Part shown: piece by piece, positions 1 through 64,000 of the stretch
Position numbering within the stretch: position 1 is the stretch's first letter
Layout: each line of letters begins with the position of its first letter
Virus record (IMG/VR): IMGVR_UViG_3300025098_005131
Strand: one strand, 5' to 3'
Length of the DNA stretch: 64,000 bases
From: a virus
Taxonomy: Duplodnaviria > Caudoviricetes
The notes under the pieces: generated by a model
Databases searched by the model: none
Told to the model about the DNA's origin: nothing
The model's input: the letters and a program-made list of their open reading frames with translations, nothing else
Made by a program: the position numbers and the translations under genes

Positions 1-27
1 TCCTTTAGATGTCATTGTTTCCTTTCC

Positions 28-120
28 TTACGTTAAATATTGACAAATTCCTGGAATAGTAAATGTTATAAAGTATATTATAGCTAAATAAATTGGTGCG
101 TTTTCGCATTCGTTTTTCAT
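28..120 (-). CDS. small hydrophobic protein, 30 aa (not in ORF track)
   Basis: MKNECENAPIYLAIIYFITFTIPGICQYLT*; GAGGTG RBS before ATG; followed by another RBS+ATG at 15 (MTSKG..., truncated by the window edge). Confidence 0.55.
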   Translation of the reverse strand: MKNECENAPIYLAIIYFITFTIPGICQYLT

Positions 121-170
121 AGTAATCACCTCTTATTTTATGAGGTAATTATATACAATGTGATCAAAGT

Positions 171-347
171 TTATAAAAATGTTATGTTTTTATTTGACAT
201 TACTAAAATGTTATTGTTTAATAAGATTCTAAACCACTTAAGTCTATCTGTTGTTACATTATTGTATTCATCTATTACTAAGCACGGAGCACCTTTATAA
301 TTACCGCTATTGATAATACCTAACCTGTTTCTTGTTTTGCGTTTCAT
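171..347 (-). CDS. small hypothetical protein, 58 aa, possible SH3/KOW-like (not in ORF track)
   Basis: MKRKTRNRLGIINSGNYKGAPCLVIDEYNNVTTDRLKWFRILLNNNILVMSNKNITFL*; fills the intergenic gap. Confidence 0.55.
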   Translation of the reverse strand: MKRKTRNRLGIINSGNYKGAPCLVIDEYNNVTTDRLKWFRILLNNNILVMSNKNITFL

Positions 348-371
348 AGGTTTCGCTTCGTCAAATCTGCT
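345..371. repeat. 27-bp imperfect direct repeat, copy 1
   Basis: cataggtttcgcttcgtcaaatctgct; 23/27 identical to 1910-1936, last 15 bp exact. Confidence 0.7.
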
Positions 372-377
372 TCTAAT

Positions 378-1001
378 CTACTTGACAAAAAGAAAAGATA
401 TCATGATAATAAGAAGAACCCACATGAGATTGTTATCACGACTTTGATTACAGCTTTCATGGCTTTCGTTAATATTAGGTCTTTCTTGTCTTTTAGCAGT
501 TATTTTGTTTTTATTGTCATGATTTATAATGTTATTACTATCACTAATTACTAAATCAAGTTCAGCACACGTGCTGCCCCATTGCGTAGGACAGCCATCA
601 TCAACATTTAAAATGCCGTCGCCATCACTGTCATCATCACAGCCGTCTCCCCAATCATCGCCGTCCATATCTTCTTGCATTGGATTATAATACTCAAGGC
701 AATTATCACACATATCACCAGTGTTATCGCCATCCATGTCTAATTGATCTGGGTTAGGATAACGCATGCAATTATCATAAGGATCTTCAACACCATCATC
801 ATCATAATCATCAGCATTCTGATGAGAATCGCCTAAATCTGTGTTTGCTATTAACACTGATCCTTTTCCGCCACCTCCGCCGCCGCTTTGATTAGGCGTA
901 CCACATTGTTCAAAATTGTTATCGCATTCATAACTTTGACCCCATGATATATTGTTCATGAAAACAAAGAAAGACAAACAGAGGCCAAAATAAAACCTCA
1001 T
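378..1001 (-). CDS. secreted thrombospondin type-3 repeat protein with MYXO-CTERM-like C-terminal anchor (true start 1001, 207 aa)
   Basis: signal peptide MRFYFGLCLSFFVFMNNISWG; repeats DxDDDGVEDPYDNC, DMDGDNTGDMCDNC, DSDGDGILNVDDGCP; tail SC...LMWVLLIIMISFLFVK; AAGGA RBS overlaps the upstream stop. Confidence 0.8.
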   Translation of the reverse strand: MRFYFGLCLSFFVFMNNISWGQSYECDNNFEQCGTPNQSGGGGGGKGSVLIANTDLGDSHQNADDYDDDGVEDPYDNCMRYPNPDQLDMDGDNTGDMCDNCLEYYNPMQEDMDGDDWGDGCDDDSDGDGILNVDDGCPTQWGSTCAELDLVISDSNNIINHDNKNKITAKRQERPNINESHESCNQSRDNNLMWVLLIIMISFLFVK

Positions 1002-1002
1002 T

Positions 1003-1842
1003 CTAATTTCCTTTGACAAGGTGAATCCACCCAGGTAAATAAGCACTTCCATTTGAAGTAAAGACTGCATTCTCAAAAGCTTTTTTCGAATACTTTGTAA
1101 CACCGTTATAGTTGCCTGATGTGTATCCGCACTTAAAACAACCATCCCATTTACCAGCTGGATCATTAACATAATAATACTGACTATCATATCCTCTAAC
1201 AACCAAGACATGACCGTAAGACGTAAAATAGCCGTGGACAATCGCAATGTAACCTTGAGATAATGCTGAAGTTAGATCTTCTGGTGATGCATTAGTATAT
1301 GTATTGATTTTACTTGTTGCCGCGTAACTGCTATATACATAGTTCAGACCTGATGGCGATTGTGCCATGTCTTTGCCCCATCTAGAAAATATTTCGTCTG
1401 GGTGAATGCTGTATTGGAAGTGACTCAAAACCATTGCAACAGATGTATTCTGGCATGTTGAAGACGGATGATTTCTATTATCATATTGATTGTAATACGG
1501 CAGTTCAGAAGTCTGATTATTTTGAGTTTCTATTGATTCTTGAACATCTTCTTGTTGAATCCATAAGTTTTCCGGAATTGAGTCTTGACTACATAAAGTA
1601 TACGCATCGCCTTCTTTTACACATGCGCAAGGACCTTCAATACAGTCGTATTGTTTTTCCTGAATATTGTAAGATACTGCATAACTAGAATAAATACATT
1701 GTGTATTACAAGTTGCTCCAACGTGCTTAACTTCAGAATACGACTTACTTCTAAAATCTGATTCGTAACCTTGGTAACCTGTCAACTCATCTGAACAGTT
1801 TAATGCTAACAATGAAAAAAGTAAAACCAATTTTTGTTTCAT
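1003..1842 (-). CDS. putative lipoprotein with peptidase C39-like domain (true start 1842)
   Basis: MKQKLVLLFSLLALNC signal/lipobox-like; YYNQ...TCQNTSVAMVL (Cys), GHVLVVRGYD (His), VNDP (Asp); AGGAG RBS. Confidence 0.75.
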   Translation of the reverse strand: MKQKLVLLFSLLALNCSDELTGYQGYESDFRSKSYSEVKHVGATCNTQCIYSSYAVSYNIQEKQYDCIEGPCACVKEGDAYTLCSQDSIPENLWIQQEDVQESIETQNNQTSELPYYNQYDNRNHPSSTCQNTSVAMVLSHFQYSIHPDEIFSRWGKDMAQSPSGLNYVYSSYAATSKINTYTNASPEDLTSALSQGYIAIVHGYFTSYGHVLVVRGYDSQYYYVNDPAGKWDGCFKCGYTSGNYNGVTKYSKKAFENAVFTSNGSAYLPGWIHLVKGN

Positions 1843-1909
1843 AATATCTCCTATGTAGTTATAGTATAAATATATTCTATAATTTATAAATCTAATGTGC
1901 CTTGCCGTG

Positions 1910-1936
1910 CATACGCTTTGATTCGTCAAATCTGCT
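1910..1936. repeat. 27-bp imperfect direct repeat, copy 2
   Basis: catacgctttgattcgtcaaatctgct; see 345-371. Confidence 0.7.
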
Positions 1937-1953
1937 ATTCTTTTTGCAGATAC

Positions 1954-1980
1954 AAAAAAACCAGCAATGAGCTGGTTTTA
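1954..1980 (-). terminator. intrinsic terminator downstream of 2005..2361
   Basis: minus strand AAAACCAGC-TCATT-GCTGGTTTTTTT: GC stem plus U tract. Confidence 0.75.
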
Positions 1981-2004
1981 GACATGACTTAGTTTTTTTT
2001 GTTA

Positions 2005-2361
2005 TCAATAAAAGTCTCTAGGTAAGATAGCGTCTAATGACTCTGGGGCACATGTGTTTTCAAGACACCTTCTAAATGTTACAACATCCTTTTCAGACTC
2101 ATCTAACAGAGATTGTGCAGCATTCTCAATTTGTTTTCTTGTCATAGCGTCAGAGATCATCCAAGATGAACACATTTGCGAAAAAATGTCAAGAAATGGA
2201 TGCTCTTCTGCAGAGCTTGCATGATCAAAATCTTTATGTCTTGGGTCATGTGTATCTTGAAATTCTGGCAAGCCAGGATCTGCTGTTATGTCGAGGTCGC
2301 CTATGTTTTCTGCGATAACGCTTCTGATAATGTTTCTTAGTTTACTTTCAGTAATTTTCAT
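2005..2361 (-). CDS. hypothetical protein with MKITExxLRxIIRSVIxE leader (probable virion internal protein)
   Basis: leader nearly identical to 55003..55419; GGAG RBS. Confidence 0.7.
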   Translation of the reverse strand: MKITESKLRNIIRSVIAENIGDLDITADPGLPEFQDTHDPRHKDFDHASSAEEHPFLDIFSQMCSSWMISDAMTRKQIENAAQSLLDESEKDVVTFRRCLENTCAPESLDAILPRDFY

Positions 2362-2412
2362 ACTAACTCCAGACTTTAAATGTATATAGTATATATATAT
2401 ATAAAAATCTTA

Positions 2413-2616
2413 TTATCTTATTAACTTTAGAGAATTAATAGAAACAACATCAATAGAGCCATCGTTAAACATGACTTCGTATCTTTGTGGCATTTCTAGA
2501 TTATCATCATGTATATTGAATGACAATTTGAGCTTTTTAACTACTAAAACTGTATGCCCTCTAAAATCGCAAAGCTTACCAGTTAAACTTTTATTTGTTT
2601 TAAAATTTTCTTTCAT
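2413..2616 (-). CDS. small beta-barrel (SH3/KOW-like) hypothetical protein
   Basis: 67 aa, GHTVLVV...YEVMFNDGSIDVVSINSLKLI pattern. Confidence 0.55.
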   Translation of the reverse strand: MKENFKTNKSLTGKLCDFRGHTVLVVKKLKLSFNIHDDNLEMPQRYEVMFNDGSIDVVSINSLKLIR

Positions 2617-3892
2617 TACCGTGAATAACCTTTATAACTGGAAATCTTAAAGAGTATTCTCCTAATTGGTTTTTAGATTCTTCAAAGTACTGAACTGTAA
2701 TTGTTTTTCCTAGTATATCATGAGGATTTTTAAACAAGAGTTTACGTTGATCTATTGTAAATCCGCTGCCAACTCTAACAGTGTTTCCTTTATGCTCAAT
2801 GGCTACTCCACTCAACATTTCTTCTTCTACTTCTACTCCTTCTTTAATATATCTAAGAGGACCAAAAAAAGTTTCTATCACCTTATATTCAGAATCGTAA
2901 AAAGTTTTCACCTTCAAGATATCATTAGATCTTTTACCTTGATAAGGAACGTTCTTTCTTAACATTAAACCTTCCCACCCCCTTTTAGAGGCTGTTATTG
3001 TTAGATCATCTAGCTCTTTAAAAGAAGATACCGGAGATTGTTCAAGAAAATTAATTAAATTGTTTTGTTTTCCCAGCATTATATTCTGTAATGCGTTTAT
3101 TCTTTGCGTAAAAAGACCAGTTTCTCCGGATCCTTTAGAAAACATTCTGTAAGGAATAAAGTCAAAGATCTGAAATAGACCGTTTTGGATTGTATGATCT
3201 TTTCTTCCGATTTCTTTCATTATACTTTGAAAGTCTTCATTACCTTCTTCGTCTACGATACACATTTCGCCATCATAAACGACGTTTTTAACACCTAGTT
3301 CTTCAATTTCTTTTTCAACCAAGGATAATGTATGAAATTGTTTTCCTGATCTTGCAAAAGATTTTGCTTTTCCTTTGTCGTCCACAATAATAAGGCAGCG
3401 AACACCATCGAGTTTTCTTGATACATACCAAACATTTTTTTCAAAATCAACTTTCTTCTTTGTTTTTTCATCATACTTATTTGCTAATGCAACATTAAAA
3501 GTAGGAATAAGACCCGGTAAAGCTTTATTAATAATTTTAACTGAGGCTCTAATTTTTAGGTTTCTATCTAGGACTAGATATAGTAAGTCCTTAATCTCAG
3601 GATTACAATAGACATACCCGTTAATTTCTTTTATTGCTCTATGTCCTGTAATTAGTCTTTGATTTAAAGACTCAAGCAACTGAAACATGGAGTCAAATTT
3701 GGTATAATCCTGAGTTATGTCAGGCCTTTTTTCTAAAAGCTTTGTTGTAACATAATACTGAAGAAAATTATTGTAAGTGTAATACAGTACTTTTCTCACG
3801 TTTTTACTTGCTGTTAGAATAGTTTTAACTTTATCGTTAGATGAAGTAGACTTATTCATCTCTTCTAGAAAAGCGTTGACTTCATTAATCAT
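2600..3892 (-). CDS. ATP-dependent DNA ligase (T4 gp30-like)
   Basis: motif I RKLDGVRC, III YDGEM, IIIa FQIFD, IV EGLMLR, V LKVK, OB domain VRVGSGF...SLRFPV. Confidence 0.95.
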   Translation of the reverse strand: MINEVNAFLEEMNKSTSSNDKVKTILTASKNVRKVLYYTYNNFLQYYVTTKLLEKRPDITQDYTKFDSMFQLLESLNQRLITGHRAIKEINGYVYCNPEIKDLLYLVLDRNLKIRASVKIINKALPGLIPTFNVALANKYDEKTKKKVDFEKNVWYVSRKLDGVRCLIIVDDKGKAKSFARSGKQFHTLSLVEKEIEELGVKNVVYDGEMCIVDEEGNEDFQSIMKEIGRKDHTIQNGLFQIFDFIPYRMFSKGSGETGLFTQRINALQNIMLGKQNNLINFLEQSPVSSFKELDDLTITASKRGWEGLMLRKNVPYQGKRSNDILKVKTFYDSEYKVIETFFGPLRYIKEGVEVEEEMLSGVAIEHKGNTVRVGSGFTIDQRKLLFKNPHDILGKTITVQYFEESKNQLGEYSLRFPVIKVIHGNERKF

Positions 3893-4085
3893 AAAAAGCT
3901 CCTATAGTTTTAATTGCTAAAACGTAAAAAGATAAAAAAATAAGAAGCTCAACGATAATAAACATGCAAATTGCTATATTAAACGCGAGCTTCTTGTCTT
4001 CAAAAAGGTCTTTGTTATGTTGTGTAGTATCGTAATACAAAAAAGCATTAAAGACCAAGATTAAAATTATACCAGCATAAATCAT
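3885..4085 (-). CDS. small two-TM membrane protein
   Basis: two hydrophobic segments in 66 aa. Confidence 0.6.
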   Translation of the reverse strand: MIYAGIILILVFNAFLYYDTTQHNKDLFEDKKLAFNIAICMFIIVELLIFLSFYVLAIKTIGAFYD

Positions 4086-4086
4086 G

Positions 4087-4320
4087 TTACTCTATGTAAT
4101 ACAAATCAGTTTCAGCTGATATTGCAAGTGCTTCTAAAAACAACCTTGATTTATAAGGAATACGTTTGTTTTCCTTTCGACAGCTATCATAGACTACTTC
4201 AACTCTTCTTAATGCATCTTGCGGTGATGAAGACTTAAGAGCATATGCAACGATACTTGTCTCGTATTCTCCTAAACCATTCTTGTCAATAGTAATCTTA
4301 AATCTATTCTTTTTTCTCAT
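4087..4320 (-). CDS. hypothetical protein
   Basis: 77 aa ORF, operonic spacing, AGGT RBS. Confidence 0.6.
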   Translation of the reverse strand: MRKKNRFKITIDKNGLGEYETSIVAYALKSSSPQDALRRVEVVYDSCRKENKRIPYKSRLFLEALAISAETDLYYIE

Positions 4321-4331
4321 TGTCTTACCTA

Positions 4332-4496
4332 TTAGTTTGTATAAAGCCGAGCTGCGGTTTGTGCCTTATCTTGTGTCTTGTACTTACCTACAAATGTCCA
4401 ACCACTGGACCATCTGTTTTCAGCTTTATGATAAAGTTTAAAAACATTGTTTTCTTTAGTAATTTTAAATGTTTCTGTATTTATACTATATAACAT
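4332..4496 (-). CDS. small hypothetical protein, 54 aa (not in ORF track)
   Basis: MLYSINTETFKITKENNVFKLYHKAENRWSSGWTFVGKYKTQDKAQTAARLYTN*; AGGA RBS. Confidence 0.6.
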   Translation of the reverse strand: MLYSINTETFKITKENNVFKLYHKAENRWSSGWTFVGKYKTQDKAQTAARLYTN

Positions 4497-4515
4497 AATT
4501 TTCCTGTTTATAAAT

Positions 4516-5802
4516 TTATTTAATGTTAATTACGATGTCTGTTTGATCTGCATCAAACATTAGATTACAGCCAGTAGCTAATACCCAACATCTTTTAAGA
4601 CCTCTAGATATTGAAGGTTTTGGAGCACCACCATCAGTTAAAACAATATAACCATCAAACTTTTTCCTGTTTTTGATTGCATGTTTTGTAACCGATTCAA
4701 AACTTGTTCCGCCTGTGAGTGTTCTTTGCATGTCGGGTCTCGTGTTCTTCTTCCAAAGAAAAGATGATTTTTCATCTACGACATGATCAAACTTATATAC
4801 ATAAAAGTCTGTCCTATTTGATAAATTATCTAACTCTGAATAGAACTTCATTAGCTCTTGGTTTGAAACAGATCCACTTTCGTCAATATAAACAGCAATC
4901 ATAGGCTTGTAAACTTTCTTAAAACCTGCATGAATACCTGGATATTTTCTATTAAGCTTTCTAACTGATGATCTTCTATCATCTCTTCTTGTAAATCCAC
5001 AAAATCTTTTTAGTAATGATTCCCATTTAATTTCGTTAGAAAGCATCTTCATAATTTCTTGACGCATTTCTGAAGATACAGATCCCCAGTTTCTATTATT
5101 AGCTTCTTCTGCAGCCTCTTTTACTATTTCTTTAATTTTACCGGAGATCATTTCTCTTTCAGCTTCAGATATTTCGTCCCAGCCTTCATGATCATCAAAG
5201 CCTAAACTTATCATTTTTTCTTGATCTTCGAGAAAATCCTTGACATCATTATCACTCATTAACTTTTCAAAATAATATTCAGAAGTCTTATTAATAGGCA
5301 TACTTTCGATAAGACTAGAAAGCTTCATAAAAGTTTTTAACTCTTTGTCAGACATCTGTTCTTTTTGATCCGAAGAAATTTTTAAAGCAAAGCCTGGAAT
5401 TAGTCCTCCTTCTGGCAGTTCATTTCTTGGTATGGTAGAATTGATTGCCAAGTCTGTGCCATAGTTCCAAATAATATGAGGATCGCGTCTTCTCTCTGTT
5501 GTATGACCAAACACTAGATGTAGACACTCATGCTTTAGCAATCCACCAATATGTTTCTTAGGGAGACCTGCTAAAAACTCTCTGTTCCACCATAAAGTAA
5601 TTTCTGACTCGTGCGTAGAAACACCAGCAGTTGGTATTGCTATTGACTCGATCTTGTTTAGTGATCTTAAAATCCTGCTATAAAAGGGTTCATTCCAAAG
5701 AAAATCAACTAGATGACTAGTTAGTTCAAAGTTATCAATGTTTTCTTGTGATACCTTGTTTTTCTTTAGTATGCTGTTATTATTTTCTTTTTTGTTTCCC
5801 AT
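4516..5802 (-). CDS. metallopeptidase-like plus vWA domain protein (partner of MoxR AAA+ ATPase)
   Basis: HECLH (HExxH), DLAINS, MIDAS-like DESGS...GGT...VLTDG. Confidence 0.85.
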   Translation of the reverse strand: MGNKKENNNSILKKNKVSQENIDNFELTSHLVDFLWNEPFYSRILRSLNKIESIAIPTAGVSTHESEITLWWNREFLAGLPKKHIGGLLKHECLHLVFGHTTERRRDPHIIWNYGTDLAINSTIPRNELPEGGLIPGFALKISSDQKEQMSDKELKTFMKLSSLIESMPINKTSEYYFEKLMSDNDVKDFLEDQEKMISLGFDDHEGWDEISEAEREMISGKIKEIVKEAAEEANNRNWGSVSSEMRQEIMKMLSNEIKWESLLKRFCGFTRRDDRRSSVRKLNRKYPGIHAGFKKVYKPMIAVYIDESGSVSNQELMKFYSELDNLSNRTDFYVYKFDHVVDEKSSFLWKKNTRPDMQRTLTGGTSFESVTKHAIKNRKKFDGYIVLTDGGAPKPSISRGLKRCWVLATGCNLMFDADQTDIVINIK

Positions 5803-5841
5803 AAAAAATATCCTTTATGAATCTTAAATGCCTTATAGTTT

Positions 5842-5871
5842 ATTATAACACAAAGATAATCTTGAATACAC
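5842..5871 (-). promoter_or_regulatory. phage promoter GTGTAT-N18-TATAAT
   Basis: copy of the recurring motif, upstream of the vWA gene. Confidence 0.65.
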
Positions 5872-5891
5872 TTAAGTGATGACTAGGTGTT

Positions 5892-6974
5892 TTACTTACC
5901 TAATATGTCTCTATTGTTGTTTACAATCTCAACTACATATTGGCCAACTTCTTTATGGAAGTTCTGAATTGTTTTTATGTTTTTCCCTTTAGTAATACAA
6001 GACCAGAAGTGAATCATCATTTCTTCGGAAATAGACTTACCTAACTTAGCTGCGTTCTTAGCTTGTGAAACTGTCCAGTCATTTGTAGCACCATGTTCAC
6101 CTAATCTTTCAATTAAAGAATTGATTCTATCGTTAGACATTGCTTCAATCTTTTCTTTACATTTTGCAAATGATCTAAGAAGCTCTTCAGGTGTTACTAC
6201 AACTTCGTATTTTTTAACAAAATCAGTAAATTCAATTGCTGCCTCATTACCAATGAAACCAATTGCTGTGTTATAGATGTCAAACGTATCTCTATCTTCC
6301 ATGAGTATAGTATTAGTATGTTTTAAAACCTCGTCAAATCTTGCCCAAGAAGCAGGAGTTGGAAATACCTGTCCTGGTTTGACCTTGTTGAGGTTAACAA
6401 AAAGATGTGATTTTCTTGTCTTAAGAAATTCTAAAATCATTGGGTCAACATTTTTAGATTTAGCCCATGTCATCCAGTCATTTTTTGAAGGTTCAATATC
6501 AATAGTCCAAAATCGTCTTAAAAGAGCTGGGTCCATTTCATTAACATCATATTCATTACCATGATTAACTGCTGCAATAATTCTGGTTTCTGGATGAATG
6601 TTATAAGCATTTCCTTCTTCATCATTACCAAGACAGCGATCCAATACAATTTGGAAAAATGATTGTTGTACAGCAGGTAAACCTCGATTTAATTCATCTA
6701 AAAACAAAACAACTGGTTCTTTGCAGGCTCTAACAAACCATGAAGGCATACAAAACGTCATTACACCTTTTGATTTCATGCCTTCGATATCAGGATAGCC
6801 TTGAACATCACCTTCAGACATAATAGATGCTCGAACATCAATAAGAGGTAGTGAAACGTCTCCAGCAATTTGATTTGCTAGTGCAGACTTTCCAATACCA
6901 GTTCCACCTCGCATAAGAATTGAAATGTGTGGAGGGAGATTAGGAGCTACTTTAAGAAAATTATTAATATTCAA
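5892..6974 (-). CDS. MoxR-like AAA+ ATPase
   Basis: Walker A GGTGIGKS, Walker B LFLDELNR, AAVN, MDPALLRRF, PTPASW. Confidence 0.9.
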   Translation of the reverse strand: MNINNFLKVAPNLPPHISILMRGGTGIGKSALANQIAGDVSLPLIDVRASIMSEGDVQGYPDIEGMKSKGVMTFCMPSWFVRACKEPVVLFLDELNRGLPAVQQSFFQIVLDRCLGNDEEGNAYNIHPETRIIAAVNHGNEYDVNEMDPALLRRFWTIDIEPSKNDWMTWAKSKNVDPMILEFLKTRKSHLFVNLNKVKPGQVFPTPASWARFDEVLKHTNTILMEDRDTFDIYNTAIGFIGNEAAIEFTDFVKKYEVVVTPEELLRSFAKCKEKIEAMSNDRINSLIERLGEHGATNDWTVSQAKNAAKLGKSISEEMMIHFWSCITKGKNIKTIQNFHKEVGQYVVEIVNNNRDILGK

Positions 6975-7020
6975 TTTAAATTCCTTTTAAAATGAAGTTG
7001 TTTGTTATTGATTATACTTT

Positions 7021-7050
7021 ATTATAATTTATTATTAATCTTAATTACAC
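7021..7050 (-). promoter_or_regulatory. phage promoter GTGTAA-N18-TATAAT
   Basis: part of a 53-bp block (7008-7060) 48/53 identical to 8180-8232. Confidence 0.75.
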
Positions 7051-7058
7051 TTTAGAGT

Positions 7059-7394
7059 TTATAATTTGTATTGAATAACTAAAATCAAAACGCTGAGAGC
7101 AGTACAAAGTGCTGTTTTAAACGTAAAAGGTGTTTCACCTAAACACATGTAAGTTAAAATTGGATAGACAAGGTAAGATAGACCAAAAAACATAAATCTT
7201 GCAGACCAAACTGAACCATTAAAGTTGTTAACAAAATAAGTCCAAGCATAAAGATACCCGTATGCAATAGGAAGACTAAATAGGATAATGATCCAGTCTT
7301 GTTTATCTTTATAAACATCATCGATAAACTGCAAGTTCTGTTGCAAAAATGTTAATGTTGCAGCAAAAATATAAGCTGCTAAAGCATATGCCAT
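7059..7394 (-). CDS. small four-TM membrane protein (DMT/SMR-like size and topology)
   Basis: four hydrophobic helices in 111 aa. Confidence 0.6.
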   Translation of the reverse strand: MAYALAAYIFAATLTFLQQNLQFIDDVYKDKQDWIIILFSLPIAYGYLYAWTYFVNNFNGSVWSARFMFFGLSYLVYPILTYMCLGETPFTFKTALCTALSVLILVIQYKL

Positions 7395-7397
7395 ATA

Positions 7398-8147
7398 TTA
7401 TTTAGACCCCACTCGAGCTACTTCGTTAAAACCTTCTTTCTTAAGATCTAAGAAGAAAGTCCAACCAGCTCCGCCAAAACGATTCTTAATCGTTTCTAGA
7501 ACACGTAAACCTTTAAAGTCTTCATCTTTCTTTTCAATAGAAAGGTGTAACATTGCGTCAACCATATGCTTTAACTTTTGCGAGCCAGCCATATTACCAC
7601 TTTTATTAACCTGTCCGATACAGATAACATTAATATAATGCTCTTTAGCATAGTCAGTAAGCATTTGAAGAGACCTTACAGCAGACTGACTGTTTGTATT
7701 TTCTTCTCCATACTTACCATCATTAAGTGTTTGTAAAGAGTCAACAATGAGAAAAAACGGTTTGTTTCCTGACTTCTTTCGAAGCATATCACATTGTTTA
7801 AGAAGCCTTGGAACATATGATTCTTGCCCGGCAATAAATCCGCTTGATAGTTCTAGTCTTTCACACGTAAGCTTTACTTGATACAAGCTTTCTTCAGCAG
7901 TATTAAATAAACATGTATATCCTTGAGATGTTAAAGCGTTAGCAAGTGTAAGCATGAGTGTAGTTTTACCAGCGCCTGGTTCTCCGGTAAACAACGAAAT
8001 CGTAGAAGGAGTAAAGCCTTCACCCCCAAAAGCTGCGTCAATGTAGTCAACGCCACACGGATTTCTCTCTCTTAGTTTCCTAGGAACGCTAATGTCGAGA
8101 ATGTTTGTGCCAAAAACAATACCGTCGTTTTTTACTTTAAGTTTCAT
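7398..8147 (-). CDS. radA: RadA/Sms-like recombination ATPase, core domain only
   Basis: GEPGAGKTTL, AEESLYQV, VDSLQTL, QVNKSGNMAGSQKLKHMVDA, KNRFG; no Zn finger or Lon-like domain. Confidence 0.85.
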   Translation of the reverse strand: MKLKVKNDGIVFGTNILDISVPRKLRERNPCGVDYIDAAFGGEGFTPSTISLFTGEPGAGKTTLMLTLANALTSQGYTCLFNTAEESLYQVKLTCERLELSSGFIAGQESYVPRLLKQCDMLRKKSGNKPFFLIVDSLQTLNDGKYGEENTNSQSAVRSLQMLTDYAKEHYINVICIGQVNKSGNMAGSQKLKHMVDAMLHLSIEKKDEDFKGLRVLETIKNRFGGAGWTFFLDLKKEGFNEVARVGSK

Positions 8148-8192
8148 TATTTAATAATCCTTTAAAAAGTGATTGTTGATTGATTATACTTA

Positions 8193-8222
8193 ATTATATT
8201 TTATTGTTGATCTTAATTACAC
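8193..8222 (-). promoter_or_regulatory. phage promoter GTGTAA-N18-TATAAT
   Basis: upstream of radA-like gene; near-identical to 7008-7060. Confidence 0.75.
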
Positions 8223-8230
8223 TTAAGAGT

Positions 8231-8569
8231 TTAAATCTGGCGTATATATCTACCATCAAACTGCTTAACTGCACCTTTAACTAGCACAAAGAAGCAGTTT
8301 TTCTCAACTCTTCTTGAAAAATATTCAAAATCAGAAACAATTAAACCTATGGACTTTTCAGTGCTGAAGTCTACTTCAACTAACTGATTAGGCTTAAACG
8401 AATATCTGATTATTTTTTTTACTTTTGCAAAATTTTCATCCTTAACAACTCTTTGCGTAGATACTTGCCTTGTTTGCTTCGACGCTTGCCTAGCAGCTTT
8501 TAAACTGTTCGGGTTAGTGTTTTGCATCTTTGATTTAAGCTCTTTAAGCTGTTTTCTAGATAATGACAT
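8231..8569 (-). CDS. hypothetical protein, basic N-terminus plus SH3/KOW-like C-terminus
   Basis: FKPNQLVEV...IGLIV...FFVLVKGAVKQFDGRYIRQI. Confidence 0.6.
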   Translation of the reverse strand: MSLSRKQLKELKSKMQNTNPNSLKAARQASKQTRQVSTQRVVKDENFAKVKKIIRYSFKPNQLVEVDFSTEKSIGLIVSDFEYFSRRVEKNCFFVLVKGAVKQFDGRYIRQI

Positions 8570-8590
8570 AACAGTCTCCTTTATATAATT

Positions 8591-8619
8591 ATTATATAAA
8601 CTTTTTAAAACAATTACAC
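8591..8619 (-). promoter_or_regulatory. phage promoter GTGTAA-N17-TATAAT
   Basis: upstream of 8569. Confidence 0.7.
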
Positions 8620-9084
8620 ACGCTTAGTATATATTATTCCTGCATTAATTTCAGAACCGTACACACTATTTAAACCGTTTCTTACATGAGACATAATACA
8701 ATCAGACATATAATCGTCAAGATCTTCTTTACCGTAAGTAAAGTTTAAGTTCTCAACAAGCTCTTTACCGTAATTCCATGCCAAAATTTCTTCATTCATT
8801 AAGTGAACAAATCCTTTTTTAGATCTAACTGTCCAAGGCATGTTCTTGTTAAAACATATTACACCTTTACGTTTAATTTGATTATCAATAATCATGTGAC
8901 CTGCTTCATGCAAAAGAGTAAAAAATCTTTCTCGATATTTTAGGTTTTGATTAATTCTAATCATGTTAAGTTGAGGATACCAGGCATCTTCTTCGTAAGG
9001 CTTTTGGATCACATTAACAAAGTAATTGTCCTTAATGTATTTAGTTAAAATATAAAATTGATTTTTGTATGTTTGAGGGTTCAT
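8614..9084 (-). CDS. zincin-like metallopeptidase (ImmA/IrrE-like HExxH)
   Basis: FTLLHEAGH followed by EEILAW. Confidence 0.65.
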   Translation of the reverse strand: MNPQTYKNQFYILTKYIKDNYFVNVIQKPYEEDAWYPQLNMIRINQNLKYRERFFTLLHEAGHMIIDNQIKRKGVICFNKNMPWTVRSKKGFVHLMNEEILAWNYGKELVENLNFTYGKEDLDDYMSDCIMSHVRNGLNSVYGSEINAGIIYTKRV

Positions 9085-9103
9085 GTTGTTGTCCTTTTAT
9101 ATT

Positions 9104-9133
9104 ATTATAAATTATATTTAAACAATTTTGCAC
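9104..9133 (-). promoter_or_regulatory. phage promoter GTGCAA-N18-TATAAT
   Basis: upstream of 9084. Confidence 0.65.
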
Positions 9134-9144
9134 TTATGAGTCAT

Positions 9145-9651
9145 CTAAATGTTTTTATATTTCTGGAATATTCTTCTAATCTTTTTGGTATGACTATTGA
9201 CTCCTTTAACATATCTTGAAGTATATTTGTTCTTCTTAGAACATTTGTTTGAATTATTGTAATAACAAAGTGCTTTGTTAAGTGGCTTAAACTTTTTTTT
9301 ATAATACTTTAAAGCTTTGACGCCGTGATGAAATAAATCACATTTTCGTAGTAAGCCATCTCGTTTAACAGCATTTATATTTCCTTTATTGTTGGGACAC
9401 CAAAACTCATATTTAATTTGTAGTGGTCCTACACATTTAAATTTATTAGGTTTTGATTGCTCAGTCATTCTAGACTCTTCCCAAGCAACGCCAAGTGTTA
9501 AAGGTATATCTAAATTATTATTTTTTGCTTCTTCAATTAGAATAGAACATACTGCAAGGTTTTCTTCTCGCGGTTTGTTGTCAGATAATTTATGATAAAC
9601 CTCTTCGCAAAAACTATATTGAACAGATAAAGCAATTAAAAGTTTAATCAA
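9145..9651 (-). CDS. lytic transglycosylase (SLT/lysozyme-like)
   Basis: LGVAWEESR (catalytic Glu), VGPLQI, ALCYYN, YVKGV; N-terminal signal-like segment. Confidence 0.75.
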   Translation of the reverse strand: MIKLLIALSVQYSFCEEVYHKLSDNKPREENLAVCSILIEEAKNNNLDIPLTLGVAWEESRMTEQSKPNKFKCVGPLQIKYEFWCPNNKGNINAVKRDGLLRKCDLFHHGVKALKYYKKKFKPLNKALCYYNNSNKCSKKNKYTSRYVKGVNSHTKKIRRIFQKYKNI

Positions 9652-9841
9652 AATGTTTTTGTACGTCTCCTGATCTATGTGTTTCTATTGTATCATCTTG
9701 AAATCTAATTCTATAAAAAACTTTAGCCTCAGTTGTTCCCCCAACGGTTAGTTGGTTATTTCCTTCAGTAAGGATTTCTTCTACTACTCCGATTTTGTTT
9801 ATTCTTTGCCAGTGATAAACTTTGTCGCCTCTTTTTATCAT
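9644..9841 (-). CDS. small SH3/KOW-like protein
   Basis: IKRGDKVYH...IGVVEEI...YRIRFQDDTIETH. Confidence 0.6.
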   Translation of the reverse strand: MIKRGDKVYHWQRINKIGVVEEILTEGNNQLTVGGTTEAKVFYRIRFQDDTIETHRSGDVQKHFD

Positions 9842-9866
9842 TTTAATAACCTTTCGAATATGGTTT

Positions 9867-9895
9867 ATTGTAATAAAAAAAATAAAAAATTACAC
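9867..9895 (-). promoter_or_regulatory. phage promoter GTGTAA-N17-TACAAT
   Basis: upstream of 9841. Confidence 0.7.
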
Positions 9896-9900
9896 TTTTA

Positions 9901-10407
9901 TTAAACAAATACGCCACAGTTAACTAATGATTGCAAAACATCTAACAAAGCCTTAGCTGATGATTCTCTGCATGTAGAACCTGAGCAATCCATCATAGGC
10001 TTAAGAAACTTATCAATATCATCTGGAGTGCCCATTAAGTGTTGAGAACAGCTATCATAAGAATCTTTACATGGAACTGTATGGATTGATTGTGCTCTTG
10101 CTTTATTATAATGATCTAGAGACTCTGGATGTTCACAGTGAAATTTAATATGATCTACATATTCTTGTGTAGTTACTTGACCATTATTATTTAAGTCAAA
10201 GTGTGAATATAAGTCTTCTGGCGTAATATGACCATCACCATCCGGGTCTAAGTCGTGATGACTATTATTATGTGGTTCGCTAACAATTTTTACATCATAT
10301 GACTCCAAGGGGTTAGCCATACAATTACAATTAGGTTTTCCACACATCAAACATACATCTAAATTTGCTCTATTTAAAAACTCTCTAATTAATTTTCTTT
10401 CACTCAT
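9901..10407 (-). CDS. EF-hand calcium-binding protein, Cys-rich
   Basis: DPDGDGHITPED and DLNNNGQVTTQE loops; leader MSERKLIREFL. Confidence 0.7.
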   Translation of the reverse strand: MSERKLIREFLNRANLDVCLMCGKPNCNCMANPLESYDVKIVSEPHNNSHHDLDPDGDGHITPEDLYSHFDLNNNGQVTTQEYVDHIKFHCEHPESLDHYNKARAQSIHTVPCKDSYDSCSQHLMGTPDDIDKFLKPMMDCSGSTCRESSAKALLDVLQSLVNCGVFV

Positions 10408-10449
10408 AACAATCCTTTTCTATAATACTACTAATTATAACGCTTTTAG

Positions 10450-11613
10450 TTATAATTTTTCTATGAAATTTATTTGTTGTTTATCGTGAGAATCTTTTCT
10501 GCTTTTGCCTAGTTTTATTAGTTCATTCATTTTTTCTTGTGAAGAAACTTTTTCGGAAAAATTATTGCAATTTTCTTCAGCTTTGTCTGTTAAAATGTTA
10601 ATTGACTGAAAAATGGTTTTTAATCTTTTGAGAACAAAACAAGCAATATGCGCGCTATCTTTAAATATGATTCTTTCAGGCGCTGAATGGGAGATGTCTC
10701 TTTCTAAGAGTGTAGTACAATTTTCAATTGCTGTATGCATGTAAGACTTATAAAGTCTTGTAAGGCCGCATATGTTTTCTGAAAGTATTGGGTTCTTTTT
10801 GTGAGGCATTGCACTTGATCCTTTTTGTCCTTTCGAAAAAGGTTCAGACATTTCATTTACGCCATCAATACTGTATATTCTTATGTCATAAGCAATTTTT
10901 TCTGCTGCTAAAACTACTTTAAGTATTGCATAGAAGTAATCTAAAAAAACATCTCGAGGAATAATCTGTGAACTTCTTATTGGATACAAGCCTAAAGATC
11001 GAAGAGCGTTGTTTTCGTTTCGATATGAGTTGAAAGTATTATTGCCTATTACTCCTGATAATTTTCCCCATTTCAAGCCTTTTTCTACACGAGATATTTC
11101 GTCATAACCTCTTCTTAAATAGTCTATCCATCTTAAAAAGATTTCTCTATAAGTTTGTATTTCAGCAGACTTTCCATGAGTTCGACCTAATATTCTTTTT
11201 TTAGAAAAATCTGATTTTAAAACTTTGTTTAAATGATATAAAGTATCAGCGCAGTAATTGTTAACTTGCTTTAACGATTCTTTACTCATAAGAACAAGTG
11301 AAGTATCTAATATGTCTGATGATGTTAGGCCATAATGTATCCATCTTCCAGCATTACCAGGAATAGATTCTTCTAGCATTTGCACGAAAGCTTGAACGTC
11401 GTGTCTAGTTTCTGATTCTATTTCTTTCCATCTGTCGATATTAATTGATACGTTTTCCTGAATAGTTTTTAACTCTTTTTCAGTAATTGTTTTTTCAATT
11501 ATATTACCAGAAATTGACTCTAAGTGTGCCATTTCAACTTTAAGCCATGTTTTTAATTTATTTTCTGTTTTCCATATATCATGAATTTCTTGTACTTTAT
11601 AACGTGGTATCAT
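10450..11613 (-). CDS. purB: adenylosuccinate lyase
   Basis: HDVQAF, HYGLTSSDILDT, GRTHG, GSSAMPHKKNP, ERDISHS. Confidence 0.95.
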   Translation of the reverse strand: MIPRYKVQEIHDIWKTENKLKTWLKVEMAHLESISGNIIEKTITEKELKTIQENVSINIDRWKEIESETRHDVQAFVQMLEESIPGNAGRWIHYGLTSSDILDTSLVLMSKESLKQVNNYCADTLYHLNKVLKSDFSKKRILGRTHGKSAEIQTYREIFLRWIDYLRRGYDEISRVEKGLKWGKLSGVIGNNTFNSYRNENNALRSLGLYPIRSSQIIPRDVFLDYFYAILKVVLAAEKIAYDIRIYSIDGVNEMSEPFSKGQKGSSAMPHKKNPILSENICGLTRLYKSYMHTAIENCTTLLERDISHSAPERIIFKDSAHIACFVLKRLKTIFQSINILTDKAEENCNNFSEKVSSQEKMNELIKLGKSRKDSHDKQQINFIEKL

Positions 11614-11792
11614 TTTTTCTCTTTATATTTTTCTATAGTTTCTGTTGGCAATTCAACTATTTGTTTACCTAATAATATTTCTGACAGGCTTTTAGTTTTT
11701 CTGTAAACTTCATTTATACCATACTTGATAGTTACAGGTGAATCATAGTCAAATTTATTAATAACAAGATCACCATGTTTTAACTTGCCCAA
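11610..11792 (-). CDS. small SH3/KOW-like hypothetical protein
   Basis: KHGDLVINK...YGI...EILLGKQIVEL; translationally coupled between purA and purB. Confidence 0.55.
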   Translation of the reverse strand: MGKLKHGDLVINKFDYDSPVTIKYGINEVYRKTKSLSEILLGKQIVELPTETIEKYKEKK

Positions 11793-12976
11793 ACTATTTC
11801 GCCTCTTTTAGGGCCAGTTGTATATGATATCTTATTGACTCCAGTATGTATCTCTATCTGATTTAATAATTCTGTAAAACCTGGATCAAAAGCACTTACT
11901 GTATTGATTTTAGATAACAAATAGCTTCTGCCATGAACAAACAAACTAGGTCTTTCGATATGCGTCATAACATCAGTTTTGACTACACATAAATGATCAA
12001 CACCATTTTGTTGAACAGCTCGTTTAACTTCGTCTAAATCAAGCCAGCCACATTGTCTTGGGCGACCTGTAGTTGCTCCGAACTCTTGACCAACTTCAGA
12101 AAGAACTTTTTCTTGGCCGTCTGATATTATACTTGGGAAATCGCCAGATCCAACTTTAGTTTTATAAGATTTTATAACACCAATTACCTCATCTATCTGC
12201 TTATGACTTAAACCTGTAGAATTTAAGGCACCACCTACAGAAGGTGCTGATGATGTAACATCTGGATAGTTATTTGAAAATATGTTGAGACCACTGCCTT
12301 GCGCGCCTTCTAGTAAGATATTATAGTCTTTTTTATAATAATCTTGTAGCACATTTTCATTGTTGAGACGATATAGACCAAGTATTTCAGACATTTCTTT
12401 ATATTTTAAAACCCAATTATTAAACAAGTCAAAATCTGGTTTGAGTTCTTTTAAACTTTCTCCATCTTGTGCTCTCTTTTCTTGTAAGTCAAAAAACTTT
12501 GATTGAATCTTTATAAGAGATTCTTCTGGAGAATCTACGATGTCTTTTACAAGAATAGAATCTCTAGCGTAAAAATCAGAGTAAGCAGGGCCAATTCCTT
12601 TAGCAGTTGTGCCTAGTTTCTTTTGATATTTAAGTCTGTCAATAATTTTATGTGTTGGCTCTATTATTGGGCAGTAACCAGAAACTGAAAGGTTTATGCC
12701 GGGTTTTACATTAAGGCCAGCAACTTCTTGACAAAATTCTTCTATGTCTACAACACAACCTCTTGCAATTATATTAATTACTTCTTTTGAAAGAACGCCG
12801 ACAGGCAAGATGTGTGTAACAAATTTATTTCCTCTTCTATCATAGACAGTATGTCCTGCATTTCCTCCTCCTTGAAATCTTACGACAACGTCAGCCCAAG
12901 TTTGAACTAAATCATCAACTACTCTACCTTTACCTTCGTCTCCGTGCTGGAGACCTAATACTAATTTTGTTGGCAT
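11780..12976 (-). CDS. purA: adenylosuccinate synthetase (canonical PurA, not PurZ)
   Basis: GLQHGDEGKG, QGGGNAGHT, GTTAKGIGPAYSD, EGAQG, EFGATTGRPRQCGWLD. Confidence 0.95.
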   Translation of the reverse strand: MPTKLVLGLQHGDEGKGRVVDDLVQTWADVVVRFQGGGNAGHTVYDRRGNKFVTHILPVGVLSKEVINIIARGCVVDIEEFCQEVAGLNVKPGINLSVSGYCPIIEPTHKIIDRLKYQKKLGTTAKGIGPAYSDFYARDSILVKDIVDSPEESLIKIQSKFFDLQEKRAQDGESLKELKPDFDLFNNWVLKYKEMSEILGLYRLNNENVLQDYYKKDYNILLEGAQGSGLNIFSNNYPDVTSSAPSVGGALNSTGLSHKQIDEVIGVIKSYKTKVGSGDFPSIISDGQEKVLSEVGQEFGATTGRPRQCGWLDLDEVKRAVQQNGVDHLCVVKTDVMTHIERPSLFVHGRSYLLSKINTVSAFDPGFTELLNQIEIHTGVNKISYTTGPKRGEIVWAS

Positions 12977-13632
12977 TAATTTTCTTTCTCTTCAGAATAA
13001 TCAAAGTTATTTGTTTCACCTAACAATTCGTAAGTCTCATGTGAAAATTCTCTTGGTTTGTCAAAAACTTTAAAGTCAGGTTTTTTAGGATTTTCATAGC
13101 CAAGAGAGCTATGATTCCATAAAATCTTATTATTCGGGCCACAACACAAAACGCCTAATTCGTCTTCAAAGAAAAAGTTTTTTTGCTTATGCTCTGTCCA
13201 AAATTTTGATTCTGTATAGTCAACTGAATTATTTATCTCAGGCGGTTTAAAATCAACTGTAAAGGTGTATCTTCCTCTTAGCAAAGCTTTGTTTCTATTT
13301 TTCATTGTAACATCAACGTTTTTTAAAAATGCTTTTTGATAAATTTCAGCGCTGTCTGTTATACAATCCCACCAAGCAACATCTGTTAAATCGATTTTTA
13401 CATTTGGACTTTCTTCTTTGTTGAATATTGCGCATTGTAATATTTTATCATAACAAGCATTATATTCAGGCATATAAGCTTCAAACAAAGGAGGTTCGTA
13501 CCTTGTGAATCTAACACCTACAAGGTAAGCCTCAATCATATTATGATCTTTTGCCCAAATAAAATTGCTTGAGCCTTTTAAAAAAGATTCTTTAATCCAC
13601 ACTTTTTCGTATGGTAAATTTAAATACATCAT
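12976..13632 (-). CDS. hypothetical protein within the purine operon
   Basis: 218 aa, tightly coupled to neighbours; motifs PPLFEAY, WWDC, HKQ. Confidence 0.65.
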   Translation of the reverse strand: MMYLNLPYEKVWIKESFLKGSSNFIWAKDHNMIEAYLVGVRFTRYEPPLFEAYMPEYNACYDKILQCAIFNKEESPNVKIDLTDVAWWDCITDSAEIYQKAFLKNVDVTMKNRNKALLRGRYTFTVDFKPPEINNSVDYTESKFWTEHKQKNFFFEDELGVLCCGPNNKILWNHSSLGYENPKKPDFKVFDKPREFSHETYELLGETNNFDYSEEKEN

Positions 13633-13633
13633 G

Positions 13634-14695
13634 TTATTTTTTCCTGTTAAAAATATGAGGATTACCTTCTACATGTGAAGAAGATGTTTGCTTTCGAAAT
13701 ACTGCATTGTCTATAAGCTCTTGTAAAGTATTTGCACCGCTATAAGACATTCCACTTCTTACATTTGACATTATCTCATTAATCACCTTTGAAGTAGTAC
13801 CTTTGTAAGGGACAAATGAAGCGACGCCTTCGATTGAGTTGTATGTGCCTTTCCAGTTTTTCTGTGCTGCTTTTGAAGCCATTCCGTTATAACGCTTTAA
13901 CTTTTTACCGTCTTGAGTTATTGTTTTTCCTGGCGTTTCTCTTGTTCCACTTAACATAGAACCAAGCATAACAAAATCTGCGCCTGCTGCTAATGACTTA
14001 ACAATATCACCACTATTTTTAATACCACCATCAGCAACAATATAAGGCACTAAACAATCTTTACTGTTATTTAATAGATCTTGTTTTGCCTCATAACAAT
14101 CAAGTATTGCCTGAAATGTTGGTATTCCGTGTCCTGTCTGGATTCTTGTTGTACAAATACTTCCACTCCCTACAGATGTTCGAACAGCATGCGCGCCTGC
14201 CAATGCTAAACGTTTATACGCATGACCTGTAGCAACGTTTCCTGCCATGACAAATAGATGTGGATATTCACTCCTGATAAATTCTATTGCTTTTTCCATA
14301 AGAATATGATCACCGTGAGCAATGTCAATACAGACAATACTTAAATCATTTCTAGAAAGCTCTGATAATCTTTCTTTGTAATCTCCAGTTGCACCAATCG
14401 CTGCAGCTCTATAATCTCTATGATTAACATATCCTAAGAGTTTTGCTTGAAACTCAATTGTATTATACCTGTGAATAATACCTAGTCCACCTTGACTGAT
14501 CATCGCATTAGACATATGCGCTTCAGTTACTGTTGACATAGGAGAGCTGATAATTGGTATTTTAAATTTTAAATTCTTGCCAGAATATTTTACATTAACA
14601 CAAGTATCAATATTCTTTCTAGTTATTAACTCTGAGTATTGAGGTTCTAAAATTACATCATCAAAACTTAATACTTCTTTTTTATTAATTCTCAT
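13634..14695 (-). CDS. IMPDH/GMP reductase family enzyme without CBS domains (GMP reductase favoured)
   Basis: PIISSPMSTV, DIAHG, GSGSICTTR (catalytic Cys), ADGGIK, YNGMAS, EG..PYKG; flap lacks the IMPDH Arg-Tyr dyad. Confidence 0.9.
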   Translation of the reverse strand: MRINKKEVLSFDDVILEPQYSELITRKNIDTCVNVKYSGKNLKFKIPIISSPMSTVTEAHMSNAMISQGGLGIIHRYNTIEFQAKLLGYVNHRDYRAAAIGATGDYKERLSELSRNDLSIVCIDIAHGDHILMEKAIEFIRSEYPHLFVMAGNVATGHAYKRLALAGAHAVRTSVGSGSICTTRIQTGHGIPTFQAILDCYEAKQDLLNNSKDCLVPYIVADGGIKNSGDIVKSLAAGADFVMLGSMLSGTRETPGKTITQDGKKLKRYNGMASKAAQKNWKGTYNSIEGVASFVPYKGTTSKVINEIMSNVRSGMSYSGANTLQELIDNAVFRKQTSSSHVEGNPHIFNRKK

Positions 14696-14716
14696 TTAAT
14701 TCCTCTTTATAGTATT

Positions 14717-14745
14717 AGTGTATATAAATAATTTTTTATTTACAC
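14717..14745 (-). promoter_or_regulatory. phage promoter GTGTAA-N17-TACACT heading the purine operon
   Basis: upstream of 14695, GAGGA RBS. Confidence 0.65.
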
Positions 14746-14752
14746 CAAAGAG

Positions 14753-15673
14753 TTATTTATTATTTAAAAAGTCTTTTTTGTATTTTGCTAAAGCTTTTTC
14801 TTTGCATTTAGCTTCTAACATAATGTCAACTGACTTGCCACAGCTATCAAAGGGTTTGTAGTAAAAGTTTGAATGTGCTGCAGATGATCTTGTTGTTGGA
14901 TCTTCAAACTCTTTTTTACCGTTAGAATGATGACAAGTTGGTCGAATTGTAGAAGGCCATGAATCAAAAGCCATGTCAAAGCTCTCATCATAAGGTGCAT
15001 CCTGAGGTCCGAGACTAAAGTGATGAGAGTCGAAGACAATTGGAACGCCTGTAACCTTATAAACATTTTCGTATAGAAACTTTGAACTAAACATTGCAGC
15101 CTTGTCATCGTTTTCTACAGTAAGTCTTGACTGAACTGATGGCGATAGTCTTTGAAAGTTTTTATTAAAGTTGTCTGCGGCTAGTTGTAGATTGCCTCCG
15201 CATGATGAACCAAGATGAATATTGATTTTTGACCAGTGATTTTGATCTAGACCCATAAGATCGAAAAGCTTACCATGTATTTCTAGATCTTTAATACAAT
15301 TTTCTACAACATAATCTTTTTCTGATGCTAAACAATTAAATTGACCTGGGTGAAATGAAACTCTTTGACCAATAACTTTGGTATAATCGCCTGCCATTTT
15401 AAGATAGTGGCATATTTCTTCGTAGTCTGGAAGCTCATGCAACTCATATTCGCTAGCCCAAGGGGTAATTTCTGATGAGAGACGAAAGACTTCTACTTTA
15501 TTTTTGTAATTCCAGTTAAAGATTGGTAACATATCTTTGACATTTTGCAAAACAAGTGACGAAGCATACGTCAACCCTTTTTCAAGGAAAGTCTTTTTTC
15601 TCATTGTCCTAGAATTGAATATACCTTTTTCTCGTAGTTCCATATTGATGCACGCATATCCAAATCGATTCAT
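14753..15673 (-). CDS. uvsE: UV damage endonuclease
   Basis: RFGYACIN, FRLSSEI, SFHPGQF, IHLG, LTVENDD, FDSHH, HHS, HSNF, MLEAKCKE. Confidence 0.92.
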   Translation of the reverse strand: MNRFGYACINMELREKGIFNSRTMRKKTFLEKGLTYASSLVLQNVKDMLPIFNWNYKNKVEVFRLSSEITPWASEYELHELPDYEEICHYLKMAGDYTKVIGQRVSFHPGQFNCLASEKDYVVENCIKDLEIHGKLFDLMGLDQNHWSKINIHLGSSCGGNLQLAADNFNKNFQRLSPSVQSRLTVENDDKAAMFSSKFLYENVYKVTGVPIVFDSHHFSLGPQDAPYDESFDMAFDSWPSTIRPTCHHSNGKKEFEDPTTRSSAAHSNFYYKPFDSCGKSVDIMLEAKCKEKALAKYKKDFLNNK

Positions 15674-15696
15674 AATATTACACCTTTTTATTATAT

Positions 15697-15726
15697 TTTA
15701 TATAATAATAATCATATTTATTACAC
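15697..15726 (-). promoter_or_regulatory. phage promoter GTGTAA-N18-TATAAA
   Basis: upstream of uvsE. Confidence 0.55.
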
Positions 15727-15764
15727 AAATACACGACAAATTTATATTAAAGGTTTGTAAAAAC

Positions 15765-18527
15765 ATGAAAAATAGTATAAGATGGCTATTAACAGAATCA
15801 AAAATATCTAGTCTGGATCCGCAAAAAGTTAATTATGTAAATGGAAAATTAATATGCTATCACTTGACTTCACATCAAAAATGGGCGAATTATAATCCAA
15901 GTATAAAAGACAAGATGGAAAATCCATTAATTAAACACCCAAAACAAGAAGTAAATCCAGATGATGCTAGAGCTGTAAGAATATTAAAAAGTCTAAAAAA
16001 CAGTAATAGAGTTTCTGCAAGAGATTCTTACGATATAGAAGAAGAAACCATTATGGACATGTTAGATGATCCATATACAGATACTAGTGGTTTTAATCCA
16101 GGTGGTGGTGATCATCACGGGAAAGGTCTTTATACATGTTATAAGTTTAACCCAGGTATTGCTAGAACTTATGGAGATATATGTCTTGCTTTTGAAATAG
16201 ATATAAGTAATTTTGTAATAACGTTTGAAGATTTAGCTAAGCAAGTTCACGGTAATGACTGGAGAATTAAAGACCAGCTATTAAAACTTTACAAAAGAAA
16301 CCCAAGAGATGAAGAAAGCTTAGAAAAGTTTTTAAAAATTCTTAATAGAGTTGGATTTGACAAATTTGAGTTAAATCAAACAATAGACGAAATGAGACCG
16401 CATTCATCTGGAATTAGTTATGCCTTAATGAAAGCTTTTGGTAAAGAGCTTATAACTGCAGTATATGATGGTATTATTTTTCTTGGAAGAGGAGACGGTC
16501 CTGTTTGCGTTTCTTTTTACCCAAAATACGATGCTAGATTAATAGGATTAGGAAGACTTAGCAAAAGATCAGCGAAGGCAGATGTTGACTGGTATGACAG
16601 TCTAAATGATTTTGTAGGCGGACGTGCAAGAAACAAATTAGATTTCCAGACAATGAACGCTGTCGCAGATGAAAATACTAGTCTCGAAGAAAAAGAACTG
16701 ATGAAAGAAGATGAAAGAATATTTTATGATGCCAAGCACAACTATGTTCTATCTTCTCTTGACAACATTCGATATGCCGAAGAAACAATTCAAAAGCTAG
16801 TAGAGTTTTATGAAGAAGTTAAAAGCAGCAATGACGAAGGTGAACTTGGTGTATTTTATAGGGAAATTGGAACAGGTAAATTTACACAAAGCTTCAAAGA
16901 ATTTGATAGTTTGAGTCAAAAAGTTCTCCAGGAATATGGAAAAATCCTAGAAGATTCCTATCAGTTTTATAAGAGTAAAAACAATATTGATGAAGTTTCT
17001 GAAATGTTAAGAAACACAGGTTACGTTTTAAACTTAATGTCAAGTATTAATTTCTCTAGTGACTTTTTAGTTAATGGTGTCTATAGTGCTTTTAAGCTAT
17101 TCTTTGAAGAAATAGATAAGTTTGAGTATTATGAGAGAGCAGCTGCTAGCTTCTTAGAATCAGCAAATTCATACATTAAAAATACAAATGTGTCTAAAGA
17201 ATTTGTTCAATTAACTCAAGAACTAAATAATACATACGGCACTGATCTTAAATTAAAAACAGCCAGCTGGATTGAATTGATTGATTTATACGAAAACAGC
17301 AATCAAGAAACTAAAGATAAAATAACAAATCTAACAGACCGCATTTCACAGCATCCATTGAAAAAAATGTCAATGCCAGATCCAGACAACCCAGGTGAAT
17401 TCAAGCCAGTAGATTATTATAAGTCAAAAGAAGTAATAGATAAATTTTGTAATATTGTTGATGTAATGATTAAGAAACACAATGCAAATGTTTTAGATGA
17501 TCTTAGTTTAGCTTTTAAAAATGTCGAGCATCCTCTATCTAATACTGTTATAGAAAAGTGTGTAGACGAGTTGTTAGCGCTTCCAGAAAGTGAAAATAAA
17601 AATAGATTAACTGGTTATCTTGCCGATTATTTTGATAAATTTAGCTCAAGCAATTCTTCAGTAACTGATAAATTTGACGCTGTCTTAGATCTTGTAATGC
17701 AGTCAGCTGAAAAAGAATTTAATAAACTAATATCTAACCTTGAAAAGAAAACAAAGACACAAGCTGGCTTGTTAAGTTATCACAGTATTTATCATGATGC
17801 ATCAAGAAAACGTTATTTTGAAAGCCAGCCAAAAGAATGGCATGAAAGATTTGTTAATCTTATTATAGAAAACGTCAAGTCTAATCATAAGTTTACAAAA
17901 CTAAAAGAAGCAACGTGCAAGGTAATAAATTATTCAGTTAATCTTAAAGACATAAGAATAAGTGATCAAGATATGAGTCTAATATTAATTGCAGCAGGTA
18001 ATAAGGCATTTTGGTTTATAGACTATAAATACATGAGTCAAAGTGTTTATTGTAGCTTTTTAACATCTGCTTTACAGAATAAAGCAAATAATATTTTAAA
18101 TGCATGTCAACTGTCTGAAAATTTTTTCAAGAATCTCTATGAAAACAAACAGCTTCTTGACGCATTTATTCAATATAGTGACAATGGATTTTTTAAAAGA
18201 ACACTTAATCGATTAATTAGTCCACTTAAAGGACAAGCTTGTCCTTTAAGCGTTAACGCGTATAATCTATACAACAACAACATCAACACTCGAGTAGATA
18301 TGTCACAAGTAATTAATCCTAGTGATATTGAATGGTTTAATTACTTGTTAGAAGTAATAAGAGCAAAGACAGACTCAGGAAAGACAAAAAGAACAGAAAA
18401 GTTATTTAAAGAGTTCGATACTTTAATGTCACAGAAAAACGTAAGTCAAGAAATAGAAGCGCCTGAGTTAGATTTAAGTCATAGAAAAATATTTGGCAAT
18501 TCGCTTAAAGAAGTCTACAACTTTTAA
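15765..18527 (+). CDS. PARP-like ADP-ribosyltransferase domain protein, 920 aa (true start 15765); paralog of 60331..63096
   Basis: YHLT (His), GFNPGGGDHHGKGLYT (Tyr), YDGIIF, GPVCV; leader MKNSIRWLLTES; helical C-terminal two-thirds. Confidence 0.65.
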   Translation: MKNSIRWLLTESKISSLDPQKVNYVNGKLICYHLTSHQKWANYNPSIKDKMENPLIKHPKQEVNPDDARAVRILKSLKNSNRVSARDSYDIEEETIMDMLDDPYTDTSGFNPGGGDHHGKGLYTCYKFNPGIARTYGDICLAFEIDISNFVITFEDLAKQVHGNDWRIKDQLLKLYKRNPRDEESLEKFLKILNRVGFDKFELNQTIDEMRPHSSGISYALMKAFGKELITAVYDGIIFLGRGDGPVCVSFYPKYDARLIGLGRLSKRSAKADVDWYDSLNDFVGGRARNKLDFQTMNAVADENTSLEEKELMKEDERIFYDAKHNYVLSSLDNIRYAEETIQKLVEFYEEVKSSNDEGELGVFYREIGTGKFTQSFKEFDSLSQKVLQEYGKILEDSYQFYKSKNNIDEVSEMLRNTGYVLNLMSSINFSSDFLVNGVYSAFKLFFEEIDKFEYYERAAASFLESANSYIKNTNVSKEFVQLTQELNNTYGTDLKLKTASWIELIDLYENSNQETKDKITNLTDRISQHPLKKMSMPDPDNPGEFKPVDYYKSKEVIDKFCNIVDVMIKKHNANVLDDLSLAFKNVEHPLSNTVIEKCVDELLALPESENKNRLTGYLADYFDKFSSSNSSVTDKFDAVLDLVMQSAEKEFNKLISNLEKKTKTQAGLLSYHSIYHDASRKRYFESQPKEWHERFVNLIIENVKSNHKFTKLKEATCKVINYSVNLKDIRISDQDMSLILIAAGNKAFWFIDYKYMSQSVYCSFLTSALQNKANNILNACQLSENFFKNLYENKQLLDAFIQYSDNGFFKRTLNRLISPLKGQACPLSVNAYNLYNNNINTRVDMSQVINPSDIEWFNYLLEVIRAKTDSGKTKRTEKLFKEFDTLMSQKNVSQEIEAPELDLSHRKIFGNSLKEVYNF

Positions 18528-18536
18528 GGAAAGACT

Positions 18537-18821
18537 ATGTTACCGTTTAGAGAAAAGATAATTGAAGAAAACGAAACATATATACTTGTTCAGCGTGATT
18601 TCATGTCGACACTCATTGAAGAAGACCTAAACTGGCACATGGACGAAGAAGATCGTGATGTATTTGTTGTTGAAGGCGACGGTTGGTATTTACAAATAGA
18701 AAATGAGATACCCCAGTTGATGCAGAAAGAATCTATTTTCAAAATACCAAAAGAAACATGGCATCGAATAATTAATAAAAACGGCACAAATCTAATAATT
18801 AATGTGAGAAAATACAAATGA
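18537..18821 (+). CDS. cupin-fold protein
   Basis: WHMDEEDR...GDGWYLQ...IFKIPKETWHRI. Confidence 0.7.
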   Translation: MLPFREKIIEENETYILVQRDFMSTLIEEDLNWHMDEEDRDVFVVEGDGWYLQIENEIPQLMQKESIFKIPKETWHRIINKNGTNLIINVRKYK

Positions 18822-19039
18822 ATAGTTTACTTAAAGATCTTATACTTGAAATAATACTTTCAGAAGGCAATAAGCCGCCTAAGTGGCTTAGAAAAGCAAA
18901 AAAAGCAATGTATAAAGGAAAAGTTGTTAAAGTAGTAGAAGCAGATGGACCCGGGCCTATGTCTATTATAAAGCTTAGAAGTGGTAAAGGAAAGACAAAG
19001 CAAGTTATGACTAAACATTTAAGTAAGGTTAAGAAATGA
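18818..19039 (+). CDS. small basic protein with LxE leader and SH3-like body
   Basis: MNSLLKDLILEIILSEG; YKGKVVKVV. Confidence 0.55.
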   Translation: MNSLLKDLILEIILSEGNKPPKWLRKAKKAMYKGKVVKVVEADGPGPMSIIKLRSGKGKTKQVMTKHLSKVKK

Positions 19040-20796
19040 TTTTATTAGAAAAATACATAAAGACTTTTTTAAAAGAAGCAGCATCGACAGCTATTATTAA
19101 AAGAGCAAGTGACATTACAGGTCAAGGACAACACCAAAGTGCTGCTTCTTACAGTAATAATATGACAGAAATAGGCAATCAAGAAGTTTTATTAAAACTT
19201 CTTGAAAATGTTGGTAGCAATTGTTTTATTTCTTTTGTTGATAAGTATGATGAAAAAATTCCTAGACTCGAAGTAAGCCCTGAAGTATCATATGATACGC
19301 CTCACGGAAATTACGCTTATCCACTTACTGTTAAGTCTTTAAAGGATATCGTTGAAAAAAGCAGCATTGGAGGGGCAAATTTTGCGATTGAAAGACCCTA
19401 CTTTCATATGTTTAAAAAATCTAATAGTGCCCAATCTGTAGAAATACAACCTGATGGTAGCAACAACTATAGCGGTAGTTATAAAAAAGACTTAAGAACA
19501 ATCGTGCATACTGCAGTTATGTTTAATTCAGCCAAAAAATTAGAAAGTAATCCAATAAAATATGCAGCGCCATCTGACTCTGGTGAAGAAGAAAACAGAT
19601 TAATAAATTTTGGGCGGACAAAACGTCGTATAAAAAGAAAAATAAATGCTAATTCAACACCAAGTCAAGCAAGAGACAGCATATTCAGCAAGACAATGTT
19701 TGCTTTAATTGAAGACTTATGCTATCTTGTCAATCTTAACGACAAAAAATATCCAAGAGAAAGCGTAGAATTAATTGTTGACTACTTAACTAAAGCAATA
19801 GAATTTAAAATTAATTCACGTCAAAATAAATTTTTTAATCGTAAAAATGGAGAAAGTGAATTATTGTCTAAGTTTCATGGACTATATTATGCGTGTTTTA
19901 TGCTTGCAAAAGTAATGTCAGATGATATAGATATATTTGAAGATGATGATGCTAATGCTTTTGATGTAGATAAAATAAACAACCCTAAAGAAAATAGAGT
20001 GCGTCAAGGGTCTATTTTTACAATGCTGTTAAACTCTATTGATATAGACTTTATAAATGACAGAGGATCTAAAACTTTACATCCTAGTGAACCTATACAA
20101 GCTGTTTACTTGAATTCATCTAAAAAAGAAAATGTTGTTTTAGTTGGAACGTTTAAAAATATTTTTCAGATTAAATACTCTCGGGATTACAAAAAAAATA
20201 AAGAACCACATGACCCGGTTACGATGAATAAAATTGTTGATATTCTTGTAAAAAATCCTCAACTTAATGATCTTTTTGGAACAGAACTTTTTGACGATGC
20301 AAAGCTAGATAATCAAGTAGAATTTGATAGAAAACTTGCATGGGCAGATTTAACTAAAAAGAAATTGCTCATTGCAAAATTTATACAGTTCCACTCAACA
20401 AACGATATTTTTAATTTAAACATGTATGTTGGAGATAATGAATTAATAATATTTGATATTGGATTAAAAGGAAACTTTGTTAATTTACCAATAAATGAAA
20501 AGATTATTTCAATAAAAAACAATTTAAAAAAGATGGCAAAAATTGAACATCGTCTTGACTATATTGGAGTGTTTTTAAATAAACAAATGTGGAAAAACAA
20601 AAATCTTTATACTACTCACCCCTACTCAGCCCAGTCAATGTATGAGATTTGCGATAAAGTTTATACAGAAATGGAAAATTACTTGGCAAGCTTAGATGAT
20701 TTAGGTAAAAAAGAAAATCAAGAAAAATACATAACAATTAAAATGTTTGTTGAGTTTTTGGAGCAAATTATTATTTTTCTTCAAAATTTAAAATAA
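19036..20796 (+). CDS. probable virion internal protein with TPHGxYxYP domain; paralog of the ORF at 63144
   Basis: leader MILLEKYIKTFLKEA; EVSPEVSYDTPHGNYAYPL...NFAIERPYFH. Confidence 0.65.
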   Translation: MILLEKYIKTFLKEAASTAIIKRASDITGQGQHQSAASYSNNMTEIGNQEVLLKLLENVGSNCFISFVDKYDEKIPRLEVSPEVSYDTPHGNYAYPLTVKSLKDIVEKSSIGGANFAIERPYFHMFKKSNSAQSVEIQPDGSNNYSGSYKKDLRTIVHTAVMFNSAKKLESNPIKYAAPSDSGEEENRLINFGRTKRRIKRKINANSTPSQARDSIFSKTMFALIEDLCYLVNLNDKKYPRESVELIVDYLTKAIEFKINSRQNKFFNRKNGESELLSKFHGLYYACFMLAKVMSDDIDIFEDDDANAFDVDKINNPKENRVRQGSIFTMLLNSIDIDFINDRGSKTLHPSEPIQAVYLNSSKKENVVLVGTFKNIFQIKYSRDYKKNKEPHDPVTMNKIVDILVKNPQLNDLFGTELFDDAKLDNQVEFDRKLAWADLTKKKLLIAKFIQFHSTNDIFNLNMYVGDNELIIFDIGLKGNFVNLPINEKIISIKNNLKKMAKIEHRLDYIGVFLNKQMWKNKNLYTTHPYSAQSMYEICDKVYTEMENYLASLDDLGKKENQEKYITIKMFVEFLEQIIIFLQNLK

Positions 20797-20846
20797 ACTA
20801 TTCTGGAATATTTTATAAGGGCGAAAATTGATTAGGTTGCATTGAA

Positions 20847-21248
20847 ATGAGTAACGATTTTATTTTAGAAGAGTATATTAAAGAAGCTTTATTAATCGAA
20901 AGCAAGAAGAAAAAGAAAGATCCTAAAGTAGGCACAGGTAAAAAACCCAAAGGAAGTGGAAGACGTTTATATACAGACGAAAATCCTAAAGATACTGTAA
21001 GAGTAAAATTTAGAACAGCTACAGATATTCGTGATACTCTTTCAAAAAAATCTTTTAAGTCTAAATCTCATGCTAGACAATCACAAATTATAAATTTAAT
21101 CCATCAGCGAGTTAGAGCTGCTTATAGAAATGCAAAAGACCCAAAAGTAAAAGCACGACTCAAAAAAGCATATGAATATGCAAAGAAGCGAAAAGAATCT
21201 TCAAAACAAAAAACGAAAAGAATAAATAAAAGCAAAAACAAGAAATAA
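20847..21248 (+). CDS. Lys/Arg-rich protein with acidic LLxE leader
   Basis: MSNDFILEEYIKEALLIES then poly-K; RRLYTDENPKDT. Confidence 0.7.
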   Translation: MSNDFILEEYIKEALLIESKKKKKDPKVGTGKKPKGSGRRLYTDENPKDTVRVKFRTATDIRDTLSKKSFKSKSHARQSQIINLIHQRVRAAYRNAKDPKVKARLKKAYEYAKKRKESSKQKTKRINKSKNKK

Positions 21249-21284
21249 TTATTTTATATAAAAGAAGACTTTTGAGTAGCAACA

Positions 21285-21581
21285 ATGCAAGATTTATTAA
21301 TGTTAGAAGAATTTATTAGAGAAACCTTGTTAGATGAGGCAAGAAAAAAACAAAAGAGGAAAAAGAGTAAATCAAAAAAGAAATCTCCAGAGAAAAAATA
21401 TCCATCTCAATATAAAGCTAAAGGTAAAAGAAAAAAGAAGTTAGATCGTGCAACAGATTTAGCAAAAAGTAGCAAAGCATCTGACAGACAAAAAGCTTAT
21501 AAAATGAGAGATAATATGGAAAAGTCTGAGAGAAAGAAAAAAGGTTACAAAAACGTTCCAAGGCATGATAGTAAGAAATAG
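21285..21581 (+). CDS. Lys/Arg-rich protein with acidic LLxE leader
   Basis: MQDLLMLEEFIRETLLDEA then very basic body. Confidence 0.7.
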   Translation: MQDLLMLEEFIRETLLDEARKKQKRKKSKSKKKSPEKKYPSQYKAKGKRKKKLDRATDLAKSSKASDRQKAYKMRDNMEKSERKKKGYKNVPRHDSKK

Positions 21582-21591
21582 GAAAATATAG

Positions 21592-21963
21592 ATGAACGAC
21601 TTGATATTATTAGAAGAATTTATTAGAGAATCATTATTAGATGAAGCCAAAAAAGGTAGAAAAAAGAAAAAGAAAAAAAGTTCTGCCAAAAAAAAGACTA
21701 CTAAGAAAACAAAAAAGAAGTCTTCGTCAGGAGGCTTGTCTGCAGCTACAAAAGAAACTTTAAATAAAAAGGCAGACAAAAGAGGTTTAACAAGAGGTTC
21801 TGTTTACGCTGAGTATAGAAAAGGTTTAGCAGCTTGGGCAACTAGCGGTAGTAGAAAAGGCATGTCGCAACATCAATGGGCTCATGCAAGAGTTAACTCA
21901 GCAACACCTTCAAAGCCTTGGGCTGTTGTTAAAAAGAAAGCTGCCGGCAAAAAGAAAAAATGA
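21592..21963 (+). CDS. Lys/Arg-rich protein with acidic LLxE leader
   Basis: MNDLILLEEFIRESLLDEA; YRKGLAAW...QHQWAHARVNS; leader DNA shares 21 bp exactly with the previous gene. Confidence 0.7.
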   Translation: MNDLILLEEFIRESLLDEAKKGRKKKKKKSSAKKKTTKKTKKKSSSGGLSAATKETLNKKADKRGLTRGSVYAEYRKGLAAWATSGSRKGMSQHQWAHARVNSATPSKPWAVVKKKAAGKKKK

Positions 21964-22616
21964 ACAATCTACTAATAGAACATAAAAAAATATTATCTGA
22001 AGGCTTGCAGTTTCATTTAATAGAAAGTATAGGAATAGAAAATAATATCTACCGCCCAGGATCCTCTAAATACTTCAGTTTGTTTAGAGAAGTAAGAGAC
22101 TTAAGTGAAATAGGTTTATATGAATTAAGTCCAGCAGAAGCTTATTATATTAACGAAACAAGTATTGGTGAATGGGACTTTTACAATGGTGATCTTGTCC
22201 CCTTAGACTATCCTATTTTGGAAGGTGACGAATCTTTAAAAGCAAGTATTCCTCTAGAAATATTAGAAGAAAAGCGAAAGCGAAAAAAGAAGAAGAAGTC
22301 ACGCAAAGGAAAGAGCACGAAAAAAAGTGGCAACATGTATAAAGGTAAAAAAGTTGAGCTTAATAAACCTAGAAGAGGTGGTTCTAAAAAGTTTTATGTA
22401 TATGTTAAAAACCTAAAAACAGGAAATATTAAAAAGGTTCAGTGGGGTGCAAAAGGAATGTCTGTAGGTATTAGTGATCCTAAAAGAAGGAAATCATTTG
22501 CAGCTCGTCACCGATGTCATTTAACTAAAGACAAAACAACAGCAAGTTATTGGGCCTGTAGAACTGGCAGGTATCCTCATTTGACAGGAGGAAAAAAGAA
22601 ATATACATGGTGGTGA
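21960..22616 (+). CDS. basic protein with acidic propeptide-like N-half
   Basis: ILSEG, ILEE then poly-K; KKFYVYV...RRKSFAARHRC...SYWACR. Confidence 0.7.
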   Translation: MNNLLIEHKKILSEGLQFHLIESIGIENNIYRPGSSKYFSLFREVRDLSEIGLYELSPAEAYYINETSIGEWDFYNGDLVPLDYPILEGDESLKASIPLEILEEKRKRKKKKKSRKGKSTKKSGNMYKGKKVELNKPRRGGSKKFYVYVKNLKTGNIKKVQWGAKGMSVGISDPKRRKSFAARHRCHLTKDKTTASYWACRTGRYPHLTGGKKKYTWW

Positions 22617-22617
22617 T

Positions 22618-23109
22618 TTATTTTTTAGAAAACTTTTTATAACCTTTAACAGTTCTGTTATTAAATCTTTTTGAAAGATAATTTCTAAGTTCATCTGTCA
22701 TATTAAAATTCGCTAGTTTTTGATCGTCAGGTACATTATTGATTTTTTTTACTAACTCTTTTATGAAATCATTTTCTAAATCATTGTCTACAATTGCTGA
22801 CGTATCATCATCGACATCAAAATTAGCCATAAAGTTACTTGGCCGATTTTCATCTTTAAGGCTTGCTAAAGATTTAATAAGTTCTGCTACATCTAATGCG
22901 CCACCAACAGGAGTAAAACCTAGTGCTGCCTTTATTACTTCTCCCCCTTTTTTAGCCTTACCTTTCAGGACTGTTTTATTTAAAAGGCTTTTTAACTCAC
23001 CGTATGTAGTGTCTTTATTTATATTATTGAAAGGATTTTCTAGCAATACTTTTTTGTTTAAAGAAGTTATTTTCTCTTTAATATAGTTTTCAAGAATTTT
23101 ATTGTTCAT
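22618..23109 (-). CDS. hypothetical protein with LxE leader
   Basis: MNNKILENYIKE...VLLEN. Confidence 0.65.
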   Translation of the reverse strand: MNNKILENYIKEKITSLNKKVLLENPFNNINKDTTYGELKSLLNKTVLKGKAKKGGEVIKAALGFTPVGGALDVAELIKSLASLKDENRPSNFMANFDVDDDTSAIVDNDLENDFIKELVKKINNVPDDQKLANFNMTDELRNYLSKRFNNRTVKGYKKFSKK

Positions 23110-23177
23110 ATTTCATCCTATAATGATTTTTTCTCATATATTTACTATATATTTGATTTGCTATAAAAAGGTAAGAT

Positions 23178-23543
23178 ATGAAACCGTATTATTATATTGC
23201 TGATGTTGTAAAAGTTTATGATGGCGATACGTGCACATGTGTTGTTGACTTAGGCTTTAAAACGTCTACGCGCATTAAAGTAAGACTTGTAGGTATTGAT
23301 ACACCAGAAGTTAGAACAAAAGACTTAGACGAGAAAGAAAAAGGTTTAGCAACACGTGATTGGTTGCGTGAGAGAATTCTTGGTAAGAAGGTGCTATTAC
23401 ATACAGCCAAGCGAGGAAAGTTCGGTAGATGGCTTGGAACCATTTGGGAGTTAGAACAAGATAAACCTGAGTTTGAAAATAGTTATAATAAACAATTAAT
23501 AAACGAAGGCTTAGCTAAAGAATACTGGGGTGGCAAAAGATGA
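23178..23543 (+). CDS. thermonuclease (SNase) family nuclease
   Basis: VYDGDT, VRLVGIDTPE, GKFGRWLG, LINEGLA. Confidence 0.9.
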   Translation: MKPYYYIADVVKVYDGDTCTCVVDLGFKTSTRIKVRLVGIDTPEVRTKDLDEKEKGLATRDWLRERILGKKVLLHTAKRGKFGRWLGTIWELEQDKPEFENSYNKQLINEGLAKEYWGGKR

Positions 23544-26485
23544 AATATAGTCTTAAAAATGAATATAAAAGTTTACTCAAAGAAGAAATGTTTAGTTTGT
23601 ACAGTGAAGATGATTTTGAGGTAGATTATTTAGACAATGAAGAAGAAAACTTTAATCAAGACTATGTTGAAATATCGCCTAGGAAAAATGCTATTTTAAA
23701 AAACAAAGATCTTCAAGACAAGTCTTTTATATACTCAATTGAAAACATTGATGATTTGAAAAACAACAAAGAATTACAGCTAAATTATGTAGATACAATT
23801 TTTTCTGGAAGACTTGACAATATAAATACTTCTTTAGACACAGAATACAAGGCTTTAAATACAAAGTTAAAAGCGAGAAGTGTATCAATATCTGGATTGT
23901 TTTCAAAATGTTTTCTTACAGCATTTAAGAGCTTTTACATTAGTAAGTCTCTGTCGCCAAAAGAAATAAATTTTAGTTTTAATGACGAAAAAGTTAGATT
24001 AAATATAAAGACTTGCTATGAAAAAGAAATAGAGCTACTTATTGCCAAGTATAAAATAGAAACAAATGGTGACAAAACTGTAAAAATAAACAAAAGTCAC
24101 AAATCATTTATTAGTACATGGCCTGGAGAAAGTTTTGCAGATAGAATAAGCTTTAACTCATCACAAAAGCCTTATTGCAAGTCTAAAAACAAAGATCTTT
24201 TTGACATTTTTTATGACGAATTCTTAAACAAAAAAGACAATAAATTAATGTCTTTTAATATACAGAGTCTTGATCGAGATGAATTCAAAGCAGGAAAAGC
24301 TAAGAATATAGAAATAGGAAAAATTATTTTAGACTTCTATACGACAGAAAAGTCTGTTGATATATACGAGTATTGTTCAGAAAATGATTTAAGACAAGAT
24401 GTTAGTAGCATAAAAGAAATAATAGACAAATTAAATAATTCTGAGTTTGCAAAAACTTCACTAAGTTTTACTAATTCAAATGCAATAGGTCCTGGAGAGT
24501 TTGCTTGTCATTTATTGTTTAATACAAACAATGCACTTCTTAATATTGAGCCAGACGTTATTTTTAATTTTAATAAAGGAAAGGCATCAGTAAAAAACTT
24601 TAGGGCAGGTGGTGTAAGAACAGGCACAACGATGTCTTATGAGATTAAAACATCACTTACTAATTTATTTGAATTCATCTACAAAGATAAAGTCGATATT
24701 AAAAATTGGAATGAGTCAAAGTTTAACTTTTCTCAAGTTGATAACGATAAATATACAGAAAACTTTAAAAAATATCTAAACAAAGACGAAACTGAAAAAG
24801 AGACGCATGATAAATTAAAAAAAGAATTACAAGGTTTGTGGAAAGATCTTAAAAAAAGTGTTGCATTTGAACATAAGGCTGACTTTGTTATCTGTATTGA
24901 TGAAACAAAAAATCCTTTAAGTCCTTTTTATTTTGTTGATAAAGATAATTTTAACAAATACGAAAGTCAAATCAATATTATAAGCTGCAGAGAAGGAAGA
25001 GTTAATTTTTTAATTACTAGAGACAGACCTTTTTCTAGTTCAAAAATTAATAAAAGCTTTGATGACATTTTAAAAGAAAATGCCTTTAAAAAAGAAAGCA
25101 TGCTTAAAGAAGCTTATTCATACTTATTTAAAAAAAAAATAATTAGTGAAGGTGGTTTAGCAGGTCATATGATGCATCCTTATGAAGCATTAGATATGAC
25201 GCCAAGACAGATCATTGATAGAATAAAAGAATATAGCACTTCACAAAAGATTATAGAAAAAGTCGATGGACAAAACTTATTCTTTACAGTCGAAGAAGAC
25301 GGCACTCTTATGTTCGCTCGCAACAAAGAAGATATGACGCACGATGATCTAGTAGAAAAGTTTACTAATCACCCAGCAGAAGTTCCATTTGTTACAGGTG
25401 GTAATGCTATTAAGAAAGGTGTAGACCAGTGGTTATCCTCTGCAGGTGCATTTGGAAGTCAAGAAATACTAGATATCTTTCACCCAGATGGTGAAGCTAG
25501 ATCATTTATAAACTTTGAAATTATGCATAAAGACCACCCAAATCAATTAGAATACGGAGAAAACTTTATTGTTTTCCATAGCATTGTTGATTTTATCAAT
25601 GGAAGGGAAGCAGTTTATTCTTCAAACAACAGTCAAAGGCTCAATAAGTTAATTAATCTTATGAAACCGGGCATTGAATCTTCTAATTATACGCTAGCAT
25701 CTAATAGAACAGTTGATATTAATAAACTTACAAACGTACAGATAACTCATTATGTAGATAGAATCAAAGAAATTGCTAATCAATTAGACATTACTGAGTC
25801 TGAGTTTCTTGGAGACGGGGTAGAAAAACAAATTAAAAAACAATTAGATGCTGAAGGCATTAATATTAGTGACGAAGCAATAAAGATTTTATATGACTTT
25901 GCACTTTATGGTGAAGATAGACTAGGTAATAAAATAAAAAGTAAAGACTTTACTAAACTAATGAAGCCTGACGATATAAAGAAGCTAAGAGCTATTAATT
26001 TAACTAGTGCTAACAAGGCAGCAGCTAAAGTAAGAAGTATATTGTCTCCGTTTAAAGATATATTTGTTGATCTAGGTATGAACTTGTTAGACGGCACACC
26101 TTCAGCGTATATGGATTCTGAAACTGACTTAAGTAATATTGATAATTTGCGTGACAAGTTAGAAACTGCGATTGATGATCTCAGGATGTATATGAATAGT
26201 ACGCCAGAAAACAAATGGGATCCAGTAGTAAATAGACTTAAACCACATTATGATAAAGTTGTTGAAGCAGGCGTATACAATACAATATCGACTTCAGTTG
26301 AAGGAGGTGTTTATGACTATCAAGGTGACCTTCTAAAAGTTACTGGTGGGTTTGCACCGTTAAATCAGATTTTAGGCGCAGCATACAGAGATAAAAAAGG
26401 CATATTTCCAACCTTTAAACAAAAGTTTATGAAACAGGAATCAAATAGAAGATCTTTAAAATCTGTTTTTAATTTAGTCTACTAA
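23540..26485 (+). CDS. 981 aa protein: N-terminal possible PD-(D/E)xK-like region plus C-terminal RNA-ligase-like nucleotidyltransferase
   Basis: C-half motifs I EKVDGQN, III NFEIM, IIIa IVFH, IV VEGGVY, V LLKV; LLKE leader; internal ILKE/MLKE/IISE sites before GGLAGHM. Confidence 0.7.
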   Translation: MKYSLKNEYKSLLKEEMFSLYSEDDFEVDYLDNEEENFNQDYVEISPRKNAILKNKDLQDKSFIYSIENIDDLKNNKELQLNYVDTIFSGRLDNINTSLDTEYKALNTKLKARSVSISGLFSKCFLTAFKSFYISKSLSPKEINFSFNDEKVRLNIKTCYEKEIELLIAKYKIETNGDKTVKINKSHKSFISTWPGESFADRISFNSSQKPYCKSKNKDLFDIFYDEFLNKKDNKLMSFNIQSLDRDEFKAGKAKNIEIGKIILDFYTTEKSVDIYEYCSENDLRQDVSSIKEIIDKLNNSEFAKTSLSFTNSNAIGPGEFACHLLFNTNNALLNIEPDVIFNFNKGKASVKNFRAGGVRTGTTMSYEIKTSLTNLFEFIYKDKVDIKNWNESKFNFSQVDNDKYTENFKKYLNKDETEKETHDKLKKELQGLWKDLKKSVAFEHKADFVICIDETKNPLSPFYFVDKDNFNKYESQINIISCREGRVNFLITRDRPFSSSKINKSFDDILKENAFKKESMLKEAYSYLFKKKIISEGGLAGHMMHPYEALDMTPRQIIDRIKEYSTSQKIIEKVDGQNLFFTVEEDGTLMFARNKEDMTHDDLVEKFTNHPAEVPFVTGGNAIKKGVDQWLSSAGAFGSQEILDIFHPDGEARSFINFEIMHKDHPNQLEYGENFIVFHSIVDFINGREAVYSSNNSQRLNKLINLMKPGIESSNYTLASNRTVDINKLTNVQITHYVDRIKEIANQLDITESEFLGDGVEKQIKKQLDAEGINISDEAIKILYDFALYGEDRLGNKIKSKDFTKLMKPDDIKKLRAINLTSANKAAAKVRSILSPFKDIFVDLGMNLLDGTPSAYMDSETDLSNIDNLRDKLETAIDDLRMYMNSTPENKWDPVVNRLKPHYDKVVEAGVYNTISTSVEGGVYDYQGDLLKVTGGFAPLNQILGAAYRDKKGIFPTFKQKFMKQESNRRSLKSVFNLVY

Positions 26486-27110
26486 ATAAAATATTAAATA
26501 TTTCTTCTTTATCTTCATCATCTATATCTGGTAATCCATCTAAAAATAAAAATTTATCTTGAGAAGCATTTGACAGATAAGATCTCATTAATGTTCCACT
26601 TATATTTGGTGAGTCGTCACCTCTTTCAAACGATTTAATCCAAACTCTATCTTTTATGTTTTTATAAAATTTGTCTTGATATCTATTTGAGTCATCTTTT
26701 CCAGTATATACTGCATACGTTTTGTCGTTTATGTTTCCTTGTTCAGAAATATCACCTAAAAACTTGTAAACGTTACCAACAGGAGAACCACCATATACAC
26801 ATTCTACATTTTCAGGAAGATAACTTGTTATAATATTTTCCCAAATAAACTGCATATCTTCTCCATAGATAGTTATCTCACCTTTTCTCGAACGATCAGA
26901 AATAGAAACATACACTATTACTTTACTACATTGCTCAGCAGCTTTTTGTATTAAAAACATATGACCTTTATGAAAAGGTTTTGCAGACATTGGTACTAAT
27001 CCTACACTAAAAAATTGAGGATCTTCTCTTTCTATGTTAACGCTAGAAAGTATCTCGTCTTCTTCTTTGAGAAAACTTCTCCAGCTTTCTACCAATAACT
27101 TTGTCTTCAT
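26469..27110 (-). CDS. HIGH-superfamily nucleotidyltransferase (cytidylyltransferase/NMNAT-like)
   Basis: AKPFHKGH (HxGH), YTGKDDSNR, ISGTLMRS (KMSKS-like); leader MKTKLLVESWRSFLKEE. Confidence 0.85.
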   Translation of the reverse strand: MKTKLLVESWRSFLKEEDEILSSVNIEREDPQFFSVGLVPMSAKPFHKGHMFLIQKAAEQCSKVIVYVSISDRSRKGEITIYGEDMQFIWENIITSYLPENVECVYGGSPVGNVYKFLGDISEQGNINDKTYAVYTGKDDSNRYQDKFYKNIKDRVWIKSFERGDDSPNISGTLMRSYLSNASQDKFLFLDGLPDIDDEDKEEIFNILFSRLN

Positions 27111-27117
27111 TTAATTT

Positions 27118-28071
27118 TTAACCTTTTATAAGTCCTGCTAATTTATTCCATCTTTGCAAGTCAATTGATTCTCTTACATCAAGCCCTCCTTTATTAAGAA
27201 CTTTAATGAGATTTTGTGTAGCTTTTCCTTTCTGTTCAAATCCAGGTTCTATATCACCTGATATTTCTTGCGCATGTTCTGGATCGTCTGCAACAGGCAT
27301 ATCAACTCTATTACTTCCTTGAATTAAAACAGCACCATCATTTACACCATCACAAGACTTGCAATTATCTGCCATTTTATTTGCTGCCCATGATAAAGCA
27401 TCATCACCTTTTTCCCCATTACCTTCCTCGCTAGCCCACTTTTCACACACGCTAGTTGCTTTTCCTTCACCACTTTCTCCTGGAACTGCTTTACTACTTT
27501 TGTCTGCGGTTTTAAGCTTCTCTAATATTTTAGCAGAATCACTGAACACTGCAAAAGATCCATCGCCTGGCTTTCCTTTATTATGTCCCATAAATGCTGC
27601 AGTTGCAACATTTAATACTTTAACAGCATCTTTAGGATCGATACCACTGATTTCGTAACCTCGAACTTCAGATTCTGGTGAAACCATACAAGTTGCAACC
27701 CATCTATGATGCCCGTCTAAAAGATAACCGCCACAAGTAAAAGCACCTAAATCACCACCAGGACCACCTGATCCGTACATTGTTCCGTTTAACATTCCTA
27801 GCGCAAAGTGTACTGCTTTTCCTAAGTTCATTGAGCTCTGAGAAGGCTTTAAAGATTTACACGTACCAACTTTTTTACTTGACTCTGAAACTTTAACTGA
27901 ATCACTACTATCTGCATCTTTTATTTGAATAAGTGCTTTTGCTTTTTCTATATCTACATTTTTAAGAGGAAAAGCTTTTTTTACTATTTCTCTAAATTCA
28001 CTTTTGCTTTGTCCTTTTTCTTCTTTTTGATCTTCTTCAAACAATAAATTAACTAATTTTTTTCTTTTCAT
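27118..28071 (-). CDS. ParB/sulfiredoxin-like domain protein
   Basis: LKPSQS...YLLDGHHRW; leader LVNLLFEE; C-terminal RWNKLAGL. Confidence 0.7.
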   Translation of the reverse strand: MKRKKLVNLLFEEDQKEEKGQSKSEFREIVKKAFPLKNVDIEKAKALIQIKDADSSDSVKVSESSKKVGTCKSLKPSQSSMNLGKAVHFALGMLNGTMYGSGGPGGDLGAFTCGGYLLDGHHRWVATCMVSPESEVRGYEISGIDPKDAVKVLNVATAAFMGHNKGKPGDGSFAVFSDSAKILEKLKTADKSSKAVPGESGEGKATSVCEKWASEEGNGEKGDDALSWAANKMADNCKSCDGVNDGAVLIQGSNRVDMPVADDPEHAQEISGDIEPGFEQKGKATQNLIKVLNKGGLDVRESIDLQRWNKLAGLIKG

Positions 28072-28102
28072 TATTTATACCTTGCAAAAATTATATTTCT
28101 AA

Positions 28103-36358: not shown

Positions 36359-37927
36359 TTATGATTTACTTTCATCATCTTTAGAATCACTATCAGCTTC
36401 TTCTCCAGATTTTTCTTCAGCTTCTTCTCCAGATTTTTCTTCAGCTTCTTCTCCAGGTTTTTCTTCTGCTTCTGCTTCTGTTTCAAGTTCTTTTATCAAA
36501 GCTTGTATTGCATTTATATTATCATCGATTTTAACGTTTTTGACTTCTTTTTTTAAAAAACTAAACAAATAAACAAGATCACTTTTTGATTTATTTACTT
36601 GTGTGCTTTTATCCTCACCCATAGACATGGCATCTTCAACAACAAACTTTTGTATTTTTTCATAATAATTGTTTAATAGCGATGGATAAACTTTAAAATC
36701 TTCTTCCAGAAGCTTTATTATAGATTTGCAAGTTCCAATAAACAAAGCTTTATTACTATTGCCGTCTTCACTTTTAACAGGCTCTATTTTCAAGCCTTTT
36801 AATCTTTCCAAAGCAGACTTATCAGCGTGATTTTCAAAGCCAGAAGGAATCGATTTTTTCAAGCTATTAGCGTAAGATTCAATGCTAAAATTATCTGGAT
36901 TAGGTTTATTTACTTCAATTAAATTTAAATACGACTTGTAAGCAATAATTAATAGACAAATAGTCGAAAAATCTTTTTTAATTTTATCATTTCCTTTTGC
37001 AGCAATAGTGTTTAAGTTTGAAAAGAAAACTTCTATAATTTCTTTTTCAAACATAATACAAGCAGCTATAGCATCTAAAACTTCACCTACGTCTCTAGCG
37101 ATTGTAGAAAGTTCCTGATCAGAAAATTCTCTTAATAAACCTAAGTTTGTATTATTTTTAGTTATTCTTAATATATAAAAACTTTCAACAAGACTGTCTA
37201 TAATACTTCTTATGTCTGCTCTAAGCCTTTCTGATAAAGGTTTTTTTATATCTTTAGCATCACTTTTTAAAAAGCTTAATTTTTTAATTCTAGCAACTAT
37301 CTTTTTATCTTTTTCACTAAAGTCTGTTAAGCCGTTAATCCATTCAACAACTTGTGGTGACATTTTTTGTGTAATTACATTTTTTATAGTATTTGTAACG
37401 TCTGATGAATAAGAAATCTCGCTTGTTTCAGCGCCGGCTAAATAATAATTATACAAGCTTTCTGTAATTGTTACATAAGGATCTGATCCTGCCTTATAAT
37501 CTTTTGGTTTATCTTTAGGTGGGCTATAAGCTTTGTTTTGCAATCTTTCAGCAATTGCACCTGCAGGTATTCCTGCAGCAAAAATCATATCTATTTCTGA
37601 TTCTTTTAAGCCAGCAGATAAAATCATGTTTCTTGTTGTGTTATCTAGACTTTGAATTGCTGCATTTGTATCTGTAATGTATTCTTTGTCTAGATTTTGC
37701 ATTCTTTTTGCAAATTTAGTCATATCTCCATCTTCGTGTAAGATATTATAAAGAAAAGAACCGAAAGACTTATAAATAAGAGTTACACTGGCTTTTACAA
37801 AAGAAGCTATATCTTTACCTGCTTTAAAAGTTGATTCTAGTCCAGACATTTTAAAAAGATTACTCATGTCTTCGTCATCACTATACTCTTTGAGAACAAC
37901 CTTGTCCTTAGTTATTTTTAGTTTCAT
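36359..37927 (-). CDS. hypothetical protein with VLKE leader and acidic repeat tail
   Basis: MKLKITKDKVVLKEY; C-terminal EEK(S/P)GEEA repeats. Confidence 0.7.
   Translation of the reverse strand: MKLKITKDKVVLKEYSDDEDMSNLFKMSGLESTFKAGKDIASFVKASVTLIYKSFGSFLYNILHEDGDMTKFAKRMQNLDKEYITDTNAAIQSLDNTTRNMILSAGLKESEIDMIFAAGIPAGAIAERLQNKAYSPPKDKPKDYKAGSDPYVTITESLYNYYLAGAETSEISYSSDVTNTIKNVITQKMSPQVVEWINGLTDFSEKDKKIVARIKKLSFLKSDAKDIKKPLSERLRADIRSIIDSLVESFYILRITKNNTNLGLLREFSDQELSTIARDVGEVLDAIAACIMFEKEIIEVFFSNLNTIAAKGNDKIKKDFSTICLLIIAYKSYLNLIEVNKPNPDNFSIESYANSLKKSIPSGFENHADKSALERLKGLKIEPVKSEDGNSNKALFIGTCKSIIKLLEEDFKVYPSLLNNYYEKIQKFVVEDAMSMGEDKSTQVNKSKSDLVYLFSFLKKEVKNVKIDDNINAIQALIKELETEAEAEEKPGEEAEEKSGEEAEEKSGEEADSDSKDDESKS
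36393..36464. repeat. 3 x 24-bp coding tandem repeat
   Basis: tcagcttcttctccagatttttct x2 plus one variant; encodes EEK(S/P)GEEA. Confidence 0.85.
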
Positions 37928-37933
37928 AAAATA

Positions 37934-38203
37934 TTACTCACAATCGTGTTTATCTTTTTTGTAAAGGATTAACTTTTTTTTATAAATATCTTCGATTGTT
38001 AACAACAAAGACTTTTCAAAATTATTTAAAGTATGCTTTTTTGTTTTTGCATGTCTTGTCGAAAACAATTTTCTCGTATTAGACTTTGAGTATCTAACAA
38101 CGTACTTTTTAACTTTAATCCAATCGTCTCCGTCATAAAGCGGCAAAATTTCACTTAGCAACTCTAGTATTTCTGACTTTTGTTCTTTTGTGCATTCATT
38201 CAT
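37934..38203 (-). CDS. hypothetical protein
   Basis: 89 aa operonic ORF. Confidence 0.55.
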   Translation of the reverse strand: MNECTKEQKSEILELLSEILPLYDGDDWIKVKKYVVRYSKSNTRKLFSTRHAKTKKHTLNNFEKSLLLTIEDIYKKKLILYKKDKHDCE

Positions 38204-38205
38204 TA

Positions 38206-39171
38206 CTAAAATATTTTAGGTAAAAGACTGTCAAAATAAACCATATTTTCTTCTTTTTTTTCTAAATTATCTTGTAATTCTTGACTACTCTCTTCTAAAA
38301 GATTAAAAATAAAATTATCTAAAGAAACATAAGACATTAATGATTTGTCATAAAACATTATATTTTTATGATCAATGCTTTGCAAAAATAAAGTTAGACA
38401 TGTCTGCAAAGCAAAGATAAATTGGTTTTTTTCTTCTATTGTTATTTTAACACTATCGTCCAGAATATTTAATTTTTTTTTGTAAATATTGTATTTTTTG
38501 TTTAATCTATCTCTGTCAAACATACCATTATCTTCTAACAATAATTTAACACCAATTTCAGTTTGAAGTTTATTGTTAAAAACAGAAGTATTATTTAAAT
38601 AATCTAAAAAATTTTTAAACATATTTTTAGAATCTTTAATTTTTACAAAGTTTTGAGAAGTAAATATTTTTAAGTTATTTTCAATTTCTGACAAAAATTC
38701 TATATCTTTTGTAATAACTTTACACTTACAGTCGCAATATGCACCTTCTCTGTATTTGTTTTGACAAAACTGGTATAGACCTCTTATAAAAAAACTTTCT
38801 TCTGTAACGTAGATTAAAAGAAATTTGGTGTGGTTTTTGCAAAGATTGTATTTTTTTAAAAAAGTTCTTGATGATTCTTTATTTAGATATGTAATGATTT
38901 TTAAATAGTTACTGTAAGTTTCACAGCCTTTTTCATAGTATAAACTTAAGTTTTTCTTATTGATTCCAGATATGTCCCTGTTTTTGTTTGTTCCGTTATC
39001 CAATACAAAACTATTTGTTAGTTTACAAAACCTTACTGCAGTGTAATATCCTTTTTCTATTTTATAGTATCCTTCTTTCTGGAGAATGCGGAATACGTTT
39101 TTTGTAAAAACTAAGAAGTCACTAGGTTTTTTAATAGCACTTATCTGGTAGGGTTTGACTACCTTAATCAT
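38206..39171 (-). CDS. hypothetical protein, possibly a degenerate ligase-like fold
   Basis: YKIEKGYYTAVRF resembles a decayed KxDG motif I; weak. Confidence 0.55.
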   Translation of the reverse strand: MIKVVKPYQISAIKKPSDFLVFTKNVFRILQKEGYYKIEKGYYTAVRFCKLTNSFVLDNGTNKNRDISGINKKNLSLYYEKGCETYSNYLKIITYLNKESSRTFLKKYNLCKNHTKFLLIYVTEESFFIRGLYQFCQNKYREGAYCDCKCKVITKDIEFLSEIENNLKIFTSQNFVKIKDSKNMFKNFLDYLNNTSVFNNKLQTEIGVKLLLEDNGMFDRDRLNKKYNIYKKKLNILDDSVKITIEEKNQFIFALQTCLTLFLQSIDHKNIMFYDKSLMSYVSLDNFIFNLLEESSQELQDNLEKKEENMVYFDSLLPKIF

Positions 39172-39811
39172 TATTTTCTAATATGATTCTTTTTTCTCTA
39201 GACTTATCTTGTTTAGACTCACCTATTTTAATTGGTGACATGCTATCTTCTTTAGCTTGTTCTTTTGATTTTTGTTTTCTTTCGATAGACTTTTTCTTTT
39301 CGCTAGTTGCAGAGCCTTTTTTGAATGTATAATAAAACATAGAAGGTATATATGCTGCGCTGCCATCAACATCAAGTCCTGGCGAAGTTACTTGTATAAG
39401 CCCCTTAACAAAGATATGCAAAACTCTTTTTTCTTCTATTGTTAGACGATTAAAGTATTTTTCTACTTCAACGTATACATCTTTATCTTTAAGCGAACTT
39501 GAAGCTCTAACTTGATTAACCAATCTAATAAACTTGTTTAAATCATCAGCATCAGAAAGATTTATTGCTGTAGGTGATTCATCTTCGCTTTTTACTTTTT
39601 TGTCAAAGTAAGTTAGATCATCATCGTCTTGAGTTTCTTCTTCATCTTCTTCGTCAAACTCAACTTCTTCTTCTTTTTCTGATATTTCATCTTTATTATC
39701 TTCGCTGTGATTTCCTTCTCTACGCATTTCTGCTACAAACTCATCAGCTCTTTCCTGATAATCAGACTCGTTTAAGATTTGATATAAACTCAGTAAAACA
39801 TCGTGATTCAT
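39164..39811 (-). CDS. acidic hypothetical protein with ILNE leader
   Basis: MNHDVLLSLYQILNES; C-terminal IILEN. Confidence 0.65.
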   Translation of the reverse strand: MNHDVLLSLYQILNESDYQERADEFVAEMRREGNHSEDNKDEISEKEEEVEFDEEDEEETQDDDDLTYFDKKVKSEDESPTAINLSDADDLNKFIRLVNQVRASSSLKDKDVYVEVEKYFNRLTIEEKRVLHIFVKGLIQVTSPGLDVDGSAAYIPSMFYYTFKKGSATSEKKKSIERKQKSKEQAKEDSMSPIKIGESKQDKSREKRIILENND

Positions 39812-39982
39812 TTAACTATCTCTCCACACAATTCTATTTTGCCATCTCTCATGATATTGTTCAGCACGAAGTCTTCTTAACCTATCTTGCTCGACAACGT
39901 GGTTTTCTTCTCGCTTTTTTTCAACGATCTTTTCTTTTCTAGATTCAATGTCATCTATAAATTTGCTAAAATCAAACTCCAT
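39812..39982 (-). CDS. small charged protein, 56 aa (not in ORF track)
   Basis: MEFDFSKFIDDIESRKEK...RIVWRDS*; GAGG RBS; coupled to both neighbours. Confidence 0.65.
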   Translation of the reverse strand: MEFDFSKFIDDIESRKEKIVEKKREENHVVEQDRLRRLRAEQYHERWQNRIVWRDS

Positions 39983-40346
39983 TTTCTTTGCCTCTTATCT
40001 TTATCTTAATATTATAACTATCTAATTTTTTCTTAAAACTATAACAATAGTTGTCTTCCAAAGAGTATTCCTTGTTTAAAACTTTAATTTTAACTACTTC
40101 TTTATTTATAAAGTCTTCTACTAAGCTTACATCGCAAGATATTCTAATTGTTATTTCGTTTACACTGTTTTTAAGTTTTGTGACCTCTGCATTTTTAACC
40201 ATAGAATTTGTTACAACATTTGCTGTAATTAGTCTAGAGGTTCTATAACCACTATTAATATCAATTACGTCTTCTAGGTCTTTGCTTATATAAACACTTT
40301 CTTTATTAGACTGACTCTGCAAGTATAAATCATTTTTAGTCTGCAT
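39972..40346 (-). CDS. hypothetical protein
   Basis: 124 aa operonic ORF. Confidence 0.55.
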   Translation of the reverse strand: MQTKNDLYLQSQSNKESVYISKDLEDVIDINSGYRTSRLITANVVTNSMVKNAEVTKLKNSVNEITIRISCDVSLVEDFINKEVVKIKVLNKEYSLEDNYCYSFKKKLDSYNIKIKIRGKENGV

Positions 40347-40680
40347 AGTAATACATTACATCTTTTTTGATTTTATCTATATCTTTAGACGCTTCTAGCT
40401 CAATTTCAGAAATATTATAGGAAGTTGAATGTATAAGAACAGCCACAGTATTTTTCTTAAATCTTGTTTCAATTAAAGCGCTAGATTCTCTATTATACTT
40501 AATGATTTCTACGACAAATTGTTCTAGAAACTTTGTTTTTTCAAAACTAAATTTTTTTACAAGCCTTTTTTCTCTTGCTTCCCATGTACTTTTCTTTACT
40601 TCTAAAGGTCTAAAACTATTTTCAACTTCAAACCTCTTGTCTTCATAAAGATAATTTGTCATAATACTTTGTAAATTCAT
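40336..40680 (-). CDS. pterin-4a-carbinolamine dehydratase-like fold, catalytic His lost
   Basis: W....RLVKKFSF...FV..I...........VAVLIHS...ISEIELEASKDIDKI; HHP replaced by SAL. Confidence 0.55.
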   Translation of the reverse strand: MNLQSIMTNYLYEDKRFEVENSFRPLEVKKSTWEAREKRLVKKFSFEKTKFLEQFVVEIIKYNRESSALIETRFKKNTVAVLIHSTSYNISEIELEASKDIDKIKKDVMYYYAD

Positions 40681-40687
40681 TTTTTAC

Positions 40688-43600
40688 TCACTGGAAATTT
40701 TTACCGCCTGGGTTTTTTGAACCTTTAGCGCTGACATCGACAGGCTCAATGCCTAAATAATCATCTAAGAACTCAACAAAGTCCTTACTTAAGAGTTGTG
40801 ACTTATACTTCTTTTTATAATCTTTCAGCGCTTTGCTCGTATCTTTACCAATACCTTCAACAGGCAAGGTAAGCATCTCACTTGTTCCTGTTCTTCTATA
40901 GAAATCTGAGAGTCCCATACCTAATACAATTGCTTGATCAAGCTTTGCTTCAGGATAGTCACCTACCCAAGAAATAATTTCTCCTGCTGATGTCTGATTA
41001 AGTCTTTTCATTTGACTGCCTACTTTTCCAATAATTCCACTCGGGCTAAACATGTCGTCAATTAAATCTTCTAGATCGTCTTGGTTAAAAGGCCCACTAC
41101 CGTATTTACTTAGTAAAGGACGTTTTCCTTGCTGATAATTTCTGTTGTAGGTATCAACTGCTTTAACAAAATCACCTCTAGAATCAGACTTTCCTCGCAT
41201 GTAATCTTTTTGTTCTTCTCTACTTTGACCAACATTAGGTACACCTTTGCCAGAAGTTTTAATGCCTGTTCTTTCCATCACAATGTAAATAATTTTATTA
41301 AACAAATCTTTACCTTCATCAGGTCTAACTTCAGCAGCACCTTCGTTCGGTGATAAAGACTTAGCAATACCGGCAGACGGATATTTCTTTTTAAAGTATT
41401 CTTTAACAGATTGTGCCAGACCAACCTCAGTCCCTGGCCAAATTATATTGTTATAGTATTCTTTCATCAGGCCGGTTGCAAAAATTCTAAATCCTGACTT
41501 GTCATTAAACATAGACTCCATAATTGCGAAAGCCATAGTGTCCGGATCTTCTGCCTCAAGACGCTTCATGAGAGTGTCATATTCTTCTTCAGAATCAGCA
41601 AATGCTTGAATCTGCCTAATTTTTTCGCCTACTGCTTGTGGCAAATTGTCATCACGTTTCTCGTCAAAATATCGCTTAACAAACCTAGGAGAAGTATATT
41701 TGTTTATTAATTCTAGCATGTTTGATACATCAACTAGCTTTTGACTTCTAGAGTATTTTCCTGCAGCTTGTGCTTTGTCCAATACAGATCTTGGTATTGC
41801 TTTATCTAAAGTTGAATCACTTGGATTGACTTTGTCTCTTTTAACAACAAACGACTGATCATCAATTAGATCTAGTTGCTTAAGTCTTTCATACCATCTT
41901 TCTGCAATATAAGAATATATTTCTGCTTTGTCGCTAGGAGAAAAGTTTAGGAATACACTTTTTATCCAAGACTTAACGCCGTACTGTCTAGCACCTTGTG
42001 ACCCTGTAAATGAACCTGCTGATGCTCTCTTGATGTCTTCCCAAGACATAGGCTTATCAGCATCTTCTAGTCTAAACTTCTTATTATATTCTATAAATTC
42101 ATCGACAGTTACAGCTTTGTCTACAAGTTCCTGATAGATTTGTTCTCTTTCAGAGTCATTAATCATCTTAACAACATCTTTAGTGGCAAATCTCTCAATT
42201 ATCTCTTCAAACTCTTTTTTCTCTTCGACAGTAAGTTCTTCTGCTGGGATAATATCTGGAACATCGATTAAATTTCCATTTGTATCGTACTTGAACTCAC
42301 TAAATATCTCTGGATTAATTCTATCTTTAGTTTTTAATTCTAGATACTTAAGTCTTTCTAAGTCTCTACTTATTTGCTGCAAGTATTCTTTTGCCTCTAA
42401 AGAAGTAAAATTAAAATAGTTAGATGTCTTAATATCAGAAATTATATCGCCAGTCTCTATTTTATCTTCTGATTTTTGTTTATTAATTTTTGATATTTCT
42501 TCTTCGTCTGCATATAAAGGCTCACCAGTTTCAGGATCAATTTCTTCAGCGTATGATTGTTTGGTCTGTTGATCCTTACTTTTAAAGTAGTCTTCAACTT
42601 CTTTTTGCGTATCACTACGTTCTTCGTCACTTTGCATTGGTGCTTTTTCAAAATCTGCTCTATTGTCACTAAGTGGATACATCATTTCAAGTGCAGATTC
42701 AAACTCTGACTGCTTTGAAGGATTATCAGAAGAAGATCTTTTTAATAACATCATCAGTCTAGATTCAGAAATTGCAGAGTTGTTTAAATCATAATTTCCT
42801 TTTAGAAGTTCAGCGTGTGTTTCTTTTATGATCGCGTCTCTACCTGCTTTGTTTAGATTACCTCTAGACTTAAGAAAGCTAGCAGCAGCATCTCTTTCTG
42901 TATTGTTAACATCTAGTCTAGACTTTTCTTCGTCAGATATTCCGAGAAAAAATCTTGCTTGTGAGCTAAGCATTAAGCAGCACTCGATTGACTTTAAAAT
43001 CCACCATTTTCTTTTTGCAACAATTGACATGCTAGACTTGCCGTAAGCAGACATTTTACTAGTTACATCTCTTTCTAAAACATCCCAACCTGAAAGGACT
43101 GGATTTTTTTGACCAGGGACATACTTGCCTGTCCCAGTATATCCTAAATTTGTTGCAATCTTTTGTTTAGACATCTTGGCAGGATCTCCGCCAACAATTG
43201 GTTTAAATATGTCTATAATCTTATCAATTGTTTTTCCTGCGCTAGCCCCTAATTCAGAAGAATCATCTCCAGACATACTAAAATCATCAATATCCTCTTC
43301 AGACTCTATATTTGCAAGCTCCTCAGGTCTAGGCCCGACGTCATCAAACATACTTGTCAAGTCAATTGTTTTTCCTTCATTTAGTATACTAATATTCCTC
43401 TTCATTCCTTCGAGCATTATACTGTAAAGTTTTTTATCTACTTGATTACTATAAATAGAAGAAGCGCTCATTTCTTCGTTAATTATATCATTTACTGTTG
43501 TAAAGCCTAGATTACTATACTGAAGGTCTACAGTTTCTTTTAAGTTTTTAATAGCAGCAGTGCTTTTAGACTTCACGCTATATCTACTTTCGTAAAAGTC

Positions 43601-43804
43601 TAAAAGCGACTTTTCACTCGGATATTTTCCGTTTGACTCAACAAGTGATTTTAAATAACACTTAAATTCTGATTTAGCATCTTTATTGATGTATATGTTT
43701 GTAGAAGATATTTCACTTAAAATGTAATATTTTCTTTTAAAACTCTTGTTTTTTTCGTTTAGTATTTTTTGCGCTCTTAGACGCAGTTTACGTTTATTCA
43801 TCAA
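40688..43804 (-). CDS. large probable virion internal protein, 1038 aa
   Basis: several ILNE/ILSE/IINE sites in the first 145 aa; HTH-like MSWEDIKRAS...GARQ. Confidence 0.7.
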   Translation of the reverse strand: MMNKRKLRLRAQKILNEKNKSFKRKYYILSEISSTNIYINKDAKSEFKCYLKSLVESNGKYPSEKSLLDFYESRYSVKSKSTAAIKNLKETVDLQYSNLGFTTVNDIINEEMSASSIYSNQVDKKLYSIMLEGMKRNISILNEGKTIDLTSMFDDVGPRPEELANIESEEDIDDFSMSGDDSSELGASAGKTIDKIIDIFKPIVGGDPAKMSKQKIATNLGYTGTGKYVPGQKNPVLSGWDVLERDVTSKMSAYGKSSMSIVAKRKWWILKSIECCLMLSSQARFFLGISDEEKSRLDVNNTERDAAASFLKSRGNLNKAGRDAIIKETHAELLKGNYDLNNSAISESRLMMLLKRSSSDNPSKQSEFESALEMMYPLSDNRADFEKAPMQSDEERSDTQKEVEDYFKSKDQQTKQSYAEEIDPETGEPLYADEEEISKINKQKSEDKIETGDIISDIKTSNYFNFTSLEAKEYLQQISRDLERLKYLELKTKDRINPEIFSEFKYDTNGNLIDVPDIIPAEELTVEEKKEFEEIIERFATKDVVKMINDSEREQIYQELVDKAVTVDEFIEYNKKFRLEDADKPMSWEDIKRASAGSFTGSQGARQYGVKSWIKSVFLNFSPSDKAEIYSYIAERWYERLKQLDLIDDQSFVVKRDKVNPSDSTLDKAIPRSVLDKAQAAGKYSRSQKLVDVSNMLELINKYTSPRFVKRYFDEKRDDNLPQAVGEKIRQIQAFADSEEEYDTLMKRLEAEDPDTMAFAIMESMFNDKSGFRIFATGLMKEYYNNIIWPGTEVGLAQSVKEYFKKKYPSAGIAKSLSPNEGAAEVRPDEGKDLFNKIIYIVMERTGIKTSGKGVPNVGQSREEQKDYMRGKSDSRGDFVKAVDTYNRNYQQGKRPLLSKYGSGPFNQDDLEDLIDDMFSPSGIIGKVGSQMKRLNQTSAGEIISWVGDYPEAKLDQAIVLGMGLSDFYRRTGTSEMLTLPVEGIGKDTSKALKDYKKKYKSQLLSKDFVEFLDDYLGIEPVDVSAKGSKNPGGKNFQ

Positions 43805-43808
43805 TCTT

Positions 43809-44210
43809 TTATACCTTTTCTAAAATTTTATTCACTGACTTAAATATTTTTTCAATAACCTTGTTATCTATTTCGCTACTATCGTAGTCGTCTAGTTTAC
43901 TTGCTAGATATGTAGACAACTCTTTTTTGTTTGCAGGCGTATAAACTTCAGGATCCATTCTGGCGCCCATATTTCGCTCAGAATAACCAATATAACCGCC
44001 AGAAACAAAGTCATCAGCCACTAAAGGTAAAATATATTCTTCTTCGTCTGGGATGTCTGTATTTCCTTCTTTATCTATAGGTGCAGGCCTATGGTGAACC
44101 ATGTGTCTTAAGTTAGTAAAACCATCTGGTCGCCCGCTTGCAGATACTTGATTTTCAAATAGAATATCTTTTGCTACTAATCTTAACTCGTTTAATGTTA
44201 TTTTTTTCAT
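43809..44210 (-). CDS. hypothetical protein with KITLNELR...ILFE leader
   Basis: 133 aa. Confidence 0.65.
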   Translation of the reverse strand: MKKITLNELRLVAKDILFENQVSASGRPDGFTNLRHMVHHRPAPIDKEGNTDIPDEEEYILPLVADDFVSGGYIGYSERNMGARMDPEVYTPANKKELSTYLASKLDDYDSSEIDNKVIEKIFKSVNKILEKV

Positions 44211-44262
44211 ACATAAATACTTTCGTAAAACAAATTAATTATTTGGAACATGCAATTATTAA

Positions 44263-44592
44263 TTAATGATATTCTTCTTTTTTTTCTTTTTTTAAAATAT
44301 CAAAATCAAAGTTGTCATGCAAAATACTTTGTTCAATTAAACTGTGTATGTTGTTTATATAGCTCGTTATAGTATAAAAGTCACTTAAGATTACCTTGTT
44401 TTCGTTTTGAACTTTTAAAATAGCATTTTCTAAAACTTTTATTCTATTATCTTTTTCTTTATTTTCTTTTTTTAAATTTTCAATATCTAATTTAATTAAT
44501 TTAATTTTACTAGCTGTCTCATATAAACCTGCTATTTTTTTATTTAAAAGGAGAATTTTTTTCAATTGCATCGTATAAGTCTTTTTCGTCAA
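44263..44592 (-). CDS. coiled-coil hypothetical protein
   Basis: heptad pattern. Confidence 0.55.
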   Translation of the reverse strand: MTKKTYTMQLKKILLLNKKIAGLYETASKIKLIKLDIENLKKENKEKDNRIKVLENAILKVQNENKVILSDFYTITSYINNIHSLIEQSILHDNFDFDILKKEKKEEYH

Positions 44593-44836
44593 TATCTCTT
44601 AGCTTATTAAGCTTCTTCTCTTTTATTTCATCAACTCTTTCGTCAACTAGCCGATGAATGTATTGATCTTCATTAACAAACTTTTCTGCAATCATTCGAA
44701 AAAAAGCTTGCATTGACAATTCTTTTAAAAATAAAGAAGCTCTAAGCTTTCTATGAACTTGCCCAGCAAGTTCAAAGTGTATGGTTTTATTATTGACAAC
44801 TTTTTCTATTTGTTTATTTAAATCTTTTTTACTCAT
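44540..44836 (-). CDS. ribbon-helix-helix-like DNA-binding protein
   Basis: KTIHFEL strand, then VHRKLRASL and SMQAFFRMIAE helices. Confidence 0.6.
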   Translation of the reverse strand: MSKKDLNKQIEKVVNNKTIHFELAGQVHRKLRASLFLKELSMQAFFRMIAEKFVNEDQYIHRLVDERVDEIKEKKLNKLRDIDEKDLYDAIEKNSPFK

Positions 44837-45633
44837 TATCCTTGCTTTAAAGCGCCAGAGCTTGTATCATAGTTTGAATTAAAAATGCTGTATTTTTCGT
44901 TAGGATCACGTGAAGATGATATGCGTGTGTAGAAAGCATCTTCAAAGTCCACAACATATTTTTCAGCATAAAAGCCTGCGTCATTTGCAATTATGTTTTG
45001 CATAGTTATGCAGACAATTTTTTCTTTATCATATTTGTCAAACTTTTCCAAAGTGTCTATTGCAACTTCAACGTATCTTTCAATATCTAAGTTTGGATCT
45101 TTCTTTTTCTTGTTTAACTTTTCATATCCGGAATCAAGAGTATCTTCTAGACCTTCCAGCTCTTTTTCAAGTTTCTTAACATCACTCTTTTCTAGTAGAA
45201 ATTCTGATATGCCTTTTCTAGTATACATTACGTTCTTAGACGCTGCAAGCTTTTGTCTCATATCAAGTGCTAAATCAACATGAGGATCTTTAATTACTTT
45301 TGCTCTTAAGTCTTTAAGGCCTTCAATTCCGTCAATTAAAGCAGCAACTTGTTCTTCAGACACGCCTGTTGTTTGATCTTCAGGATCTGCTGCTTCTTCT
45401 TCTTTTTTGTTTTCTTCTTCATCACTGCTACTAGGGTCGTCGCCTGAACTATCTGAATCTGTGTCTAACAAGCTATCATCAAAACCATCACCTGAATCTT
45501 TTTTGCTTTCTTCTTCGTCACTGCTGCTAGAGTCGTCTGAGTCTTTACTTTCATCGTCTTCGTAAAGCACTCTTAAGCTTACTAGTTTGCTTTCATTCAT
45601 ATGATCATAGATTTTTTTACCAAACTTACTCAT
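44836..45633 (-). CDS. acidic hypothetical protein with VLYE leader
   Basis: D/S/E-rich linker with internal duplication SSSDEEE. Confidence 0.65.
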   Translation of the reverse strand: MSKFGKKIYDHMNESKLVSLRVLYEDDESKDSDDSSSSDEEESKKDSGDGFDDSLLDTDSDSSGDDPSSSDEEENKKEEEAADPEDQTTGVSEEQVAALIDGIEGLKDLRAKVIKDPHVDLALDMRQKLAASKNVMYTRKGISEFLLEKSDVKKLEKELEGLEDTLDSGYEKLNKKKKDPNLDIERYVEVAIDTLEKFDKYDKEKIVCITMQNIIANDAGFYAEKYVVDFEDAFYTRISSSRDPNEKYSIFNSNYDTSSGALKQG

Positions 45634-45642
45634 CTTACTCTC

Positions 45643-46371
45643 CTATAGGATTTTCGAAATCTTTTCAGCTTTTTGAATTCTCTCTTCTATGATATCCCAA
45701 TTAAGTTCTTTCATCATAGCGAAAACATATGCTTTACGATCTTTTAAATAATCCCTGTAATAACTATGCTCCCAACAGTCCATTACCACTATAGGAATGC
45801 AATTAATTAAAACAGAGTCACTATGTAAATCAACTACAGTATTAATATATTTCTTCAAGTTCATGTTGTAAACTGTCATAGCCCAGCCGTTTCTAGCAGA
45901 AAGGCAGCATGCGACAAAGTCTTCTTGCCAAGCATCAAATGTCCCGAAATCTTTTGATAACTTCATGTAAGATAAAGAGTCCATAGAAATATTACTGTTT
46001 AAGTCGCTAATATTTTGAAAATATAATCCATGCAAAAAAGCTGCATTGTGATTGTAAGTTTCGTCTATTTTAAGACTTCTAAATTGAGAATTATTTAAGT
46101 TTGCTTTTGACTTATCTACGCCATCAAGTCTTGCTGATATGTCGTTTAACTCTTTTACATAACCATCTAGCAACTCTTGATGTGCTTTTTTAGTCTTTTG
46201 GGACAACAGTTCAGTTCGCAAATCAAACTTTCCACTTTGCGTCACATATGCTTCAGATATCATTTGACTTTTTTCGTTGCTTCTCTTATTAGTAACAGGC
46301 TCGGTTTTAAGATTGTTTTCTCTTAAAGTTTTTTCAACTGCTTCTTTTACTAATTCATTTAAATCTTTCAT
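45643..46371 (-). CDS. Fe/Mn superoxide dismutase family protein (ChrC-like type) with N-terminal leader
   Basis: HQELLDGYV, LHGLYF, GWA, DCWEHSYYRDY...RKAYV. Confidence 0.85.
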   Translation of the reverse strand: MKDLNELVKEAVEKTLRENNLKTEPVTNKRSNEKSQMISEAYVTQSGKFDLRTELLSQKTKKAHQELLDGYVKELNDISARLDGVDKSKANLNNSQFRSLKIDETYNHNAAFLHGLYFQNISDLNSNISMDSLSYMKLSKDFGTFDAWQEDFVACCLSARNGWAMTVYNMNLKKYINTVVDLHSDSVLINCIPIVVMDCWEHSYYRDYLKDRKAYVFAMMKELNWDIIEERIQKAEKISKIL

Positions 46372-46898
46372 AGTGTAAATTCTCTCTCAAATTCTTTTAT
46401 TTCAACATCAAAAAAAACTTTATCATCACTCTTTATTAAATCATAATCGTTAAATGCAGGAGAGTCTGATGCATTTGTCTCAAATGATCTTTTTGTCTTT
46501 GCATCCGGATTTCTTTTAATAATAGTATTATCTTCAGGCTTTGATTTTTTACTTTTGTCTTTTAACTGTTCACTAGATTTCTTTCTAGCTTTTTCTTTCT
46601 TAACAAACTTTTCTTCTTCGTCACTTTCGTAAATAGGACTTTTTGACTGACTCATAGTTAAATCTTCTAAAGGCTCACCTGAAGAAAGTAGTCTGACATA
46701 TATAATGCCTTCTTTTTCTACTACACCTGCAATTGTATACATAAAGCCGGCTTTGTCTTTTACTTTTAACCCTTTTGCGTTTGCAATTAAATCGTTGTCA
46801 TTGTTATCTTTTACTTCAATTTCTCTTAAGTAGTGATTTATACGAGTATCATATTCCTCACGTAAAAGCCTAATCATTTTTTTCTCGTTAAGACTCAT
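46368..46898 (-). CDS. hypothetical protein with LLRE leader
   Basis: MSLNEKKMIRLLREE. Confidence 0.65.
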   Translation of the reverse strand: MSLNEKKMIRLLREEYDTRINHYLREIEVKDNNDNDLIANAKGLKVKDKAGFMYTIAGVVEKEGIIYVRLLSSGEPLEDLTMSQSKSPIYESDEEEKFVKKEKARKKSSEQLKDKSKKSKPEDNTIIKRNPDAKTKRSFETNASDSPAFNDYDLIKSDDKVFFDVEIKEFEREFTL

Positions 46899-46912
46899 TT
46901 TGATTCCTTACT

Positions 46913-49900
46913 TTATTTATATATATTCCAAAGTCTACGCCACTCTTTCTCCAGACTCGAAGAATTAACGCTGTCTTTCTTATTATATACTCTTTTAACC
47001 ACGCTTAAATCTTCTTTGTTACTACTCTCAAACAATAAATTAGTTAAACTACCTAGTATGTAGTCACTACTACTTTTATTTGATTTGTTTTCTAACTTTA
47101 GATTTTCTTCATTGTCCATCAAATCTTTAAACAACGCTTTCTTTACAGAATTACTATCTTCATCTAAAAATTTTCGTAAAAAATTTTTAACTTCTTTTTT
47201 GTAATCTTTTATTTTATTAGATTTAGGATAATAAATGTAATAATCGACGTTTTCCTCACTGCCAGTTTGAATTTTTTGCTTAAATTTGAATAAATTCAAG
47301 GTTCCATCAGATATTTGAGTTTTGCTGAACGACTCAAAATTCACCGGGGCGCCAAATGGTCCCGAGCTGATTGAAGCACATGTGAATTTATTTTCATGAA
47401 CAAATCCTACTATAAACGCAGTGTTTTCTTTTTTATACACGACTGGTAATAACAAATTTTTATCAAGTTTATTACCGTCTAAAAATTTTACCAAATTCTT
47501 CCGGAAGTCAATATTGCTACTGATTTCCTTTCTGGACACGCAAGTATTATCTGTATAAAAGTCCTGAAGCACAGATACTTCAACTTTTAAACTAGACAAC
47601 TTGCTGTTTGAAGATGATGATTTTGATTTATCTTTAGAAGGCTGTAATATATTGCCATCATCATCTTCTGTTCCATCTTGTGGTTCTTGTCCTGATTTAT
47701 CTTTATAAGCCTGTGATTCTGGCTCATCTGCGTCTATAAAACTAGCATTTAAGTTTGAAAAATCAAAACTGATGTTTTCAACGTCTAAATTACTAAACGA
47801 ATTTCCTATATCTTCAGGTGTAAGAGGAATATCATGTTGCACGGTAGTTTGATTAAACTCTTCCACGAGTTGTTGACCAGCATTATCTCCGAGTGAATCT
47901 TTTGCAGCTTCTAATCTATTAGAAACTGCAGTTTGTAAAGTAACTGCTTTTACTTCAGCTTTACTTGTAGCTTGCTTTACATTTTCAATTGTTGCGTTGT
48001 AGTAATATGAAAGTAATAAATTTAGACTTTCGATAAACTCGTTTTTAACTGCTGATATGTCTGCTGGAGAACTGGCGTATTTAGAATCATACATTAAGAC
48101 TTTATTTCTTGTTAGTATATCTTCAAAGTCTTTTCTTTTAATCTCTTTTTTCTTTATTTCTTTCTTTCTGCTCTTTTTGCCGATTACATCAAAATCTTTA
48201 AGCTCAAATAAAAGCTCTGTCAAAGATCTTTCGTGAACATAGATACCTTCAACAATTTTCGCATCTTTTAGAGCTTCGATTATTGAAGAGTCTAATCCTT
48301 TTAGATGCTTCTTAGCTTCCGCATCAATTTTTTTTGTTAAATCAGATTTATTTACTTCATCTTTCTGCACAGGACCAAGTCCTACAGTGCTATGACCAAT
48401 TAAAGCGCCAACAGGCATACCAAGAATACCTGCAGTAGCAAGTGCTACAGCACCTAAACCACCAGTTGCAATAGCGCCTAGAACACCAACAGTTAAAGGA
48501 ATGGCAGCACCAACCCCAAACCTAAAGCCTTCCTTTCGAACTTGTTCTTTCTTGGCATCAAGCATTTCTTTTTCGTACTTCTCTTGAGCTTCACGACGCT
48601 TCTCGTTATATGCTTTTTCATCTTCTGCTTCGAGAAGCTTTCTACTTATGCTCTTACATAATTCTTCTAACTGCGAATCTTTTGCTTCTTCTTCACTAGG
48701 TTCTACTCCGTAAAATAACTCACACTGGTCTTTATATTCTTGACAACCATTAATTATTTCTTGAACTTTTTCTTCATCACCTTGAAAGAGATCATTTAAA
48801 ACTTCTTTCATAATTTCTTCAATTGGAGTTGGTTCTTGATTAAGATTAGATCTTAAAACATAGAAAATCAAGCTTTTAAATTCTCTTTCTTTTACATGCC
48901 TCTGAAAGTTTTCAAACAAGCTGTCAATAAGCTTACCATCAAAGTCAAACATAGGAGAAAAAGAAAAATACTTTAAAATCGTAGCCAACTCATCAACGTC
49001 TTTTCCTTGTAGTAATTTTGCAAAGAAATCTTCGTAACTTTTTTCTTCTTCTCTTATCTTTCTTGCAACAAAATTTAAAATAGGCTTATTCTTTAAAACA
49101 AGATTTCTCTGCGTGCTTGAACTTCCTATATTCACTGTTTTTAATACTTTATTAAATCTTTGACAAGTTTCGTTTACTCTTTTCTTAAACTCATCCAGAC
49201 TCTCAATATAAGTACTTTGGTCTTCATCACTACCAGCAGATTCTGTTGCAGCGGCTGTAATTGCTGCTTCTAGCGACTTAGGCACTTTGTTGTTAAATAT
49301 GTCTGTATATAATTGATCAGGCTCAAGATCTTTTTCTAACTTAATCTTTAGTTCTTGAAGATCTGAAGTAATAATAGAGTTAAACGACTTAAGCAAAGCA
49401 TCGTCTACAGGCTTAGCATCGTTATCACCATACAACAGTTTTTTTATAGTTTCACTCGAATTAGTGTCATCTTTTTGTAGTGCTTCTTTTTGTTTATCAC
49501 TACCGCTAGCGTACAAGTTTCTAGCAAGGACTATATTTGGTTCTTCAGATTGTTCTTGTCTATTTACGATTAAAGATAGACTTCTTTCAAGTTCTCTAGC
49601 TGCGTTTTCTAATCTACCTTTAAAGTCTGTCGGGCTTGGTGGTTTAGTTGGCGGTTTAGACTCAGGTTGTACTACCTGTTCTTCTTCTGGCTGCACTTGG
49701 TCATCTTGAGAAGCACTTTCATCTGATGGCTCGTTATCTTCGAGATTCTCGCCGCTTAAGTTTTCAATAGCAGCTTCCGAAGCTTTATGTGAAGCTTTTA
49801 TTACCTGCGCAAATTCATACGCTAGTTGCTCATTATAGATACCCCAGAACTTTTGAGTTTCAATATGTTTACATATTCTAGCAAGTCTTTGTTCGCTTTT

Positions 49901-51526
49901 AGCCACGTTATTTGTAAGCCCAGAAGTACCGAAATAAGCCATTGTGCTGGCAAGTAAAGTGAGTGGCACTGCATAATTATTTACATAATTTAATACAACC
50001 TGTAGGTCTTCTTTTAATAACACTTTATTAAAATCGTTATATGTTTTACTTTCAAGTTTTAATGTTTGTTTTTTAGCAAGACAGTAAACAACTAGATTTG
50101 CAAAGCCGGCTTCGAAATTGTTGTCAACCTCATCAAGTTTATCAGGATTACTTCCCCTAGTGATAAATCTTTTTACATCATATGATTGAAAATCTACTTT
50201 TTTCACTTTATTGTAAAGAAATCGCCATTTGGAAAGTAAATCTTTTATCGTACTACTATCAAAAACTTTTTTAATGTCTTCTTTATTTTTTTTAATAAAT
50301 TCTTCGCCTTCAAAAGATTCAGCAATACTTTGAATTCTTAGGATAGTTTTATTTTTTTTGTTATCCTTATCCAGCCTATCAGCCTCGAAGCTATAATTTT
50401 TTATAATAGCAAATATCGTCTCATCATTTGAAGGCATTTCCATTTGATCAAGAGTGCTTTTATAAAACAAAGATTTTAATTGCTTGTCATTTCTTATTTT
50501 TTCTACTACAGTTGACCAATATAACTTATTGCTAGAATCTCCACCCTTCTTACTTAAATGCTCAATAACTTCCTGTAGACTCATTAAATCTTCATAATGG
50601 CTTTTAAACGCAATATAGTCGTTACCACTACTTTCAGCAAGAAGGGATTTTATTCCTTGTTTATACACCAAAGAATTGTTTTCAAAGAGTCCTGCATTTA
50701 ATTCTTCTTGTGATTGGCGTTCTGCAGGAGAATCGCCTTTTTCTTCTTCGTCTCTAACTATATTTTGCATTGTACTCCTATACGTGGTTTGAAGTTTTTG
50801 AACTAAGGCGGGCAAAGTTTTCTGGTTTTTAAATGCTTGTTGCACAAACTTTAAGATTTCGCTATCTATTGGCACAACAGGCAACTCTAAGTTTTCTACA
50901 TTCGCAGCAAACTTACTCTCTTCTCCGTTAATTATATGATTTTCTAGCAAACCCGGAAATAGTTCTTCATATACTGGAACGTTTTTTTCTTCTATTTTTG
51001 CATAATAAGCAGGTGCAAGAAACGCATAACCAAAAGAACCTTTTCTATTATTTTCTCCTGATAACACTTCACCTTCTTTTGTCATTACAAGAAAAGGAAT
51101 AATTTGCGTGCTTTTTATAAGCTCTAAATCTATTCCTGTAAATCCTTTTACTTGTTCCTTACCAGTTTTCATTTGCGCAACATCAAACACCACTGGGCCT
51201 AACCTTGAGACATTTGTTGTTGATATTGCTATTCGCATCAAATCTTGTTTAGAAAAAGCACCAAGAGGATCGCTTATTATAGGCTCGACTTGCTTTTGAA
51301 TCTTGTCTTTTTCTTCTTGCGAGTCAACGCTTTTTATTTCGTCAATTACTTTTTTGACTAATTTAGCATCAGGTAGTTTACTAAAAATTTTACCAGACAC
51401 AGTTTTTTTTAGCGAATTTAAAAACGCTTGATTGACTGTGAAATCTTCTGATGCAGTCTCTGGTAGCGGTTGATTGTTTTTAAGGGTAGCATCCTCAAAC
51501 AATAATTCAGCAATACTTAGAGTCAT
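46913..51526 (-). CDS. 1537 aa probable virion polyprotein with Gly-rich membrane hairpin
   Basis: repeated LLFE/LLAE/LLKE sites; FGVGAAIPLTVGVLGAIATGGLGAVALATAGILGMPVGALIG. Confidence 0.7.
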   Translation of the reverse strand: MTLSIAELLFEDATLKNNQPLPETASEDFTVNQAFLNSLKKTVSGKIFSKLPDAKLVKKVIDEIKSVDSQEEKDKIQKQVEPIISDPLGAFSKQDLMRIAISTTNVSRLGPVVFDVAQMKTGKEQVKGFTGIDLELIKSTQIIPFLVMTKEGEVLSGENNRKGSFGYAFLAPAYYAKIEEKNVPVYEELFPGLLENHIINGEESKFAANVENLELPVVPIDSEILKFVQQAFKNQKTLPALVQKLQTTYRSTMQNIVRDEEEKGDSPAERQSQEELNAGLFENNSLVYKQGIKSLLAESSGNDYIAFKSHYEDLMSLQEVIEHLSKKGGDSSNKLYWSTVVEKIRNDKQLKSLFYKSTLDQMEMPSNDETIFAIIKNYSFEADRLDKDNKKNKTILRIQSIAESFEGEEFIKKNKEDIKKVFDSSTIKDLLSKWRFLYNKVKKVDFQSYDVKRFITRGSNPDKLDEVDNNFEAGFANLVVYCLAKKQTLKLESKTYNDFNKVLLKEDLQVVLNYVNNYAVPLTLLASTMAYFGTSGLTNNVAKSEQRLARICKHIETQKFWGIYNEQLAYEFAQVIKASHKASEAAIENLSGENLEDNEPSDESASQDDQVQPEEEQVVQPESKPPTKPPSPTDFKGRLENAARELERSLSLIVNRQEQSEEPNIVLARNLYASGSDKQKEALQKDDTNSSETIKKLLYGDNDAKPVDDALLKSFNSIITSDLQELKIKLEKDLEPDQLYTDIFNNKVPKSLEAAITAAATESAGSDEDQSTYIESLDEFKKRVNETCQRFNKVLKTVNIGSSSTQRNLVLKNKPILNFVARKIREEEKSYEDFFAKLLQGKDVDELATILKYFSFSPMFDFDGKLIDSLFENFQRHVKEREFKSLIFYVLRSNLNQEPTPIEEIMKEVLNDLFQGDEEKVQEIINGCQEYKDQCELFYGVEPSEEEAKDSQLEELCKSISRKLLEAEDEKAYNEKRREAQEKYEKEMLDAKKEQVRKEGFRFGVGAAIPLTVGVLGAIATGGLGAVALATAGILGMPVGALIGHSTVGLGPVQKDEVNKSDLTKKIDAEAKKHLKGLDSSIIEALKDAKIVEGIYVHERSLTELLFELKDFDVIGKKSRKKEIKKKEIKRKDFEDILTRNKVLMYDSKYASSPADISAVKNEFIESLNLLLSYYYNATIENVKQATSKAEVKAVTLQTAVSNRLEAAKDSLGDNAGQQLVEEFNQTTVQHDIPLTPEDIGNSFSNLDVENISFDFSNLNASFIDADEPESQAYKDKSGQEPQDGTEDDDGNILQPSKDKSKSSSSNSKLSSLKVEVSVLQDFYTDNTCVSRKEISSNIDFRKNLVKFLDGNKLDKNLLLPVVYKKENTAFIVGFVHENKFTCASISSGPFGAPVNFESFSKTQISDGTLNLFKFKQKIQTGSEENVDYYIYYPKSNKIKDYKKEVKNFLRKFLDEDSNSVKKALFKDLMDNEENLKLENKSNKSSSDYILGSLTNLLFESSNKEDLSVVKRVYNKKDSVNSSSLEKEWRRLWNIYK

Positions 51527-51551
51527 TATACACCTTACATTATTAGTTTTA

Positions 51552-51971
51552 TTAGTCTAAATATGACCTTACTTTTAAATTTGCTTCTTTAAGAATATTT
51601 ACTCCACCTAGATCTCTATAAGGTTTTAAGTAAATGACTTCTTCTATTTTGCTATTTACTATAGCTTTCGCACAATATTCACACGGGCTAAGAGTTAAAT
51701 ACATTTTTTTTGTCTTCGGGTTGTTGTAGTCCAATTTTAACAGTGCGTTAATTTCAGCATGCAGCAAACCACTACAACCAGGTTCTTCAGATTGAGGTGC
51801 GTTTGACATACCAGCAGCATTACCATTATACCCTAAAGAAAGCACTTGTGTATTATCTGACGTCACTATAAGTGCCCCTACCTTAAATGTGGAATGATGG
51901 CTTCGTTGTGCTATTGTTTCTGCCATTTGCATCCAAATTTTATCCCAAGATGGCCTATTTATATTTACCAT
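51552..51971 (-). CDS. dCMP deaminase
   Basis: KVGALIV, GYNG, HAEINA, SPCEYC. Confidence 0.92.
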   Translation of the reverse strand: MVNINRPSWDKIWMQMAETIAQRSHHSTFKVGALIVTSDNTQVLSLGYNGNAAGMSNAPQSEEPGCSGLLHAEINALLKLDYNNPKTKKMYLTLSPCEYCAKAIVNSKIEEVIYLKPYRDLGGVNILKEANLKVRSYLD

Positions 51972-51990
51972 TAAATTGCTCCGAGGTAAA

Positions 51991-52566
51991 ATGTCTATTT
52001 TATTATTAGAAGATTATATAAAAAATATTTTAAAAGAAAACAAAGAATTTATTAAAACTATAAATGTTTTTGACTTTGATATGACTTTGTTTAAATCGCT
52101 AACAGCACCTAATCGTTGGAATACAAAAGAGTCAGGATTTTGGTGGAATTCAGAGGAATCTTTAAATCAAGCATATCATAAGGACAACTTAAACAGTTTG
52201 TGGATAGAAAACACAGTTAATTCTGTAAAGCTGTCTATGAGTGATCCAGCATCACTAACAGTATTATGCACAGCAAGAAGCAAGACACCAGAAATTATGT
52301 ATGTTACAAATAATTTACTTCGATTAAAAGTTTTGCTTTTTGACGACAATTGTCTTTTCTATAAACCTTTAGGCATAAAAATGTCAACTGCACAGTATAA
52401 AACTGACGTCATAGTCAGACTTCTCAACGCTTATAGTTATGCAAACGAAGTTAATTTCTGGGAAGACAATATAGAAAACCTACAGCATGCTAAAAGTTTT
52501 ATTGATCAAAACAATAAACATAATAGCAGAAAAATTCAATTTAATTCACATGTTGTAATTGCTTAG
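51991..52566 (+). CDS. HAD-family phosphatase, Swiss-Army-Knife RNA-repair-like (true start 51991)
   Basis: VFDFDMTLF (DxD), LCTAR, YKT, FWEDN; leader MSILLLEDYIKNILKE. Confidence 0.75.
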   Translation: MSILLLEDYIKNILKENKEFIKTINVFDFDMTLFKSLTAPNRWNTKESGFWWNSEESLNQAYHKDNLNSLWIENTVNSVKLSMSDPASLTVLCTARSKTPEIMYVTNNLLRLKVLLFDDNCLFYKPLGIKMSTAQYKTDVIVRLLNAYSYANEVNFWEDNIENLQHAKSFIDQNNKHNSRKIQFNSHVVIA

Positions 52567-53427
52567 TTCTTTCTTCCAAGATGCTATTTTCTTTTCTAGT
52601 TTAAGACTTTTGTTTTCTTTTGATGCTTCCTTTAAAGTTATTCTATTCCAAGGAAATATTTTTCCTGTATTTGATCCAGAAGAAATTGTATCAATACCTT
52701 TTACAGAATATAAGTAGACTTTACTGTCCTTAATTTCTGTGCCTCTTTTAAAATAAAGACACTTTGGCGGTCGACCTAAACTAGACATTTCTTCGTCTTT
52801 TATTAATAACTCACTGCTACTCCACGGTATTGCAAACTTAATTGCGTCTTCTTTGTACGGTGTAACATAAGAATATTTATTTAAGCTATCAAATCTTTTA
52901 CTACTGCCATGATAAAATATTCTTTTTCTAGTCTCAGGTATGTAACAGTCTGGTTTTACTTTAAAAGGAACAAAGACCTGTATGTCTTTTTTAGATCTGC
53001 CTTCTATATTAAGATCTTTAATTTCTGTATGCCAAAGCTTATAGACATCAGCGAAACCTTGTATTCCTTTAGAAAATACTTGCTCGCCGTTTACATTAAT
53101 TAAAAACAAGCACTTTTCTATTTCGCTAGGCAGCATTTTAAAATAGTAAGTGTATTCATCTCGCTGAAGTATCTGGTCTGGTCTTGATGTGTTAGTTGCA
53201 TTAAACAACGAAGCCCTTAAAAAAGAAGTATCTCTCCCGTGATCAGGAAAATATTTTCTTAATTCATTCTCTGCCTCTTTTAGTCTTTCTCCTCCAGGTA
53301 TTTTTGAATACCTTTGCGGTCGTAAGACTCTCTTGTATTTTTTATCATGCAAAGTAAACCAAATATCAGAAGTTAAAAACTTTGTGCCTAAATCTTTTAT
53401 TTCAAAAGGAACATTTATCTTTTTCAA
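52546..53427 (-). CDS. protein with C-terminal ADP-ribosyltransferase-like motif
   Basis: FYHGSS...YSYVTPYKEDAIKFA...KVYLYSV. Confidence 0.5.
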   Translation of the reverse strand: MKKINVPFEIKDLGTKFLTSDIWFTLHDKKYKRVLRPQRYSKIPGGERLKEAENELRKYFPDHGRDTSFLRASLFNATNTSRPDQILQRDEYTYYFKMLPSEIEKCLFLINVNGEQVFSKGIQGFADVYKLWHTEIKDLNIEGRSKKDIQVFVPFKVKPDCYIPETRKRIFYHGSSKRFDSLNKYSYVTPYKEDAIKFAIPWSSSELLIKDEEMSSLGRPPKCLYFKRGTEIKDSKVYLYSVKGIDTISSGSNTGKIFPWNRITLKEASKENKSLKLEKKIASWKKELSNYNM

Positions 53428-53429
53428 TT

Positions 53430-53996
53430 TTATTTCTCTTTAAATGTAGTGTAATGTTTTGAACATCTTGGCTCATACATTCCAAACGAACCAACACGCT
53501 CTTCAGCAGTTGCATTATTTATATCGAACATTGCCTCAGTAAAGTAAGCATCTTGATCGCACATGGTGCAAACAGCCGGACAAATTTCAATTTTTGTTGC
53601 CCAAGGCATCATGTTTTTTATATTTTGAAAAGGTATTTCGTTTGCGTCTAATTGAATTGATGACACAATTATATTAACACCTTTACGATACAAAGAAATC
53701 AAAACAGAGTCAATATCCTGAATCATAAAAGCTTCATCAACCGCTACTATTGTATTTGAATTATGCATATCTTCATTTACATAACGCAATATTTCTTCTG
53801 CATGATTTATACAGAATGCTGGGTAAGTTGCACCGGTATGGGTGCTAATCGTTTCTTTTGTATAACGCTTATCTTTATTTGCTTTAAAAGCTACAACTTG
53901 ACGACCTTTATATAAGGCTCTATCAATATCAGACATTAGTCTTGTTGTTTTTGATCCAAACATTGGGCCAGTATAAATTATAAATTGTGGGTTCAT
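53430..53996 (-). CDS. tdk: thymidine kinase (TK1 type)
   Basis: YTGPMFGSKTT, STHTG, VDEAF, CTMC, YEPRC. Confidence 0.92.
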   Translation of the reverse strand: MNPQFIIYTGPMFGSKTTRLMSDIDRALYKGRQVVAFKANKDKRYTKETISTHTGATYPAFCINHAEEILRYVNEDMHNSNTIVAVDEAFMIQDIDSVLISLYRKGVNIIVSSIQLDANEIPFQNIKNMMPWATKIEICPAVCTMCDQDAYFTEAMFDINNATAEERVGSFGMYEPRCSKHYTTFKEK

Positions 53997-54005
53997 GAAA
54001 TTTCT

Positions 54006-54896
54006 CTAAGGTATTATGTGTGCCGATCGAATACTAACTGTAAGATTTATAGCACAATCTTCAGGTAAAGACATTTCTTTGGCGGTTTTAACGCTAAGTA
54101 TCTTAAGAAATTCATAGTCAGCCCATAAAGTTTTTGATACGTTTGAAGACCTTAGAGTAGCCGATACATTTAATTTATTTTGACGCCACAAAACATGAAT
54201 TATTGAAATGCAACTATCATCAGTGTATACAAATCTCCTACTATCATGTTTTTGGGCTTGATTATACTCGTTTAGACCTGTAAACTCTCTAAATATTTTA
54301 TTGAAAAACTCAAACTCAATTTTTTCATAGTACTCTTTTTCTTGAGGAAAGTCTAGCACAGTTAAATCCAATTGGTTTTTATCAACTACTTCTTTACATT
54401 GAACATCAACAAGCTCGTTTCTTCCGCTGTTAAGCACTAAAGACTTTATTAATTCTTGCCCTGGCATTTCGTTTAAAGAATTAATGAACTGTAGTAATTT
54501 GTTAATGTTTCTATCTAAGTCATCTTCTTCAAGAACTAAAACATTAGGATAAGAACCAAAACCCATTTTAGCAATATTTCTAAAATAGCTTCTTACTTTT
54601 AAAATACTGTCCTTATCTTGAAACTCGTCACCTCTTTTTTCCAGTCTGTCAAGAATAGTTGATTCAGAAGGTAGAAGTAATATGTAAAGTGTGTCTAGTC
54701 GTTTAAGATCGTCTAAAATTTTATCAAACCAAAGTGATGCATCTTCTCTTTCATACATCTTTGCATAAACAAACATAGACATACAACTTCTGTCTTGAAT
54801 ATTATACTTAAAGTTAGTTTTTTTATGAAGTTGATTGTATAGTGTAGTTTTACCACTACAATCAGGACCTTCAATATTAATATTAAAAAATCGCAT
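54006..54896 (-). CDS. dNMP/thymidylate kinase-like domain fused to thymidylate-synthase-like domain
   Basis: EGPDCSGKTT, QDRS, LEKRGDE; C-half DSRR...C...LRSSNV...LWAD...SAH. Confidence 0.8.
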   Translation of the reverse strand: MRFFNINIEGPDCSGKTTLYNQLHKKTNFKYNIQDRSCMSMFVYAKMYEREDASLWFDKILDDLKRLDTLYILLLPSESTILDRLEKRGDEFQDKDSILKVRSYFRNIAKMGFGSYPNVLVLEEDDLDRNINKLLQFINSLNEMPGQELIKSLVLNSGRNELVDVQCKEVVDKNQLDLTVLDFPQEKEYYEKIEFEFFNKIFREFTGLNEYNQAQKHDSRRFVYTDDSCISIIHVLWRQNKLNVSATLRSSNVSKTLWADYEFLKILSVKTAKEMSLPEDCAINLTVSIRSAHIIP

Positions 54897-54944
54897 TTAA
54901 AACCTTTTTTATTTTATATTATAATTACAAACAATAAATTTTAT

Positions 54945-54987
54945 CATATTTAAAAATATATTTAAAAACATATTTAAAAACATATTT
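54945..54987. repeat. 12-bp tandem repeat (3.5 copies) upstream of 55003
   Basis: catatttaaaaa tatatttaaaaa catatttaaaaa catattt, then AGGAG RBS. Confidence 0.75.
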
Positions 54988-55002
54988 CAGGAGAAAATAA
55001 AT

Positions 55003-55419
55003 ATGAAAATTACAGAAAGACGTTTACGTTCAATTATTAGAAGTGTTATTAGAGAGTCACGTGCTGACAAGATGTTAGATTATCACGTAGGTCATGGTGA
55101 TCATCCAGACTATGATCCTGCAGTAGGTCAAGATCGTTCTGAGACGTTGTTTGATATAAGCGGCGATCGCCCTACTGAGCCTTATTCTCCTCCTATGAAA
55201 GTATCAAAACAACTTATGGATTCTGCAAGAGCAAACTCATATCTTCAAAAGTATAGTCCATTAAAATCAAGAATACAAGGAAGTGTAAGTTGTAAACGTT
55301 CTAGCGAGCGTTTTCCTGATGGCTGGAGCTGTAGTGTTAAACTGTCTGAAGACGGGCGCATTGTGCCTGTAATTATTCACATGAGCTACGACGGTGACAT
55401 AGAAGTACAATACATGTAA
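55003..55419 (+). CDS. hypothetical protein with MKITERRLRSIIRSVIRE leader
   Basis: leader shared with 2005..2361; AGGAG RBS. Confidence 0.7.
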   Translation: MKITERRLRSIIRSVIRESRADKMLDYHVGHGDHPDYDPAVGQDRSETLFDISGDRPTEPYSPPMKVSKQLMDSARANSYLQKYSPLKSRIQGSVSCKRSSERFPDGWSCSVKLSEDGRIVPVIIHMSYDGDIEVQYM

Positions 55420-58400
55420 TTAATCAAAAGCATTAATCTTTTTAAGTTTAGCAAGTGTAGATGACATACCCCAACCTGCATCGTTCTTTACATCAGCAAG
55501 CCATGTACTAAACTCAACACCATCTTCAACACTACCCCAAACCCTTAACCAGCCACTACGATTGTCTGAGTCAACGCATTTCCAACGCATAAACGCTTTA
55601 CCGTTTTTTGTTGTTTTATGAATAACTTCTGTAACAGTAAACCAGCCAATTCCTCTTTCACCTTGAGGTATATCAAATACACTCTTGATTTGCTTGTCGT
55701 TTAACTTTTTAATTAGACTAGGTGGAAACAGGAGGTCGTCACTTGCATCGTTGCTGAGATCAAAATAATTCCTAATTTTTTCTGATCTATTCCAGTCAGA
55801 CACAACACGATACTTTGTCAATAAATCTTCAACAATTGGAACAATTTCTTCTTCGTTCTTTTTTGCTCTTTTTACTGCAGTTTTTGTCATTCCCCAATAA
55901 CCTTTCTTGAGTGTAGTATAGTTATCAAGTATTAAATCATGGAGTTGCTTGTGATTATCCAGTTCATCGTTTTTAAACTCGTCAAGAGACTTAAATGCTT
56001 CCATCTTCGCTAGCGATGAAAAAGCTGTTTTGTTTAACTTGGAATGTTTCCATACTCCTTCTGCATCGTAAAATAGAGTATTTAAATTTTTGTATGGTCT
56101 ATTCGCAAATACTTCTTCAACAGCTTTATCTCCTACTCCTTTAAGCGATGTTAGCGGAGGAACAAAAGCTTTTAATACGTCTGAATATTCCCATTCTGCT
56201 TCAGAGTGGTTTATATCTATTGCTGCAATTTCGTATCCAAATGATTTAATCTCTGATATGGCTTTTGACATGCCTTTGGGGTTACCATTTTCAGACTGTA
56301 ATATTGCAGCCAACCACTCAGTCTCGTGATGTGTATGCAGCCAAGCCGCGTAATATGAACCAATAGCATAAGCAACTGCGTGAGACTTGTTAAAGCCATA
56401 AACAGCAAAATTTTCTATATCTGCCCATAACTTAGAAGATACCGACTCCGGGACATCGTTTAATTCTTTAGCACCTTTAATAAACTTTTCTCTAGCAATT
56501 GCTTTTTCTGAGCCTTTAGAATGCAGTGTATCTAGTGACTTCTTAACCAGCGTCTTTCTAAGCTTATCAGCCTCACCTGGATCAAATCCACTTAACTCTT
56601 GTGCAAGTAACATAAACTGCTCTTGAAAAACTACGTAGTTAAACGTAGGCCCTAATATCTTTTCAATAATAGGGTGATCATACTTAATGTCAGATGCATT
56701 TCTTTTTGCTTTAACATACTTCTTATGAACATTTGCTTTAAGCGGACCAGGTCTGTATATAGCTGTTAAGGCTGCAAGTTCTTCAATAGAATCAGGTTCT
56801 GCCTCTTTGGCAAAGTTTCTAGCACCAGGAGCTGTAAATTGGAATATGCCACAAAACTTTCCGTCTTTATATACATGTTCCCAAACTTTAGGGTCATCTT
56901 GTTTGACAAACCTACAGTTTAAATGTTTATCAAAGAATGCTCTTGCATCTGTAAATGTAGGATTATTATTTCCTTGCTTCTTGAGAATTCTATAAATGCA
57001 GTTTTCTACGTCTTTAAGCAATGTCAATCCTAAGAAGTCAAACTTAAGAAAGCCGTTATCTTCAAGATTTCTAAAGTTCATACCTTCTGTCCAAGGAGTT
57101 TGTAGTTCGCCGCGAACACCAACAATCGGCATTGACTCAGCAAGAGAATCAGCATCAGCTATTATTACACCACCTGCGTGTCTACCAATAGCTCTATTTT
57201 GCATAAACAACGTTTCAACATGCTCGGCAACTTCCGGATAGGTTGTCATAAATTCATTATACTCAGGAGAGTATTTCATACAGTCTTCATGCTTAAGGAC
57301 GAATACAGATTTTTCTTGATTTTTATCCATCGCTTTTTGCATAACTTGATCTTGAAGAGGACCAGTTACTTTGTTTACTTCATCAAAAGGAATATCATAA
57401 AACTTTGCAATATCTTTAATAAGCGATTTAAGCTTAAGTGTATTAAAGTTTGATACTGGAATAACTGCATCGTCGCCGTATAATTCTTTTGCTGCATTAA
57501 TAAGTTCATCTCTGTCGCCAGCGTCTGTATCAATGTCAGGCCACGAAACTCTGTGTCTTCCTAAAAATCTACTCCAAAGTAAGTTATAAGGAATAGGATC
57601 AAGTTGAGTAATACCTAGCAAGTAATTAACTAAAGAACCTCCGCCTGAGCCACGGGCCGGTCCAAATAGAGTCTTTGTTTCAGCTTTTTTAAAGATCTCA
57701 TACATTGTAATGAAGTAAGCTTCGTGCCCAAGATACTTAATGTCAGACAGCTCATATTTAGCTCTATCTACATATTCTTTGTTTGTATGCAAACCTTCAC
57801 TAATCAAAGCATTCTTGACTAAGTCTGATAGATGTTTAAACGGCGTCTTATCAGGTACTGATATTGTTGGAAGCTTTGCGCTTACATCTATCCATGTATC
57901 TTCGAAATCATTCCAAACAATGTCATGTGTTCTTTCTATCGACTCTTTAACTAGCTGCTCGTTTCCTTTATAGAAATCGTGTTCTTTATATCCTTCTAAG
58001 AATTCATCCCACATTTGTTGCGCATTCTTAGGATATAGCTCACATTTAAGATCTTCAAAAGCAGGCAGTGTCATGCCATCCTTCTTACCTAACCATCCAA
58101 GCTTCTTATATAATTCTCTCGCTTGCCACTTATCATTACTTGGGTAGTGAGAATCTGCTGTTGAGATAAGAGGAATACCCGTCAACTTATGATGTTCTAT
58201 GAGGTAATCATTAACAACATGTTGTTTATTAAGCTTGTTGAATTGTAGTTCTAATTTAAAGTTTTCAATACCAACAGCATCTGTAAACCTGTCTGATAGA
58301 CTTAAAAGATCTTTTTGGATTTCGTCGCGTGACTTATCATGAGCTACGCCTCGAAGTATTCTATTGCTAAAAATGCCGCCTAAACATGCAGTATTAACAT

Positions 58401-58995
58401 GCAAACCTTCACCGTGTTCTTTAAGCATTTTAAAGTCAATACGTGGGTATCGATAGAAACCATCCTTATACGACTTCTTTACAAGGGTAAACAGATTATT
58501 AAGACCTTTTCTATTTCTTGCTGTAACAACTAAGTGATATCGACGTTTCCATTCATCCTTAAGAATATCAATCTTCTTGGACTCATCTTCATCCTCGATT
58601 ACAAGACCACCACTTTCATCATCAGCGTCAATAACAATTTTTTCTTTGCTTTTTCTTTCAGCAGCAGCAGCAGTTTTTGCATCTTTAATTGCTTGCCTGT
58701 GTGATGCATAGTCATCTGTCCATTGATCTAACGAAGGAACAAAATAAAATTCTACACCATAAATCTGTCTAAACTTTCGACCTGCTTTTTGCATTTTAAC
58801 TGCATATGAATGTGCATGTGCAAGACCGTTACCGTTACCGTGGTCTGTTAGCGCCCAAGCATCCATGCCTTGTGATTCAGAAAGAACAAAGTCTATATGA
58901 TCTGATGGGTATCCTAGTCCATCGAAAGTGCTGAACGTTGAGTGTGAATGAAGAGAAACAAATCTGTCTGGTGGTGTTATTAAATCAATAGACAA
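55420..58995 (-). CDS. dnaE: DNA polymerase III alpha subunit (family C)
   Basis: PHP HSHSTFS.FDG, TDHGN, DSHY; RGSGGGS, PDIDTD, KFDFLGL, FQEQ, GFNKSHA. Confidence 0.95.
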   Translation of the reverse strand: MSIDLITPPDRFVSLHSHSTFSTFDGLGYPSDHIDFVLSESQGMDAWALTDHGNGNGLAHAHSYAVKMQKAGRKFRQIYGVEFYFVPSLDQWTDDYASHRQAIKDAKTAAAAERKSKEKIVIDADDESGGLVIEDEDESKKIDILKDEWKRRYHLVVTARNRKGLNNLFTLVKKSYKDGFYRYPRIDFKMLKEHGEGLHVNTACLGGIFSNRILRGVAHDKSRDEIQKDLLSLSDRFTDAVGIENFKLELQFNKLNKQHVVNDYLIEHHKLTGIPLISTADSHYPSNDKWQARELYKKLGWLGKKDGMTLPAFEDLKCELYPKNAQQMWDEFLEGYKEHDFYKGNEQLVKESIERTHDIVWNDFEDTWIDVSAKLPTISVPDKTPFKHLSDLVKNALISEGLHTNKEYVDRAKYELSDIKYLGHEAYFITMYEIFKKAETKTLFGPARGSGGGSLVNYLLGITQLDPIPYNLLWSRFLGRHRVSWPDIDTDAGDRDELINAAKELYGDDAVIPVSNFNTLKLKSLIKDIAKFYDIPFDEVNKVTGPLQDQVMQKAMDKNQEKSVFVLKHEDCMKYSPEYNEFMTTYPEVAEHVETLFMQNRAIGRHAGGVIIADADSLAESMPIVGVRGELQTPWTEGMNFRNLEDNGFLKFDFLGLTLLKDVENCIYRILKKQGNNNPTFTDARAFFDKHLNCRFVKQDDPKVWEHVYKDGKFCGIFQFTAPGARNFAKEAEPDSIEELAALTAIYRPGPLKANVHKKYVKAKRNASDIKYDHPIIEKILGPTFNYVVFQEQFMLLAQELSGFDPGEADKLRKTLVKKSLDTLHSKGSEKAIAREKFIKGAKELNDVPESVSSKLWADIENFAVYGFNKSHAVAYAIGSYYAAWLHTHHETEWLAAILQSENGNPKGMSKAISEIKSFGYEIAAIDINHSEAEWEYSDVLKAFVPPLTSLKGVGDKAVEEVFANRPYKNLNTLFYDAEGVWKHSKLNKTAFSSLAKMEAFKSLDEFKNDELDNHKQLHDLILDNYTTLKKGYWGMTKTAVKRAKKNEEEIVPIVEDLLTKYRVVSDWNRSEKIRNYFDLSNDASDDLLFPPSLIKKLNDKQIKSVFDIPQGERGIGWFTVTEVIHKTTKNGKAFMRWKCVDSDNRSGWLRVWGSVEDGVEFSTWLADVKNDAGWGMSSTLAKLKKINAFD

Positions 58996-59021
58996 ATCAT
59001 ATACCTTTCTTGTTTTTATTT

Positions 59022-59050
59022 ATTATATTTAATTAATAATTAATTTACAC
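59022..59050 (-). promoter_or_regulatory. phage promoter GTGTAA-N17-TATAAT upstream of dnaE
   Basis: exact motif. Confidence 0.75.
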
Positions 59051-59059
59051 GAATTTAAA

Positions 59060-60253
59060 TTACTTGATTACTTCTTTACCATCGATTAGCCTAAAAGTTC
59101 TTTCTTTGTTATACTTCATGACTTTACCGTAAGACATGCGCATGCACCCAATACAACTCACTATATTATTTGGGCTTTGTCCATCTTCACTGTAACGATT
59201 AAAAAACTCAATTAGAGCTTCTAAAGATTTAAATCCTCCGCCGAGACCCCAGTAACACTCACCAGAAAGCCACATTCGAAGTCGATTAGGCATCCATCTA
59301 TTTTGAATACACAGTTTTATTTCTTTGTCAAGTAAATTAATTCCTGTGTTTCCATTCATAAACTGGTCTTTTGTAAAAACTGCGTCAAACTCGTTATCGC
59401 GGAGGTTATTGAAAGACTTTTCATCAAGTAGCTTTTTAGCTGTCACTTTTATGTCGTCAAAAAGACCAATGCTTTTTTCTCGACACTTTCTTATGCTAAT
59501 CTCTCTAAATGCTAACTGTCTAAGCAAAGGAACAGTTGGAAAGTCTTTTTCAATGTAATGAGGAGATACTGCAAGTGTAAGATACGTTATAACTCTTGCA
59601 TCTATTAATCCATGATGAAAAAACTTTGAAAGCTTAGTGCTACCTTCGCGCTCATTTCTTGTTATATGATACGTTATTAGCTTTTCTTTAAATCGTCTAT
59701 AGACGTTGACGACTTCTTGTCTTATTTCTTCAGCATTCGCTTTATTAACAATATGCACGCTGCCTATGTTTCCAAAGTCATTAACTTTTCTATAGGCACA
59801 GTAAATATCGTTATTTGAAAGTTTGTTTTTTGCCCAATAAATCCATCTGCTCTTTGCTGTCATTTTTGTGCATGAGTCTATAAAAGAGTCAGAGTCAACT
59901 TCTTCGACGTTTAAATTATTAAATACAAGTTGATTAGAAAACAAAGGTTTGTCGTAAAAGACTTTTTCAACATTTTCTTTTTTACAGAATTCTTCGATAA
60001 CACTTACAGCTGAAGGTGTCTTTATTATTTTAAGACTTAAGTCATACTTCTTTTTTATTTGGCATGCAAAGTCATCTAAGACTTTGTAGTAGTATTCATT
60101 GTTGCTCATTTCATAAAAACTTTTAAACTTTTCGCTTAAGTAATAATTTGAAACATGAACAACACACACATTACTATATGAATTTAGCGCCTTATAAAAT
60201 AAAAGGCTGTTTGTTCTAAAGCTATGATCTATAATAATTAGACACTTCGACAT
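59060..60253 (-). CDS. divergent DNA photolyase/cryptochrome family protein
   Basis: GSTKLSKFFHHG, RQLAFRE, GNTG..LLD, MPNRLRM, SEDGQSPNN. Confidence 0.75.
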   Translation of the reverse strand: MSKCLIIIDHSFRTNSLLFYKALNSYSNVCVVHVSNYYLSEKFKSFYEMSNNEYYYKVLDDFACQIKKKYDLSLKIIKTPSAVSVIEEFCKKENVEKVFYDKPLFSNQLVFNNLNVEEVDSDSFIDSCTKMTAKSRWIYWAKNKLSNNDIYCAYRKVNDFGNIGSVHIVNKANAEEIRQEVVNVYRRFKEKLITYHITRNEREGSTKLSKFFHHGLIDARVITYLTLAVSPHYIEKDFPTVPLLRQLAFREISIRKCREKSIGLFDDIKVTAKKLLDEKSFNNLRDNEFDAVFTKDQFMNGNTGINLLDKEIKLCIQNRWMPNRLRMWLSGECYWGLGGGFKSLEALIEFFNRYSEDGQSPNNIVSCIGCMRMSYGKVMKYNKERTFRLIDGKEVIK

Positions 60254-60276
60254 TTATAACCTTTCTATTTTTATTT

Positions 60277-60306
60277 ATTATATTAACATTATATTTATAT
60301 TTACAC
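60277..60306 (-). promoter_or_regulatory. phage promoter GTGTAA-N18-TATAAT upstream of the photolyase-like gene
   Basis: exact motif. Confidence 0.7.
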
Positions 60307-60330
60307 ATAAAAGATATAATAAGGCTTATA

Positions 60331-63096
60331 ATGACAAAGTATAGTTTAAAAGAAAATTTTCTTATTAAAGAAAATAAAGGAATAGAGTTAAGAGGAAACA
60401 AGCTTTCAGTTTATCACTTAACAGGTGCAGAAAAGTTTAAAAATTACTCGTCTTATGTAAAAGATACAAAAAAGCCTTTTAAACCTAGTAAACCAAGAAA
60501 AGTCAAAGATCGTGCTAGAAACATTATTAATAGAGTTACTTATGACAAAGGCAGGAGTGGTGCAACCACGCAAAGCAAAAGTGACATAGAGTTTCAAGGA
60601 ATTACAGAACTACTATCAGACCCGTATACAGTAGGAACTGGGTTTACACCTGGCCACGGAGATATGTACGGCCCAGGATTATATACATGTTACGACTTTA
60701 ACCCTTCTATTGTTCATTTGTATGGGGATATATGTTTTAAATTTGAAGTTGACATTAGCAATTATATTATATTTTTTGAAGATCTGGCTAAACAAATTCA
60801 CGGTGATAAATGGAAGCTAGAAGACCAGATAGAAAAGTTGTTTGATGAAAAGTTTTCTTCTCTTGCAAAAGACGAATTATTTGCGAAAACAAAAGAAGAC
60901 TTAAAACAATATTGCACTCCATTAACACAACGAATAAATGGGACTAGTTATTTAGTGGACGATCCTAACAATAAAAATCTAACTTCATCTTCTGCTTTTT
61001 CTTTTACTAAATACGTCATGGGTAATTATACACCTAAGTATTTAACTTCTGTCATAGACGGTATTATATTTAGAGGTGACCATGACGGACCTGTTTGCGT
61101 TGTTTACAATCCGCAAAGAAAAGCAAAAGTTGTAGAATTAGGTAGAGTTGTAGGTAAAGAAGTAGAATGGCATTCAAACGTTGCGAGTTTTTTTCCAGAC
61201 CAAAAGCTAGCATTAGACATAGATTTTGAAACTCTAAATGATATTGCACAAGAAAACGATGTCGACGAAGAAGACTTTAAACAAGATCAGCTACAAAAAG
61301 TAGAAGGACTTTTGCCTACACTTTATTGGTGCAATGAAATCAATAAAGTTGCAGACTCTCCTGATCTAACATACGAAATGATACAGAAGGTTTATGACTT
61401 AGTTGTTAATGACAACTTAAAAATAGAAACAATGTTTATCAATCACGTTTTGTTTGCAAATACAAAAAGTAAAGTAAATAAAGCTGTTGGCACAGGTGGT
61501 AATCCATTACAAGCCTTTAAAGTTGACCAAAATAACATAGAAAATATTCACTTAGAATGTTTAAACTTAATAACTGAACTTTGTAAAAAAATAAACTATT
61601 TCACAGACAATGACGTTAATTATTATTTTCCAAGATTTTTAGATGTAATAACTTCTCCAATAAACAAGCAAAGTGTTACAAAAAAAGATTTCGAAAGGTT
61701 TATTGATATTTACATAGAAAATGCAGACAAAGTCAGCTATGGTATGTTAGTTTTTCGTAACATACAATATGGCGGCCACTTATCTGTAAATGATATGTTA
61801 TTTTCTAGAAAGTCTCTAAATAAGTTAAACAGTCTTGACAATAGTCGTTTAATGATGAACGTAGAATTGTATCAAGTTTCTCAATTAGCAAGATATCGAA
61901 GTCGCTTAGATAATCTTACTGGCCAAGATATACTTGATGTTTTAATAAAAATGCTTACTTTTTACTTTCCGACAAAAAACAAAGACTATAAAACAGCAAT
62001 TTGCAAGCTTCCTTGGGAAAGAAAATACTTTACAGAATTACCTGAAATTCAGCAGTTTCTGTTTGAAGAGCTTGATACAATTTCTTCAGCACAAATTGCA
62101 GGATCTATTGACACTATGACTCGTGGTGTTTTTACCTTATTCCAAAATGAAATAATAAGCTGTGTAAGAATTGATCTTTTAAATAAAATAATTGATATAA
62201 TTTTTGAAGACATCGATAGATTAGGCACAAAAGCTAGACAGAATGTTGAACAAAATTTATTAGACATTAGAGATGAAAACATTAAAAAACAGATTACAAA
62301 CCAGAAATACCACCAATTTGTTAATCAAAAGCTTGACACTGCAAACAATTGGAGTCCTTTAATTGATGAACTCAAGCAATCACAAACGCCTGCAGAAACC
62401 CGATTAATACTTAAAAATAATAGAAAAGTTGAAACAAAGAACAAAGAATACGCTGAAGCATTGGTTTCAGGCATAATTTCAGGTGATATTCCTCCAGATA
62501 TTAGCAATCTCCAAATGTATTTAAGATGGATTAGTTATGAAATAAAGCTACCATTTCAGACACTCATCTCTTTATGTGAAGCTTGTTTTAGTTATATTGA
62601 TATCAAACCAAACAGTAAAAAACATTTTAATGATCTTTTAATGCTTTTGTTAAGATCTTCGAAAGGTGTAGAACAATATCTTGAGACTATTGCTCTGTTA
62701 AAAACAATACCAGAAGCTCACATGAATAGTTTAGAACTAGGTAGAATACATTATACAGAAGGTGACAACGATTTATTTGAACAGGTTGCAAATAATTCTA
62801 GTCTGCTATCATTGTTTTTTAGTGGGATGAGTCAGCGGCAAGTTCTTAAAATTGCTAAGGGCATACATCGAAGCGTCAATTATGCAGTAACACTTGCACC
62901 TGGCGCCAATTTATATTTACCTGACGAAGGTATTGAAATCGTAATAGATTATATAGAAAAAATGTTTGGCAAAGGATCTATACTTAAATTAATTAGTGAG
63001 ACTAGACATCTACTTCTACAAAGACAAAACTCGCAAGATCCGCAAGAATCAAATGAGACACTAATTAAAAGATACATTTCTTTAATTCTGTCTTAA
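60331..63096 (+). CDS. PARP-like ADP-ribosyltransferase domain protein, 921 aa; paralog of 15765..18527
   Basis: YHLT, GFTPGHGDMYGPGLYT, IDGIIF, GPVCVVYNP; leader SLKENFLIKE. Confidence 0.68.
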   Translation: MTKYSLKENFLIKENKGIELRGNKLSVYHLTGAEKFKNYSSYVKDTKKPFKPSKPRKVKDRARNIINRVTYDKGRSGATTQSKSDIEFQGITELLSDPYTVGTGFTPGHGDMYGPGLYTCYDFNPSIVHLYGDICFKFEVDISNYIIFFEDLAKQIHGDKWKLEDQIEKLFDEKFSSLAKDELFAKTKEDLKQYCTPLTQRINGTSYLVDDPNNKNLTSSSAFSFTKYVMGNYTPKYLTSVIDGIIFRGDHDGPVCVVYNPQRKAKVVELGRVVGKEVEWHSNVASFFPDQKLALDIDFETLNDIAQENDVDEEDFKQDQLQKVEGLLPTLYWCNEINKVADSPDLTYEMIQKVYDLVVNDNLKIETMFINHVLFANTKSKVNKAVGTGGNPLQAFKVDQNNIENIHLECLNLITELCKKINYFTDNDVNYYFPRFLDVITSPINKQSVTKKDFERFIDIYIENADKVSYGMLVFRNIQYGGHLSVNDMLFSRKSLNKLNSLDNSRLMMNVELYQVSQLARYRSRLDNLTGQDILDVLIKMLTFYFPTKNKDYKTAICKLPWERKYFTELPEIQQFLFEELDTISSAQIAGSIDTMTRGVFTLFQNEIISCVRIDLLNKIIDIIFEDIDRLGTKARQNVEQNLLDIRDENIKKQITNQKYHQFVNQKLDTANNWSPLIDELKQSQTPAETRLILKNNRKVETKNKEYAEALVSGIISGDIPPDISNLQMYLRWISYEIKLPFQTLISLCEACFSYIDIKPNSKKHFNDLLMLLLRSSKGVEQYLETIALLKTIPEAHMNSLELGRIHYTEGDNDLFEQVANNSSLLSLFFSGMSQRQVLKIAKGIHRSVNYAVTLAPGANLYLPDEGIEIVIDYIEKMFGKGSILKLISETRHLLLQRQNSQDPQESNETLIKRYISLILS

Positions 63097-63143
63097 AATC
63101 GAGATATGATTAAAATATTTATTAAAAACAAATAAGGTTTGAA

Positions 63144-64000
63144 ATGAAAATTAGACTACTTAAAAAATATATTAAAGAATCACTTGGAAGAGAAATTATG
63201 TCTTCTCCAAAAAGGTTGTCTTTACCAAATACAGCTGCAGACCAGCAAAGATTTTTAACAAAAATAGAAACAATAGACAAAACAAAGCTTTCTTTAGAAG
63301 AAATACTAGAAGAACTTATTGTTGCAGCTGGTCCGACTACTTATATACGATATCAAAATAAGTTTGGAGACGTAGAAGTCCCTCCGATGGAAGTTAGCCC
63401 GCAAGTTAGATTTCAAACGCCTCACGGAATATATGGTTATCCCTTAAACCAAAACAACTTACAGTCAATAATTACAAGAGGACAGCCAACTAGTGCAGGC
63501 TTTGCGACAAACTATGATTATTTCCATGTTTACAAAATTGATACGTCAAAAACAGCTAACGTAAAAAAAGATAAAGAAAGTCTAAGTGTAATACAAGGCA
63601 AATACACTAACAAGGAAAAAGTGATAGATGACATAGCTGAATGTATAAGGCTTTCTACAAGTTTAATTAAAGACAAAGAAAAAGAAGATGCTATTTTGCA
63701 AGATTATAAAGATCTAGAAAAAGACATTAAAAATCTTAAAAGTAACGTCTCATATGATAATTATTACTTCAACTCAATCTTTACAAAATATAGTCATCTA
63801 GTCGGTGAGGTTGACGAAGAAAAGATCGATGAAAAACAAAGTTTAATTAACATATATAAATTTGAAATTGCTGACGCAATATATGCGCATATGAGAAGTC
63901 ATTTTGAAAAATTTGGTTATTATAATAAAAACGTTAGCAAACAATATTCATTTTTTGTTATTTTAAAAGATGCTATAGGAAGTATATCTTCTGCTATTGC
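63144..64000 (+). CDS. partial ORF (runs off the window), TPHGxYxYP-domain paralog of 19036..20796
   Basis: MKIRLLKKYIKES...EVSPQVRFQTPHGIYGYPL...GFATNYDYFH. Confidence 0.7.
   Translation, partial: MKIRLLKKYIKESLGREIMSSPKRLSLPNTAADQQRFLTKIETIDKTKLSLEEILEELIVAAGPTTYIRYQNKFGDVEVPPMEVSPQVRFQTPHGIYGYPLNQNNLQSIITRGQPTSAGFATNYDYFHVYKIDTSKTANVKKDKESLSVIQGKYTNKEKVIDDIAECIRLSTSLIKDKEKEDAILQDYKDLEKDIKNLKSNVSYDNYYFNSIFTKYSHLVGEVDEEKIDEKQSLINIYKFEIADAIYAHMRSHFEKFGYYNKNVSKQYSFFVILKDAIGSISSAI

Follow-up and report, generated by a model that had tools for sequence, protein, structure and literature searches.

Leader-bearing genes of the window

The window, by which we mean the whole 64,000-nucleotide stretch of DNA that was analysed, most likely belongs to an uncultured marine T4-related giant phage, a myovirus with a genome of ~250 kb and a G+C content of 31%. 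About a third of its genes open with a short helix whose last residues are Leu/Ile-x-Glu. Among its 73 curated ORFs, ~26 bear such a leader, which is 9-25 residues long (mostly 11-19), ends in hydrophobic-hydrophobic-x-Glu and falls into at least five sequence classes (Table 1). Leaders were graded by their conservation in orthologues from related genomes, chiefly the complete 239.5-kb genome G006 and the closely related G001 lineage, giving 12 strong and ~14 moderate or weak members, the moderate ones being conserved short forms. The tagged set includes several proteins of 900-1500 residues, two of them ADP-ribosyltransferase-like, and a tandem run of small, strongly basic proteins similar to the T4 internal proteins.

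Table 1 Leader-bearing ORFs of the window; the slash follows the terminal Glu of the leader
Position	Strand	Protein	Leader	Grade	Support
2005..2361	-	118 aa, acidic	class B, MKITE..IRSVIAE/N (18 aa)	strong	PSSM 20.1; G001 orthologue leader identical
9901..10407	-	168 aa, EF-hand	MSERKLIRE/F	strong	Pfam EF-hand_1
15765..18527	+	920 aa, ADP-ribosyltransferase-like domain after leader	MKNSIRWLLTE/S	moderate	invariant YHLT / GLYTCY / FE.DIS
18818..19039	+	73 aa, basic (body pI 10.8)	..LILEIILSE/G	strong	orthologue conservation, PSSM
19036..20796	+	586 aa, body paralogous to 63144	class A, MILLEKYIKTFLKE/A	strong	PSSM 23.9
20847..21248	+	133 aa, very basic (pI 11.0)	class A, ..ILEEYIKEALLIE/S	strong	PSSM
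21285..21581	+	98 aa, very basic (pI 10.7)	class A, ..LEEFIRETLLDE/A	strong	PSSM, orthologues
21592..21963	+	123 aa, very basic (pI 11.4, DUF5824)	class A, ..LEEFIRESLLDE/A	strong	PSSM, orthologues
21960..22616	+	218 aa, basic	MNNLLIEHKKILSE/G	moderate	orthologues
22618..23109	-	163 aa	class A, MNNKILENYIKE/K	strong	PSSM 19.4; orthologues
23540..26485	+	981 aa	class D, MKYSLKNEYKSLLKE/E	moderate	start conserved in 4 relatives
26469..27110	-	213 aa, cytidylyltransferase-like enzyme (HxGH)	class C, ..LLVESWRSFLKE/E	strong	orthologues
27118..28071	-	317 aa, scaffold-type C-terminal tail ..RWNKLAGLIKG	MKRKKLVNLLFE/E	moderate	tail comparison with relatives
36359..37927	-	522 aa, acidic	..KVVLKE/Y	weak	G006 orthologue: ..NNLLLKE/D
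39164..39811	-	215 aa, acidic	..SLYQILNE/S	moderate	ILSE and ILNE in orthologues, bodies 36-46% identical
40336..40680	-	114 aa	..MTNYLYE/D	moderate	YLNE in two orthologues
40688..43804	-	1038 aa	..AQKILNE/K	weak	G001 retains the Glu, G006 has lost it
43809..44210	-	133 aa	class E, ..VAKDILFE/N	moderate	LFE retained, overall orthologue identity only 29-33%
44836..45633	-	265 aa, very acidic	..SLRVLYE/D, ending at residue 25	moderate	ILFE, LILE at same place in orthologues
45643..46371	-	242 aa, Fe/Mn superoxide dismutase, ~37-aa N-terminal extension	..EKTLRE/N	weak	Pfam; Glu kept in G001, not G006
46368..46898	-	176 aa	..MIRLLREE/Y	moderate	orthologues
46913..51526	-	1537 aa	class E, MTLSIAELLFE/D	moderate	leader string at ORF start
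51991..52566	+	191 aa, HAD phosphatase (HAD_SAK_1)	class A, MSILLLEDYIKNILKE/N	strong	PSSM 24.4; orthologues
55003..55419	+	138 aa	class B, MKITE..IRSVIRE/S	strong	PSSM 21.6; orthologues
60331..63096	+	921 aa, paralogue of 15765, ADP-ribosyltransferase-like domain after leader	class D, M.KYSLKENFLIKE/N	moderate	homologues, model
63144..63998	+	731 aa (start only, runs past window end)	class A, MKIRLLKKYIKESLGRE/I	strong	PSSM 21.3; orthologues

Of the 73 ORFs, 22 carry the motif [LI][LI].E within residues 1-20, against 2.9 expected from 20-residue windows taken in the interior of these proteins (binomial p ~5e-14); when each N-terminus was shuffled 1000 times, the count averaged 5.7 and reached at most 14. 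With a 12-column PSSM for the long form, LLExYI[KR]xxLxE, matches per position were 55-166 times more frequent at N-termini than in interiors, and control T4-like genomes of similar G+C had a far smaller motif excess. As a positive control, the same regular expression applied to T4 recovered the known gp21 substrates IPII, IPIII, gp21, gp22, gp24, gp68, and Alt. In the window, the leaders exceed the chance expectation by ~18-19, so that a few of the weaker ones could be false positives.

The enzymes of replication and nucleotide metabolism provided a contrast set. Pfam confirmed a ligase, PurA, PurB, a GuaC/IMPDH-type reductase, GroEL, TK, dCMP deaminase, a sigma factor, an AAA ATPase, and FEN, with domains beginning at residue 2-23, and a search for a conserved leader in these Pfam-confirmed metabolic and replication enzymes found none; DnaE, named from precomputed Pfam hits, also starts without one. 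Leaders occur in 0 of 13 enzymes of this untagged class compared to 26 of the 60 other ORFs (Fisher p = 0.003). These results bear out an earlier note on this DNA, which had described a leader shared by about 25 proteins and lacking from ligase, PurA/B, DnaE, TK, and GroEL: all eight of the leader strings it quoted stand at ORF starts with ATG, and the lack of enrichment that it had named as a refuting outcome is contradicted by strong N-terminal enrichment. One string has to be reassigned: MKNSIRWLLTE opens the ORF at 15765, and the ORF ending at 10407 starts with MSERKLIRE. The NTase, phosphatase, and SOD that the same note had listed as cargo were confirmed as a nucleotidyltransferase, a HAD phosphatase, and an Fe/Mn superoxide dismutase, and its ADP-ribosyltransferases found support in invariant motifs and in fold matches to the ADP-ribosyltransferase-like domain that are weak (Z up to 5.2), the 920- and 921-residue proteins having no match in Pfam or PHROGs. 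In an AlphaFold model of the 921-residue protein, leader residues 1-16 have pLDDT <50 and lie outside the folded domain, which starts near residue 20.

Conservation and exchange of the leaders

With the leaders stripped, the 26 tagged proteins fall into 24 unrelated BLAST families. Over 55 orthologue pairs, leader identity was 0.69 compared to 0.56 for the next 40 residues (p = 3e-4), and in distant pairs 0.61 compared to 0.43; for the EF-hand protein, the leader is 75-100% identical in five orthologues and the next 40 residues 15-62%. The Glu has been lost in a few orthologues, namely the superoxide dismutase and the 1038-residue protein of G006. Among class A leaders, 38% of same-residue codon pairs differ in codon, and therefore the likeness is not that of copied DNA. 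The class B proteins at 2005..2361 and 55003..55419 likewise have the leader alone in common, encoded by different codons. The leaders are retained across orthologues, with selection acting at the peptide level. At least four leader types were found among 66 homologues of the YHLT domain, with the terminal Glu as the invariant column, and this swapping supports the earlier proposal that the leader is portable.

Two tagged proteins have further features. Among the proteins of the relatives, only the scaffold and one small core protein end in the W..LAG tail of the 317-residue protein. In the 1537-residue protein, the word S-L-x-x-LLFE recurs at residues 1105-1108 and 1497-1500, and three of only four LLFE occurrences in the window's proteome are in this protein. 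Upstream of the gene at 46368..46898 lies a TATAAATAAAG box similar to the region upstream of the capsid gene.

The head module in relatives and comparison with known systems

Cleavage by T4 gp21 is specific for L/I-x-E. In G006, a Peptidase_S77 gene (99.9 bits, E = 1.7e-28) lies between the genes for Portal_T4 and Gp23, and the same gene order, Peptidase_S77 included, occurs at locus L128, on a contig from the close relative, the G001 lineage. A Glu-specific head protease, whose absence the earlier note had given as another refuting outcome, is thus present in both relatives as a member of the gp21 family; for the window's own genome, it is known through these relatives, the proteins common to the G001 lineage and the window being 28-97% identical (core enzymes 88-97%). 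The relative's protease finds a match in the T4 gp21 structure 5JBL (E = 1.4e-16) and has His and Ser at the catalytic positions of T4, where the crystallised 5JBL chain has Ala. Its N-terminus carries LITE at residues 6-9, where T4 gp21 has LLIE, and nine N-terminal residues are removed from T4 gp21 by itself (PMC9958956). The head-core proteins adjoining the relatives' protease bear the same leaders. In the G006 structural block, [LI][LI]xE matches sit at the head end, and none was found among the tail genes (positions 77200-112914).

The arrangement resembles T4 in its short N-terminal leaders with an L/I-x-Glu end on small basic proteins and an ADP-ribosyltransferase-type enzyme, in the gp21-family protease beside the portal, scaffold, and gp23 genes of the relatives, in the motif at residues 6-9 of that protease, and in the position of tagged genes outside the head cluster. 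In T4, the leaders of IPI, IPII, IPIII, and Alt are capsid-targeting sequences or propeptides removed by gp21, according to Mullaney and Black (1996) as cited in PMC9958956 and PMC5694885. Unlike the ~10-residue leaders of T4, those of the window are mostly longer, and none of the classes resembles MKTYQEFIAE. The tagged proteins are also more numerous, with ~26 within 64 kb; the complete relative exceeds chance by ~24, compared to ~10 in T4. The candidate cargo, known here from its sequence, is set apart from that of T4 by three enzymes (superoxide dismutase, HAD phosphatase, and nucleotidyltransferase), by an EF-hand protein, and by giants of 900-1500 residues.

Head proteins of the giant phages phiKZ, 201phi2-1, and SPN3US are processed by a gp21-related protease (gp175 / gp245) (PMC5694885, PMC7411985). 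The large heads of these phages hold many different internal and ejection proteins (~50 in SPN3US), and cleavage after Glu, as is predicted here, matures several of these. However, phiKZ-group proteases favour a small P3 (S/A/G-x-E, A-x-E) and many of the propeptides are longer than 100 residues, whereas the window has Leu/Ile/Phe at P3 and short leaders, both as in T4, and the relatives' capsid, portal, and scaffold match T4 Pfam families directly. In the phage polyvalent proteins and virion-packaged ADP-ribosyltransferases of Iyer et al. (2017, PMC5512222), an H-Y-E-type ADP-ribosyltransferase-like domain is likewise part of a large protein, for which packaging and delivery together with the DNA are predicted. 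In the present proposal, however, delivery would depend on a cleavable leader at the N-terminus rather than on a MuF-type or portal-associated domain. Cytidylyltransferases have been repeatedly detected in cyanophage virion proteomes, e.g., S-CREM2 (PMC10665884), in a paper that does not link this detection to a leader. The cytidyltransferase PSSM2_194 of P-SSM2, to which the window's enzyme has weak homology, carries a T4-like leader ending in L-x-E, so that such an enzyme is tagged in another marine T4-like phage, although P-SSM2 leaders (MKSFSQFLTE type) are few and T4-like, unlike those of the window.

Proposed capsid loading and its alternatives

We take the tagged proteins to be probably an expanded set of capsid-loaded proteins carrying a T4-type leader, a reading based on sequence to which we give a probability of about 70%. 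The leaders could instead be gp21-type propeptides of prohead core or scaffold proteins that serve assembly only and are degraded and expelled before packaging. The leaders on the head-core proteins beside the protease fit this view, as do the scaffold-type tail of the 317-residue protein, the internal motif copies of the 1537-residue protein, and the cleavage of T4 core proteins into small peptides (PMC9958956). Against it, many tagged proteins are folded enzymes (superoxide dismutase, HAD phosphatase, nucleotidyltransferase, ADP-ribosyltransferase-like) that have one site at the N-terminus and few in the interior, and an assembly-only role offers no reason for tagging enzymes. In T4, gp22, gp67, and gp68 are degraded and expelled before DNA packaging, but Alt and the internal proteins stay in the head, and the single-site pattern is that of these retained proteins. 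We therefore consider an assembly-only role unlikely.

It is rather improbable that the shared amphipathic helix at the N-terminus has nothing to do with the capsid and serves instead for docking or regulation (membrane association, GroEL or ClpP-like protease tag, oligomerisation), its Glu being incidental. The tagged genes do lie away from the head module, among early-type metabolic and replication genes, a late-promoter link was looked for and not demonstrated, and the lineage encodes GroEL and, outside the head module, a separate ClpP-like protease. However, the ip and alt genes of T4 also lie outside its head cluster, the part that is invariant across leader classes is the L/I-x-E ending of gp21 specificity, the motif stands on head-core proteins and on the protease's own N-terminus at the T4 self-cleavage position, and tail and housekeeping proteins are without it. 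Chance matches in the K/I/L/E-rich N-termini of an AT-rich genome, or wrong start codons, are already disfavoured and have a very slight probability. The loose form [LI].E is frequent everywhere, occurring in 22% of internal 20-residue windows, and some matches to the regular expression are false, including the IMPDH-fold reductase and the ligase, but neither the shuffled N-termini, the PSSM enrichment, nor the control genomes agree with chance, and the motif is kept in orthologues whose bodies have diverged to ~30% identity.

Under the preferred reading of capsid loading, the leader would build the newly made protein into the prohead scaffolding core, a gp21-type serine protease would then cut after its Glu, and the mature protein would remain in the head with the DNA, able to enter the host at infection. 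We infer cleavage, packaging, and injection of the tagged proteins, delivery for injection being suggested by analogy with T4 Alt and IPI. The mechanism itself is known from T4; what would be new in this lineage is its larger scale and its several leader classes.

Enrichment and portability of the leaders

All eight N-terminal leaders quoted in the earlier note (short helices ending in (L/I)-x-Glu) were confirmed at ATG starts, and their positions were right except for that of MKNSIRWLLTE, which sits on the ORF at 15765 (+) rather than on that ending at 10407 (-). The motif is enriched at N-termini: [LI][LI]xE is present in the first 20 residues of 22 of the 73 curated ORFs in the window against 2.9 expected from internal windows of the same proteins (p about 5e-14), and shuffling of each N-terminus produced 5.7 such ORFs on average and never more than 14. 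The leader profile suggested as a check, built here as an iterative 12-column matrix, converged on LLExYI[KR]xxLxE, with N-termini matching at 55-166 times the interior rate per position. Leader classes were LLExYIKxxLxE (class A), MKITExxLRxIIRSVIxE, also given as MKITExxLRxIIRxVIxE (class B), LLxEsWRsFLxE, also given as LLxEWRxFLxE (class C), MxKYSLKExF..hxE (class D), and ..LLFE or LLTE (class E). Every class closes with hydrophobic-hydrophobic-x-Glu. Leader lengths are 9-25 residues, and nearly all leaders have L, I or F at P3 and E at P1, counted from the cut. Replication and nucleotide-metabolism enzymes had been said to lack the leader, and none of 13 such and related enzymes, most of them Pfam-confirmed, was tagged, that is, leader-bearing (Fisher p = 0.003); their domains begin at residue 2-23. 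Regex matches rejected as leaders, and those placed in neither the accepted nor the rejected set, are listed in the table.

Leaders are kept in orthologues from two IMG/VR relatives (G001 and G006) and five other contigs, even with bodies ~30% identical. Over 55 orthologue pairs, identity was 0.69 in the leader compared to 0.56 in the next 40 residues (p = 3e-4), and in distant pairs 0.61 compared to 0.43; the Glu is missing from the leader in a few orthologues. Among class A leaders, 38% of same-residue codon pairs differ, and two class B (MKITE) leaders on unrelated bodies carry many synonymous differences, indicating that the likeness is at the level of the peptide and does not reflect repeated DNA. 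The proposed portability of the leader was borne out, both by the 24 BLAST families into which the 26 tagged proteins fall once stripped of their leaders and by the swapping of leader types before one conserved domain. This is the N-terminal, ADP-ribosyltransferase-like (ART-like) domain of the 920/921-aa paralogues, beginning ..YHLT, which in 66 homologues is preceded by at least four leader types: MxKYSLKENFLIKE, MKNSIRWLLTE, MNTKQLLNEWRSFLNE and MRKLLKEHYKHLLNE. In an alignment of 26 homologues with different leaders, the terminal Glu of the leader (E14) is an invariant column. These swaps are the clearest evidence of portability. In the AlphaFold model of the domain, residues 1-16 have a pLDDT under 50 and the fold begins near residue 20.

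The head module of the lineage

The window has a G+C content of 31-32% and encodes an ATP-dependent DNA ligase, PurA, PurB, an IMPDH/GMP-reductase-fold enzyme, GroEL, thymidine kinase, dCMP deaminase, a sigma-70-like factor, FEN, and DnaE. Pfam detects regions 1.2, 2, and 3 in the sigma-70-like protein and does not detect region 4. Three sequences from the window, searched by megablast and tblastn, gave no close relative among GenBank phages, and DnaE matches are at most 28% identical. An identical 921-aa protein is encoded on a 253,096-bp JGI marine contig. IMG/VR relatives are G001 (107 kb), with proteins 28-97% identical to those of the window and core enzymes 88-97% identical, G007 (153 kb), and G006 (239,550 bp), which has direct terminal repeats and is rated 100% complete. 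Genes for tail sheath, tube, and baseplate hub are present in these relatives, indicating that the lineage is a myovirus of ~250 kb.

A gp21-like protease, which the note had named as something to be located, was found in the relatives only, as a PF03420 gene within a T4-type head module. In G006, this gene (99.9 bits, E 1.7e-28) lies between the portal (PF07230) and capsid (PF07068) genes in the order large terminase, Portal_T4, a 277-aa protein, Peptidase_S77, small core proteins, a 513-aa scaffold-like protein, and Gp23; the same order occurs in contigs of the G001 lineage, one of which (L128) has a precomputed PF03420 match adjoining Gp23. The G006 protease matched the T4 gp21 structure 5JBL with an E of 1.4e-16, and the H of its ELDHP and the S of its ISSRG align with Ala residues of the crystallised chain (positions 104 and 159 of that chain, or native 85 and 140 after subtraction of 19 extra residues), from which we infer that the crystallised chain is an inactive double mutant. 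Its closest cultured homologues are those of Microcystis phage Mel-JY01 (59%), Flavobacterium phage immuto (47%), and cyanomyoviruses (41-45%). The protease itself has LITE at residues 6-9, with LLIE at the same position in T4 gp21, the activation of which removes nine N-terminal residues (PMC9958956). Leader-type sites are carried by core proteins of 142, 96, and 134 aa, and the scaffold holds several; small core proteins beside the protease start with leader-type N-termini, such as ..LKSIVKECLVELLAE|G and ..LIMETWRRFLRE|G. KLTE and TLLE are candidates for the propeptide site of the capsid protein. Within the G006 structural block, N-terminal [LI][LI]xE matches lie at the head end, and the tail genes (77200-112914) have none. 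A complex prediction of G006 protease residues 10-200 with leader peptide residues 1-40, run without controls, scored 0.01, which counts neither for nor against the reading. A second protease, ClpP-like and 200 aa long, is encoded in a region of nucleotide-metabolism genes, well away from the head module; it matches a PHROG annotated 'head maturation protease' (E 1.9e-22), its G006 and G007 counterparts show 77-82% identity, and by synteny it is expected ~13 kb past the window end.

The prohead core is also linked to the window through a C-terminal tail. The last 11 codons of a 317-aa leader-bearing window protein encode ..RWNKLAGLIKG, and the pattern W-x-x-L-A-G/F-(I/L)-K is common to this protein, the scaffold-like protein, and a small head-core protein. 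In the relatives it is confined to the C-termini of the scaffold and the small core protein, with only 3 occurrences in the whole G006 proteome. The tail ties a window gene to the prohead core independently of the leader, and may act as a further tag that binds the shell. In immuto, a 'DNA polymerase phi-like protein' encoded shortly downstream of the prohead protease, with two small ORFs between, has the C-terminus ..RWQKLAGIIK, similar to that of the scaffolds described above, and looks like a mis-named scaffolding protein.

Predicted cargo and promoter context

Of the enzymes that the note had placed among the cargo, Pfam recovered a nucleotidyltransferase, a phosphatase, and a superoxide dismutase (SOD), all tagged. 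The tandem array of basic tagged proteins resembles the basic internal proteins of T4, and its layout resembles the T4 internal-protein locus. Large tagged proteins had no PHROGs or Pfam matches. In the 1537-aa protein, the N-terminal S-x-x-x-LLFE word recurs at 1105-1108 and 1497-1500 as S-L-T-x-LLFE, and this protein holds 3 of the 4 LLFE words in the window proteome. These internal copies are probable protease sites, and the protein may therefore be a polyprotein.

In the ART-like paralogues, the motifs YHLT, GLYTCY, and FE.DIS (the H, Y, and E motifs) are invariant. The model used, from the 26-sequence alignment, has a pLDDT of 77; a 7-sequence run with a pLDDT of 44 was set aside. Its top VIA matches were weak (Z at most 5.2) and mostly to PARP, ParT, MbcT or diphtheria-toxin folds, and its best Foldseek match, also weak (E 0.037), was to 6kyf, an anti-CRISPR protein that we take to be AcrIF11. 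The domain has an atlas lead score of 0.77. Chain 9k3a_B of the cyanophage A4 pre-ejectosome was also among weak matches of the 920-aa paralogues. If the pair are ADP-ribosyltransferases, they would parallel T4 Alt, which is a packaged ADP-ribosyltransferase (PMC5512222).

In the relatives, the genes for sheath, tube, scaffold, and capsid have a TAATATATA or ATAAAGA-like box upstream, and this box is also seen before a few tagged genes. No late-promoter link was obtained in this AT-rich DNA, where a word search and an EM-derived matrix did not separate tagged from untagged genes. TATAAT boxes, several with GTGTAA ~17 bases upstream, are found together with a strong AAAGGA ribosome site, mostly before metabolic and replication genes that are untagged, and many tagged genes instead lie in tight operons or after TAAGG-type sites. 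The DUF2201 gene adjoins the MoxR-type gene, both untagged and each with an early-type promoter before it.

Positions of features in the window and in other genomes
Genome	Position	Strand	Feature	Detail
Window	15765-18527, 60331-63096	+	920/921-aa paralogues	ART-like domain behind leader
Window	18818-22616	+	five small tagged proteins in tandem	mature-part pI 10-11.4, with runs of lysine; DUF5824 match in one
Window	9901-10407	-	tagged EF-hand protein	Pfam
Window	26469-27110		tagged cytidylyltransferase-like enzyme	Pfam
Window	45643-46371		tagged Fe/Mn SOD	Pfam; N-terminal extension ~37 residues
Window	51991-52566		tagged HAD_SAK_1 phosphatase	Pfam
Window	27118-28071	-	317-aa protein	scaffold-type tail
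Window	46913-51526	-	1537-aa protein	leader kept, body diverged
Window	39164-39811, 43809-44210, 44836-45633		tagged proteins	leader kept, body diverged
Window	2600-3892		ligase	match rejected: G006 orthologue begins later
Window	9644-9841			match rejected: inside conserved fold or not conserved
Window	13634-14695			match rejected: inside IMPDH fold or not conserved
Window	18537-18821, 31133-31324, 32651-32815, 34474-34686, 35508-35969, 37934-38203			matches in neither set
Window	4516-5802, 5892-6974, 7398-8147, 8231-8569, 8614-9084, 14753-15673, 54006-54896, 55420-58995, 59060-60253		TATAAT-box genes
Window	4516-5802	-	DUF2201 metallopeptidase/VWA protein
Window	5892-6974	-	MoxR-type AAA ATPase
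Window	31617-32661	-	sigma-70-like protein
G006	118327-119868, 121786-122202		scaffold-type tail
G007	69085-70560, 72546-72974		scaffold-type tail
G006	122607-123209		gp21 homologue (Peptidase_S77)
G006	65460-66065		ClpP-like protease
L017 (G001)	12516-13118		ClpP-like protease
P-SSM2 (NC_006883)	100269-100529, 158143-159417, 169737-171458		leader proteins	starts MKSF(K/S)QFL(E/T)E or MKSLSQFIIE
Immuto (NC_055915)	125626-126867		'DNA polymerase phi-like protein'	scaffold-type ending

Comparison with known phages and meaning of the leaders

The leaders were compared with those of known phages by counting ORFs with an N-terminal [LI][LI]xE against the expectation from internal windows. Observed and expected numbers were 17 and 6.9 in T4, 14 and 6.2 in immuto, 14 and 7.0 in P-SSM2, 15 and 8.1 in Mel-JY01, 34 and 10.5 in G006, 19 and 3.9 in G001, 18 and 4.6 in G007, and 21-22 and 2.9 in the window. 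In T4, the looser regex [LIVMF][LI]xE recovered IPII and IPIII (MKTYQEFIAE), gp68, gp21, gp22, gp24, and Alt, indicating that the method detects true gp21 substrates, and the leaders in the T4 and P-SSM2 controls indicate that the principle is general to T4-related phages. Compared to T4, the lineage has ~2-3 times the excess of leaders, and they are longer and more varied. Its leaders (LLExYI[KR]xxLxE and the other classes) are unlike MKTYQEFIAE, whereas those of P-SSM2 do resemble it; this unlikeness counts against homology between the leaders themselves but not against a similar mechanism. The three P-SSM2 leader proteins, one of them an annotated cytidyltransferase with weak homology to the tagged HxGH enzyme of the window, are candidates for capsid-targeted proteins in a cultured cyanophage.

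We favor the reading of the leaders as T4-type head-loading signals on virion cargo, at a probability of about 0.7. By homology with T4, the leader would recruit its protein to the scaffolding core, gp21 would cut after the leader Glu, and the mature protein would stay with the DNA and then be ejected (PMC9958956, PMC5694885). Head processing of the phiKZ type, by comparison, takes place at S/A/G-x-E with a small P3 residue and propeptides often over 100 residues (PMC5694885), unlike the Leu, Ile or Phe at P3 and the short leaders seen here. The exchange of leaders among homologous cargo could be taken further, to a modular address code in which at least five classes sort at least 30 proteins (10% or more of the proteome) by head place, copy number or ejection order and the C-terminal W..LAG(I/L)K tag marks shell-binders, which we consider unlikely. 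For head loading as such, the mechanism is the same as that of T4 and known, with a different form in phiKZ-like phages (PMC5694885); what is new here is the expanded, multi-class, exchangeable leader set. Since the mechanism is already established for T4, the finding is of value for its scale and generality rather than for any new principle. We found no publication that connects leaders with virion cargo in marine phages related to T4.

Cytidyltransferases and kinases are often detected in cyanophage virion proteomes, where non-structural enzymes may be either carried cargo or purification carry-over (PMC10665884); a leader on a virion enzyme would favor cargo. The natural leader swaps mark the exact borders of what would be a portable tag for packaging, of possible use in loading foreign proteins into the capsids of non-model phages, and the leader together with a gp21-family protease provides a search key for other T4-related phages. 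The predicted cargo comprises basic DNA-associated proteins, the ART-like pair, the nucleotidyltransferase, the phosphatase, the SOD, and several giant proteins, and the tagged proteins are concrete candidates for first host-takeover and anti-defence factors. If the leaders act as in T4, the virion cargo of one uncultured and cosmopolitan group of marine giant phages would be readable from sequence alone.

What the first reader, a model, noticed from the sequence alone, without database searches (positions are those of the whole stretch)
5842..60306. Twelve copies of a phage-specific promoter with a GTGTAA -35 box
Seen (minus strand): GTGTAA (variants GTGTAT, GTGCAA, ATGTAA) + 17-18 nt + TAtAAT at 5842-5871, 7021-7050, 8193-8222, 8591-8619, 9104-9133, 9867-9895, 14717-14745, 15697-15726, 32644-32673, 35991-36019, 59022-59050 and 60277-60306. 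Four copies also carry an ACTC box 5 nt upstream of the -35. They precede replication, repair and metabolism genes (AAA, vWA, radA, purine operon, uvsE, sigma, dnaE, photolyase). I did not see them before genes with the LLxE leader. Inference: this defines an early/middle regulon distinct from TTGACA promoters.
Basis: partly seen in the sequence, partly recalled or inferred. Interest (0 to 1): 0.7.

Follow-up and report, generated by a model that had tools for sequence, protein, structure and literature searches.

The report
Clade-wide phage promoter with GTGTAA box
An uncultured marine giant phage and its many relatives head their replication, repair, metabolism and sigma-factor genes with one promoter type (GTGYAW, 17-18 bases, TATAAT) in place of the usual bacterial TTGACA box. 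The promoters are real and conserved, but which protein reads the odd box is still open.

Summary
All twelve sites are where stated, on the minus strand, intergenic, 18-46 nt upstream of a start codon. Six match GTGTAA-N17/18-TATAAT exactly (0.04 expected), five have one mismatch and one has two.

The motif is a lineage-wide promoter class:
- Related IMG/VR contigs (26-58% GC) carry it at orthologous positions, with diverged spacers.
- It lies almost only on the gene strand (76:0 and 139:3).
- GTGTAT and GTGCAA are natural variants, so the consensus is GTGYAW.

In a complete relative all 41 copies lie outside the 80-200 kb block that holds capsid and portal genes. Canonical TTGACA promoters are at chance level. 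An early/middle regulon is therefore well supported by inference, but no transcript starts could be checked.

Caveats:
- Site 35991 (ATGTAA) is not conserved.
- Site 15697 is probably mis-registered by 8 nt.
- The ACTC box is local to this region.
- The "photolyase" label has no support.

Most likely the host holoenzyme reads these promoters first, as it reads T4 early promoters (GTTTAC). The lineage's own sigma lacks region 4.2 and is always followed by a small conserved partner. That pair is the main rival reader.

The scan had already reported this promoter on adjacent DNA of this genome, and GTGCAA boxes with split sigmas in other genomes.

The parts
5842..5871 (-). Promoter: GTGTAT-N18-TATAAT, 39 nt before the ATG of the DUF2201 metallopeptidase/vWA gene (4516-5802)
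   Evidence: Recurs at the orthologous position (+1103 from the AAA gene start) in relatives. GTGTAT is a natural variant.
7021..7050 (-). Promoter: GTGTAA-N18-TATAAT, 46 nt before the TTG start of the AAA_5 (MoxR-like) ATPase gene (5892-6974); ACTC lies 4 nt upstream
   Evidence: GTG[TC]A[AT] with TATAAT is kept at this position in 43 of 47 relatives of 26-58% GC.
8193..8222 (-). Promoter: GTGTAA-N18-TATAAT, 45 nt before the KaiC/RadA-like ATPase gene (7398-8147; the 111-aa ORF 7059-7394 follows). About 60 nt are a near-duplicate of the 7021 cassette.
   Evidence: Recurs at -1248 from the AAA gene start in relatives.
8591..8619 (-). Promoter: GTGTAA-N17-TATAAT, 21 nt before a 112-aa ORF (8231-8569)
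   Evidence: Recurs at -1645 in relatives.
9104..9133 (-). Promoter: GTGCAA-N18-TATAAT, 19 nt before a 156-aa M78/IrrE-like metalloprotease ORF (8614-9084)
   Evidence: Recurs at -2159 in relatives. GTGCAA is the common variant in GC-richer relatives.
9867..9895 (-). Promoter: GTGTAA-N17-TACAAT, 25 nt before a 65-aa ORF (9644-9841) and a 168-aa ORF (9145-9651)
   Evidence: A hit near -2900 recurs in several relatives.
14717..14745 (-). Weaker promoter: GTGTAA-N17-TACACT, 21 nt before the IMPDH/GMP-reductase-like gene, heading the ferredoxin-like/purA/purB run (10450-14695). The -35 and -10 hexamers form a palindrome.
   Evidence: Kept in close relatives with TACACT, TATACT or TATAGT. The hairpin has z = -2.9.
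   Evidence: Relatives show a clean GTGTAT-N17-TATAAT here.
32644..32673 (-). Promoter: GTGTAA-N18-TATAAT, 18 nt before the phage sigma gene
   Evidence: A GTGTAA-type promoter lies upstream of sigma in at least 25 of 40 relatives. Close relatives share the spacer TAATTATTGA.
35991..36019 (-). Doubtful member: ATGTAA-N17-TATAAT, 21 nt before a 153-aa ORF that heads the 5'-3' exonuclease and GroEL run
   Evidence: Not conserved as GTGYAW in relatives; only a TATAAT-like -10 recurs.
59022..59050 (-). Promoter: GTGTAA-N17-TATAAT, 26 nt before the TTG start of dnaE (55420-58995)
   Evidence: Present directly upstream of dnaE in most of 80 related loci (27-53% GC), with unrelated spacers.
60277..60306 (-). 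Promoter: GTGTAA-N18-TATAAT, 23 nt before a 397-aa ORF of unknown function (59060-60253). Its 5' UTR is nearly the same as that of dnaE.
   Evidence: Conserved in close relatives.
31873..32625 (-). Product of the regulon and candidate reader: sigma-70-family factor with regions 1.2, 2, 3 and 4.1 that stops before the region 4.2 helix-turn-helix
   Evidence: The truncation is kept in about 40 related loci. None of the 120 best database homologues has a region 4 Pfam domain.
31617..31883 (-). Candidate partner: conserved 88-aa helical protein whose gene overlaps the sigma gene by 11 nt (motif KMNHSTVRN)
   Evidence: Found directly after sigma in at least 38 of 40 relatives. Its fold and family are unresolved.

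Best explanation
These are working promoters of one lineage-specific class: GTGYAW, 17-18 bp, TATAAT, for bacterial RNA polymerase carrying a sigma-70-family factor. Sigma region 2 reads the TATAAT. Transcription should start 6-8 nt downstream and gives short leaders with a Shine-Dalgarno site.

The class drives the pre-replicative (early/middle) genes: replication, repair, nucleotide metabolism, chaperonin and the phage's own sigma. In neighbouring DNA and in relatives it also drives arrays of small cassettes.

I think it most likely that the unmodified host holoenzyme uses these promoters at the start of infection, as it uses T4 early promoters with their GTTTAC box. The perfect -10 and optimal spacing would do most of the work. 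GTGYAW keeps only the T and G of TTG.

The phage sigma, made from one of these promoters, would then serve a later, -35-less promoter class (candidate GAATATTTA).

Shown: the motif, its statistics, its conservation, its strand and position rules, and its absence from the structural block.
For: 1. Statistics. Six exact copies against 0.04 expected. In intergenic-only shuffles 5 against 0.012. In an unbiased test of hexamers 17-18 nt upstream of every TATAAT, GTGTAA and GTGTAT come top.

2. Conservation.
- 76 exact copies lie on the gene strand and 0 on the other in 80 dnaE loci of 27-53% GC. Only the two hexamers and the spacing are kept.
- 43 of 47 relatives keep the promoter upstream of the AAA gene.
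- The same relative positions recur; 139 hits are on the gene strand against 3 opposite.
- There are 15-33 exact copies per related genome, against 0-1 for the reversed-pattern control.

3. Regulon.
- In complete genome G001 all 41 relaxed copies lie in 0-80 and 200-239 kb.
- The gp23-like capsid and the portal genes lie at 116-126 kb.
- A different single-block motif, ATATTTA, sits 20-45 nt upstream of genes in that block. This includes the portal gene of G003.

4. Host reader.
- This is the only class with sigma-70 architecture. Canonical TTGACA matches are at chance and number 0-1 per genome.
- No RNA polymerase beta-prime motif is encoded.
- No T4 gp55, gp33 or gp45 was found.
- The sigma gene itself sits behind this promoter in at least 25 of 40 relatives.
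- A sigma without region 4.2 fits a promoter without a -35 element.
- No phage sigma has the E458 equivalent that reads TGn, yet the listed G003 promoters nearly all carry a TG two bases before TATAAT (mostly TGGTATAAT).
- Sigma region 2.4 varies (ALQ, VRR, VTR) while TATAAT stays constant.

5. Precedent. T4 early promoters use GTTTAC at -36 to -31 and are read by host sigma-70 (PMC1524935; PMC2988021).
Against: - GTGYAW matches TTGACA at only 3 of 6 positions. Yet its non-consensus letters are conserved across genomes of 26-58% GC, which presumably have different hosts. Host sigma region 4.2 alone does not explain that.
- Other marine phages that carry uvdE but no such sigma use canonical TTGACW-TATAAT and no GTGYAW. 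The odd box therefore travels with the truncated sigma and its partner.
- In G003 the box (CTGTAA) sits 19 nt from the -10, an awkward distance for region 4.2.
- There are no transcript-start, timing or host data.
Confidence: 0.5

Rival explanations
1. A two-piece phage sigma reads the promoters. The truncated sigma (regions 1.2 to 4.1) reads TATAAT. The 88-aa partner encoded by the next gene takes the place of region 4.2 and reads GTGYAW. Host holoenzyme would give only a weak first round. The phage pair would then amplify its own and all other GTGYAW promoters while ignoring host TTGACA promoters.
For: - The sigma stops about 20 residues after RLRFGI and so lacks the -35-reading helix-turn-helix. 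This holds in about 40 relatives. It also holds in the 120 best database homologues.
- The partner gene follows directly, overlapping or abutting, in at least 38 of 40 relatives. It has an invariant M-N-H...R core, laid out like a helix-turn-helix by my reading of the sequence.
- Complex prediction of sigma 120-250 with the partner gave weak support. The score was 0.38 against a best control of 0.00. In calibration, 58 of 80 solved complexes and 2 of 110 mismatched pairs reached the mark. Only 7 of those 80 solved complexes did so at a score of 0.60 or under, as did both mismatched pairs. Runs agreed in at least 47% of contacts, and partner pLDDT was at least 61.
- The GTGYAW box and the sigma-partner pair co-occur. 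Outgroup phages with neither use TTGACW.
- Subclades with other boxes differ in the putative recognition helix. G003 has CTGTAA. G011 has GTGTAG-N17-TAAAT and the helix NHASARNYF.
Against: - The sigma gene depends on the same promoter class, so something else must read that class first.
- The partner shows no significant likeness to sigma region 4, in sequence or in fold. Pfam Sigma70_r4_2 matched 3 of 32 members, best E 0.02. The PDB profile search found nothing relevant. Foldseek gave E > 0.7 and VIA Z at most 4.7.
- The same helix type (NHSTARNVF) occurs with both GTGTAA and CTGTAA.
- Region 2.4 varies while TATAAT does not, and the sigma lacks the TGn-reading glutamate.
- The co-occurrence rests on a single clade.
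- A separate -35-less late motif would then need another reader, yet each genome has only one sigma.
Confidence: 0.3
2. GTGYAW is an operator for a separate DNA-binding regulator laid over a -10-driven promoter. The regulator could be phage-encoded, virion-delivered or a host protein. It would be either an activator, as MotA is in T4 middle promoters, or the repressor that shuts early transcription off.
For: - The box can shift by 1-2 bp relative to the -10 between subclades: 17-18 nt here, 19 nt in G003, where an extended -10 appears.
- A subset of sites has an inverted repeat around the box (TCTTAA-GTGTAA-TTAAGA at 8193) and an ACTC box.
- The spacer is conserved in the sigma promoter.
Against: - Within each lineage the spacing is as strict as for a -35 element.
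- The box is asymmetric and single, with no general dyad.
- The MotA-box sequence and its 11-13 bp spacing are not met.
- No candidate regulator was identified.
Confidence: 0.12
3. The motif is not a promoter. It is a repeated recombination or cassette boundary, or a chance AT-rich pattern.
For: - Promoter copies with their leaders are duplicated: 7021/8193 and 59022/60277.
- Relatives gain and lose copies.
- T4-type promoter/stem-loop cassettes do mediate recombination (PMC2839356).
Against: - Shuffles exclude chance.
- Only the hexamers and the spacing are kept, while spacers diverge completely, even at 48-58% GC.
- The motif is always co-directional with genes and 18-46 nt from a start codon.
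- The second hexamer is a perfect -10.
Confidence: 0.03

Closest known systems
T4-type early promoters (T4 GTTTAC at -36 to -31; RB49, RB43 and Aeh1 GTTGAC), Nolan et al. 2006 PMC1524935; Hinton 2010 PMC2988021
   Same: - Many near-identical strong promoters with a perfect TATAAT.
- A lineage-specific -35 box that starts with a conserved G (GTGTAA shares 4 of 6 letters with GTTTAC).
- They head early genes and arrays of novel small ORFs, co-directional with the genes.
- They are absent from virion genes, which use a short single-block late motif.
   Different: - The box is further from TTGACA (3 of 6, against 5 of 6 for TTTACA).
- It is conserved across phages of 26-58% GC.
- The lineage has no T4 replication or late-transcription genes: no gp43-type set, gp55, gp33 or gp45 was found. 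It uses DnaE.
- It encodes its own truncated sigma-70-type factor.
PeSL (promoter-early stem-loop) cassettes of RB49/phi1, Arbiol et al. 2010 PMC2839356
   Same: - Repeated early-promoter cassettes that are duplicated and reshuffled.
- In GC-richer relatives a G/C-tract stem-loop spans the -10 or the -35, for example CTCCCC...TATAAT...GGGGAG.
   Different: - PeSL promoters match the E. coli sigma-70 consensus; these do not.
- In this AT-rich window 11 of 12 intergenic regions fold no better than shuffles.
T4 middle promoters and sigma appropriation (MotA box TGCTTtA at -30, with AsiA and MotA)
   Same: A host-type -10 combined with a phage-specific upstream box in front of replication and nucleotide-metabolism genes.
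   Different: - The box sequence differs.
- It sits at the -35 position with 17-18 bp spacing, not 11-13 bp.
- It is the only sigma-70-like class in the genome and also drives the early-type cassettes.
- MotA and AsiA homologues were not looked for.
Two-subunit or minimal sigma factors: T4 gp55 with gp33, SPO1 gp34 with gp33, B. subtilis SigO-RsoA (named from my own knowledge and from earlier scan notes)
   Same: A sigma lacking its -35-reading module is paired with a small obligate partner gene.
   Different: - The split point here lies inside region 4, after 4.1.
- The sigma keeps regions 1.2 to 3 of the primary type.
- The partner matches no known family.
- Which promoter class the pair serves is not known.

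Membership tests
Sigma-70-type two-block promoter | -10 hexamer TATAAT | tested here: met
   9 of 12 sites have exact TATAAT. The others have TACAAT, TACACT and TATAAA (or TATTAT in the alternative register).
Sigma-70-type two-block promoter | Spacer of 17 +/- 1 bp between the two hexamers | tested here: met
   The spacer is 17 or 18 bp in all 12 sites. It is 17 or 18 bp in all exact copies in relatives, where the search pattern allowed only those spacers; most are 17.
Sigma-70-type two-block promoter | -35 hexamer close to TTGACA | tested here: not met
   GTGYAW shares 3 of 6 positions with TTGACA. Canonical-type matches are at chance: 60 found against 55.2 +/- 8.0 in shuffles.
Sigma-70-type two-block promoter | Transcript start 6-8 nt downstream of the -10 | not testable with these tools
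No transcript data were available.
T4-type early promoter class | Lineage-specific -35 box beginning with a conserved G, plus a consensus -10, present in many copies | tested here: met
   G is the first letter in 11 of 12 sites and in all conserved copies. There are 15-33 exact copies per related genome (PMC1524935).
T4-type early promoter class | Heads early genes and novel small ORFs; absent from virion genes | tested here: met
   There are dense arrays in relatives, for example 18 copies in 17 kb of G004. None lies in the 80-200 kb capsid/portal block of G001. The timing itself was not measured.
T4-type early promoter class | Read by unmodified host sigma-70 holoenzyme immediately after infection | not testable with these tools
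   This is inference only. The host is unknown.
PeSL cassette | Stable stem-loop (terminator) joined to the promoter | tested here: not met
   In the window only 14717 folds better than shuffles (z = -2.9); the other 11 have z > -1.7. GC-richer relatives do show such stems.
T4 middle (MotA-dependent) promoter | MotA box (a/t)(a/t)(a/t)TGCTTtA centred at -30, 11-13 bp from the -10 | tested here: not met
   The sequence and spacing differ: GTGYAW at 17-18 bp (consensus from PMC1524935).
Two-subunit (split) sigma factor as reader | Sigma lacks a DNA-reading module | tested here: met
   The alignment to RpoS/RpoD ends after region 4.1. There is no region 4 Pfam domain in this protein. None is present in the 120 best homologues either.
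Two-subunit (split) sigma factor as reader | Conserved partner that supplies the missing module and binds the sigma | tested here: inconclusive
   The partner is conserved and adjacent. It has no significant region 4 likeness. Complex prediction gave weak support only: 0.38 against a best control of 0.00.
Two-subunit (split) sigma factor as reader | The pair recognises this promoter class | not testable with these tools
   There is only clade-level co-occurrence, and the sigma gene sits behind the same promoter.

The most novel reading that the evidence does not exclude
GTGYAW is the -35 element of a previously undescribed two-protein sigma factor. A primary-type sigma cut after region 4.1 reads TATAAT. 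An 84-108-aa partner of no known family, encoded by the next gene, reads GTGYAW. The pair is made from such a promoter, so it would amplify itself and move host core polymerase from TTGACA promoters to phage promoters in a large group of marine giant phages.
Probability: 0.3. Interest if true: 0.8.

Novelty: new variant of a known kind. Interest (0 to 1): 0.55.

Why it matters
The motif gives a simple, testable map of the pre-replicative regulon for a large, abundant and wholly uncultured group of marine giant phages. These phages carry DnaE, T4-type capsids and own-sigma genes. In them most genes have no known function, so a promoter class sorts unknown genes into time classes.

A -35 box that departs from TTGACA, stays fixed across genomes of 26-58% GC and travels with a sigma lacking its -35 reader is a direct handle on how these phages redirect host RNA polymerase. 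The two main readings can be separated with a handful of in vitro transcription reactions. One reading is a T4-like use of the host sigma. The other is a new split sigma with its own -35 specificity.

Tried and rejected
- Whole genome of the window: none is held. I used complete relatives instead.
- blastn of dnaE against cultured phages gave no match. The best tblastn hit had 29% identity, so there is no cultured relative.
- Literature search for GTGTAA with phage and promoter found nothing relevant. A search on phage sigma, region 4 and marine jumbo phages found no description. The marine jumbo phage paper mentions only Pol III alpha for its group PGC_A.
- T4 gp55, gp33, gp45, gp44, gp32, gp46, gp47, gp59, RpbA and DsbA: phmmer found no homologues in G001, G003 or the window. 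Only RNase H-type exonucleases matched.
- Phage multisubunit RNA polymerase: no DFDGD-type motif in the window, G001 or G003.
- Partner protein: no significant hit in Pfam, in the PDB profile search, in Foldseek or in VIA-align. There are only faint helix-turn-helix rows: LysR and LuxR types at Z 3.4-3.8, and Sigma70_r4_2 in 3 of 32 members.
- PHROG and Pfam scans of the large ORFs left them unnamed: 915, 921, 981, 1038 and 1537 aa and others. I could not label the promoter-free 36-55 kb stretch as structural.
- T4 late motif TATAAATA shows no consistent placement before genes.
- ACTC box as a class feature: rejected, 4 of 126 sites.
- Covariation of partner helix or sigma region 2.4 with box variants: too few independent lineages to decide.

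Full report
**What is in the window.** The 64-kb window has 31% GC and most of its genes are on the minus strand. Named genes:
- DUF2201 vWA/metallopeptidase, 4516-5802
- AAA_5 MoxR-like ATPase, 5892-6974
- KaiC/RadA-like ATPase, 7398-8147
- purB, 10450-11613
- purA, 11780-12976
- a ferredoxin-like PHROG, 12976-13632
- IMPDH/GMP-reductase-like, 13634-14695
- UvdE, 14753-15673
- a sigma-70-family factor, 31873-32625
- GroEL, 32837-34468
- 5'-3' exonuclease, 34661-35536
- DnaE, 55420-58995
- ATP-dependent ligase, 2600-3892

There is no cultured relative. Earlier notes of this scan call the genome an uncultured marine giant phage with T4-type virion genes.

**Checking the observation.** All twelve sites are at the stated coordinates on the minus strand.
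- Six match GTGTAA-N17/18-TATAAT exactly. Whole-window dinucleotide shuffles give 0.04. Shuffles confined to intergenic DNA give 0.012 against 5 observed.
- Five sites have one mismatch and one (14717) has two. One-mismatch hits are about five times enriched in non-coding DNA, whereas two-mismatch hits are mostly background.
- GTGTAA is the most enriched hexamer in non-coding DNA that is not purely A/T.
- In a scan that asks which hexamers sit 17-18 nt upstream of every TATAAT, GTGTAA is the only one that stands out in the window. GTGTAA and GTGTAT stand out in a related genome.
- Canonical TTGACA-type promoter matches are at chance level: 60 against 55 +/- 8.
- Every site lies 18-46 nt upstream of a start codon preceded by a Shine-Dalgarno sequence.

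**Conservation in relatives.** Four scans of IMG/VR gave about 260 related loci.
- In 80 dnaE loci of 27-53% GC, the exact motif occurs 76 times on the gene strand and never on the other. It mostly lies directly upstream of dnaE. The spacer and flanks are completely different, and only the two hexamers and the distance are kept.
- Upstream of the AAA gene, 43 of 47 relatives (26-58% GC) keep GTG[TC]A[AT]-N17/18-TATAAT.
- The positions of sites 5842, 7021, 8193, 8591, 9104 and 9867 recur at the same distances from the AAA gene. There are 139 hits on the gene strand against 3 opposite.
- GTGTAT and GTGCAA are therefore natural variants, and the consensus is GTGYAW.
- The promoter upstream of sigma is kept in at least 25 of 40 relatives.
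- Site 14717 is kept in close relatives with a weak -10 (TACACT, TATACT or TATAGT).
- Site 35991 (ATGTAA) is not kept as a GTGYAW promoter.
- The ACTC box occurs in only 4 of 126 unique sites, so it is local to this region.

**Genome-wide picture.**
- Four related large contigs hold 15-33 exact copies each, against 0-1 for the reversed-pattern control. All copies are co-directional with the genes.
- In the complete 239.5-kb genome G001, all 41 relaxed copies lie in 0-80 and 200-239 kb. The gp23-like capsid and the portal genes lie at 116-126 kb, in the copy-free block.
- In that block, and across the distant relative G003, a different single-block motif, (GA)ATATTTA, is enriched 20-45 nt upstream of start codons. 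This includes the G003 portal gene.
- In the window the same motif precedes the large unnamed ORFs that start at 23178, 43804, 51526, 55003 (three tandem copies) and 60331.
- The split into a pre-replicative class and a later class is therefore well supported by layout. No transcript data could be consulted.

**Variants in subclades.** G003 has no exact copy. It uses TTCTGTAAAAAA, then about 12 nt, then TGGTATAAT, followed by ACTATAAGG. G011 to G013 use GTGTAG-N17-TAAAT. The shared core is TGTA.

**Who reads the box.** The lineage encodes no beta-prime-type polymerase motif, no T4 gp55, gp33 or gp45, and exactly one sigma.
- That sigma aligns with RpoS/RpoD from region 1.2 to region 4.1 and stops about 20 residues after RLRFGI. 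It therefore lacks the helix-turn-helix that reads -35.
- The truncation is kept in about 40 related loci of 23-57% GC and in the 120 best database homologues.
- The next gene, overlapping or abutting, encodes a conserved 84-108-aa helical protein with the motif KMNHSTVRN.
- This partner has no significant likeness to any family or fold.
- Complex prediction with the sigma C-terminal part gave weak support only. The score was 0.38 against a best control of 0.00. A pass in this score range was reached by 7 of 80 solved complexes and by both mismatched pairs that passed. Runs agreed in at least 47% of contacts, and partner pLDDT was at least 61.

**Weighing the two main readings.**

For the host holoenzyme:
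- This is the only sigma-70-like promoter class, so something must fire it at time zero.
- The sigma gene is itself a product of the class.
- A sigma without region 4.2 fits the -35-less ATATTTA motif.
- No phage sigma has the glutamate that reads an extended -10, yet the listed G003 promoters nearly all carry a TG two bases before TATAAT, mostly TGGTATAAT.
- Sigma region 2.4 varies while TATAAT does not.
- T4 early promoters with GTTTAC are read by the host sigma (PMC1524935; PMC2988021).

For the phage pair:
- The non-consensus letters of GTGYAW are fixed across very different genomes.
- Other marine uvdE-carrying phages without this sigma use TTGACW-TATAAT and have no GTGYAW.

I put the host-first model at about 0.5 and the split-sigma reader at about 0.3. 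A separate regulator gets about 0.12 and a non-promoter reading about 0.03. A mixed course, host first and phage pair later on the same promoters, is possible.

**Comparison with known systems.**
- The closest known kind is the T4-type early promoter class. It also has many near-identical copies, a perfect -10 and a lineage-specific box that starts with G. It also serves early genes and novel ORFs, and virion genes have a separate short late motif.
- The PeSL cassettes of RB49/phi1 (PMC2839356) share the duplication and reshuffling. In GC-richer relatives they also share the G/C stem-loops across the -10 or -35. In this AT-rich window 11 of 12 regions fold no better than shuffles.
- The T4 MotA-box definition is not met.
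- I found no paper that describes a GTGTAA or GTGYAW box in phages, though the library is incomplete.

**Earlier findings of this scan.** The scan had already reported the same promoter on the DNA just before this window (e1-5363178). It had also reported GTGCAA boxes with split sigmas in other genomes (e1-4036062, e1-5376892, and others). Those are unchecked AI notes. I re-derived the points used here from the sequence.

**Verdict.** The early/middle regulon reading is largely right but inferred. This is a new variant of a known kind (phage early promoters). The open and more interesting question is whether the lineage's truncated sigma and its partner read the odd box.

Noticed in passing
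window 31617-32625 (-): The phage sigma factor stops after region 4.1. It is followed, with an 11-nt overlap, by a conserved 88-aa helical protein (KMNHSTVRN). The pair is kept in about 40 related loci, and none of the 120 best sigma homologues has region 4.
   Followed up: yes
window 54946-54976 (+); also 23138 (+), 60291/60297 (+), 51564 (-), 43847 (-): A second promoter-like motif, ATATTTA, lies 33-57 nt upstream of large unnamed ORFs. Three tandem ATATTTAAAAAC copies precede the gene at 55003. The same motif is enriched before genes of the capsid/portal block in G001 and G003, so it is a candidate -35-less late promoter.
   Followed up: partly
window 5832-5838, and downstream of the -10 at 8591, 9104, 14717, 32644; G001 and G003 genome-wide: A conserved (C/T)ATAAGG-like box starts 4-6 nt after the TATAAT, at the expected transcript start. 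It is nearly invariant (ACTATAAGG) in G003. Its function is unknown.
   Followed up: partly
window 6975-7058 vs 8148-8230; 58996-59059 vs 60254-60330: Promoter-plus-leader cassettes are near-duplicates. In relatives the dnaE cassette and the one upstream share even the TTG start and the first codon, which suggests copying or recombination of whole cassettes.
   Followed up: partly
window 14717-14745 (-): The -35 (GTGTA) and the deviant -10 (TACAC) are the two arms of a hairpin. Its fold z-score is -2.9, the only significant fold among the 12 regions.
   Followed up: partly
window 32650-32667 (-) and L084-L101: The spacer of the sigma-gene promoter (TAATTATTGA...) is conserved among close relatives, unlike other spacers. 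It may be an operator for control of the sigma gene.
   Followed up: no
G003 (L145-L159); G011-G013 (contigs of L123, L210, L211): Subclades use variant promoters. G003 has TTCTGTAAAAAA, then about 12 nt, then TGGTATAAT. G011 to G013 have GTGTAG-N17-TAAAT.
   Followed up: partly
L200, L201, L207, L223, L114, L115: In GC-rich relatives, C-tract/G-tract stems flank the -10, or a GC hairpin carries the -35 in its loop. A terminator and a promoter are fused, as in PeSL cassettes.
   Followed up: partly
L250, L251, L258-L260 (contigs G006, G007, G010): More distant marine phages carrying uvdE have canonical TTGACW-N17/18-TATAAT promoters upstream of it and no homologue of the truncated sigma.
   Followed up: yes
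Several very large ORFs (915-1537 aa) are also unnamed.
   Followed up: partly

What the first reader, a model, noticed from the sequence alone, without database searches (positions are those of the whole stretch)
10450..14745. GMPR-PurA-PurB operon: a probable GMP-to-AMP funnel for an AT-rich phage
Seen: one promoter drives an IMPDH/GMPR-family gene, an unknown gene, purA, a small ORF and purB. The IMPDH/GMPR flap (GMASKAAQKNWKGTYNSIEG) is short and lacks the Arg-Tyr dyad, and no guaA is present in the window. Known: IMPDH needs that dyad, while GMP reductases have short flaps; GMPR, PurA and PurB convert GMP to IMP to adenylosuccinate to AMP. Inference: the phage (about 30% GC) recycles guanine nucleotides of a GC-rich host into adenine nucleotides, mirrored by dCMP deaminase and TK on the C-to-T side.
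Basis: partly seen in the sequence, partly recalled or inferred. Interest (0 to 1): 0.75.

Follow-up and report, generated by a model that had tools for sequence, protein, structure and literature searches.

The report
Phage guanine-to-adenine nucleotide conversion operon
An uncultured AT-rich marine giant phage and its relatives always carry three adjoining genes (a GMP-reductase-like enzyme, PurA and PurB) that together could turn guanine nucleotides into adenine nucleotides; the first enzyme belongs to a virus-specific branch that nobody has assayed.

Summary
On the minus strand a phage-type promoter motif (14745-14717) precedes five tightly packed genes: an IMPDH/GMPR-fold enzyme (353 aa), a 218-aa ORF, purA, a 60-aa ORF and purB.

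- **Flap:** it is as quoted, 20 residues long, with no Arg-Tyr dyad and no CBS domain. Five labelled GuaB enzymes all carry GS[SK][DS]RYFQ. Labelled GMP reductases and a tubercidin-cluster (TubD-like) homologue have short flaps without RY.
- **Placement:** the enzyme is not an orthologue of GuaC or GuaB. It scores below every curated cut-off and sits in a metagenome-only, apparently virus-specific clade on the IMPDH side of the family.
- **Conserved core:** the trio occurs in the same order in all 14 related IMG/VR loci. The 218-aa ORF is an accessory insertion absent from all of them.
- **Relative's gene content:** a complete 239.6-kb relative has no guaA, phosphoribosyltransferase, SAICAR synthase or 7-deazaguanine genes, but it does have ribonucleotide reductase.
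- **PurA:** it keeps Asp13 and Arg303, so it is not PurZ.

GMP to IMP to AMP is the best reading (about 0.6) and is untested. The GC-rich host claim is unsupported and not needed. First readers of this scan noted the same module on other genomes. I found no paper describing it. It is a new variant of a known kind, of moderate interest.

The parts
14717..14745 (-). Phage-type promoter-like motif GTGTAA-N17-TACACT, 22 nt upstream of the first gene
   Evidence: The motif occurs 16 times in the window against 3.2 expected, mostly in intergenic spacers ahead of minus-strand genes. Sequence read. Function not shown.
13634..14695 (-). IMPDH/GMPR-fold enzyme, 353 aa, without a CBS domain, with a 20-residue flap lacking Arg-Tyr; predicted GMP reductase (GMP + NADPH to IMP + NH3)
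   Evidence: PF00478, E 4e-96. All NCBIfam equivalogs are below cut-off. Cys181, Thr183 and Glu289 are invariant, and the flap is short. It falls in a metagenome-only clade. The AF2 model has pLDDT 82 and TM 0.8 to engineered CBS-deleted IMPDH catalytic domains.
12976..13632 (-). 218-aa accessory ORF inserted seamlessly between the reductase-like gene and purA; tandem small beta-barrel fold, function unknown
   Evidence: No Pfam or NCBIfam family. Absent from the complete relative G001 and from all 14 IMG/VR loci. Homologues sit in unrelated phage contexts. Model pLDDT 82 with no informative structural match.
11780..12976 (-). PurA, adenylosuccinate synthetase, 398 aa (IMP + Asp + GTP to adenylosuccinate)
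   Evidence: PF00709, E 1.9e-94. The PurA model scores 308 bits and the PurZ model 122. GDEGKG with Asp13, Asn38, His41, Gln224, TTGRPR (Arg303), KTD and TGPKR all align with E. coli PurA.
11610..11792 (-). 60-aa ORF (TTG start) overlapping purA and purB; variable small gene
   Evidence: Weak homologues at the same position in L007, L015 and L020 only (31-37% identity, E 1e-5 to 1e-7). No family.
10450..11613 (-). PurB, adenylosuccinate lyase, 387 aa (adenylosuccinate to AMP + fumarate), with a short C-terminus
   Evidence: TIGR00928 scores 291 bits against a cut-off of 326; Lyase_1 E 2e-29. The motifs RHDV, RTHG and GSSAMPHKKNP are kept. About 45 C-terminal residues are missing compared with E. 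coli PurB.
9901..10407 (-). EF-hand protein, 168 aa, probably the last gene of the same transcription unit (context only)
   Evidence: EF-hand_1, E 2.4e-7. No GTGTAA-type promoter lies between 14717 and 9895 on the minus strand.
51552..51971 (-). dCMP deaminase (context for the pyrimidine side)
   Evidence: PF00383, E 3.1e-22.
53430..53996 (-). Thymidine kinase (context)
   Evidence: PF00265, E 2.7e-32.

Best explanation
The conserved trio is a phage-encoded purine interconversion route that works on ribonucleotides.

1. **Reductase-like step (inferred).** The CBS-less, short-flap IMPDH/GMPR-fold enzyme reductively deaminates GMP to IMP. The proposed mechanism is attack by Cys181 on C2, loss of ammonia helped by Thr183 and Glu289, and reduction of the covalent E-XMP* intermediate by NADPH. 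The flap has no water-activating Arg-Tyr, so hydrolysis to XMP is not favoured.
2. **PurA step.** PurA condenses IMP with aspartate at the cost of GTP.
3. **PurB step.** PurB releases AMP and fumarate.

AMP then passes through kinases and the phage ribonucleotide reductase to dATP. The net effect is to shift guanylate, for example from degraded host RNA, into adenylate for a genome that needs about 2.1-2.4 A per G. The enzymes lack the host's allosteric CBS control.

**Shown:** gene identities, catalytic motifs, flap anatomy, conservation of the trio, and absence of guaA in a complete relative.

**Inferred:** substrate, cofactor, direction and physiological purpose.
For: - **Flap and domain.** The flap is 20 residues with no Arg-Tyr and there is no CBS domain. 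All five labelled GuaB references carry GS[SK][DS]RYFQ. All labelled GMPRs of both types and the TubD-like protein have short flaps without RY.
- **Literature on the flap.** GMPR lacks the dyad and has a truncated flap, and Arg418 substitutions slow hydrolysis about 1000-fold (PMC2525682).
- **Catalytic residues.** Cys181, Thr183 and Glu289 are invariant, and the flap itself is strictly conserved in the clade.
- **Precedent.** TubD is a CBS-less protein of this family and is an NADPH- and K+-dependent GMP reductase in vitro (PMC6112128). A Bradyrhizobium homologue lying in a tubercidin-type gene cluster groups with the IMPDH side of my tree.
- **Conservation.** The trio occurs in the same order in 14 of 14 IMG/VR loci at 65-95% identity.
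- **Gene content of the complete relative G001.** It has no guaA, one IMPDH-family gene only, no SAICAR synthase, no phosphoribosyltransferase, and a ribonucleotide reductase.
- **PurA and PurB.** Their catalytic residues are intact.
- **Composition.** The genomes are 29-32% GC, which means an A:G demand of 2.1-2.4.
- **Cultured phages.** Four with family members encode no guaA either.
Against: - No member of this viral clade has been assayed.
- By sequence and fold the enzyme is nearer to IMPDH than to GuaC: 41% against 32% identity, 247 against 180 bits in PDB, and the best structural matches are IMPDH catalytic domains.
- It lies outside both GuaC clades and below all curated GMPR cut-offs.
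- IMP is the shared metabolite whichever direction the enzyme runs, so the operon context does not fix the direction.
- Distant family members usually stand alone, without purA or purB.
- The host, the pool sizes and the expression of the genes are unknown.
Confidence: 0.6

Rival explanations
1. The first enzyme is a minimal IMP dehydrogenase. The operon would then boost both branches from IMP: XMP and GMP through host GuaA, and AMP through PurA and PurB. It would raise total purine nucleotide supply rather than convert G to A.
For: - The enzyme is most similar to IMPDHs in sequence and fold.
- The top NCBIfam score is for IMPDH, 273 bits.
- The C-terminal EGNPH resembles the IMPDH tail.
- CBS-poor IMPDHs exist, for example the 404-aa Borrelia enzyme.
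- IMPDH retains a slow Thr/Glu water-activation path without Arg418 (PMC2525682).
Against: [quoted passage not shown]
- The IMPDH score is far below its cut-off, 273 against 481.5.
- No guaA is found in the window, in the complete relative or in four cultured phages with family members.
- The relative has no de novo purine genes to supply extra IMP.
Confidence: 0.13
2. The trio acts on a non-canonical guanylate. One option is deoxy-level conversion, dGMP to dIMP to dAMP, reusing host DNA breakdown products. The other is a modified guanine nucleotide, following ToyE/ToyG/ToyF and TubD logic for 7-deazapurines, to give an unusual adenine analogue.
For: - GMPR-like plus PurA plus PurB is the enzyme set that turns 7-deaza-GMP analogues into 7-deaza-AMP analogues in toyocamycin and tubercidin pathways (PMC6112128).
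- A Bradyrhizobium homologue sits with folE, queD, queE, a phosphoribosyltransferase and a UbiD decarboxylase.
- PurZ shows that phage PurA homologues can switch to dGMP (PMC8342488).
- The pyrimidine counterpart, dCMP deaminase, works at the deoxy level.
Against: - tblastn with FolE, QueD, QueE, phosphoribosyltransferase and UbiD queries found nothing in the window or in the complete relative G001.
- HMM searches for QueD (PTPS), QueC and TGT/DpdA found nothing in G001 or in two partial relatives.
- No phosphoribosyltransferase is found in G001.
- PurA keeps Asp13 and, in its normal motif, Arg303, which contacts the 2'-OH of IMP. PurZ has Ser at the Asp13 position and a displaced Arg.
Confidence: 0.1
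3. The direction is as in the best explanation, but the purpose is to bypass regulation rather than to match base composition. Phage copies without a CBS domain, and possibly insensitive to feedback, would keep AMP and ATP synthesis running when the starved or infected host shuts down its own PurA and GuaC.
For: - There is no CBS domain, the element that mediates ATP/GTP control in GMPRs and IMPDHs (PMC13249884).
- PurA and PurB duplicate host functions.
- The trio sits behind an early-type phage promoter motif.
Against: Nothing here tests regulation. This reading is compatible with the composition argument rather than opposed to it. All carriers seen are AT-rich, 29-38% GC.
Confidence: 0.12

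Closest known systems
GuaC GMP reductases, type 1 (E. coli, human GMPR1/2; TIGR01305, NF003470) and type 2 (Bacillus, Enterococcus; TIGR01306, NF003966)
   Same: (beta/alpha)8 fold without a CBS domain, the Cys-Thr-Glu catalytic set, a short flap without Arg-Tyr, and the predicted reaction GMP to IMP (PMC2525682).
   Different: Only 30-33% identical. Below all curated cut-offs. Separate long-branch clades in the tree. The flap motif is GMAS..AQ..W[KR]G rather than GMSS..AM and is 3 residues shorter. The C-terminal tail is IMPDH-like.
TubD and ToyE, the IMPDH/GMPR-family reductive deaminases of tubercidin and toyocamycin biosynthesis (PMC6112128)
   Same: CBS-less proteins on the IMPDH side of the family. 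TubD has proven NADPH-dependent GMP-to-IMP activity. They work upstream of PurA- and PurB-type steps (ToyG/ToyF, or borrowed host PurA/PurB).
   Different: About 35% identity to the Bradyrhizobium TubD-like homologue and a different clade. The phage and its relative carry none of the 7-deazaguanine genes that define those clusters.
Bacterial IMP dehydrogenase GuaB (TIGR01302)
   Same: Highest sequence and structural similarity: 38-41% identity and TM 0.8 to CBS-deleted catalytic domains. The GSGSICTTR Cys loop and the C-terminal E-x-x-x-H tail are shared.
   Different: No Bateman domain, a flap about 10 residues shorter, no Arg-Tyr dyad, 273 bits against a cut-off of 481.5, and no guaA partner.
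Annotated 'GMP reductase' genes of cultured large phages (Xanthomonas XacN1, Bacillus phage G gp120, Caulobacter Cr30, Thermus phiYS40, Microcystis Mel-JY01)
   Same: Phage-borne members of the family with short flaps, often among dNTP-synthesis genes. Those checked (phiYS40, phage G, Mel-JY01) are AT-rich, and phiYS40 is 33% GC.
   Different: At most 37% identical. XacN1 and phage G fall in the cellular GuaC clades. None of the four searched encodes purA or guaA, so they have no operon with purA and purB.
PurZ/PurB 2-aminoadenine pathway of S-2L, phiVC8 and actinophages
   Same: A phage-encoded PurA homologue working with an adenylosuccinate lyase to change the purine make-up of phage DNA.
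   Different: Here Asp13 and Arg303 are kept, the PurZ model scores 122 bits against a cut-off of 300, and the window's matches to the actinophage PurA-like (PurZ-type) genes are only 25-30% identical.

Membership tests
GMP reductase GuaC (types 1 and 2) | Score above the curated equivalog cut-off | tested here: not met
   NF003470 230 against 397, TIGR01305 203 against 492, NF003966 201 against 344, TIGR01306 168 against 466.
GMP reductase GuaC (types 1 and 2) | Falls inside a GuaC clade in a family tree | tested here: not met
   Both GuaC types are separate long branches. The window clade (support 100) lies inside a metagenome-only clade of 37 rows (support 96) (quick search, SH-aLRT only).
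GMP reductase (function) | Catalytic Cys, Thr and Glu (E. coli Cys186, Thr188, Glu289) | tested here: met
   C181, T183 and E289 are invariant against GuaC, GuaB and clade members. Their necessity is shown in PMC2525682.
GMP reductase (function) | Truncated flap without the Arg-Tyr dyad | tested here: met
   The flap is 20 residues from GM to EG with no RY. The same holds for all labelled GMPRs.
GMP reductase (function) | [quoted passage not shown] | not testable with these tools
   Needs an enzyme assay or complementation.
IMP dehydrogenase GuaB | Arg-Tyr dyad on a long mobile flap | tested here: not met
   KGTY aligns where IMPDHs have DRY, and the flap is about 10 residues shorter.
IMP dehydrogenase GuaB | Score above the TIGR01302 cut-off | tested here: not met
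   273 against 481.5 bits.
IMP dehydrogenase GuaB | A GMP synthase partner to use the XMP | tested here: not met
   No PF00958 match in the complete relative G001 (control positive in 14 of 14 genomes). No tblastn hit of E. coli GuaA in the window or G001. The rest of the window's own 278-kb genome was not searched.
Adenylosuccinate synthetase PurA | Family model and catalytic residues (Asp13, Lys16, Asn38, His41, Gln224, Arg303, the KxD guanine-specificity motif) | tested here: met
   PF00709, E 1.9e-94. All named residues align with E. coli PurA. The NCBIfam equivalog is below cut-off, 308.6 against 402, with a deletion of about 25 residues near the C-terminus.
PurZ (2-aminoadenylosuccinate synthase) | Ser or Gly replacing Asp13, and a displaced Arg303 equivalent | tested here: not met
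   GDEGKG and TTGRPR are kept. The PurZ model scores 122 against 300. Criteria taken from PMC12884076 and PMC8342488.
Adenylosuccinate lyase PurB | Fumarase/aspartase superfamily signature SSxMPxKxN with the catalytic Ser and the two His motifs | tested here: met
   GSSAMPHKKNP, RTHG and RHDV are present. TIGR00928 scores 291 against 326, slightly below cut-off. The C-terminal domain is short and no ADSL_C hit was found.
7-Deazapurine (Toy/Tub-type) pathway | Accompanying FolE, QueD, QueE and QueC plus a phosphoribosyltransferase, or a DpdA/TGT | tested here: not met
   No tblastn hits in the window or G001. No PTPS, QueC or TGT HMM hits and no Pribosyltran hit, with controls positive in 10 to 14 of the 14 named genomes.

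The most novel reading that the evidence does not exclude
The short-flap, CBS-less viral clade would be a third, virus-specific lineage of purine C2 reductive deaminases. It would have arisen from the IMPDH side independently of GuaC. Its true substrate would not be plain GMP but dGMP or another guanylate derivative. The trio would then convert purines at the deoxy or modified level, feeding phage DNA directly from host DNA breakdown products, as a purine counterpart of dCMP deaminase.
Probability: 0.1. Interest if true: 0.8.

Novelty: new variant of a known kind. Interest (0 to 1): 0.55.

Why it matters
**If the trio works as read.** Large marine phages would not only boost nucleotide supply but also re-proportion the purine pool toward their own AT-rich composition. 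Metabolic reprogramming by phages has mostly been discussed for pyrimidines (dCMP deaminase, thymidylate synthase) and for exotic bases (PurZ).

**How common it is.** The module is abundant. More than 120 protein clusters of at least 64% identity come from many marine metagenomes, and it is conserved in a whole clade of giant phages.

**An unassayed enzyme family.** The finding exposes a very large, virus-dominated branch of the IMPDH/GMPR family. There were 11,932 representative clusters with E up to 0.001, and the top hits are almost all 330-360 aa with short flaps. Public annotation calls these proteins 'IMP dehydrogenase' or 'GMP reductase' without consistency. One assay would fix the annotation of thousands of viral genes.

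Tried and rejected
- **The 218-aa ORF as a pathway enzyme: rejected.** It is absent from the complete relative and from all 14 IMG/VR loci. Its homologues lie in unrelated phage contexts. It has no paralogue in the window or in G001. Its fold is tandem small beta-barrels with no informative match in PDB or AlphaFold DB clusters.\n- **7-deazapurine reading: no supporting genes**.\n- **PurZ / 2-aminoadenine reading: rejected**.\n- **Sigma-70 promoter and terminator scan:** not above chance, 30 against 27.7 promoter-like sites and 3 against 2.3 terminator-like sites.\n- **Host identification.** The first genome-contig scan found nothing. The second found one Omnitrophota MAG contig that itself looks like a phage. 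One 83%-identical protein is filed under a Flavobacteriia MAG. Neither identifies a host.\n- **Structure of the reductase-like enzyme.** The fold cannot separate IMPDH from GMPR. The Cys loop, the flap and the C-terminal tail are modelled at low confidence.\n- **Nucleotide search of cultured phages.** Only a 113-bp match was found. No cultured phage has the trio.\n- **Expression.** No RNA holder was listed for the whole stretch. Two oligo-dT marine RNA runs hold only short contigs, 151-214 nt, over parts of the reductase-like gene and of relatives' genes. That does not show transcription.\n- **Literature.** Four searches of the held paper library that named phages or viruses found no description of a phage GMPR-purA-purB module. 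The library lacks most subscription journals.\n- **Not searched.** The remaining roughly 214 kb of the window's own genome could not be searched, because no whole genome is held.

Full report
**What is there**

The window is about 32% GC. It carries a Pol III alpha-type polymerase, a GroEL-type chaperonin, an ATP-dependent ligase, a sigma factor, thymidine kinase, dCMP deaminase and many unknown large proteins. That is the gene content of a large phage. The reductase-like protein is found on contigs of up to 277,787 bp from marine metagenomes.

Between 14745 and 10450 on the minus strand lie, in order:

| Coordinates | Feature | Evidence |
|---|---|---|
| 14745..14717 | promoter-like motif GTGTAA-N17-TACACT | |
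| 14695..13634 | IMPDH/GMPR-fold protein, 353 aa | |
| 13632..12976 | ORF of 218 aa, no family | |
| 12976..11780 | purA | |
| 11792..11610 | ORF of 60 aa, TTG start | |
| 11613..10450 | purB | |

The genes abut or overlap. The motif GTGTAA-N16-18-TANNNT is enriched, with 16 copies against 3.2 expected, mostly ahead of minus-strand genes. A plain sigma-70 scan is no better than chance. The next minus-strand copy is at 9895, so the EF-hand gene 10407..9901 probably belongs to the same unit. Earlier notes of this scan pointed me to the motif, and I tested it myself. Transcription is not shown.

**The conserved unit is a trio**

A colinear relative with direct terminal repeats is rated 100% complete (G001, 239,550 bp, 29% GC). 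It lacks the 218-aa ORF: its reductase-like gene ends 2 nt before purA. All 14 IMG/VR loci, at 65-95% identity of the first protein, have the reductase-like gene, purA and purB in this order and none has the 218-aa ORF. The 60-aa ORF is detectable in three of them.

Homologues of the 218-aa protein occur in other phage contigs in unrelated neighbourhoods. Its predicted fold is tandem small beta-barrels and gave no informative match. It is an accessory insertion, not a pathway member.

**IMPDH or GMP reductase?**

- The protein has the Cys loop GSGSICTTR, with Cys181, Thr183 and Glu289 invariant. It has no CBS insert.
- The flap, GMASKAAQKNWKGTYNSIEG, is 20 residues from GM to EG. The E. coli GuaC flap is 23 residues and the E. 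coli GuaB flap about 30, with SDRY.
- In a wider alignment all five labelled GuaB proteins (E. coli, B. subtilis, Borreliella, Saprospira, Legionella) carry GS[SK][DS]RYFQ. All labelled GMP reductases, the Bradyrhizobium TubD-like protein and the window clade are short and lack RY.
- Min et al. (PMC2525682) state that Arg418 substitutions slow E-XMP* hydrolysis about 1000-fold, that GMPR lacks the dyad and has a truncated flap, and that the Cys/Thr/Glu set is needed for GMPR.

**It is not a GuaC orthologue**

- Every curated NCBIfam model is below cut-off: IMPDH 273 against 481.5, and GMPR models 230 against 397, 203 against 492, 201 against 344 and 168 against 466.
- Identity is 41% to E. coli GuaB and 32% to GuaC.
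- PDB sequence hits are led by IMPDHs at 247 bits, against 180 bits for human GMPR2.
- The AlphaFold model (pLDDT 82) best matches engineered CBS-deleted IMPDH catalytic domains at TM 0.8.
- In a 90-row tree (quick IQ-TREE, SH-aLRT only) the window clade (support 100) lies inside a metagenome-only clade of 37 rows (support 96).
- In the same tree canonical GuaBs form one clade (support 99) that joins the Haloarcula short form and the TubD-like protein (support 96). GuaC type 1 (with phage XacN1) and type 2 (with phage G gp120) are separate long branches.

An exhaustive search found a very large set of 330-360-aa proteins with the flap GMAS..AQ..W[RK]G....EG. Those whose contigs I inspected are phage-like, next to dUTPase, thioredoxin, ThyX, RNR, DnaE and GroEL. 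Pattern scans of one genome for each of 185,579 prokaryote species found a single hit. It is an Omnitrophota MAG contig that itself looks like a phage. The enzyme thus belongs to an unassayed, apparently virus-specific branch.

The useful precedent is TubD. It is a CBS-less family member and is an NADPH- and K+-dependent GMP reductase in vitro (PMC6112128).

**PurA and PurB**

PurA keeps GDEGKG (Asp13, Lys16), Asn38, His41, Gln224, TTGRPR (Arg303), KTD and TGPKR against E. coli PurA, with a deletion of about 25 residues near the C-terminus. PurZ enzymes have Ser or Gly at the Asp13 position and a displaced Arg303 equivalent, and Arg303 contacts the 2'-oxygen of IMP (PMC12884076, PMC8342488). 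The PurZ model scores 122 against a cut-off of 300. This is a ribonucleotide PurA, not PurZ.

PurB keeps RHDV, RTHG and GSSAMPHKKNP but is about 45 residues shorter at the C-terminus than E. coli PurB. It scores just under the purB cut-off, 291 against 326.

**Context tests on the complete relative**

G001 has:
- no GMP synthase C-domain (E. coli GuaA also gives no tblastn hit)
- one IMPDH-family gene only
- no phosphoribosyltransferase and no SAICAR synthase
- a ribonucleotide reductase

PurB therefore has no phage partner from the de novo purine pathway. The trio reads as a self-contained GMP to IMP to adenylosuccinate to AMP route that feeds the reductase.

**The 7-deazapurine alternative**

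The same three enzyme types convert 7-deazaguanine nucleotides to 7-deazaadenine nucleotides in toyocamycin and tubercidin pathways. I met this lead through the Bradyrhizobium homologue, which sits with folE, queD, queE, a phosphoribosyltransferase and a UbiD decarboxylase. I therefore searched for FolE, QueD, QueE, QueC and TGT. None is present.

**Purpose and host**

The window and G001 need 2.1 and 2.4 A per G in DNA. The genes are fully adapted to the phage composition, with GC3 about 0.2.

The GC-rich host is not supported by anything I could test. No host was identified, and all related loci are 29-34% GC. Earlier first-reader notes suggest a GC mismatch, from tRNAs for A-ending codons and from Myxococcota-like proteins, but I did not test them.

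One cultured example fits the idea. Thermus phage phiYS40 (33% GC over 17 kb) has a short-flap family member among dUTPase, ThyX and TK genes. Its host, Thermus thermophilus, is very GC-rich (my knowledge). It has no purA.

The funnel does not need a GC-rich host. Ribosomal RNA, the main nucleotide store of any cell, is roughly half G+C (my knowledge).

A complementary purpose is escape from host regulation. CBS domains mediate ATP/GTP control in this family (PMC13249884) and are absent here.

**Novelty**

GMP-reductase-like genes are already annotated in several cultured large phages, at no more than 37% identity. Four of them have neither purA nor guaA. In cultured phage records purA hits are PurZ-type or host contamination, and purB is rare. 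The paper searches that named phages or viruses found no description of the trio. First readers of this scan noted the same module on other genomes, and it is common in marine metagenomes.

**Verdict**

I give about 0.6 to the G-to-A reading, 0.13 to IMPDH, 0.1 to a non-canonical substrate and 0.12 to regulation bypass as the main purpose. It is a new variant of a known kind of phage nucleotide-metabolism module. Interest is 0.55.

Noticed in passing
window 12976-13632 (-): A 218-aa ORF is inserted seamlessly between two genes that abut in all relatives (1-nt gap upstream, 1-nt overlap downstream, no promoter of its own). Its predicted fold is tandem small beta-barrels. About 30 homologous clusters exist, all unnamed.
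   Followed up: yes
window, 16 sites (e.g. 7021-7050, 8193-8222, 8591-8619, 9867-9895, 14717-14745, 32644-32673, 59022-59050): The motif GTGTAA-N16-18-TANNNT occurs 16 times against 3.2 expected, mostly just upstream of minus-strand genes. It is a phage-specific promoter type already noted by this scan.
   Followed up: partly
proteins P0165, P0168, P0185, P0188, P0213, P0215, P0218 and others: Many family members are 690-725 aa, with the IMPDH-like domain split into two matched stretches around an insert of about 350 aa. This may be an intein or another mobile insertion in the catalytic domain.
   Followed up: no
G001:C1:67492-70118 (-): The ribonucleotide reductase large subunit of the complete relative matches in three pieces, one of them with an internal TAA. 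The gene is split or interrupted, possibly by an intron, intein or homing element.
   Followed up: no
L036:1483-6613 (Bradyrhizobium barranii plasmid pBb1S5a): A tubercidin-like 7-deazapurine cluster on a rhizobial plasmid: queD, folE, an IMPDH/GMPR-family gene, a phosphoribosyltransferase, a UbiD-family decarboxylase and queE.
   Followed up: partly
L053 (Candidatus Omnitrophota MAG contig JAJDCA010000037.1, 154,790 bp): The only hit in the species-representative genomes looks like a large phage contig binned into a MAG. It carries ThyX, the short-flap IMPDH-like gene, a class II-type RNR, dUTPase, a sigma factor and a collagen-repeat protein.
   Followed up: partly
window 10450-11613 (-): The phage PurB and its relatives lack about 45 C-terminal residues present in E. 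coli PurB, and Pfam finds no ADSL_C domain. Whether the tetramer and the active site are complete is unknown.
   Followed up: partly
plasmid collection hits H117-H136: Orthologous cp26 guaB genes of Borreliella are named 'IMP dehydrogenase' in some records and 'guanosine monophosphate reductase' in others. The latter automatic name is not evidence of function for short family members, including the Flavobacteriia-MAG protein that is 83% identical to the window's.
   Followed up: no
L055:7914-9023 (Thermus phage phiYS40): A 33% GC phage of a very GC-rich host carries a short-flap family member (GMASQYAKQNKENVEGEG) beside dUTPase, ThyX and TK genes, without purA or guaA.
   Followed up: partly

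Follow-up and report, generated by a model that had tools for sequence, protein, structure and literature searches.

The window analysed here, a stretch of viral DNA of 64,000 nucleotides, contains two genes encoding large proteins that begin with a head resembling ADP-ribosyltransferases (ARTs), termed copy A (P0003) and copy B (Table 1). The copy A reading frame starts with the ATG at 15765 and its stop codon occupies 18525-18527; a longer, TTG-started frame from 15537 crosses the region of the divergent promoter and does not represent the gene. All the motif strings quoted in the initial annotation are found in the translation (CYHLTS at aa 31-36, SGFNPGGGDHHGKGLYTCY at aa 108-126 and VYDGIIFLGRGDGPVCVSFYPKYD at aa 233-256). 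A conserved TTACAC upstream was rejected as a signal for copy A, because it is the -35 element (GTGTAA) of a divergent endonuclease gene on the minus strand. The neighbours of copy A are nucleotide-metabolism and nuclease genes, not head genes, and copy A is the first gene of an island of leader-tagged proteins whose downstream synteny is kept in a related locus (L002). Three small Lys-rich, basic paralogs of this island could be aligned with one another and resemble phage internal proteins. Models from Pfam, PHROG, NCBIfam and PADLOC matched neither copy A nor copy B nor the island protein P0002, and the idea that P0002 is a diverged ART was rejected (hhalign Prob 0.2%). A leader-tagged nucleotidyltransferase with a weak match to NMN-adenylyltransferase lies nearby (26469-27110).

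Table 1. Positions in the window of copy A, its parts, the downstream island and copy B.
Feature	Position	Strand	Basis and remarks
Copy A (P0003), whole gene, 920 aa	15765..18527	+	ORF and translation; leader, ART-like head, alpha-solenoid, conserved tail
Leader, aa 1-11 (MKNSIRWLLTE), ending hydrophobic-hydrophobic-x-Glu	15765..15797	+	pLDDT < 50; conserved in orthologs
ART-fold domain (about aa 20-300), interrupted by helical inserts at aa 37-100 and aa 155-233	15822..16664	+	AF2 model and fold searches
His33 (strand 1, YHLT)	15861..15863	+	Conserved to at least 90% among 47 relatives; aligned to the His of PARP10 and ART-PolyVal
Tyr123 (strand 2, GKGLYT)	16131..16133	+	Invariant in 47 relatives; aligned to the Tyr of PARP10 and ART-PolyVal
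Tyr136, where the helix behind strand 2 ends; the next residue, Gly137, is also invariant	16170..16172	+	Invariant in 47 relatives
Asp244-Gly245-Pro246-Val247, hairpin loop and start of the strand that normally bears the catalytic Glu	16494..16505	+	Conservation; hhalign
Alpha-solenoid (HEAT/ARM-like), about aa 320-893	16722..18443	+	AF2 pLDDT 88.1; all-helical
C-terminal tail, aa 902-920 (LDLSHRKIFGNSLKEVYNF)	18468..18524	+	Strictly conserved; disordered in the AF2 model
Downstream island, mostly leader-tagged proteins	18537..26485	+	N-termini listed; P0002 (981 aa) and the three small paralogs rich in Lys lie here
Copy B, 921 aa; shares the ART-like head of copy A but has an unrelated C-terminal 600 aa, a leader of its own (MTKYSLKENFLIKEN) and another tail	60331..63096	+	Alignment

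The 110 homologs of copy A are all metagenomic and none is named, and the family as a whole comprises 661 cluster representatives at 50% identity, seen only in uncultured viral contigs. Translated searches (tblastn) with copy A and two distant relatives returned nothing from 50,697 cultured-phage records, and the close family had no match in 185,579 prokaryotic species genomes. Copy number varies among loci, which include tandem pairs and fused double-ART forms. The second copy that the initial annotation implied is indeed present: the N-terminal ~300 aa of copy B are 37% identical to those of copy A (E 4e-54), the remainder is unalignable, and orthologs of both copies occur together on one 107-kb viral contig.

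The AF2 model of the copy A head (aa 1-330; pLDDT 81.6, pTM 0.79) contains the split beta-sheet core of ARTs, with His33 in the strand formed by residues 28-35 and Tyr123 in that formed by residues 122-125. In a VIA-align comparison of this model with 48,161 chains, the top rows were PARP4, PARP2, the PARP domain of RCD1, PARP3, PARP1 and PARP10 (Z 5.1-5.5), with about 125 residues aligned at an rmsd of 3.4-4.9 Å (3.4-3.9 Å in the best rows). ART-superfamily members, including MbcT, ParT, cholix, ExoA, DT, Tpt1 and DarT, make up nearly all of the best 50 rows, with the toxins of the Arg-Ser-Glu (R-S-E) type placed below the PARPs. A Foldseek search of BFVD gave as its best match a 'PolyVal ADP-ribosyltransferase' (E 8.3e-4, prob 1.00), AFDB clusters matching the head were DUF3990, ART-PolyVal-like, RES and PARP, and the ESM Atlas shape search recovered mostly unnamed clusters together with DUF3990. 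Foldseek against the PDB yielded nothing below E 1e-3 (top row 9k3a_B, E 0.064). Taken singly, none of the structural matches is strong (Z at most 5.5), and the weight of these modest scores lies in their consistency; with matches almost only to the ART superfamily (PARP1/2/3/4/10, diphtheria-type toxins, RES and DarT), we are confident from the model that the head adopts an ART-superfamily fold. The chain 9k3a_B is a domain of a pre-ejectosome protein of cyanophage A4 that VIA-align also matched to the head (Z 5.3); the paper on that phage does not mention an ART-like domain.

Sequence comparisons point in the same direction. Three of 47 distant relatives matched Pfam PARP (PF00644), all below its gathering threshold of 26.7 bits (best E 1.5e-4, 21.4 bits), and copy A itself gave no match to this model at E up to 1. 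The family profile aligned YH.T...GF..G..YGKG.Y to the His/Tyr region of PARP10; apart from this weak segment, phmmer and family-profile searches of PDB sequences returned chance-level rows only. Against the ART-PolyVal alignment, hhalign (Prob 26%, P = 7.2e-4, 74 columns, His-Tyr half only) placed His33 opposite His23 and Tyr123 opposite Tyr50, with strand 3 also in register. None of the 47 family members matched PF18760 or PF13151, even at E 0.1; a control protein from phage Vi01 did match (41.8 bits), and its cluster carries both models. His33 stands at the end of strand 1 and Tyr123 in strand 2 within G-x-G-x-Y, as in the His-Tyr branch, and the conserved set is His, Tyr and Tyr rather than Arg-Ser-Glu. 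Taken together, the fold searches and the His/Tyr alignments support the proposal of the initial annotation that the copy A head belongs to the His-Tyr (PARP/diphtheria toxin/ART-PolyVal) branch and not to the R-S-E branch.

Within that branch, the best viral match by fold is to the ART-PolyVal (PF18760)/Tox-ART-HYD2 clade, to which DUF3990 (PF13151) is related. ART-PolyVal is the ART domain of the polyvalent proteins of phages and conjugative elements (PMC5512222). Like copy A, it is phage-encoded and predicted to be delivered together with DNA, it has fused multi-ART forms as the copy A family does, and its Vi01 member likewise begins with a T4-like leader (MKTFLEFYRE). The copy A domain differs in being about twice as long, with its two helical inserts, in having, most likely, Val at the aligned Glu/Asp position, with an invariant Asp-Gly three residues earlier, and in being joined to an alpha-solenoid rather than to other enzymes. 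The PARPs (PF00644) provide the top solved-structure matches, and their PARP10 member aligns with the YH.T and GKG.Y motifs, but copy A lacks the regulatory/helical subdomain and its family is confined to the uncultured viral contigs described above.

The initial annotation had also assigned copy A a packaging leader. Residues 1-11 are unstructured in the AF2 model and terminate in Leu-Leu-Thr-Glu, and the T4-type head protease cuts at Leu/Ile-x-Glu. Of the 63 window proteins, 28 (44%) carry a hydrophobic-hydrophobic-x-Glu motif within their first 20 aa, compared with 12.4% of internal windows (p = 3e-10), and among 86 family members 54 have it ahead of the His strand, against a background of 10%; at a frequency of 44%, some of these window 'leaders' may be ordinary N-terminal helices. 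Recognised housekeeping enzymes of the window mostly lack the motif. Proteins unrelated to the ARTs carry the same leader types, among them P0002 and also the ORFs at 2005 and 55003, whose leaders were compared with those of the ART members P0173 and P0185. Short N-terminal tags ending in Leu/Ile-x-Glu thus recur here across protein families in the manner of the T4 capsid-targeting sequence (CTS). The internal proteins of T4 share only such a CTS, which directs them into the scaffolding core (PMC3012670). The tags seen here resemble those of IPI-III in being short and N-terminal and in sitting on unrelated proteins (PMC3012670), and also in ending in hydrophobic-x-Glu, but in this phage the tags are of several types and far more proteins bear one, with a tag-like motif also at a C-terminus and at module junctions. 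The structure, the LLTE end and the N-terminal enrichment make a packaging leader plausible. Searches of five related viral fragments for the T4-type prohead protease (PF03420) and for the capsid protein and portal models (PF07068, PF07230) gave no match, which, because these fragments are 14-42% complete, is not evidence of absence.

T4 Alt is a head-packaged, injected ART that modifies host RNA polymerase, and by analogy copy A would follow the same cycle of N-terminal propeptide, head loading and injection; both proteins also have paralogs in their own genome. Alt, however, belongs to the R-S-E (Alt/VIP2) clade (PMC5512222), whereas copy A lies on the His-Tyr branch, shows no sequence or specific fold relationship to Alt and is only putatively packaged. 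As an idea, a head-packaged ART of the H-Y type is not new, having been predicted previously (Iyer et al. 2017, 2022; PMC5512222, PMC9503650). The main alternative is an active ART that is made during infection and stays in the cytoplasm, like T4 ModA/ModB, with Leu-Leu-x-Glu representing a short helix or the N-terminal composition of an AT-rich phage. Such a protein would fit the lack of a T4-type late promoter (TATAAATA) upstream of copy A, the position beside nucleotide-metabolism and nuclease genes, the failure to find a head protease in the five related fragments and the many tagged window proteins, which are numerous for virion cargo. Yet the leader is unstructured in the model, identical leader types recur both outside the family and on ART relatives of other phages, the housekeeping enzymes are mostly untagged, and the small Lys-rich neighbours with leaders are similar to the internal proteins of T4, so that we consider an unpackaged enzyme unlikely. 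For packaging of copy A in the head followed by injection, we judge the case to be evenly balanced.

We then consider the chemistry that the head may perform. Among 26 close relatives, Y32, H33, L34, G113, G115, G119, Y123, C125, Y136, G137, D235, G236, D244, G245, P246 and C248 are invariant, and 47 diverse relatives retain Y123, Y136, G137, G236, D244 and G245 without exception, with residue 246 variable and residue 247 mostly Val. Judged from these alignments, the head motifs are not due to chance, because they are invariant in the close relatives and largely kept in the diverse ones. Tyr136 presumably corresponds to the second active-site Tyr of PARPs. According to the initial annotation, the catalytic Glu is replaced by a hydrophobic residue; Val247 most likely does occupy the canonical strand-5 Glu position, but the sole alignment obtained, which comes from hhalign with the C-terminal part (half) of the domain and pairs V247 with the invariant Glu136 of ART-PolyVal, falls short of significance on its own (E 0.1). 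PARP10, which has no strand Glu (triad H-Y-I), is nevertheless an active mono-ART. Alternatively, the invariant Asp244, three residues upstream of Val247, may supply the acid instead. We know of no PARP counterpart of the Asp244-Gly245 motif; the active site of ART-PolyVal has been described as H-Y-D (Iyer et al. 2017, PMC5512222). The invariance of Asp244-Gly245 had escaped the initial annotation.

From this pattern, we infer that copy A is probably an active, NAD+-using enzyme. The missing canonical Glu would also suit an ART fold put to other chemistry, either NAD+ destruction (as a RES/MbcT-type NADase or NAD+ phosphorylase) or nucleic-acid modification (DarT-like ADP-ribosylation of DNA or KptA/Tpt1-like removal of RNA 2'-phosphates). 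RES/MbcT, DarT and Tpt1 are among the structural neighbours of the head (Z 3.0-4.8), RES also appears in AFDB, the nearby nucleotidyltransferase is leader-tagged, and NADase or NAD+ phosphorylase activity has been noted as a possibility for some phage ARTs (Iyer et al. 2022, PMC9503650). However, PARP and ART-PolyVal outrank these families in every search, and the sequence bridges lead to the same two groups. The active site of KptA is a basic tetrad, and the conserved His/Tyr/Tyr set corresponds neither to this nor to the R-E-S set of RES, making other chemistry rather improbable. A catalytically dead pseudo-ART, whose role within a large internal virion protein or ejection protein would be structural or binding and whose solenoid would be the scaffold, would likewise explain the absent Glu and has parallels in the pseudo-PARP domains of TASOR and PARP13 (Z 4.9-5.1) and in the cyanophage A4 domain that tops the Foldseek PDB rows, but is highly improbable given that H33 is near-invariant and Y123, Y136 and D244-G245 are invariant while the rest varies freely, as in an active site, and that conservation is much higher in the head than in the body.

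The initial description of about 600 aa of helical sequence after the head was confirmed by the AF2 model of aa 320-920. Structural matches to this solenoid were generic helical repeats only (such as karyopherins and designed repeats), which point to no particular function, and an ESM Atlas feature search of the body found no match. Most of the aligned orthologs, those with a head identity of about 54-67%, show 15-21% identity in the solenoid; together with the variable copy number, this combination of conserved head and fast-evolving body reads, at the level of sequence, as the signature of an arms race. The tail is the sole site of invariant columns in the C-terminal 600 aa, with L902, D903 and K915 near-invariant, and its codons vary synonymously between loci. 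One further near-invariant residue, a Tyr, lies outside the tail in the middle of the solenoid.

These features suggest a model in which copy A is a modular effector, built of leader, ART head, solenoid and tail, that is packaged, injected and ADP-ribosylates a host target, a reading in which we place middling confidence. The 11 flexible residues of the leader would act like the T4 CTS and end in a Leu/Ile-x-Glu site for the head protease, and the conserved, disordered C-terminal peptide would offer another such site, Leu-Lys-Glu. The head would bind NAD+ through His33, Tyr123 and Tyr136 and, either without the canonical strand Glu (Val247), as in PARP10-type mono-ARTs, or by using Asp244 from the adjacent hairpin, would most likely pass a single ADP-ribose to a host macromolecule. 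The fast-evolving alpha-solenoid of ~570 residues would probably select the target or partner, and a role as target selector would explain why paralogs keep the head and swap the body. The predicted course runs from leader-driven loading of the prohead through trimming by the head protease and injection with the DNA to modification of a host protein early in infection. In the proposal of the initial annotation, such an injected enzyme would reprogram host transcription or disable defence proteins.

If copy A is active and injected, a large, unnamed PARP-like branch would join the phage effectors of host takeover and anti-defence, and T4-style, tag-directed capsid loading would extend to modular enzymes of ~100 kDa in marine giant phages, although the general concept is already in the literature. 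The conserved catalytic head with its fast-evolving solenoid would provide a testable model of how effectors change targets, and the hairpin with its invariant Asp-Gly may offer another answer to the missing catalytic Glu.

The tail motif SLKEVY recurs elsewhere, serving P0131 and P0132 as N-terminal leader and lying where the modules of the fused double-ART proteins P0004 and P0017 join. A bolder and doubtful extension of the model is that SLKEVY.. (6-8 residues) forms part of a modular addressing code on giant effectors, used as leader, ART-module junction and tail, by which the head protease would load, separate and trim interchangeable cassettes of ART head plus solenoid body, the ART using the hairpin Asp244 and not a strand Glu. 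A role of the tail as a general tag on many proteins was rejected: a check of 380 ORFs from the window and related loci found it on copy-A-type proteins and, in weak form, on P0002, but nowhere else. The extension of P0004 proved to be a second ART module, and its proposed relationship to a 586-aa neighbour or to P0002 was rejected.

The gene copy A is real, and every motif string quoted in the initial annotation is present in its translation; a longer, TTG-started frame returned by the ORF finder, which crosses the AT-rich divergent intergenic region, is not credible. An AlphaFold2 model of residues 1–330, built on a 26-sequence alignment, reached a pLDDT of 81.6 and a pTM of 0.79, with disorder restricted to residues 1–11. 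In a structural comparison covering all 48,161 PDB representatives, this N-terminal head was matched best by PARP4, PARP2, the plant RCD1-PARP, PARP3, PARP1 and PARP10 (Z 5.1–5.5, about 125 residues, r.m.s.d. 3.4–4.9 Å). The ADP-ribosyltransferase (ART) superfamily supplied nearly all of the best 50 matches, including tankyrase, the TASOR pseudo-PARP, MbcT, ParT, NatT, cholix, exotoxin A, diphtheria toxin, Tpt1 and DarT. The PARP-like fold initially proposed for this region is supported, with PARPs leading the comparison and diphtheria toxin also among the best 50. The structural scores against PDB representatives are individually only middling, and Foldseek of the head against the PDB returned nothing below E 1e-3. 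However, the best viral predicted structure was annotated 'PolyVal ADP-ribosyltransferase' (E 8.3e-4, probability 1.00), with further ART-PolyVal and PARP entries ranking after it, and the matching AFDB clusters were DUF3990, ART-PolyVal-like, RES and PARP. Because the list of structural matches is uniform and independent libraries concur, we consider it very probable that the head has an ART fold.

Sequence bridges agree with this predicted fold. Pfam PARP produced sub-threshold matches in 3 of 47 distant relatives (best E 1.5e-4), and the family profile segment YH.T ... GF..G..YGKG.Y aligns with the His/Tyr segment of PARP10. When the copy A family was compared by hhalign with an ART-PolyVal alignment, made from a Salmonella phage Vi01 protein (PF18760, 41.8 bits) and its relatives, strand 3 and the His and Tyr of strands 1 and 2, respectively, fell in register (P = 7.2e-4, Prob 26%, 74 columns). 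As a separate observation, the top Foldseek PDB match was an ejection-protein domain of the cyanophage A4 pre-ejectosome (9k3a chain B, residues 1418–1606; E 0.064), which scored Z 5.3 in the structural comparison with PDB representatives; this match to the head model is weak and may be due to chance. No ART-like domain is mentioned in the paper on cyanophage A4.

Across 47 diverse relatives, Y123, Y136, G137, G236, D244 and G245 are invariant, and H33, Q171, G241 and the four glycines of a G-x-G-x-x-x-G-x-G loop are at least 90% conserved. His33 and Tyr123 correspond to the first and second residues of the classical H-Y-[E/D/Q] triad. The initial annotation held that the catalytic Glu is replaced by a hydrophobic residue. 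This is the best available reading, because hhalign of the C-terminal half of the domain, anchored by F251-x-P253 on the ART-PolyVal F-x-P, places Val247 opposite the Glu that is invariant in ART-PolyVal, in an alignment that is not significant (E 0.1). PARP10 and other PARPs with an H-Y-hydrophobic site are active mono-ARTs. The initial annotation missed the family-wide invariance of Asp244-Gly245, which lies three residues upstream in a tight hairpin before the Val247 strand, with residue 246 freely variable. Given this invariance, and given that the ART-PolyVal/Tox-ART-HYD2 active site has been described as comprising His, Tyr and Asp (Iyer et al. 2017, PMC5512222), copy A may be an H-Y-D enzyme whose acid has moved onto the hairpin loop (Asp244). 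Alternatively, the pair could be a purely structural turn.

Residues 320–893 were modelled as an all-helical solenoid (pLDDT 88), matching the roughly 600 aa of helical sequence first described after the head. Its structural neighbours are generic HEAT/ARM-type repeats only and are uninformative on function. In most aligned orthologs the heads are about 54–67% identical to that of copy A, whereas the bodies are only 15–21% identical. The paralog copy B is 37% identical to copy A over the first ~300 residues (E 4e-54) and matches nothing beyond, its body being unrelated. These differences mark the head as constrained and enzyme-like and the body as fast-changing; most simply, the body would serve as a scaffold for binding a target or partner.

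Within the last 600 residues, almost every strictly conserved column falls in the final 19 residues, LDLSHRKIFGNSLKEVYNF, which are disordered in the model and conserved at the protein level despite synonymous codon differences between loci. The SLKEVY motif of this tail also serves as the N-terminal leader in two distant family members (P0131 and P0132). In two natural fusion proteins from metagenomes, P0004 (1419 aa) and P0017 (1430 aa), a copy-A-type protein is joined in frame to a second, shorter ART module; the junction is exactly at SLKEVYNF, and the second module also ends in SLKEVYNF. The tail was rejected as a general tag because, among 380 ORFs from the window and related loci, it is restricted to copy-A-type proteins and, weakly, the 981-aa protein P0002, which ends in the similar RRSLKSVFNLVY. 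The tail may provide a second protease site, at Leu-Lys-Glu, or act as a docking peptide. P0002 itself was rejected as a diverged ART (hhalign Prob 0.2%); its KVDGQN segment near residue 570 recalls nucleotidyltransferase/ligase motif I.

The leader, MKNSIRWLLTE (residues 1–11), is conserved in orthologs, disordered in the model and ends in hydrophobic-hydrophobic-x-Glu. The T4 capsid-targeting sequence (CTS) has about 10 residues and ends in a hydrophobic-hydrophobic-x-Glu-type site cut by the prohead protease. The CTS is the sole common feature of T-even internal proteins, directing them into the scaffolding core (PMC3012670). The Vi01 ART-PolyVal protein starts with MKTFLEFYRE, very near the T4 CTS. 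As a check against simple compositional bias, N-termini were compared with internal stretches of 20 residues: 28 of the 63 window proteins carry the hydrophobic-hydrophobic-x-Glu motif in their first 20 residues, as against 12.4% of the internal stretches (p = 3e-10); recognisable housekeeping enzymes of the window mostly lack it. In the wider ART family it precedes the His strand in 54 of the 86 members with an N-terminal domain (10% background), with a median distance to the His of 12 residues. Leader types also cross protein families: M.YSLK...LLKEE is found on the non-ART P0002 and an ART-protein subfamily, and MKITE..LR..IRSVI.E on two small window ORFs and the ART relatives P0173, P0185 and P0210 of other phages.

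Copy A opens a plus-strand island in which three Lys-rich paralogs resemble internal (DNA-associated) head proteins of the T4 kind; the adjoining minus-strand 213-aa protein is a possible NAD+ link. Island gene order is kept in a related contig, with two tandem ART genes replacing one. Such tandem copy-A-type pairs, with overlapping stop and start codons, occur in the related phage loci L002 and L029, and that in L029 has a different neighbourhood, adjoining thymidine kinase and dCMP deaminase; gene copy number and position therefore vary. No head protease, capsid protein or portal was found in five related but incomplete viral fragments, and no T4-type late promoter upstream of copy A. We regard packaging of copy A into the head as an evenly balanced proposition.

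Coordinates of copy A and associated features (window positions unless a locus or accession is named)
Feature	Position	Strand	Remarks
Small protein 1	2005-2361	-	19-residue leader MKITE..LR.IIRSVI.E
Small protein 2	55003-55419	+	Same leader; 50 kb from small protein 1
Endonuclease gene	14753-15673		Divergent from copy A
Promoter variant	15680-15726	-	GTGTAA-N18-TATAAA
Copy A ORF	ATG 15765, stop 18525-18527	+	920 aa
Island	15765-26485	+	Members mostly tagged
Lys-rich paralogs	20847-21248, 21285-21581, 21592-21963	+	Small, very Lys-rich; common leader LEE(F/Y)I(R/K)E.LL.E
P0002	23540-26485	+	981 aa; no family match; leader MKYSLKNEYKSLLKEE
Leader-tagged protein	26469-27110	-	213 aa; weak nicotinamide-nucleotide adenylyltransferase/cytidylyltransferase PHROG match, E 1e-6
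Copy B	60331-63096	+	921 aa
Tandem pair, L002	3167-8763		
Tandem pair, L029	3001-8633		
Vi01 ART-PolyVal protein	L028 1447-1896; FQ312032 141852-142301		149 aa

Throughout, we infer the function of copy A from predicted structure and conservation. Functionally, T4 Alt would be the closest analogue; it is an R-S-E enzyme that shares only superfamily membership with copy A (PMC5512222). In fold and conserved residues, copy A stands closest to ART-PolyVal/DUF3990 and PARP, although it matches none of their HMMs, is about twice as long and carries two helical inserts. The concept of a head-packaged, injected His-Tyr-type ART is already known: such ARTs have been proposed to be virion-embedded and injected (Iyer et al. 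2017, PMC5512222; 2022, PMC9503650). The same authors also reported a strong enrichment of ARTs among myoviruses and jumbo phages. What is new is an unnamed, purely metagenomic family, its architecture, in which a leader and an ART head are followed by a fast-evolving solenoid and a conserved tail, its occurrence in fused and tandem forms, and an invariant Asp-Gly hairpin that may stand in for the strand Glu.

Neither copy has a match in Pfam, PHROG, NCBIfam, PADLOC or PDB sequences, and searches of 50,697 cultured-phage records and, for the close family, of 185,579 prokaryotic species genomes turned up no relative. A word-indexed search yielded 110 metagenomic homologs, all unnamed. When 1.84 billion cluster representatives were searched exhaustively with a profile, 661 relatives scored at E values up to 1e-3; most of these share only the N-terminal domain core. 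IMG/VR viral contigs hold 26 family loci, with orthologs of both copies together on one 107-kb contig. The window, part of a large, phage-like genome of low GC (about 31%), has genes for a DnaE-type polymerase, GroEL, an ATP-dependent ligase, purine-synthesis enzymes and a sigma factor. The promoter GTGTAA-N17/18-TATAAT has six exact copies in the window (0.12 expected), and a variant of it lies directly upstream of the divergent endonuclease gene.
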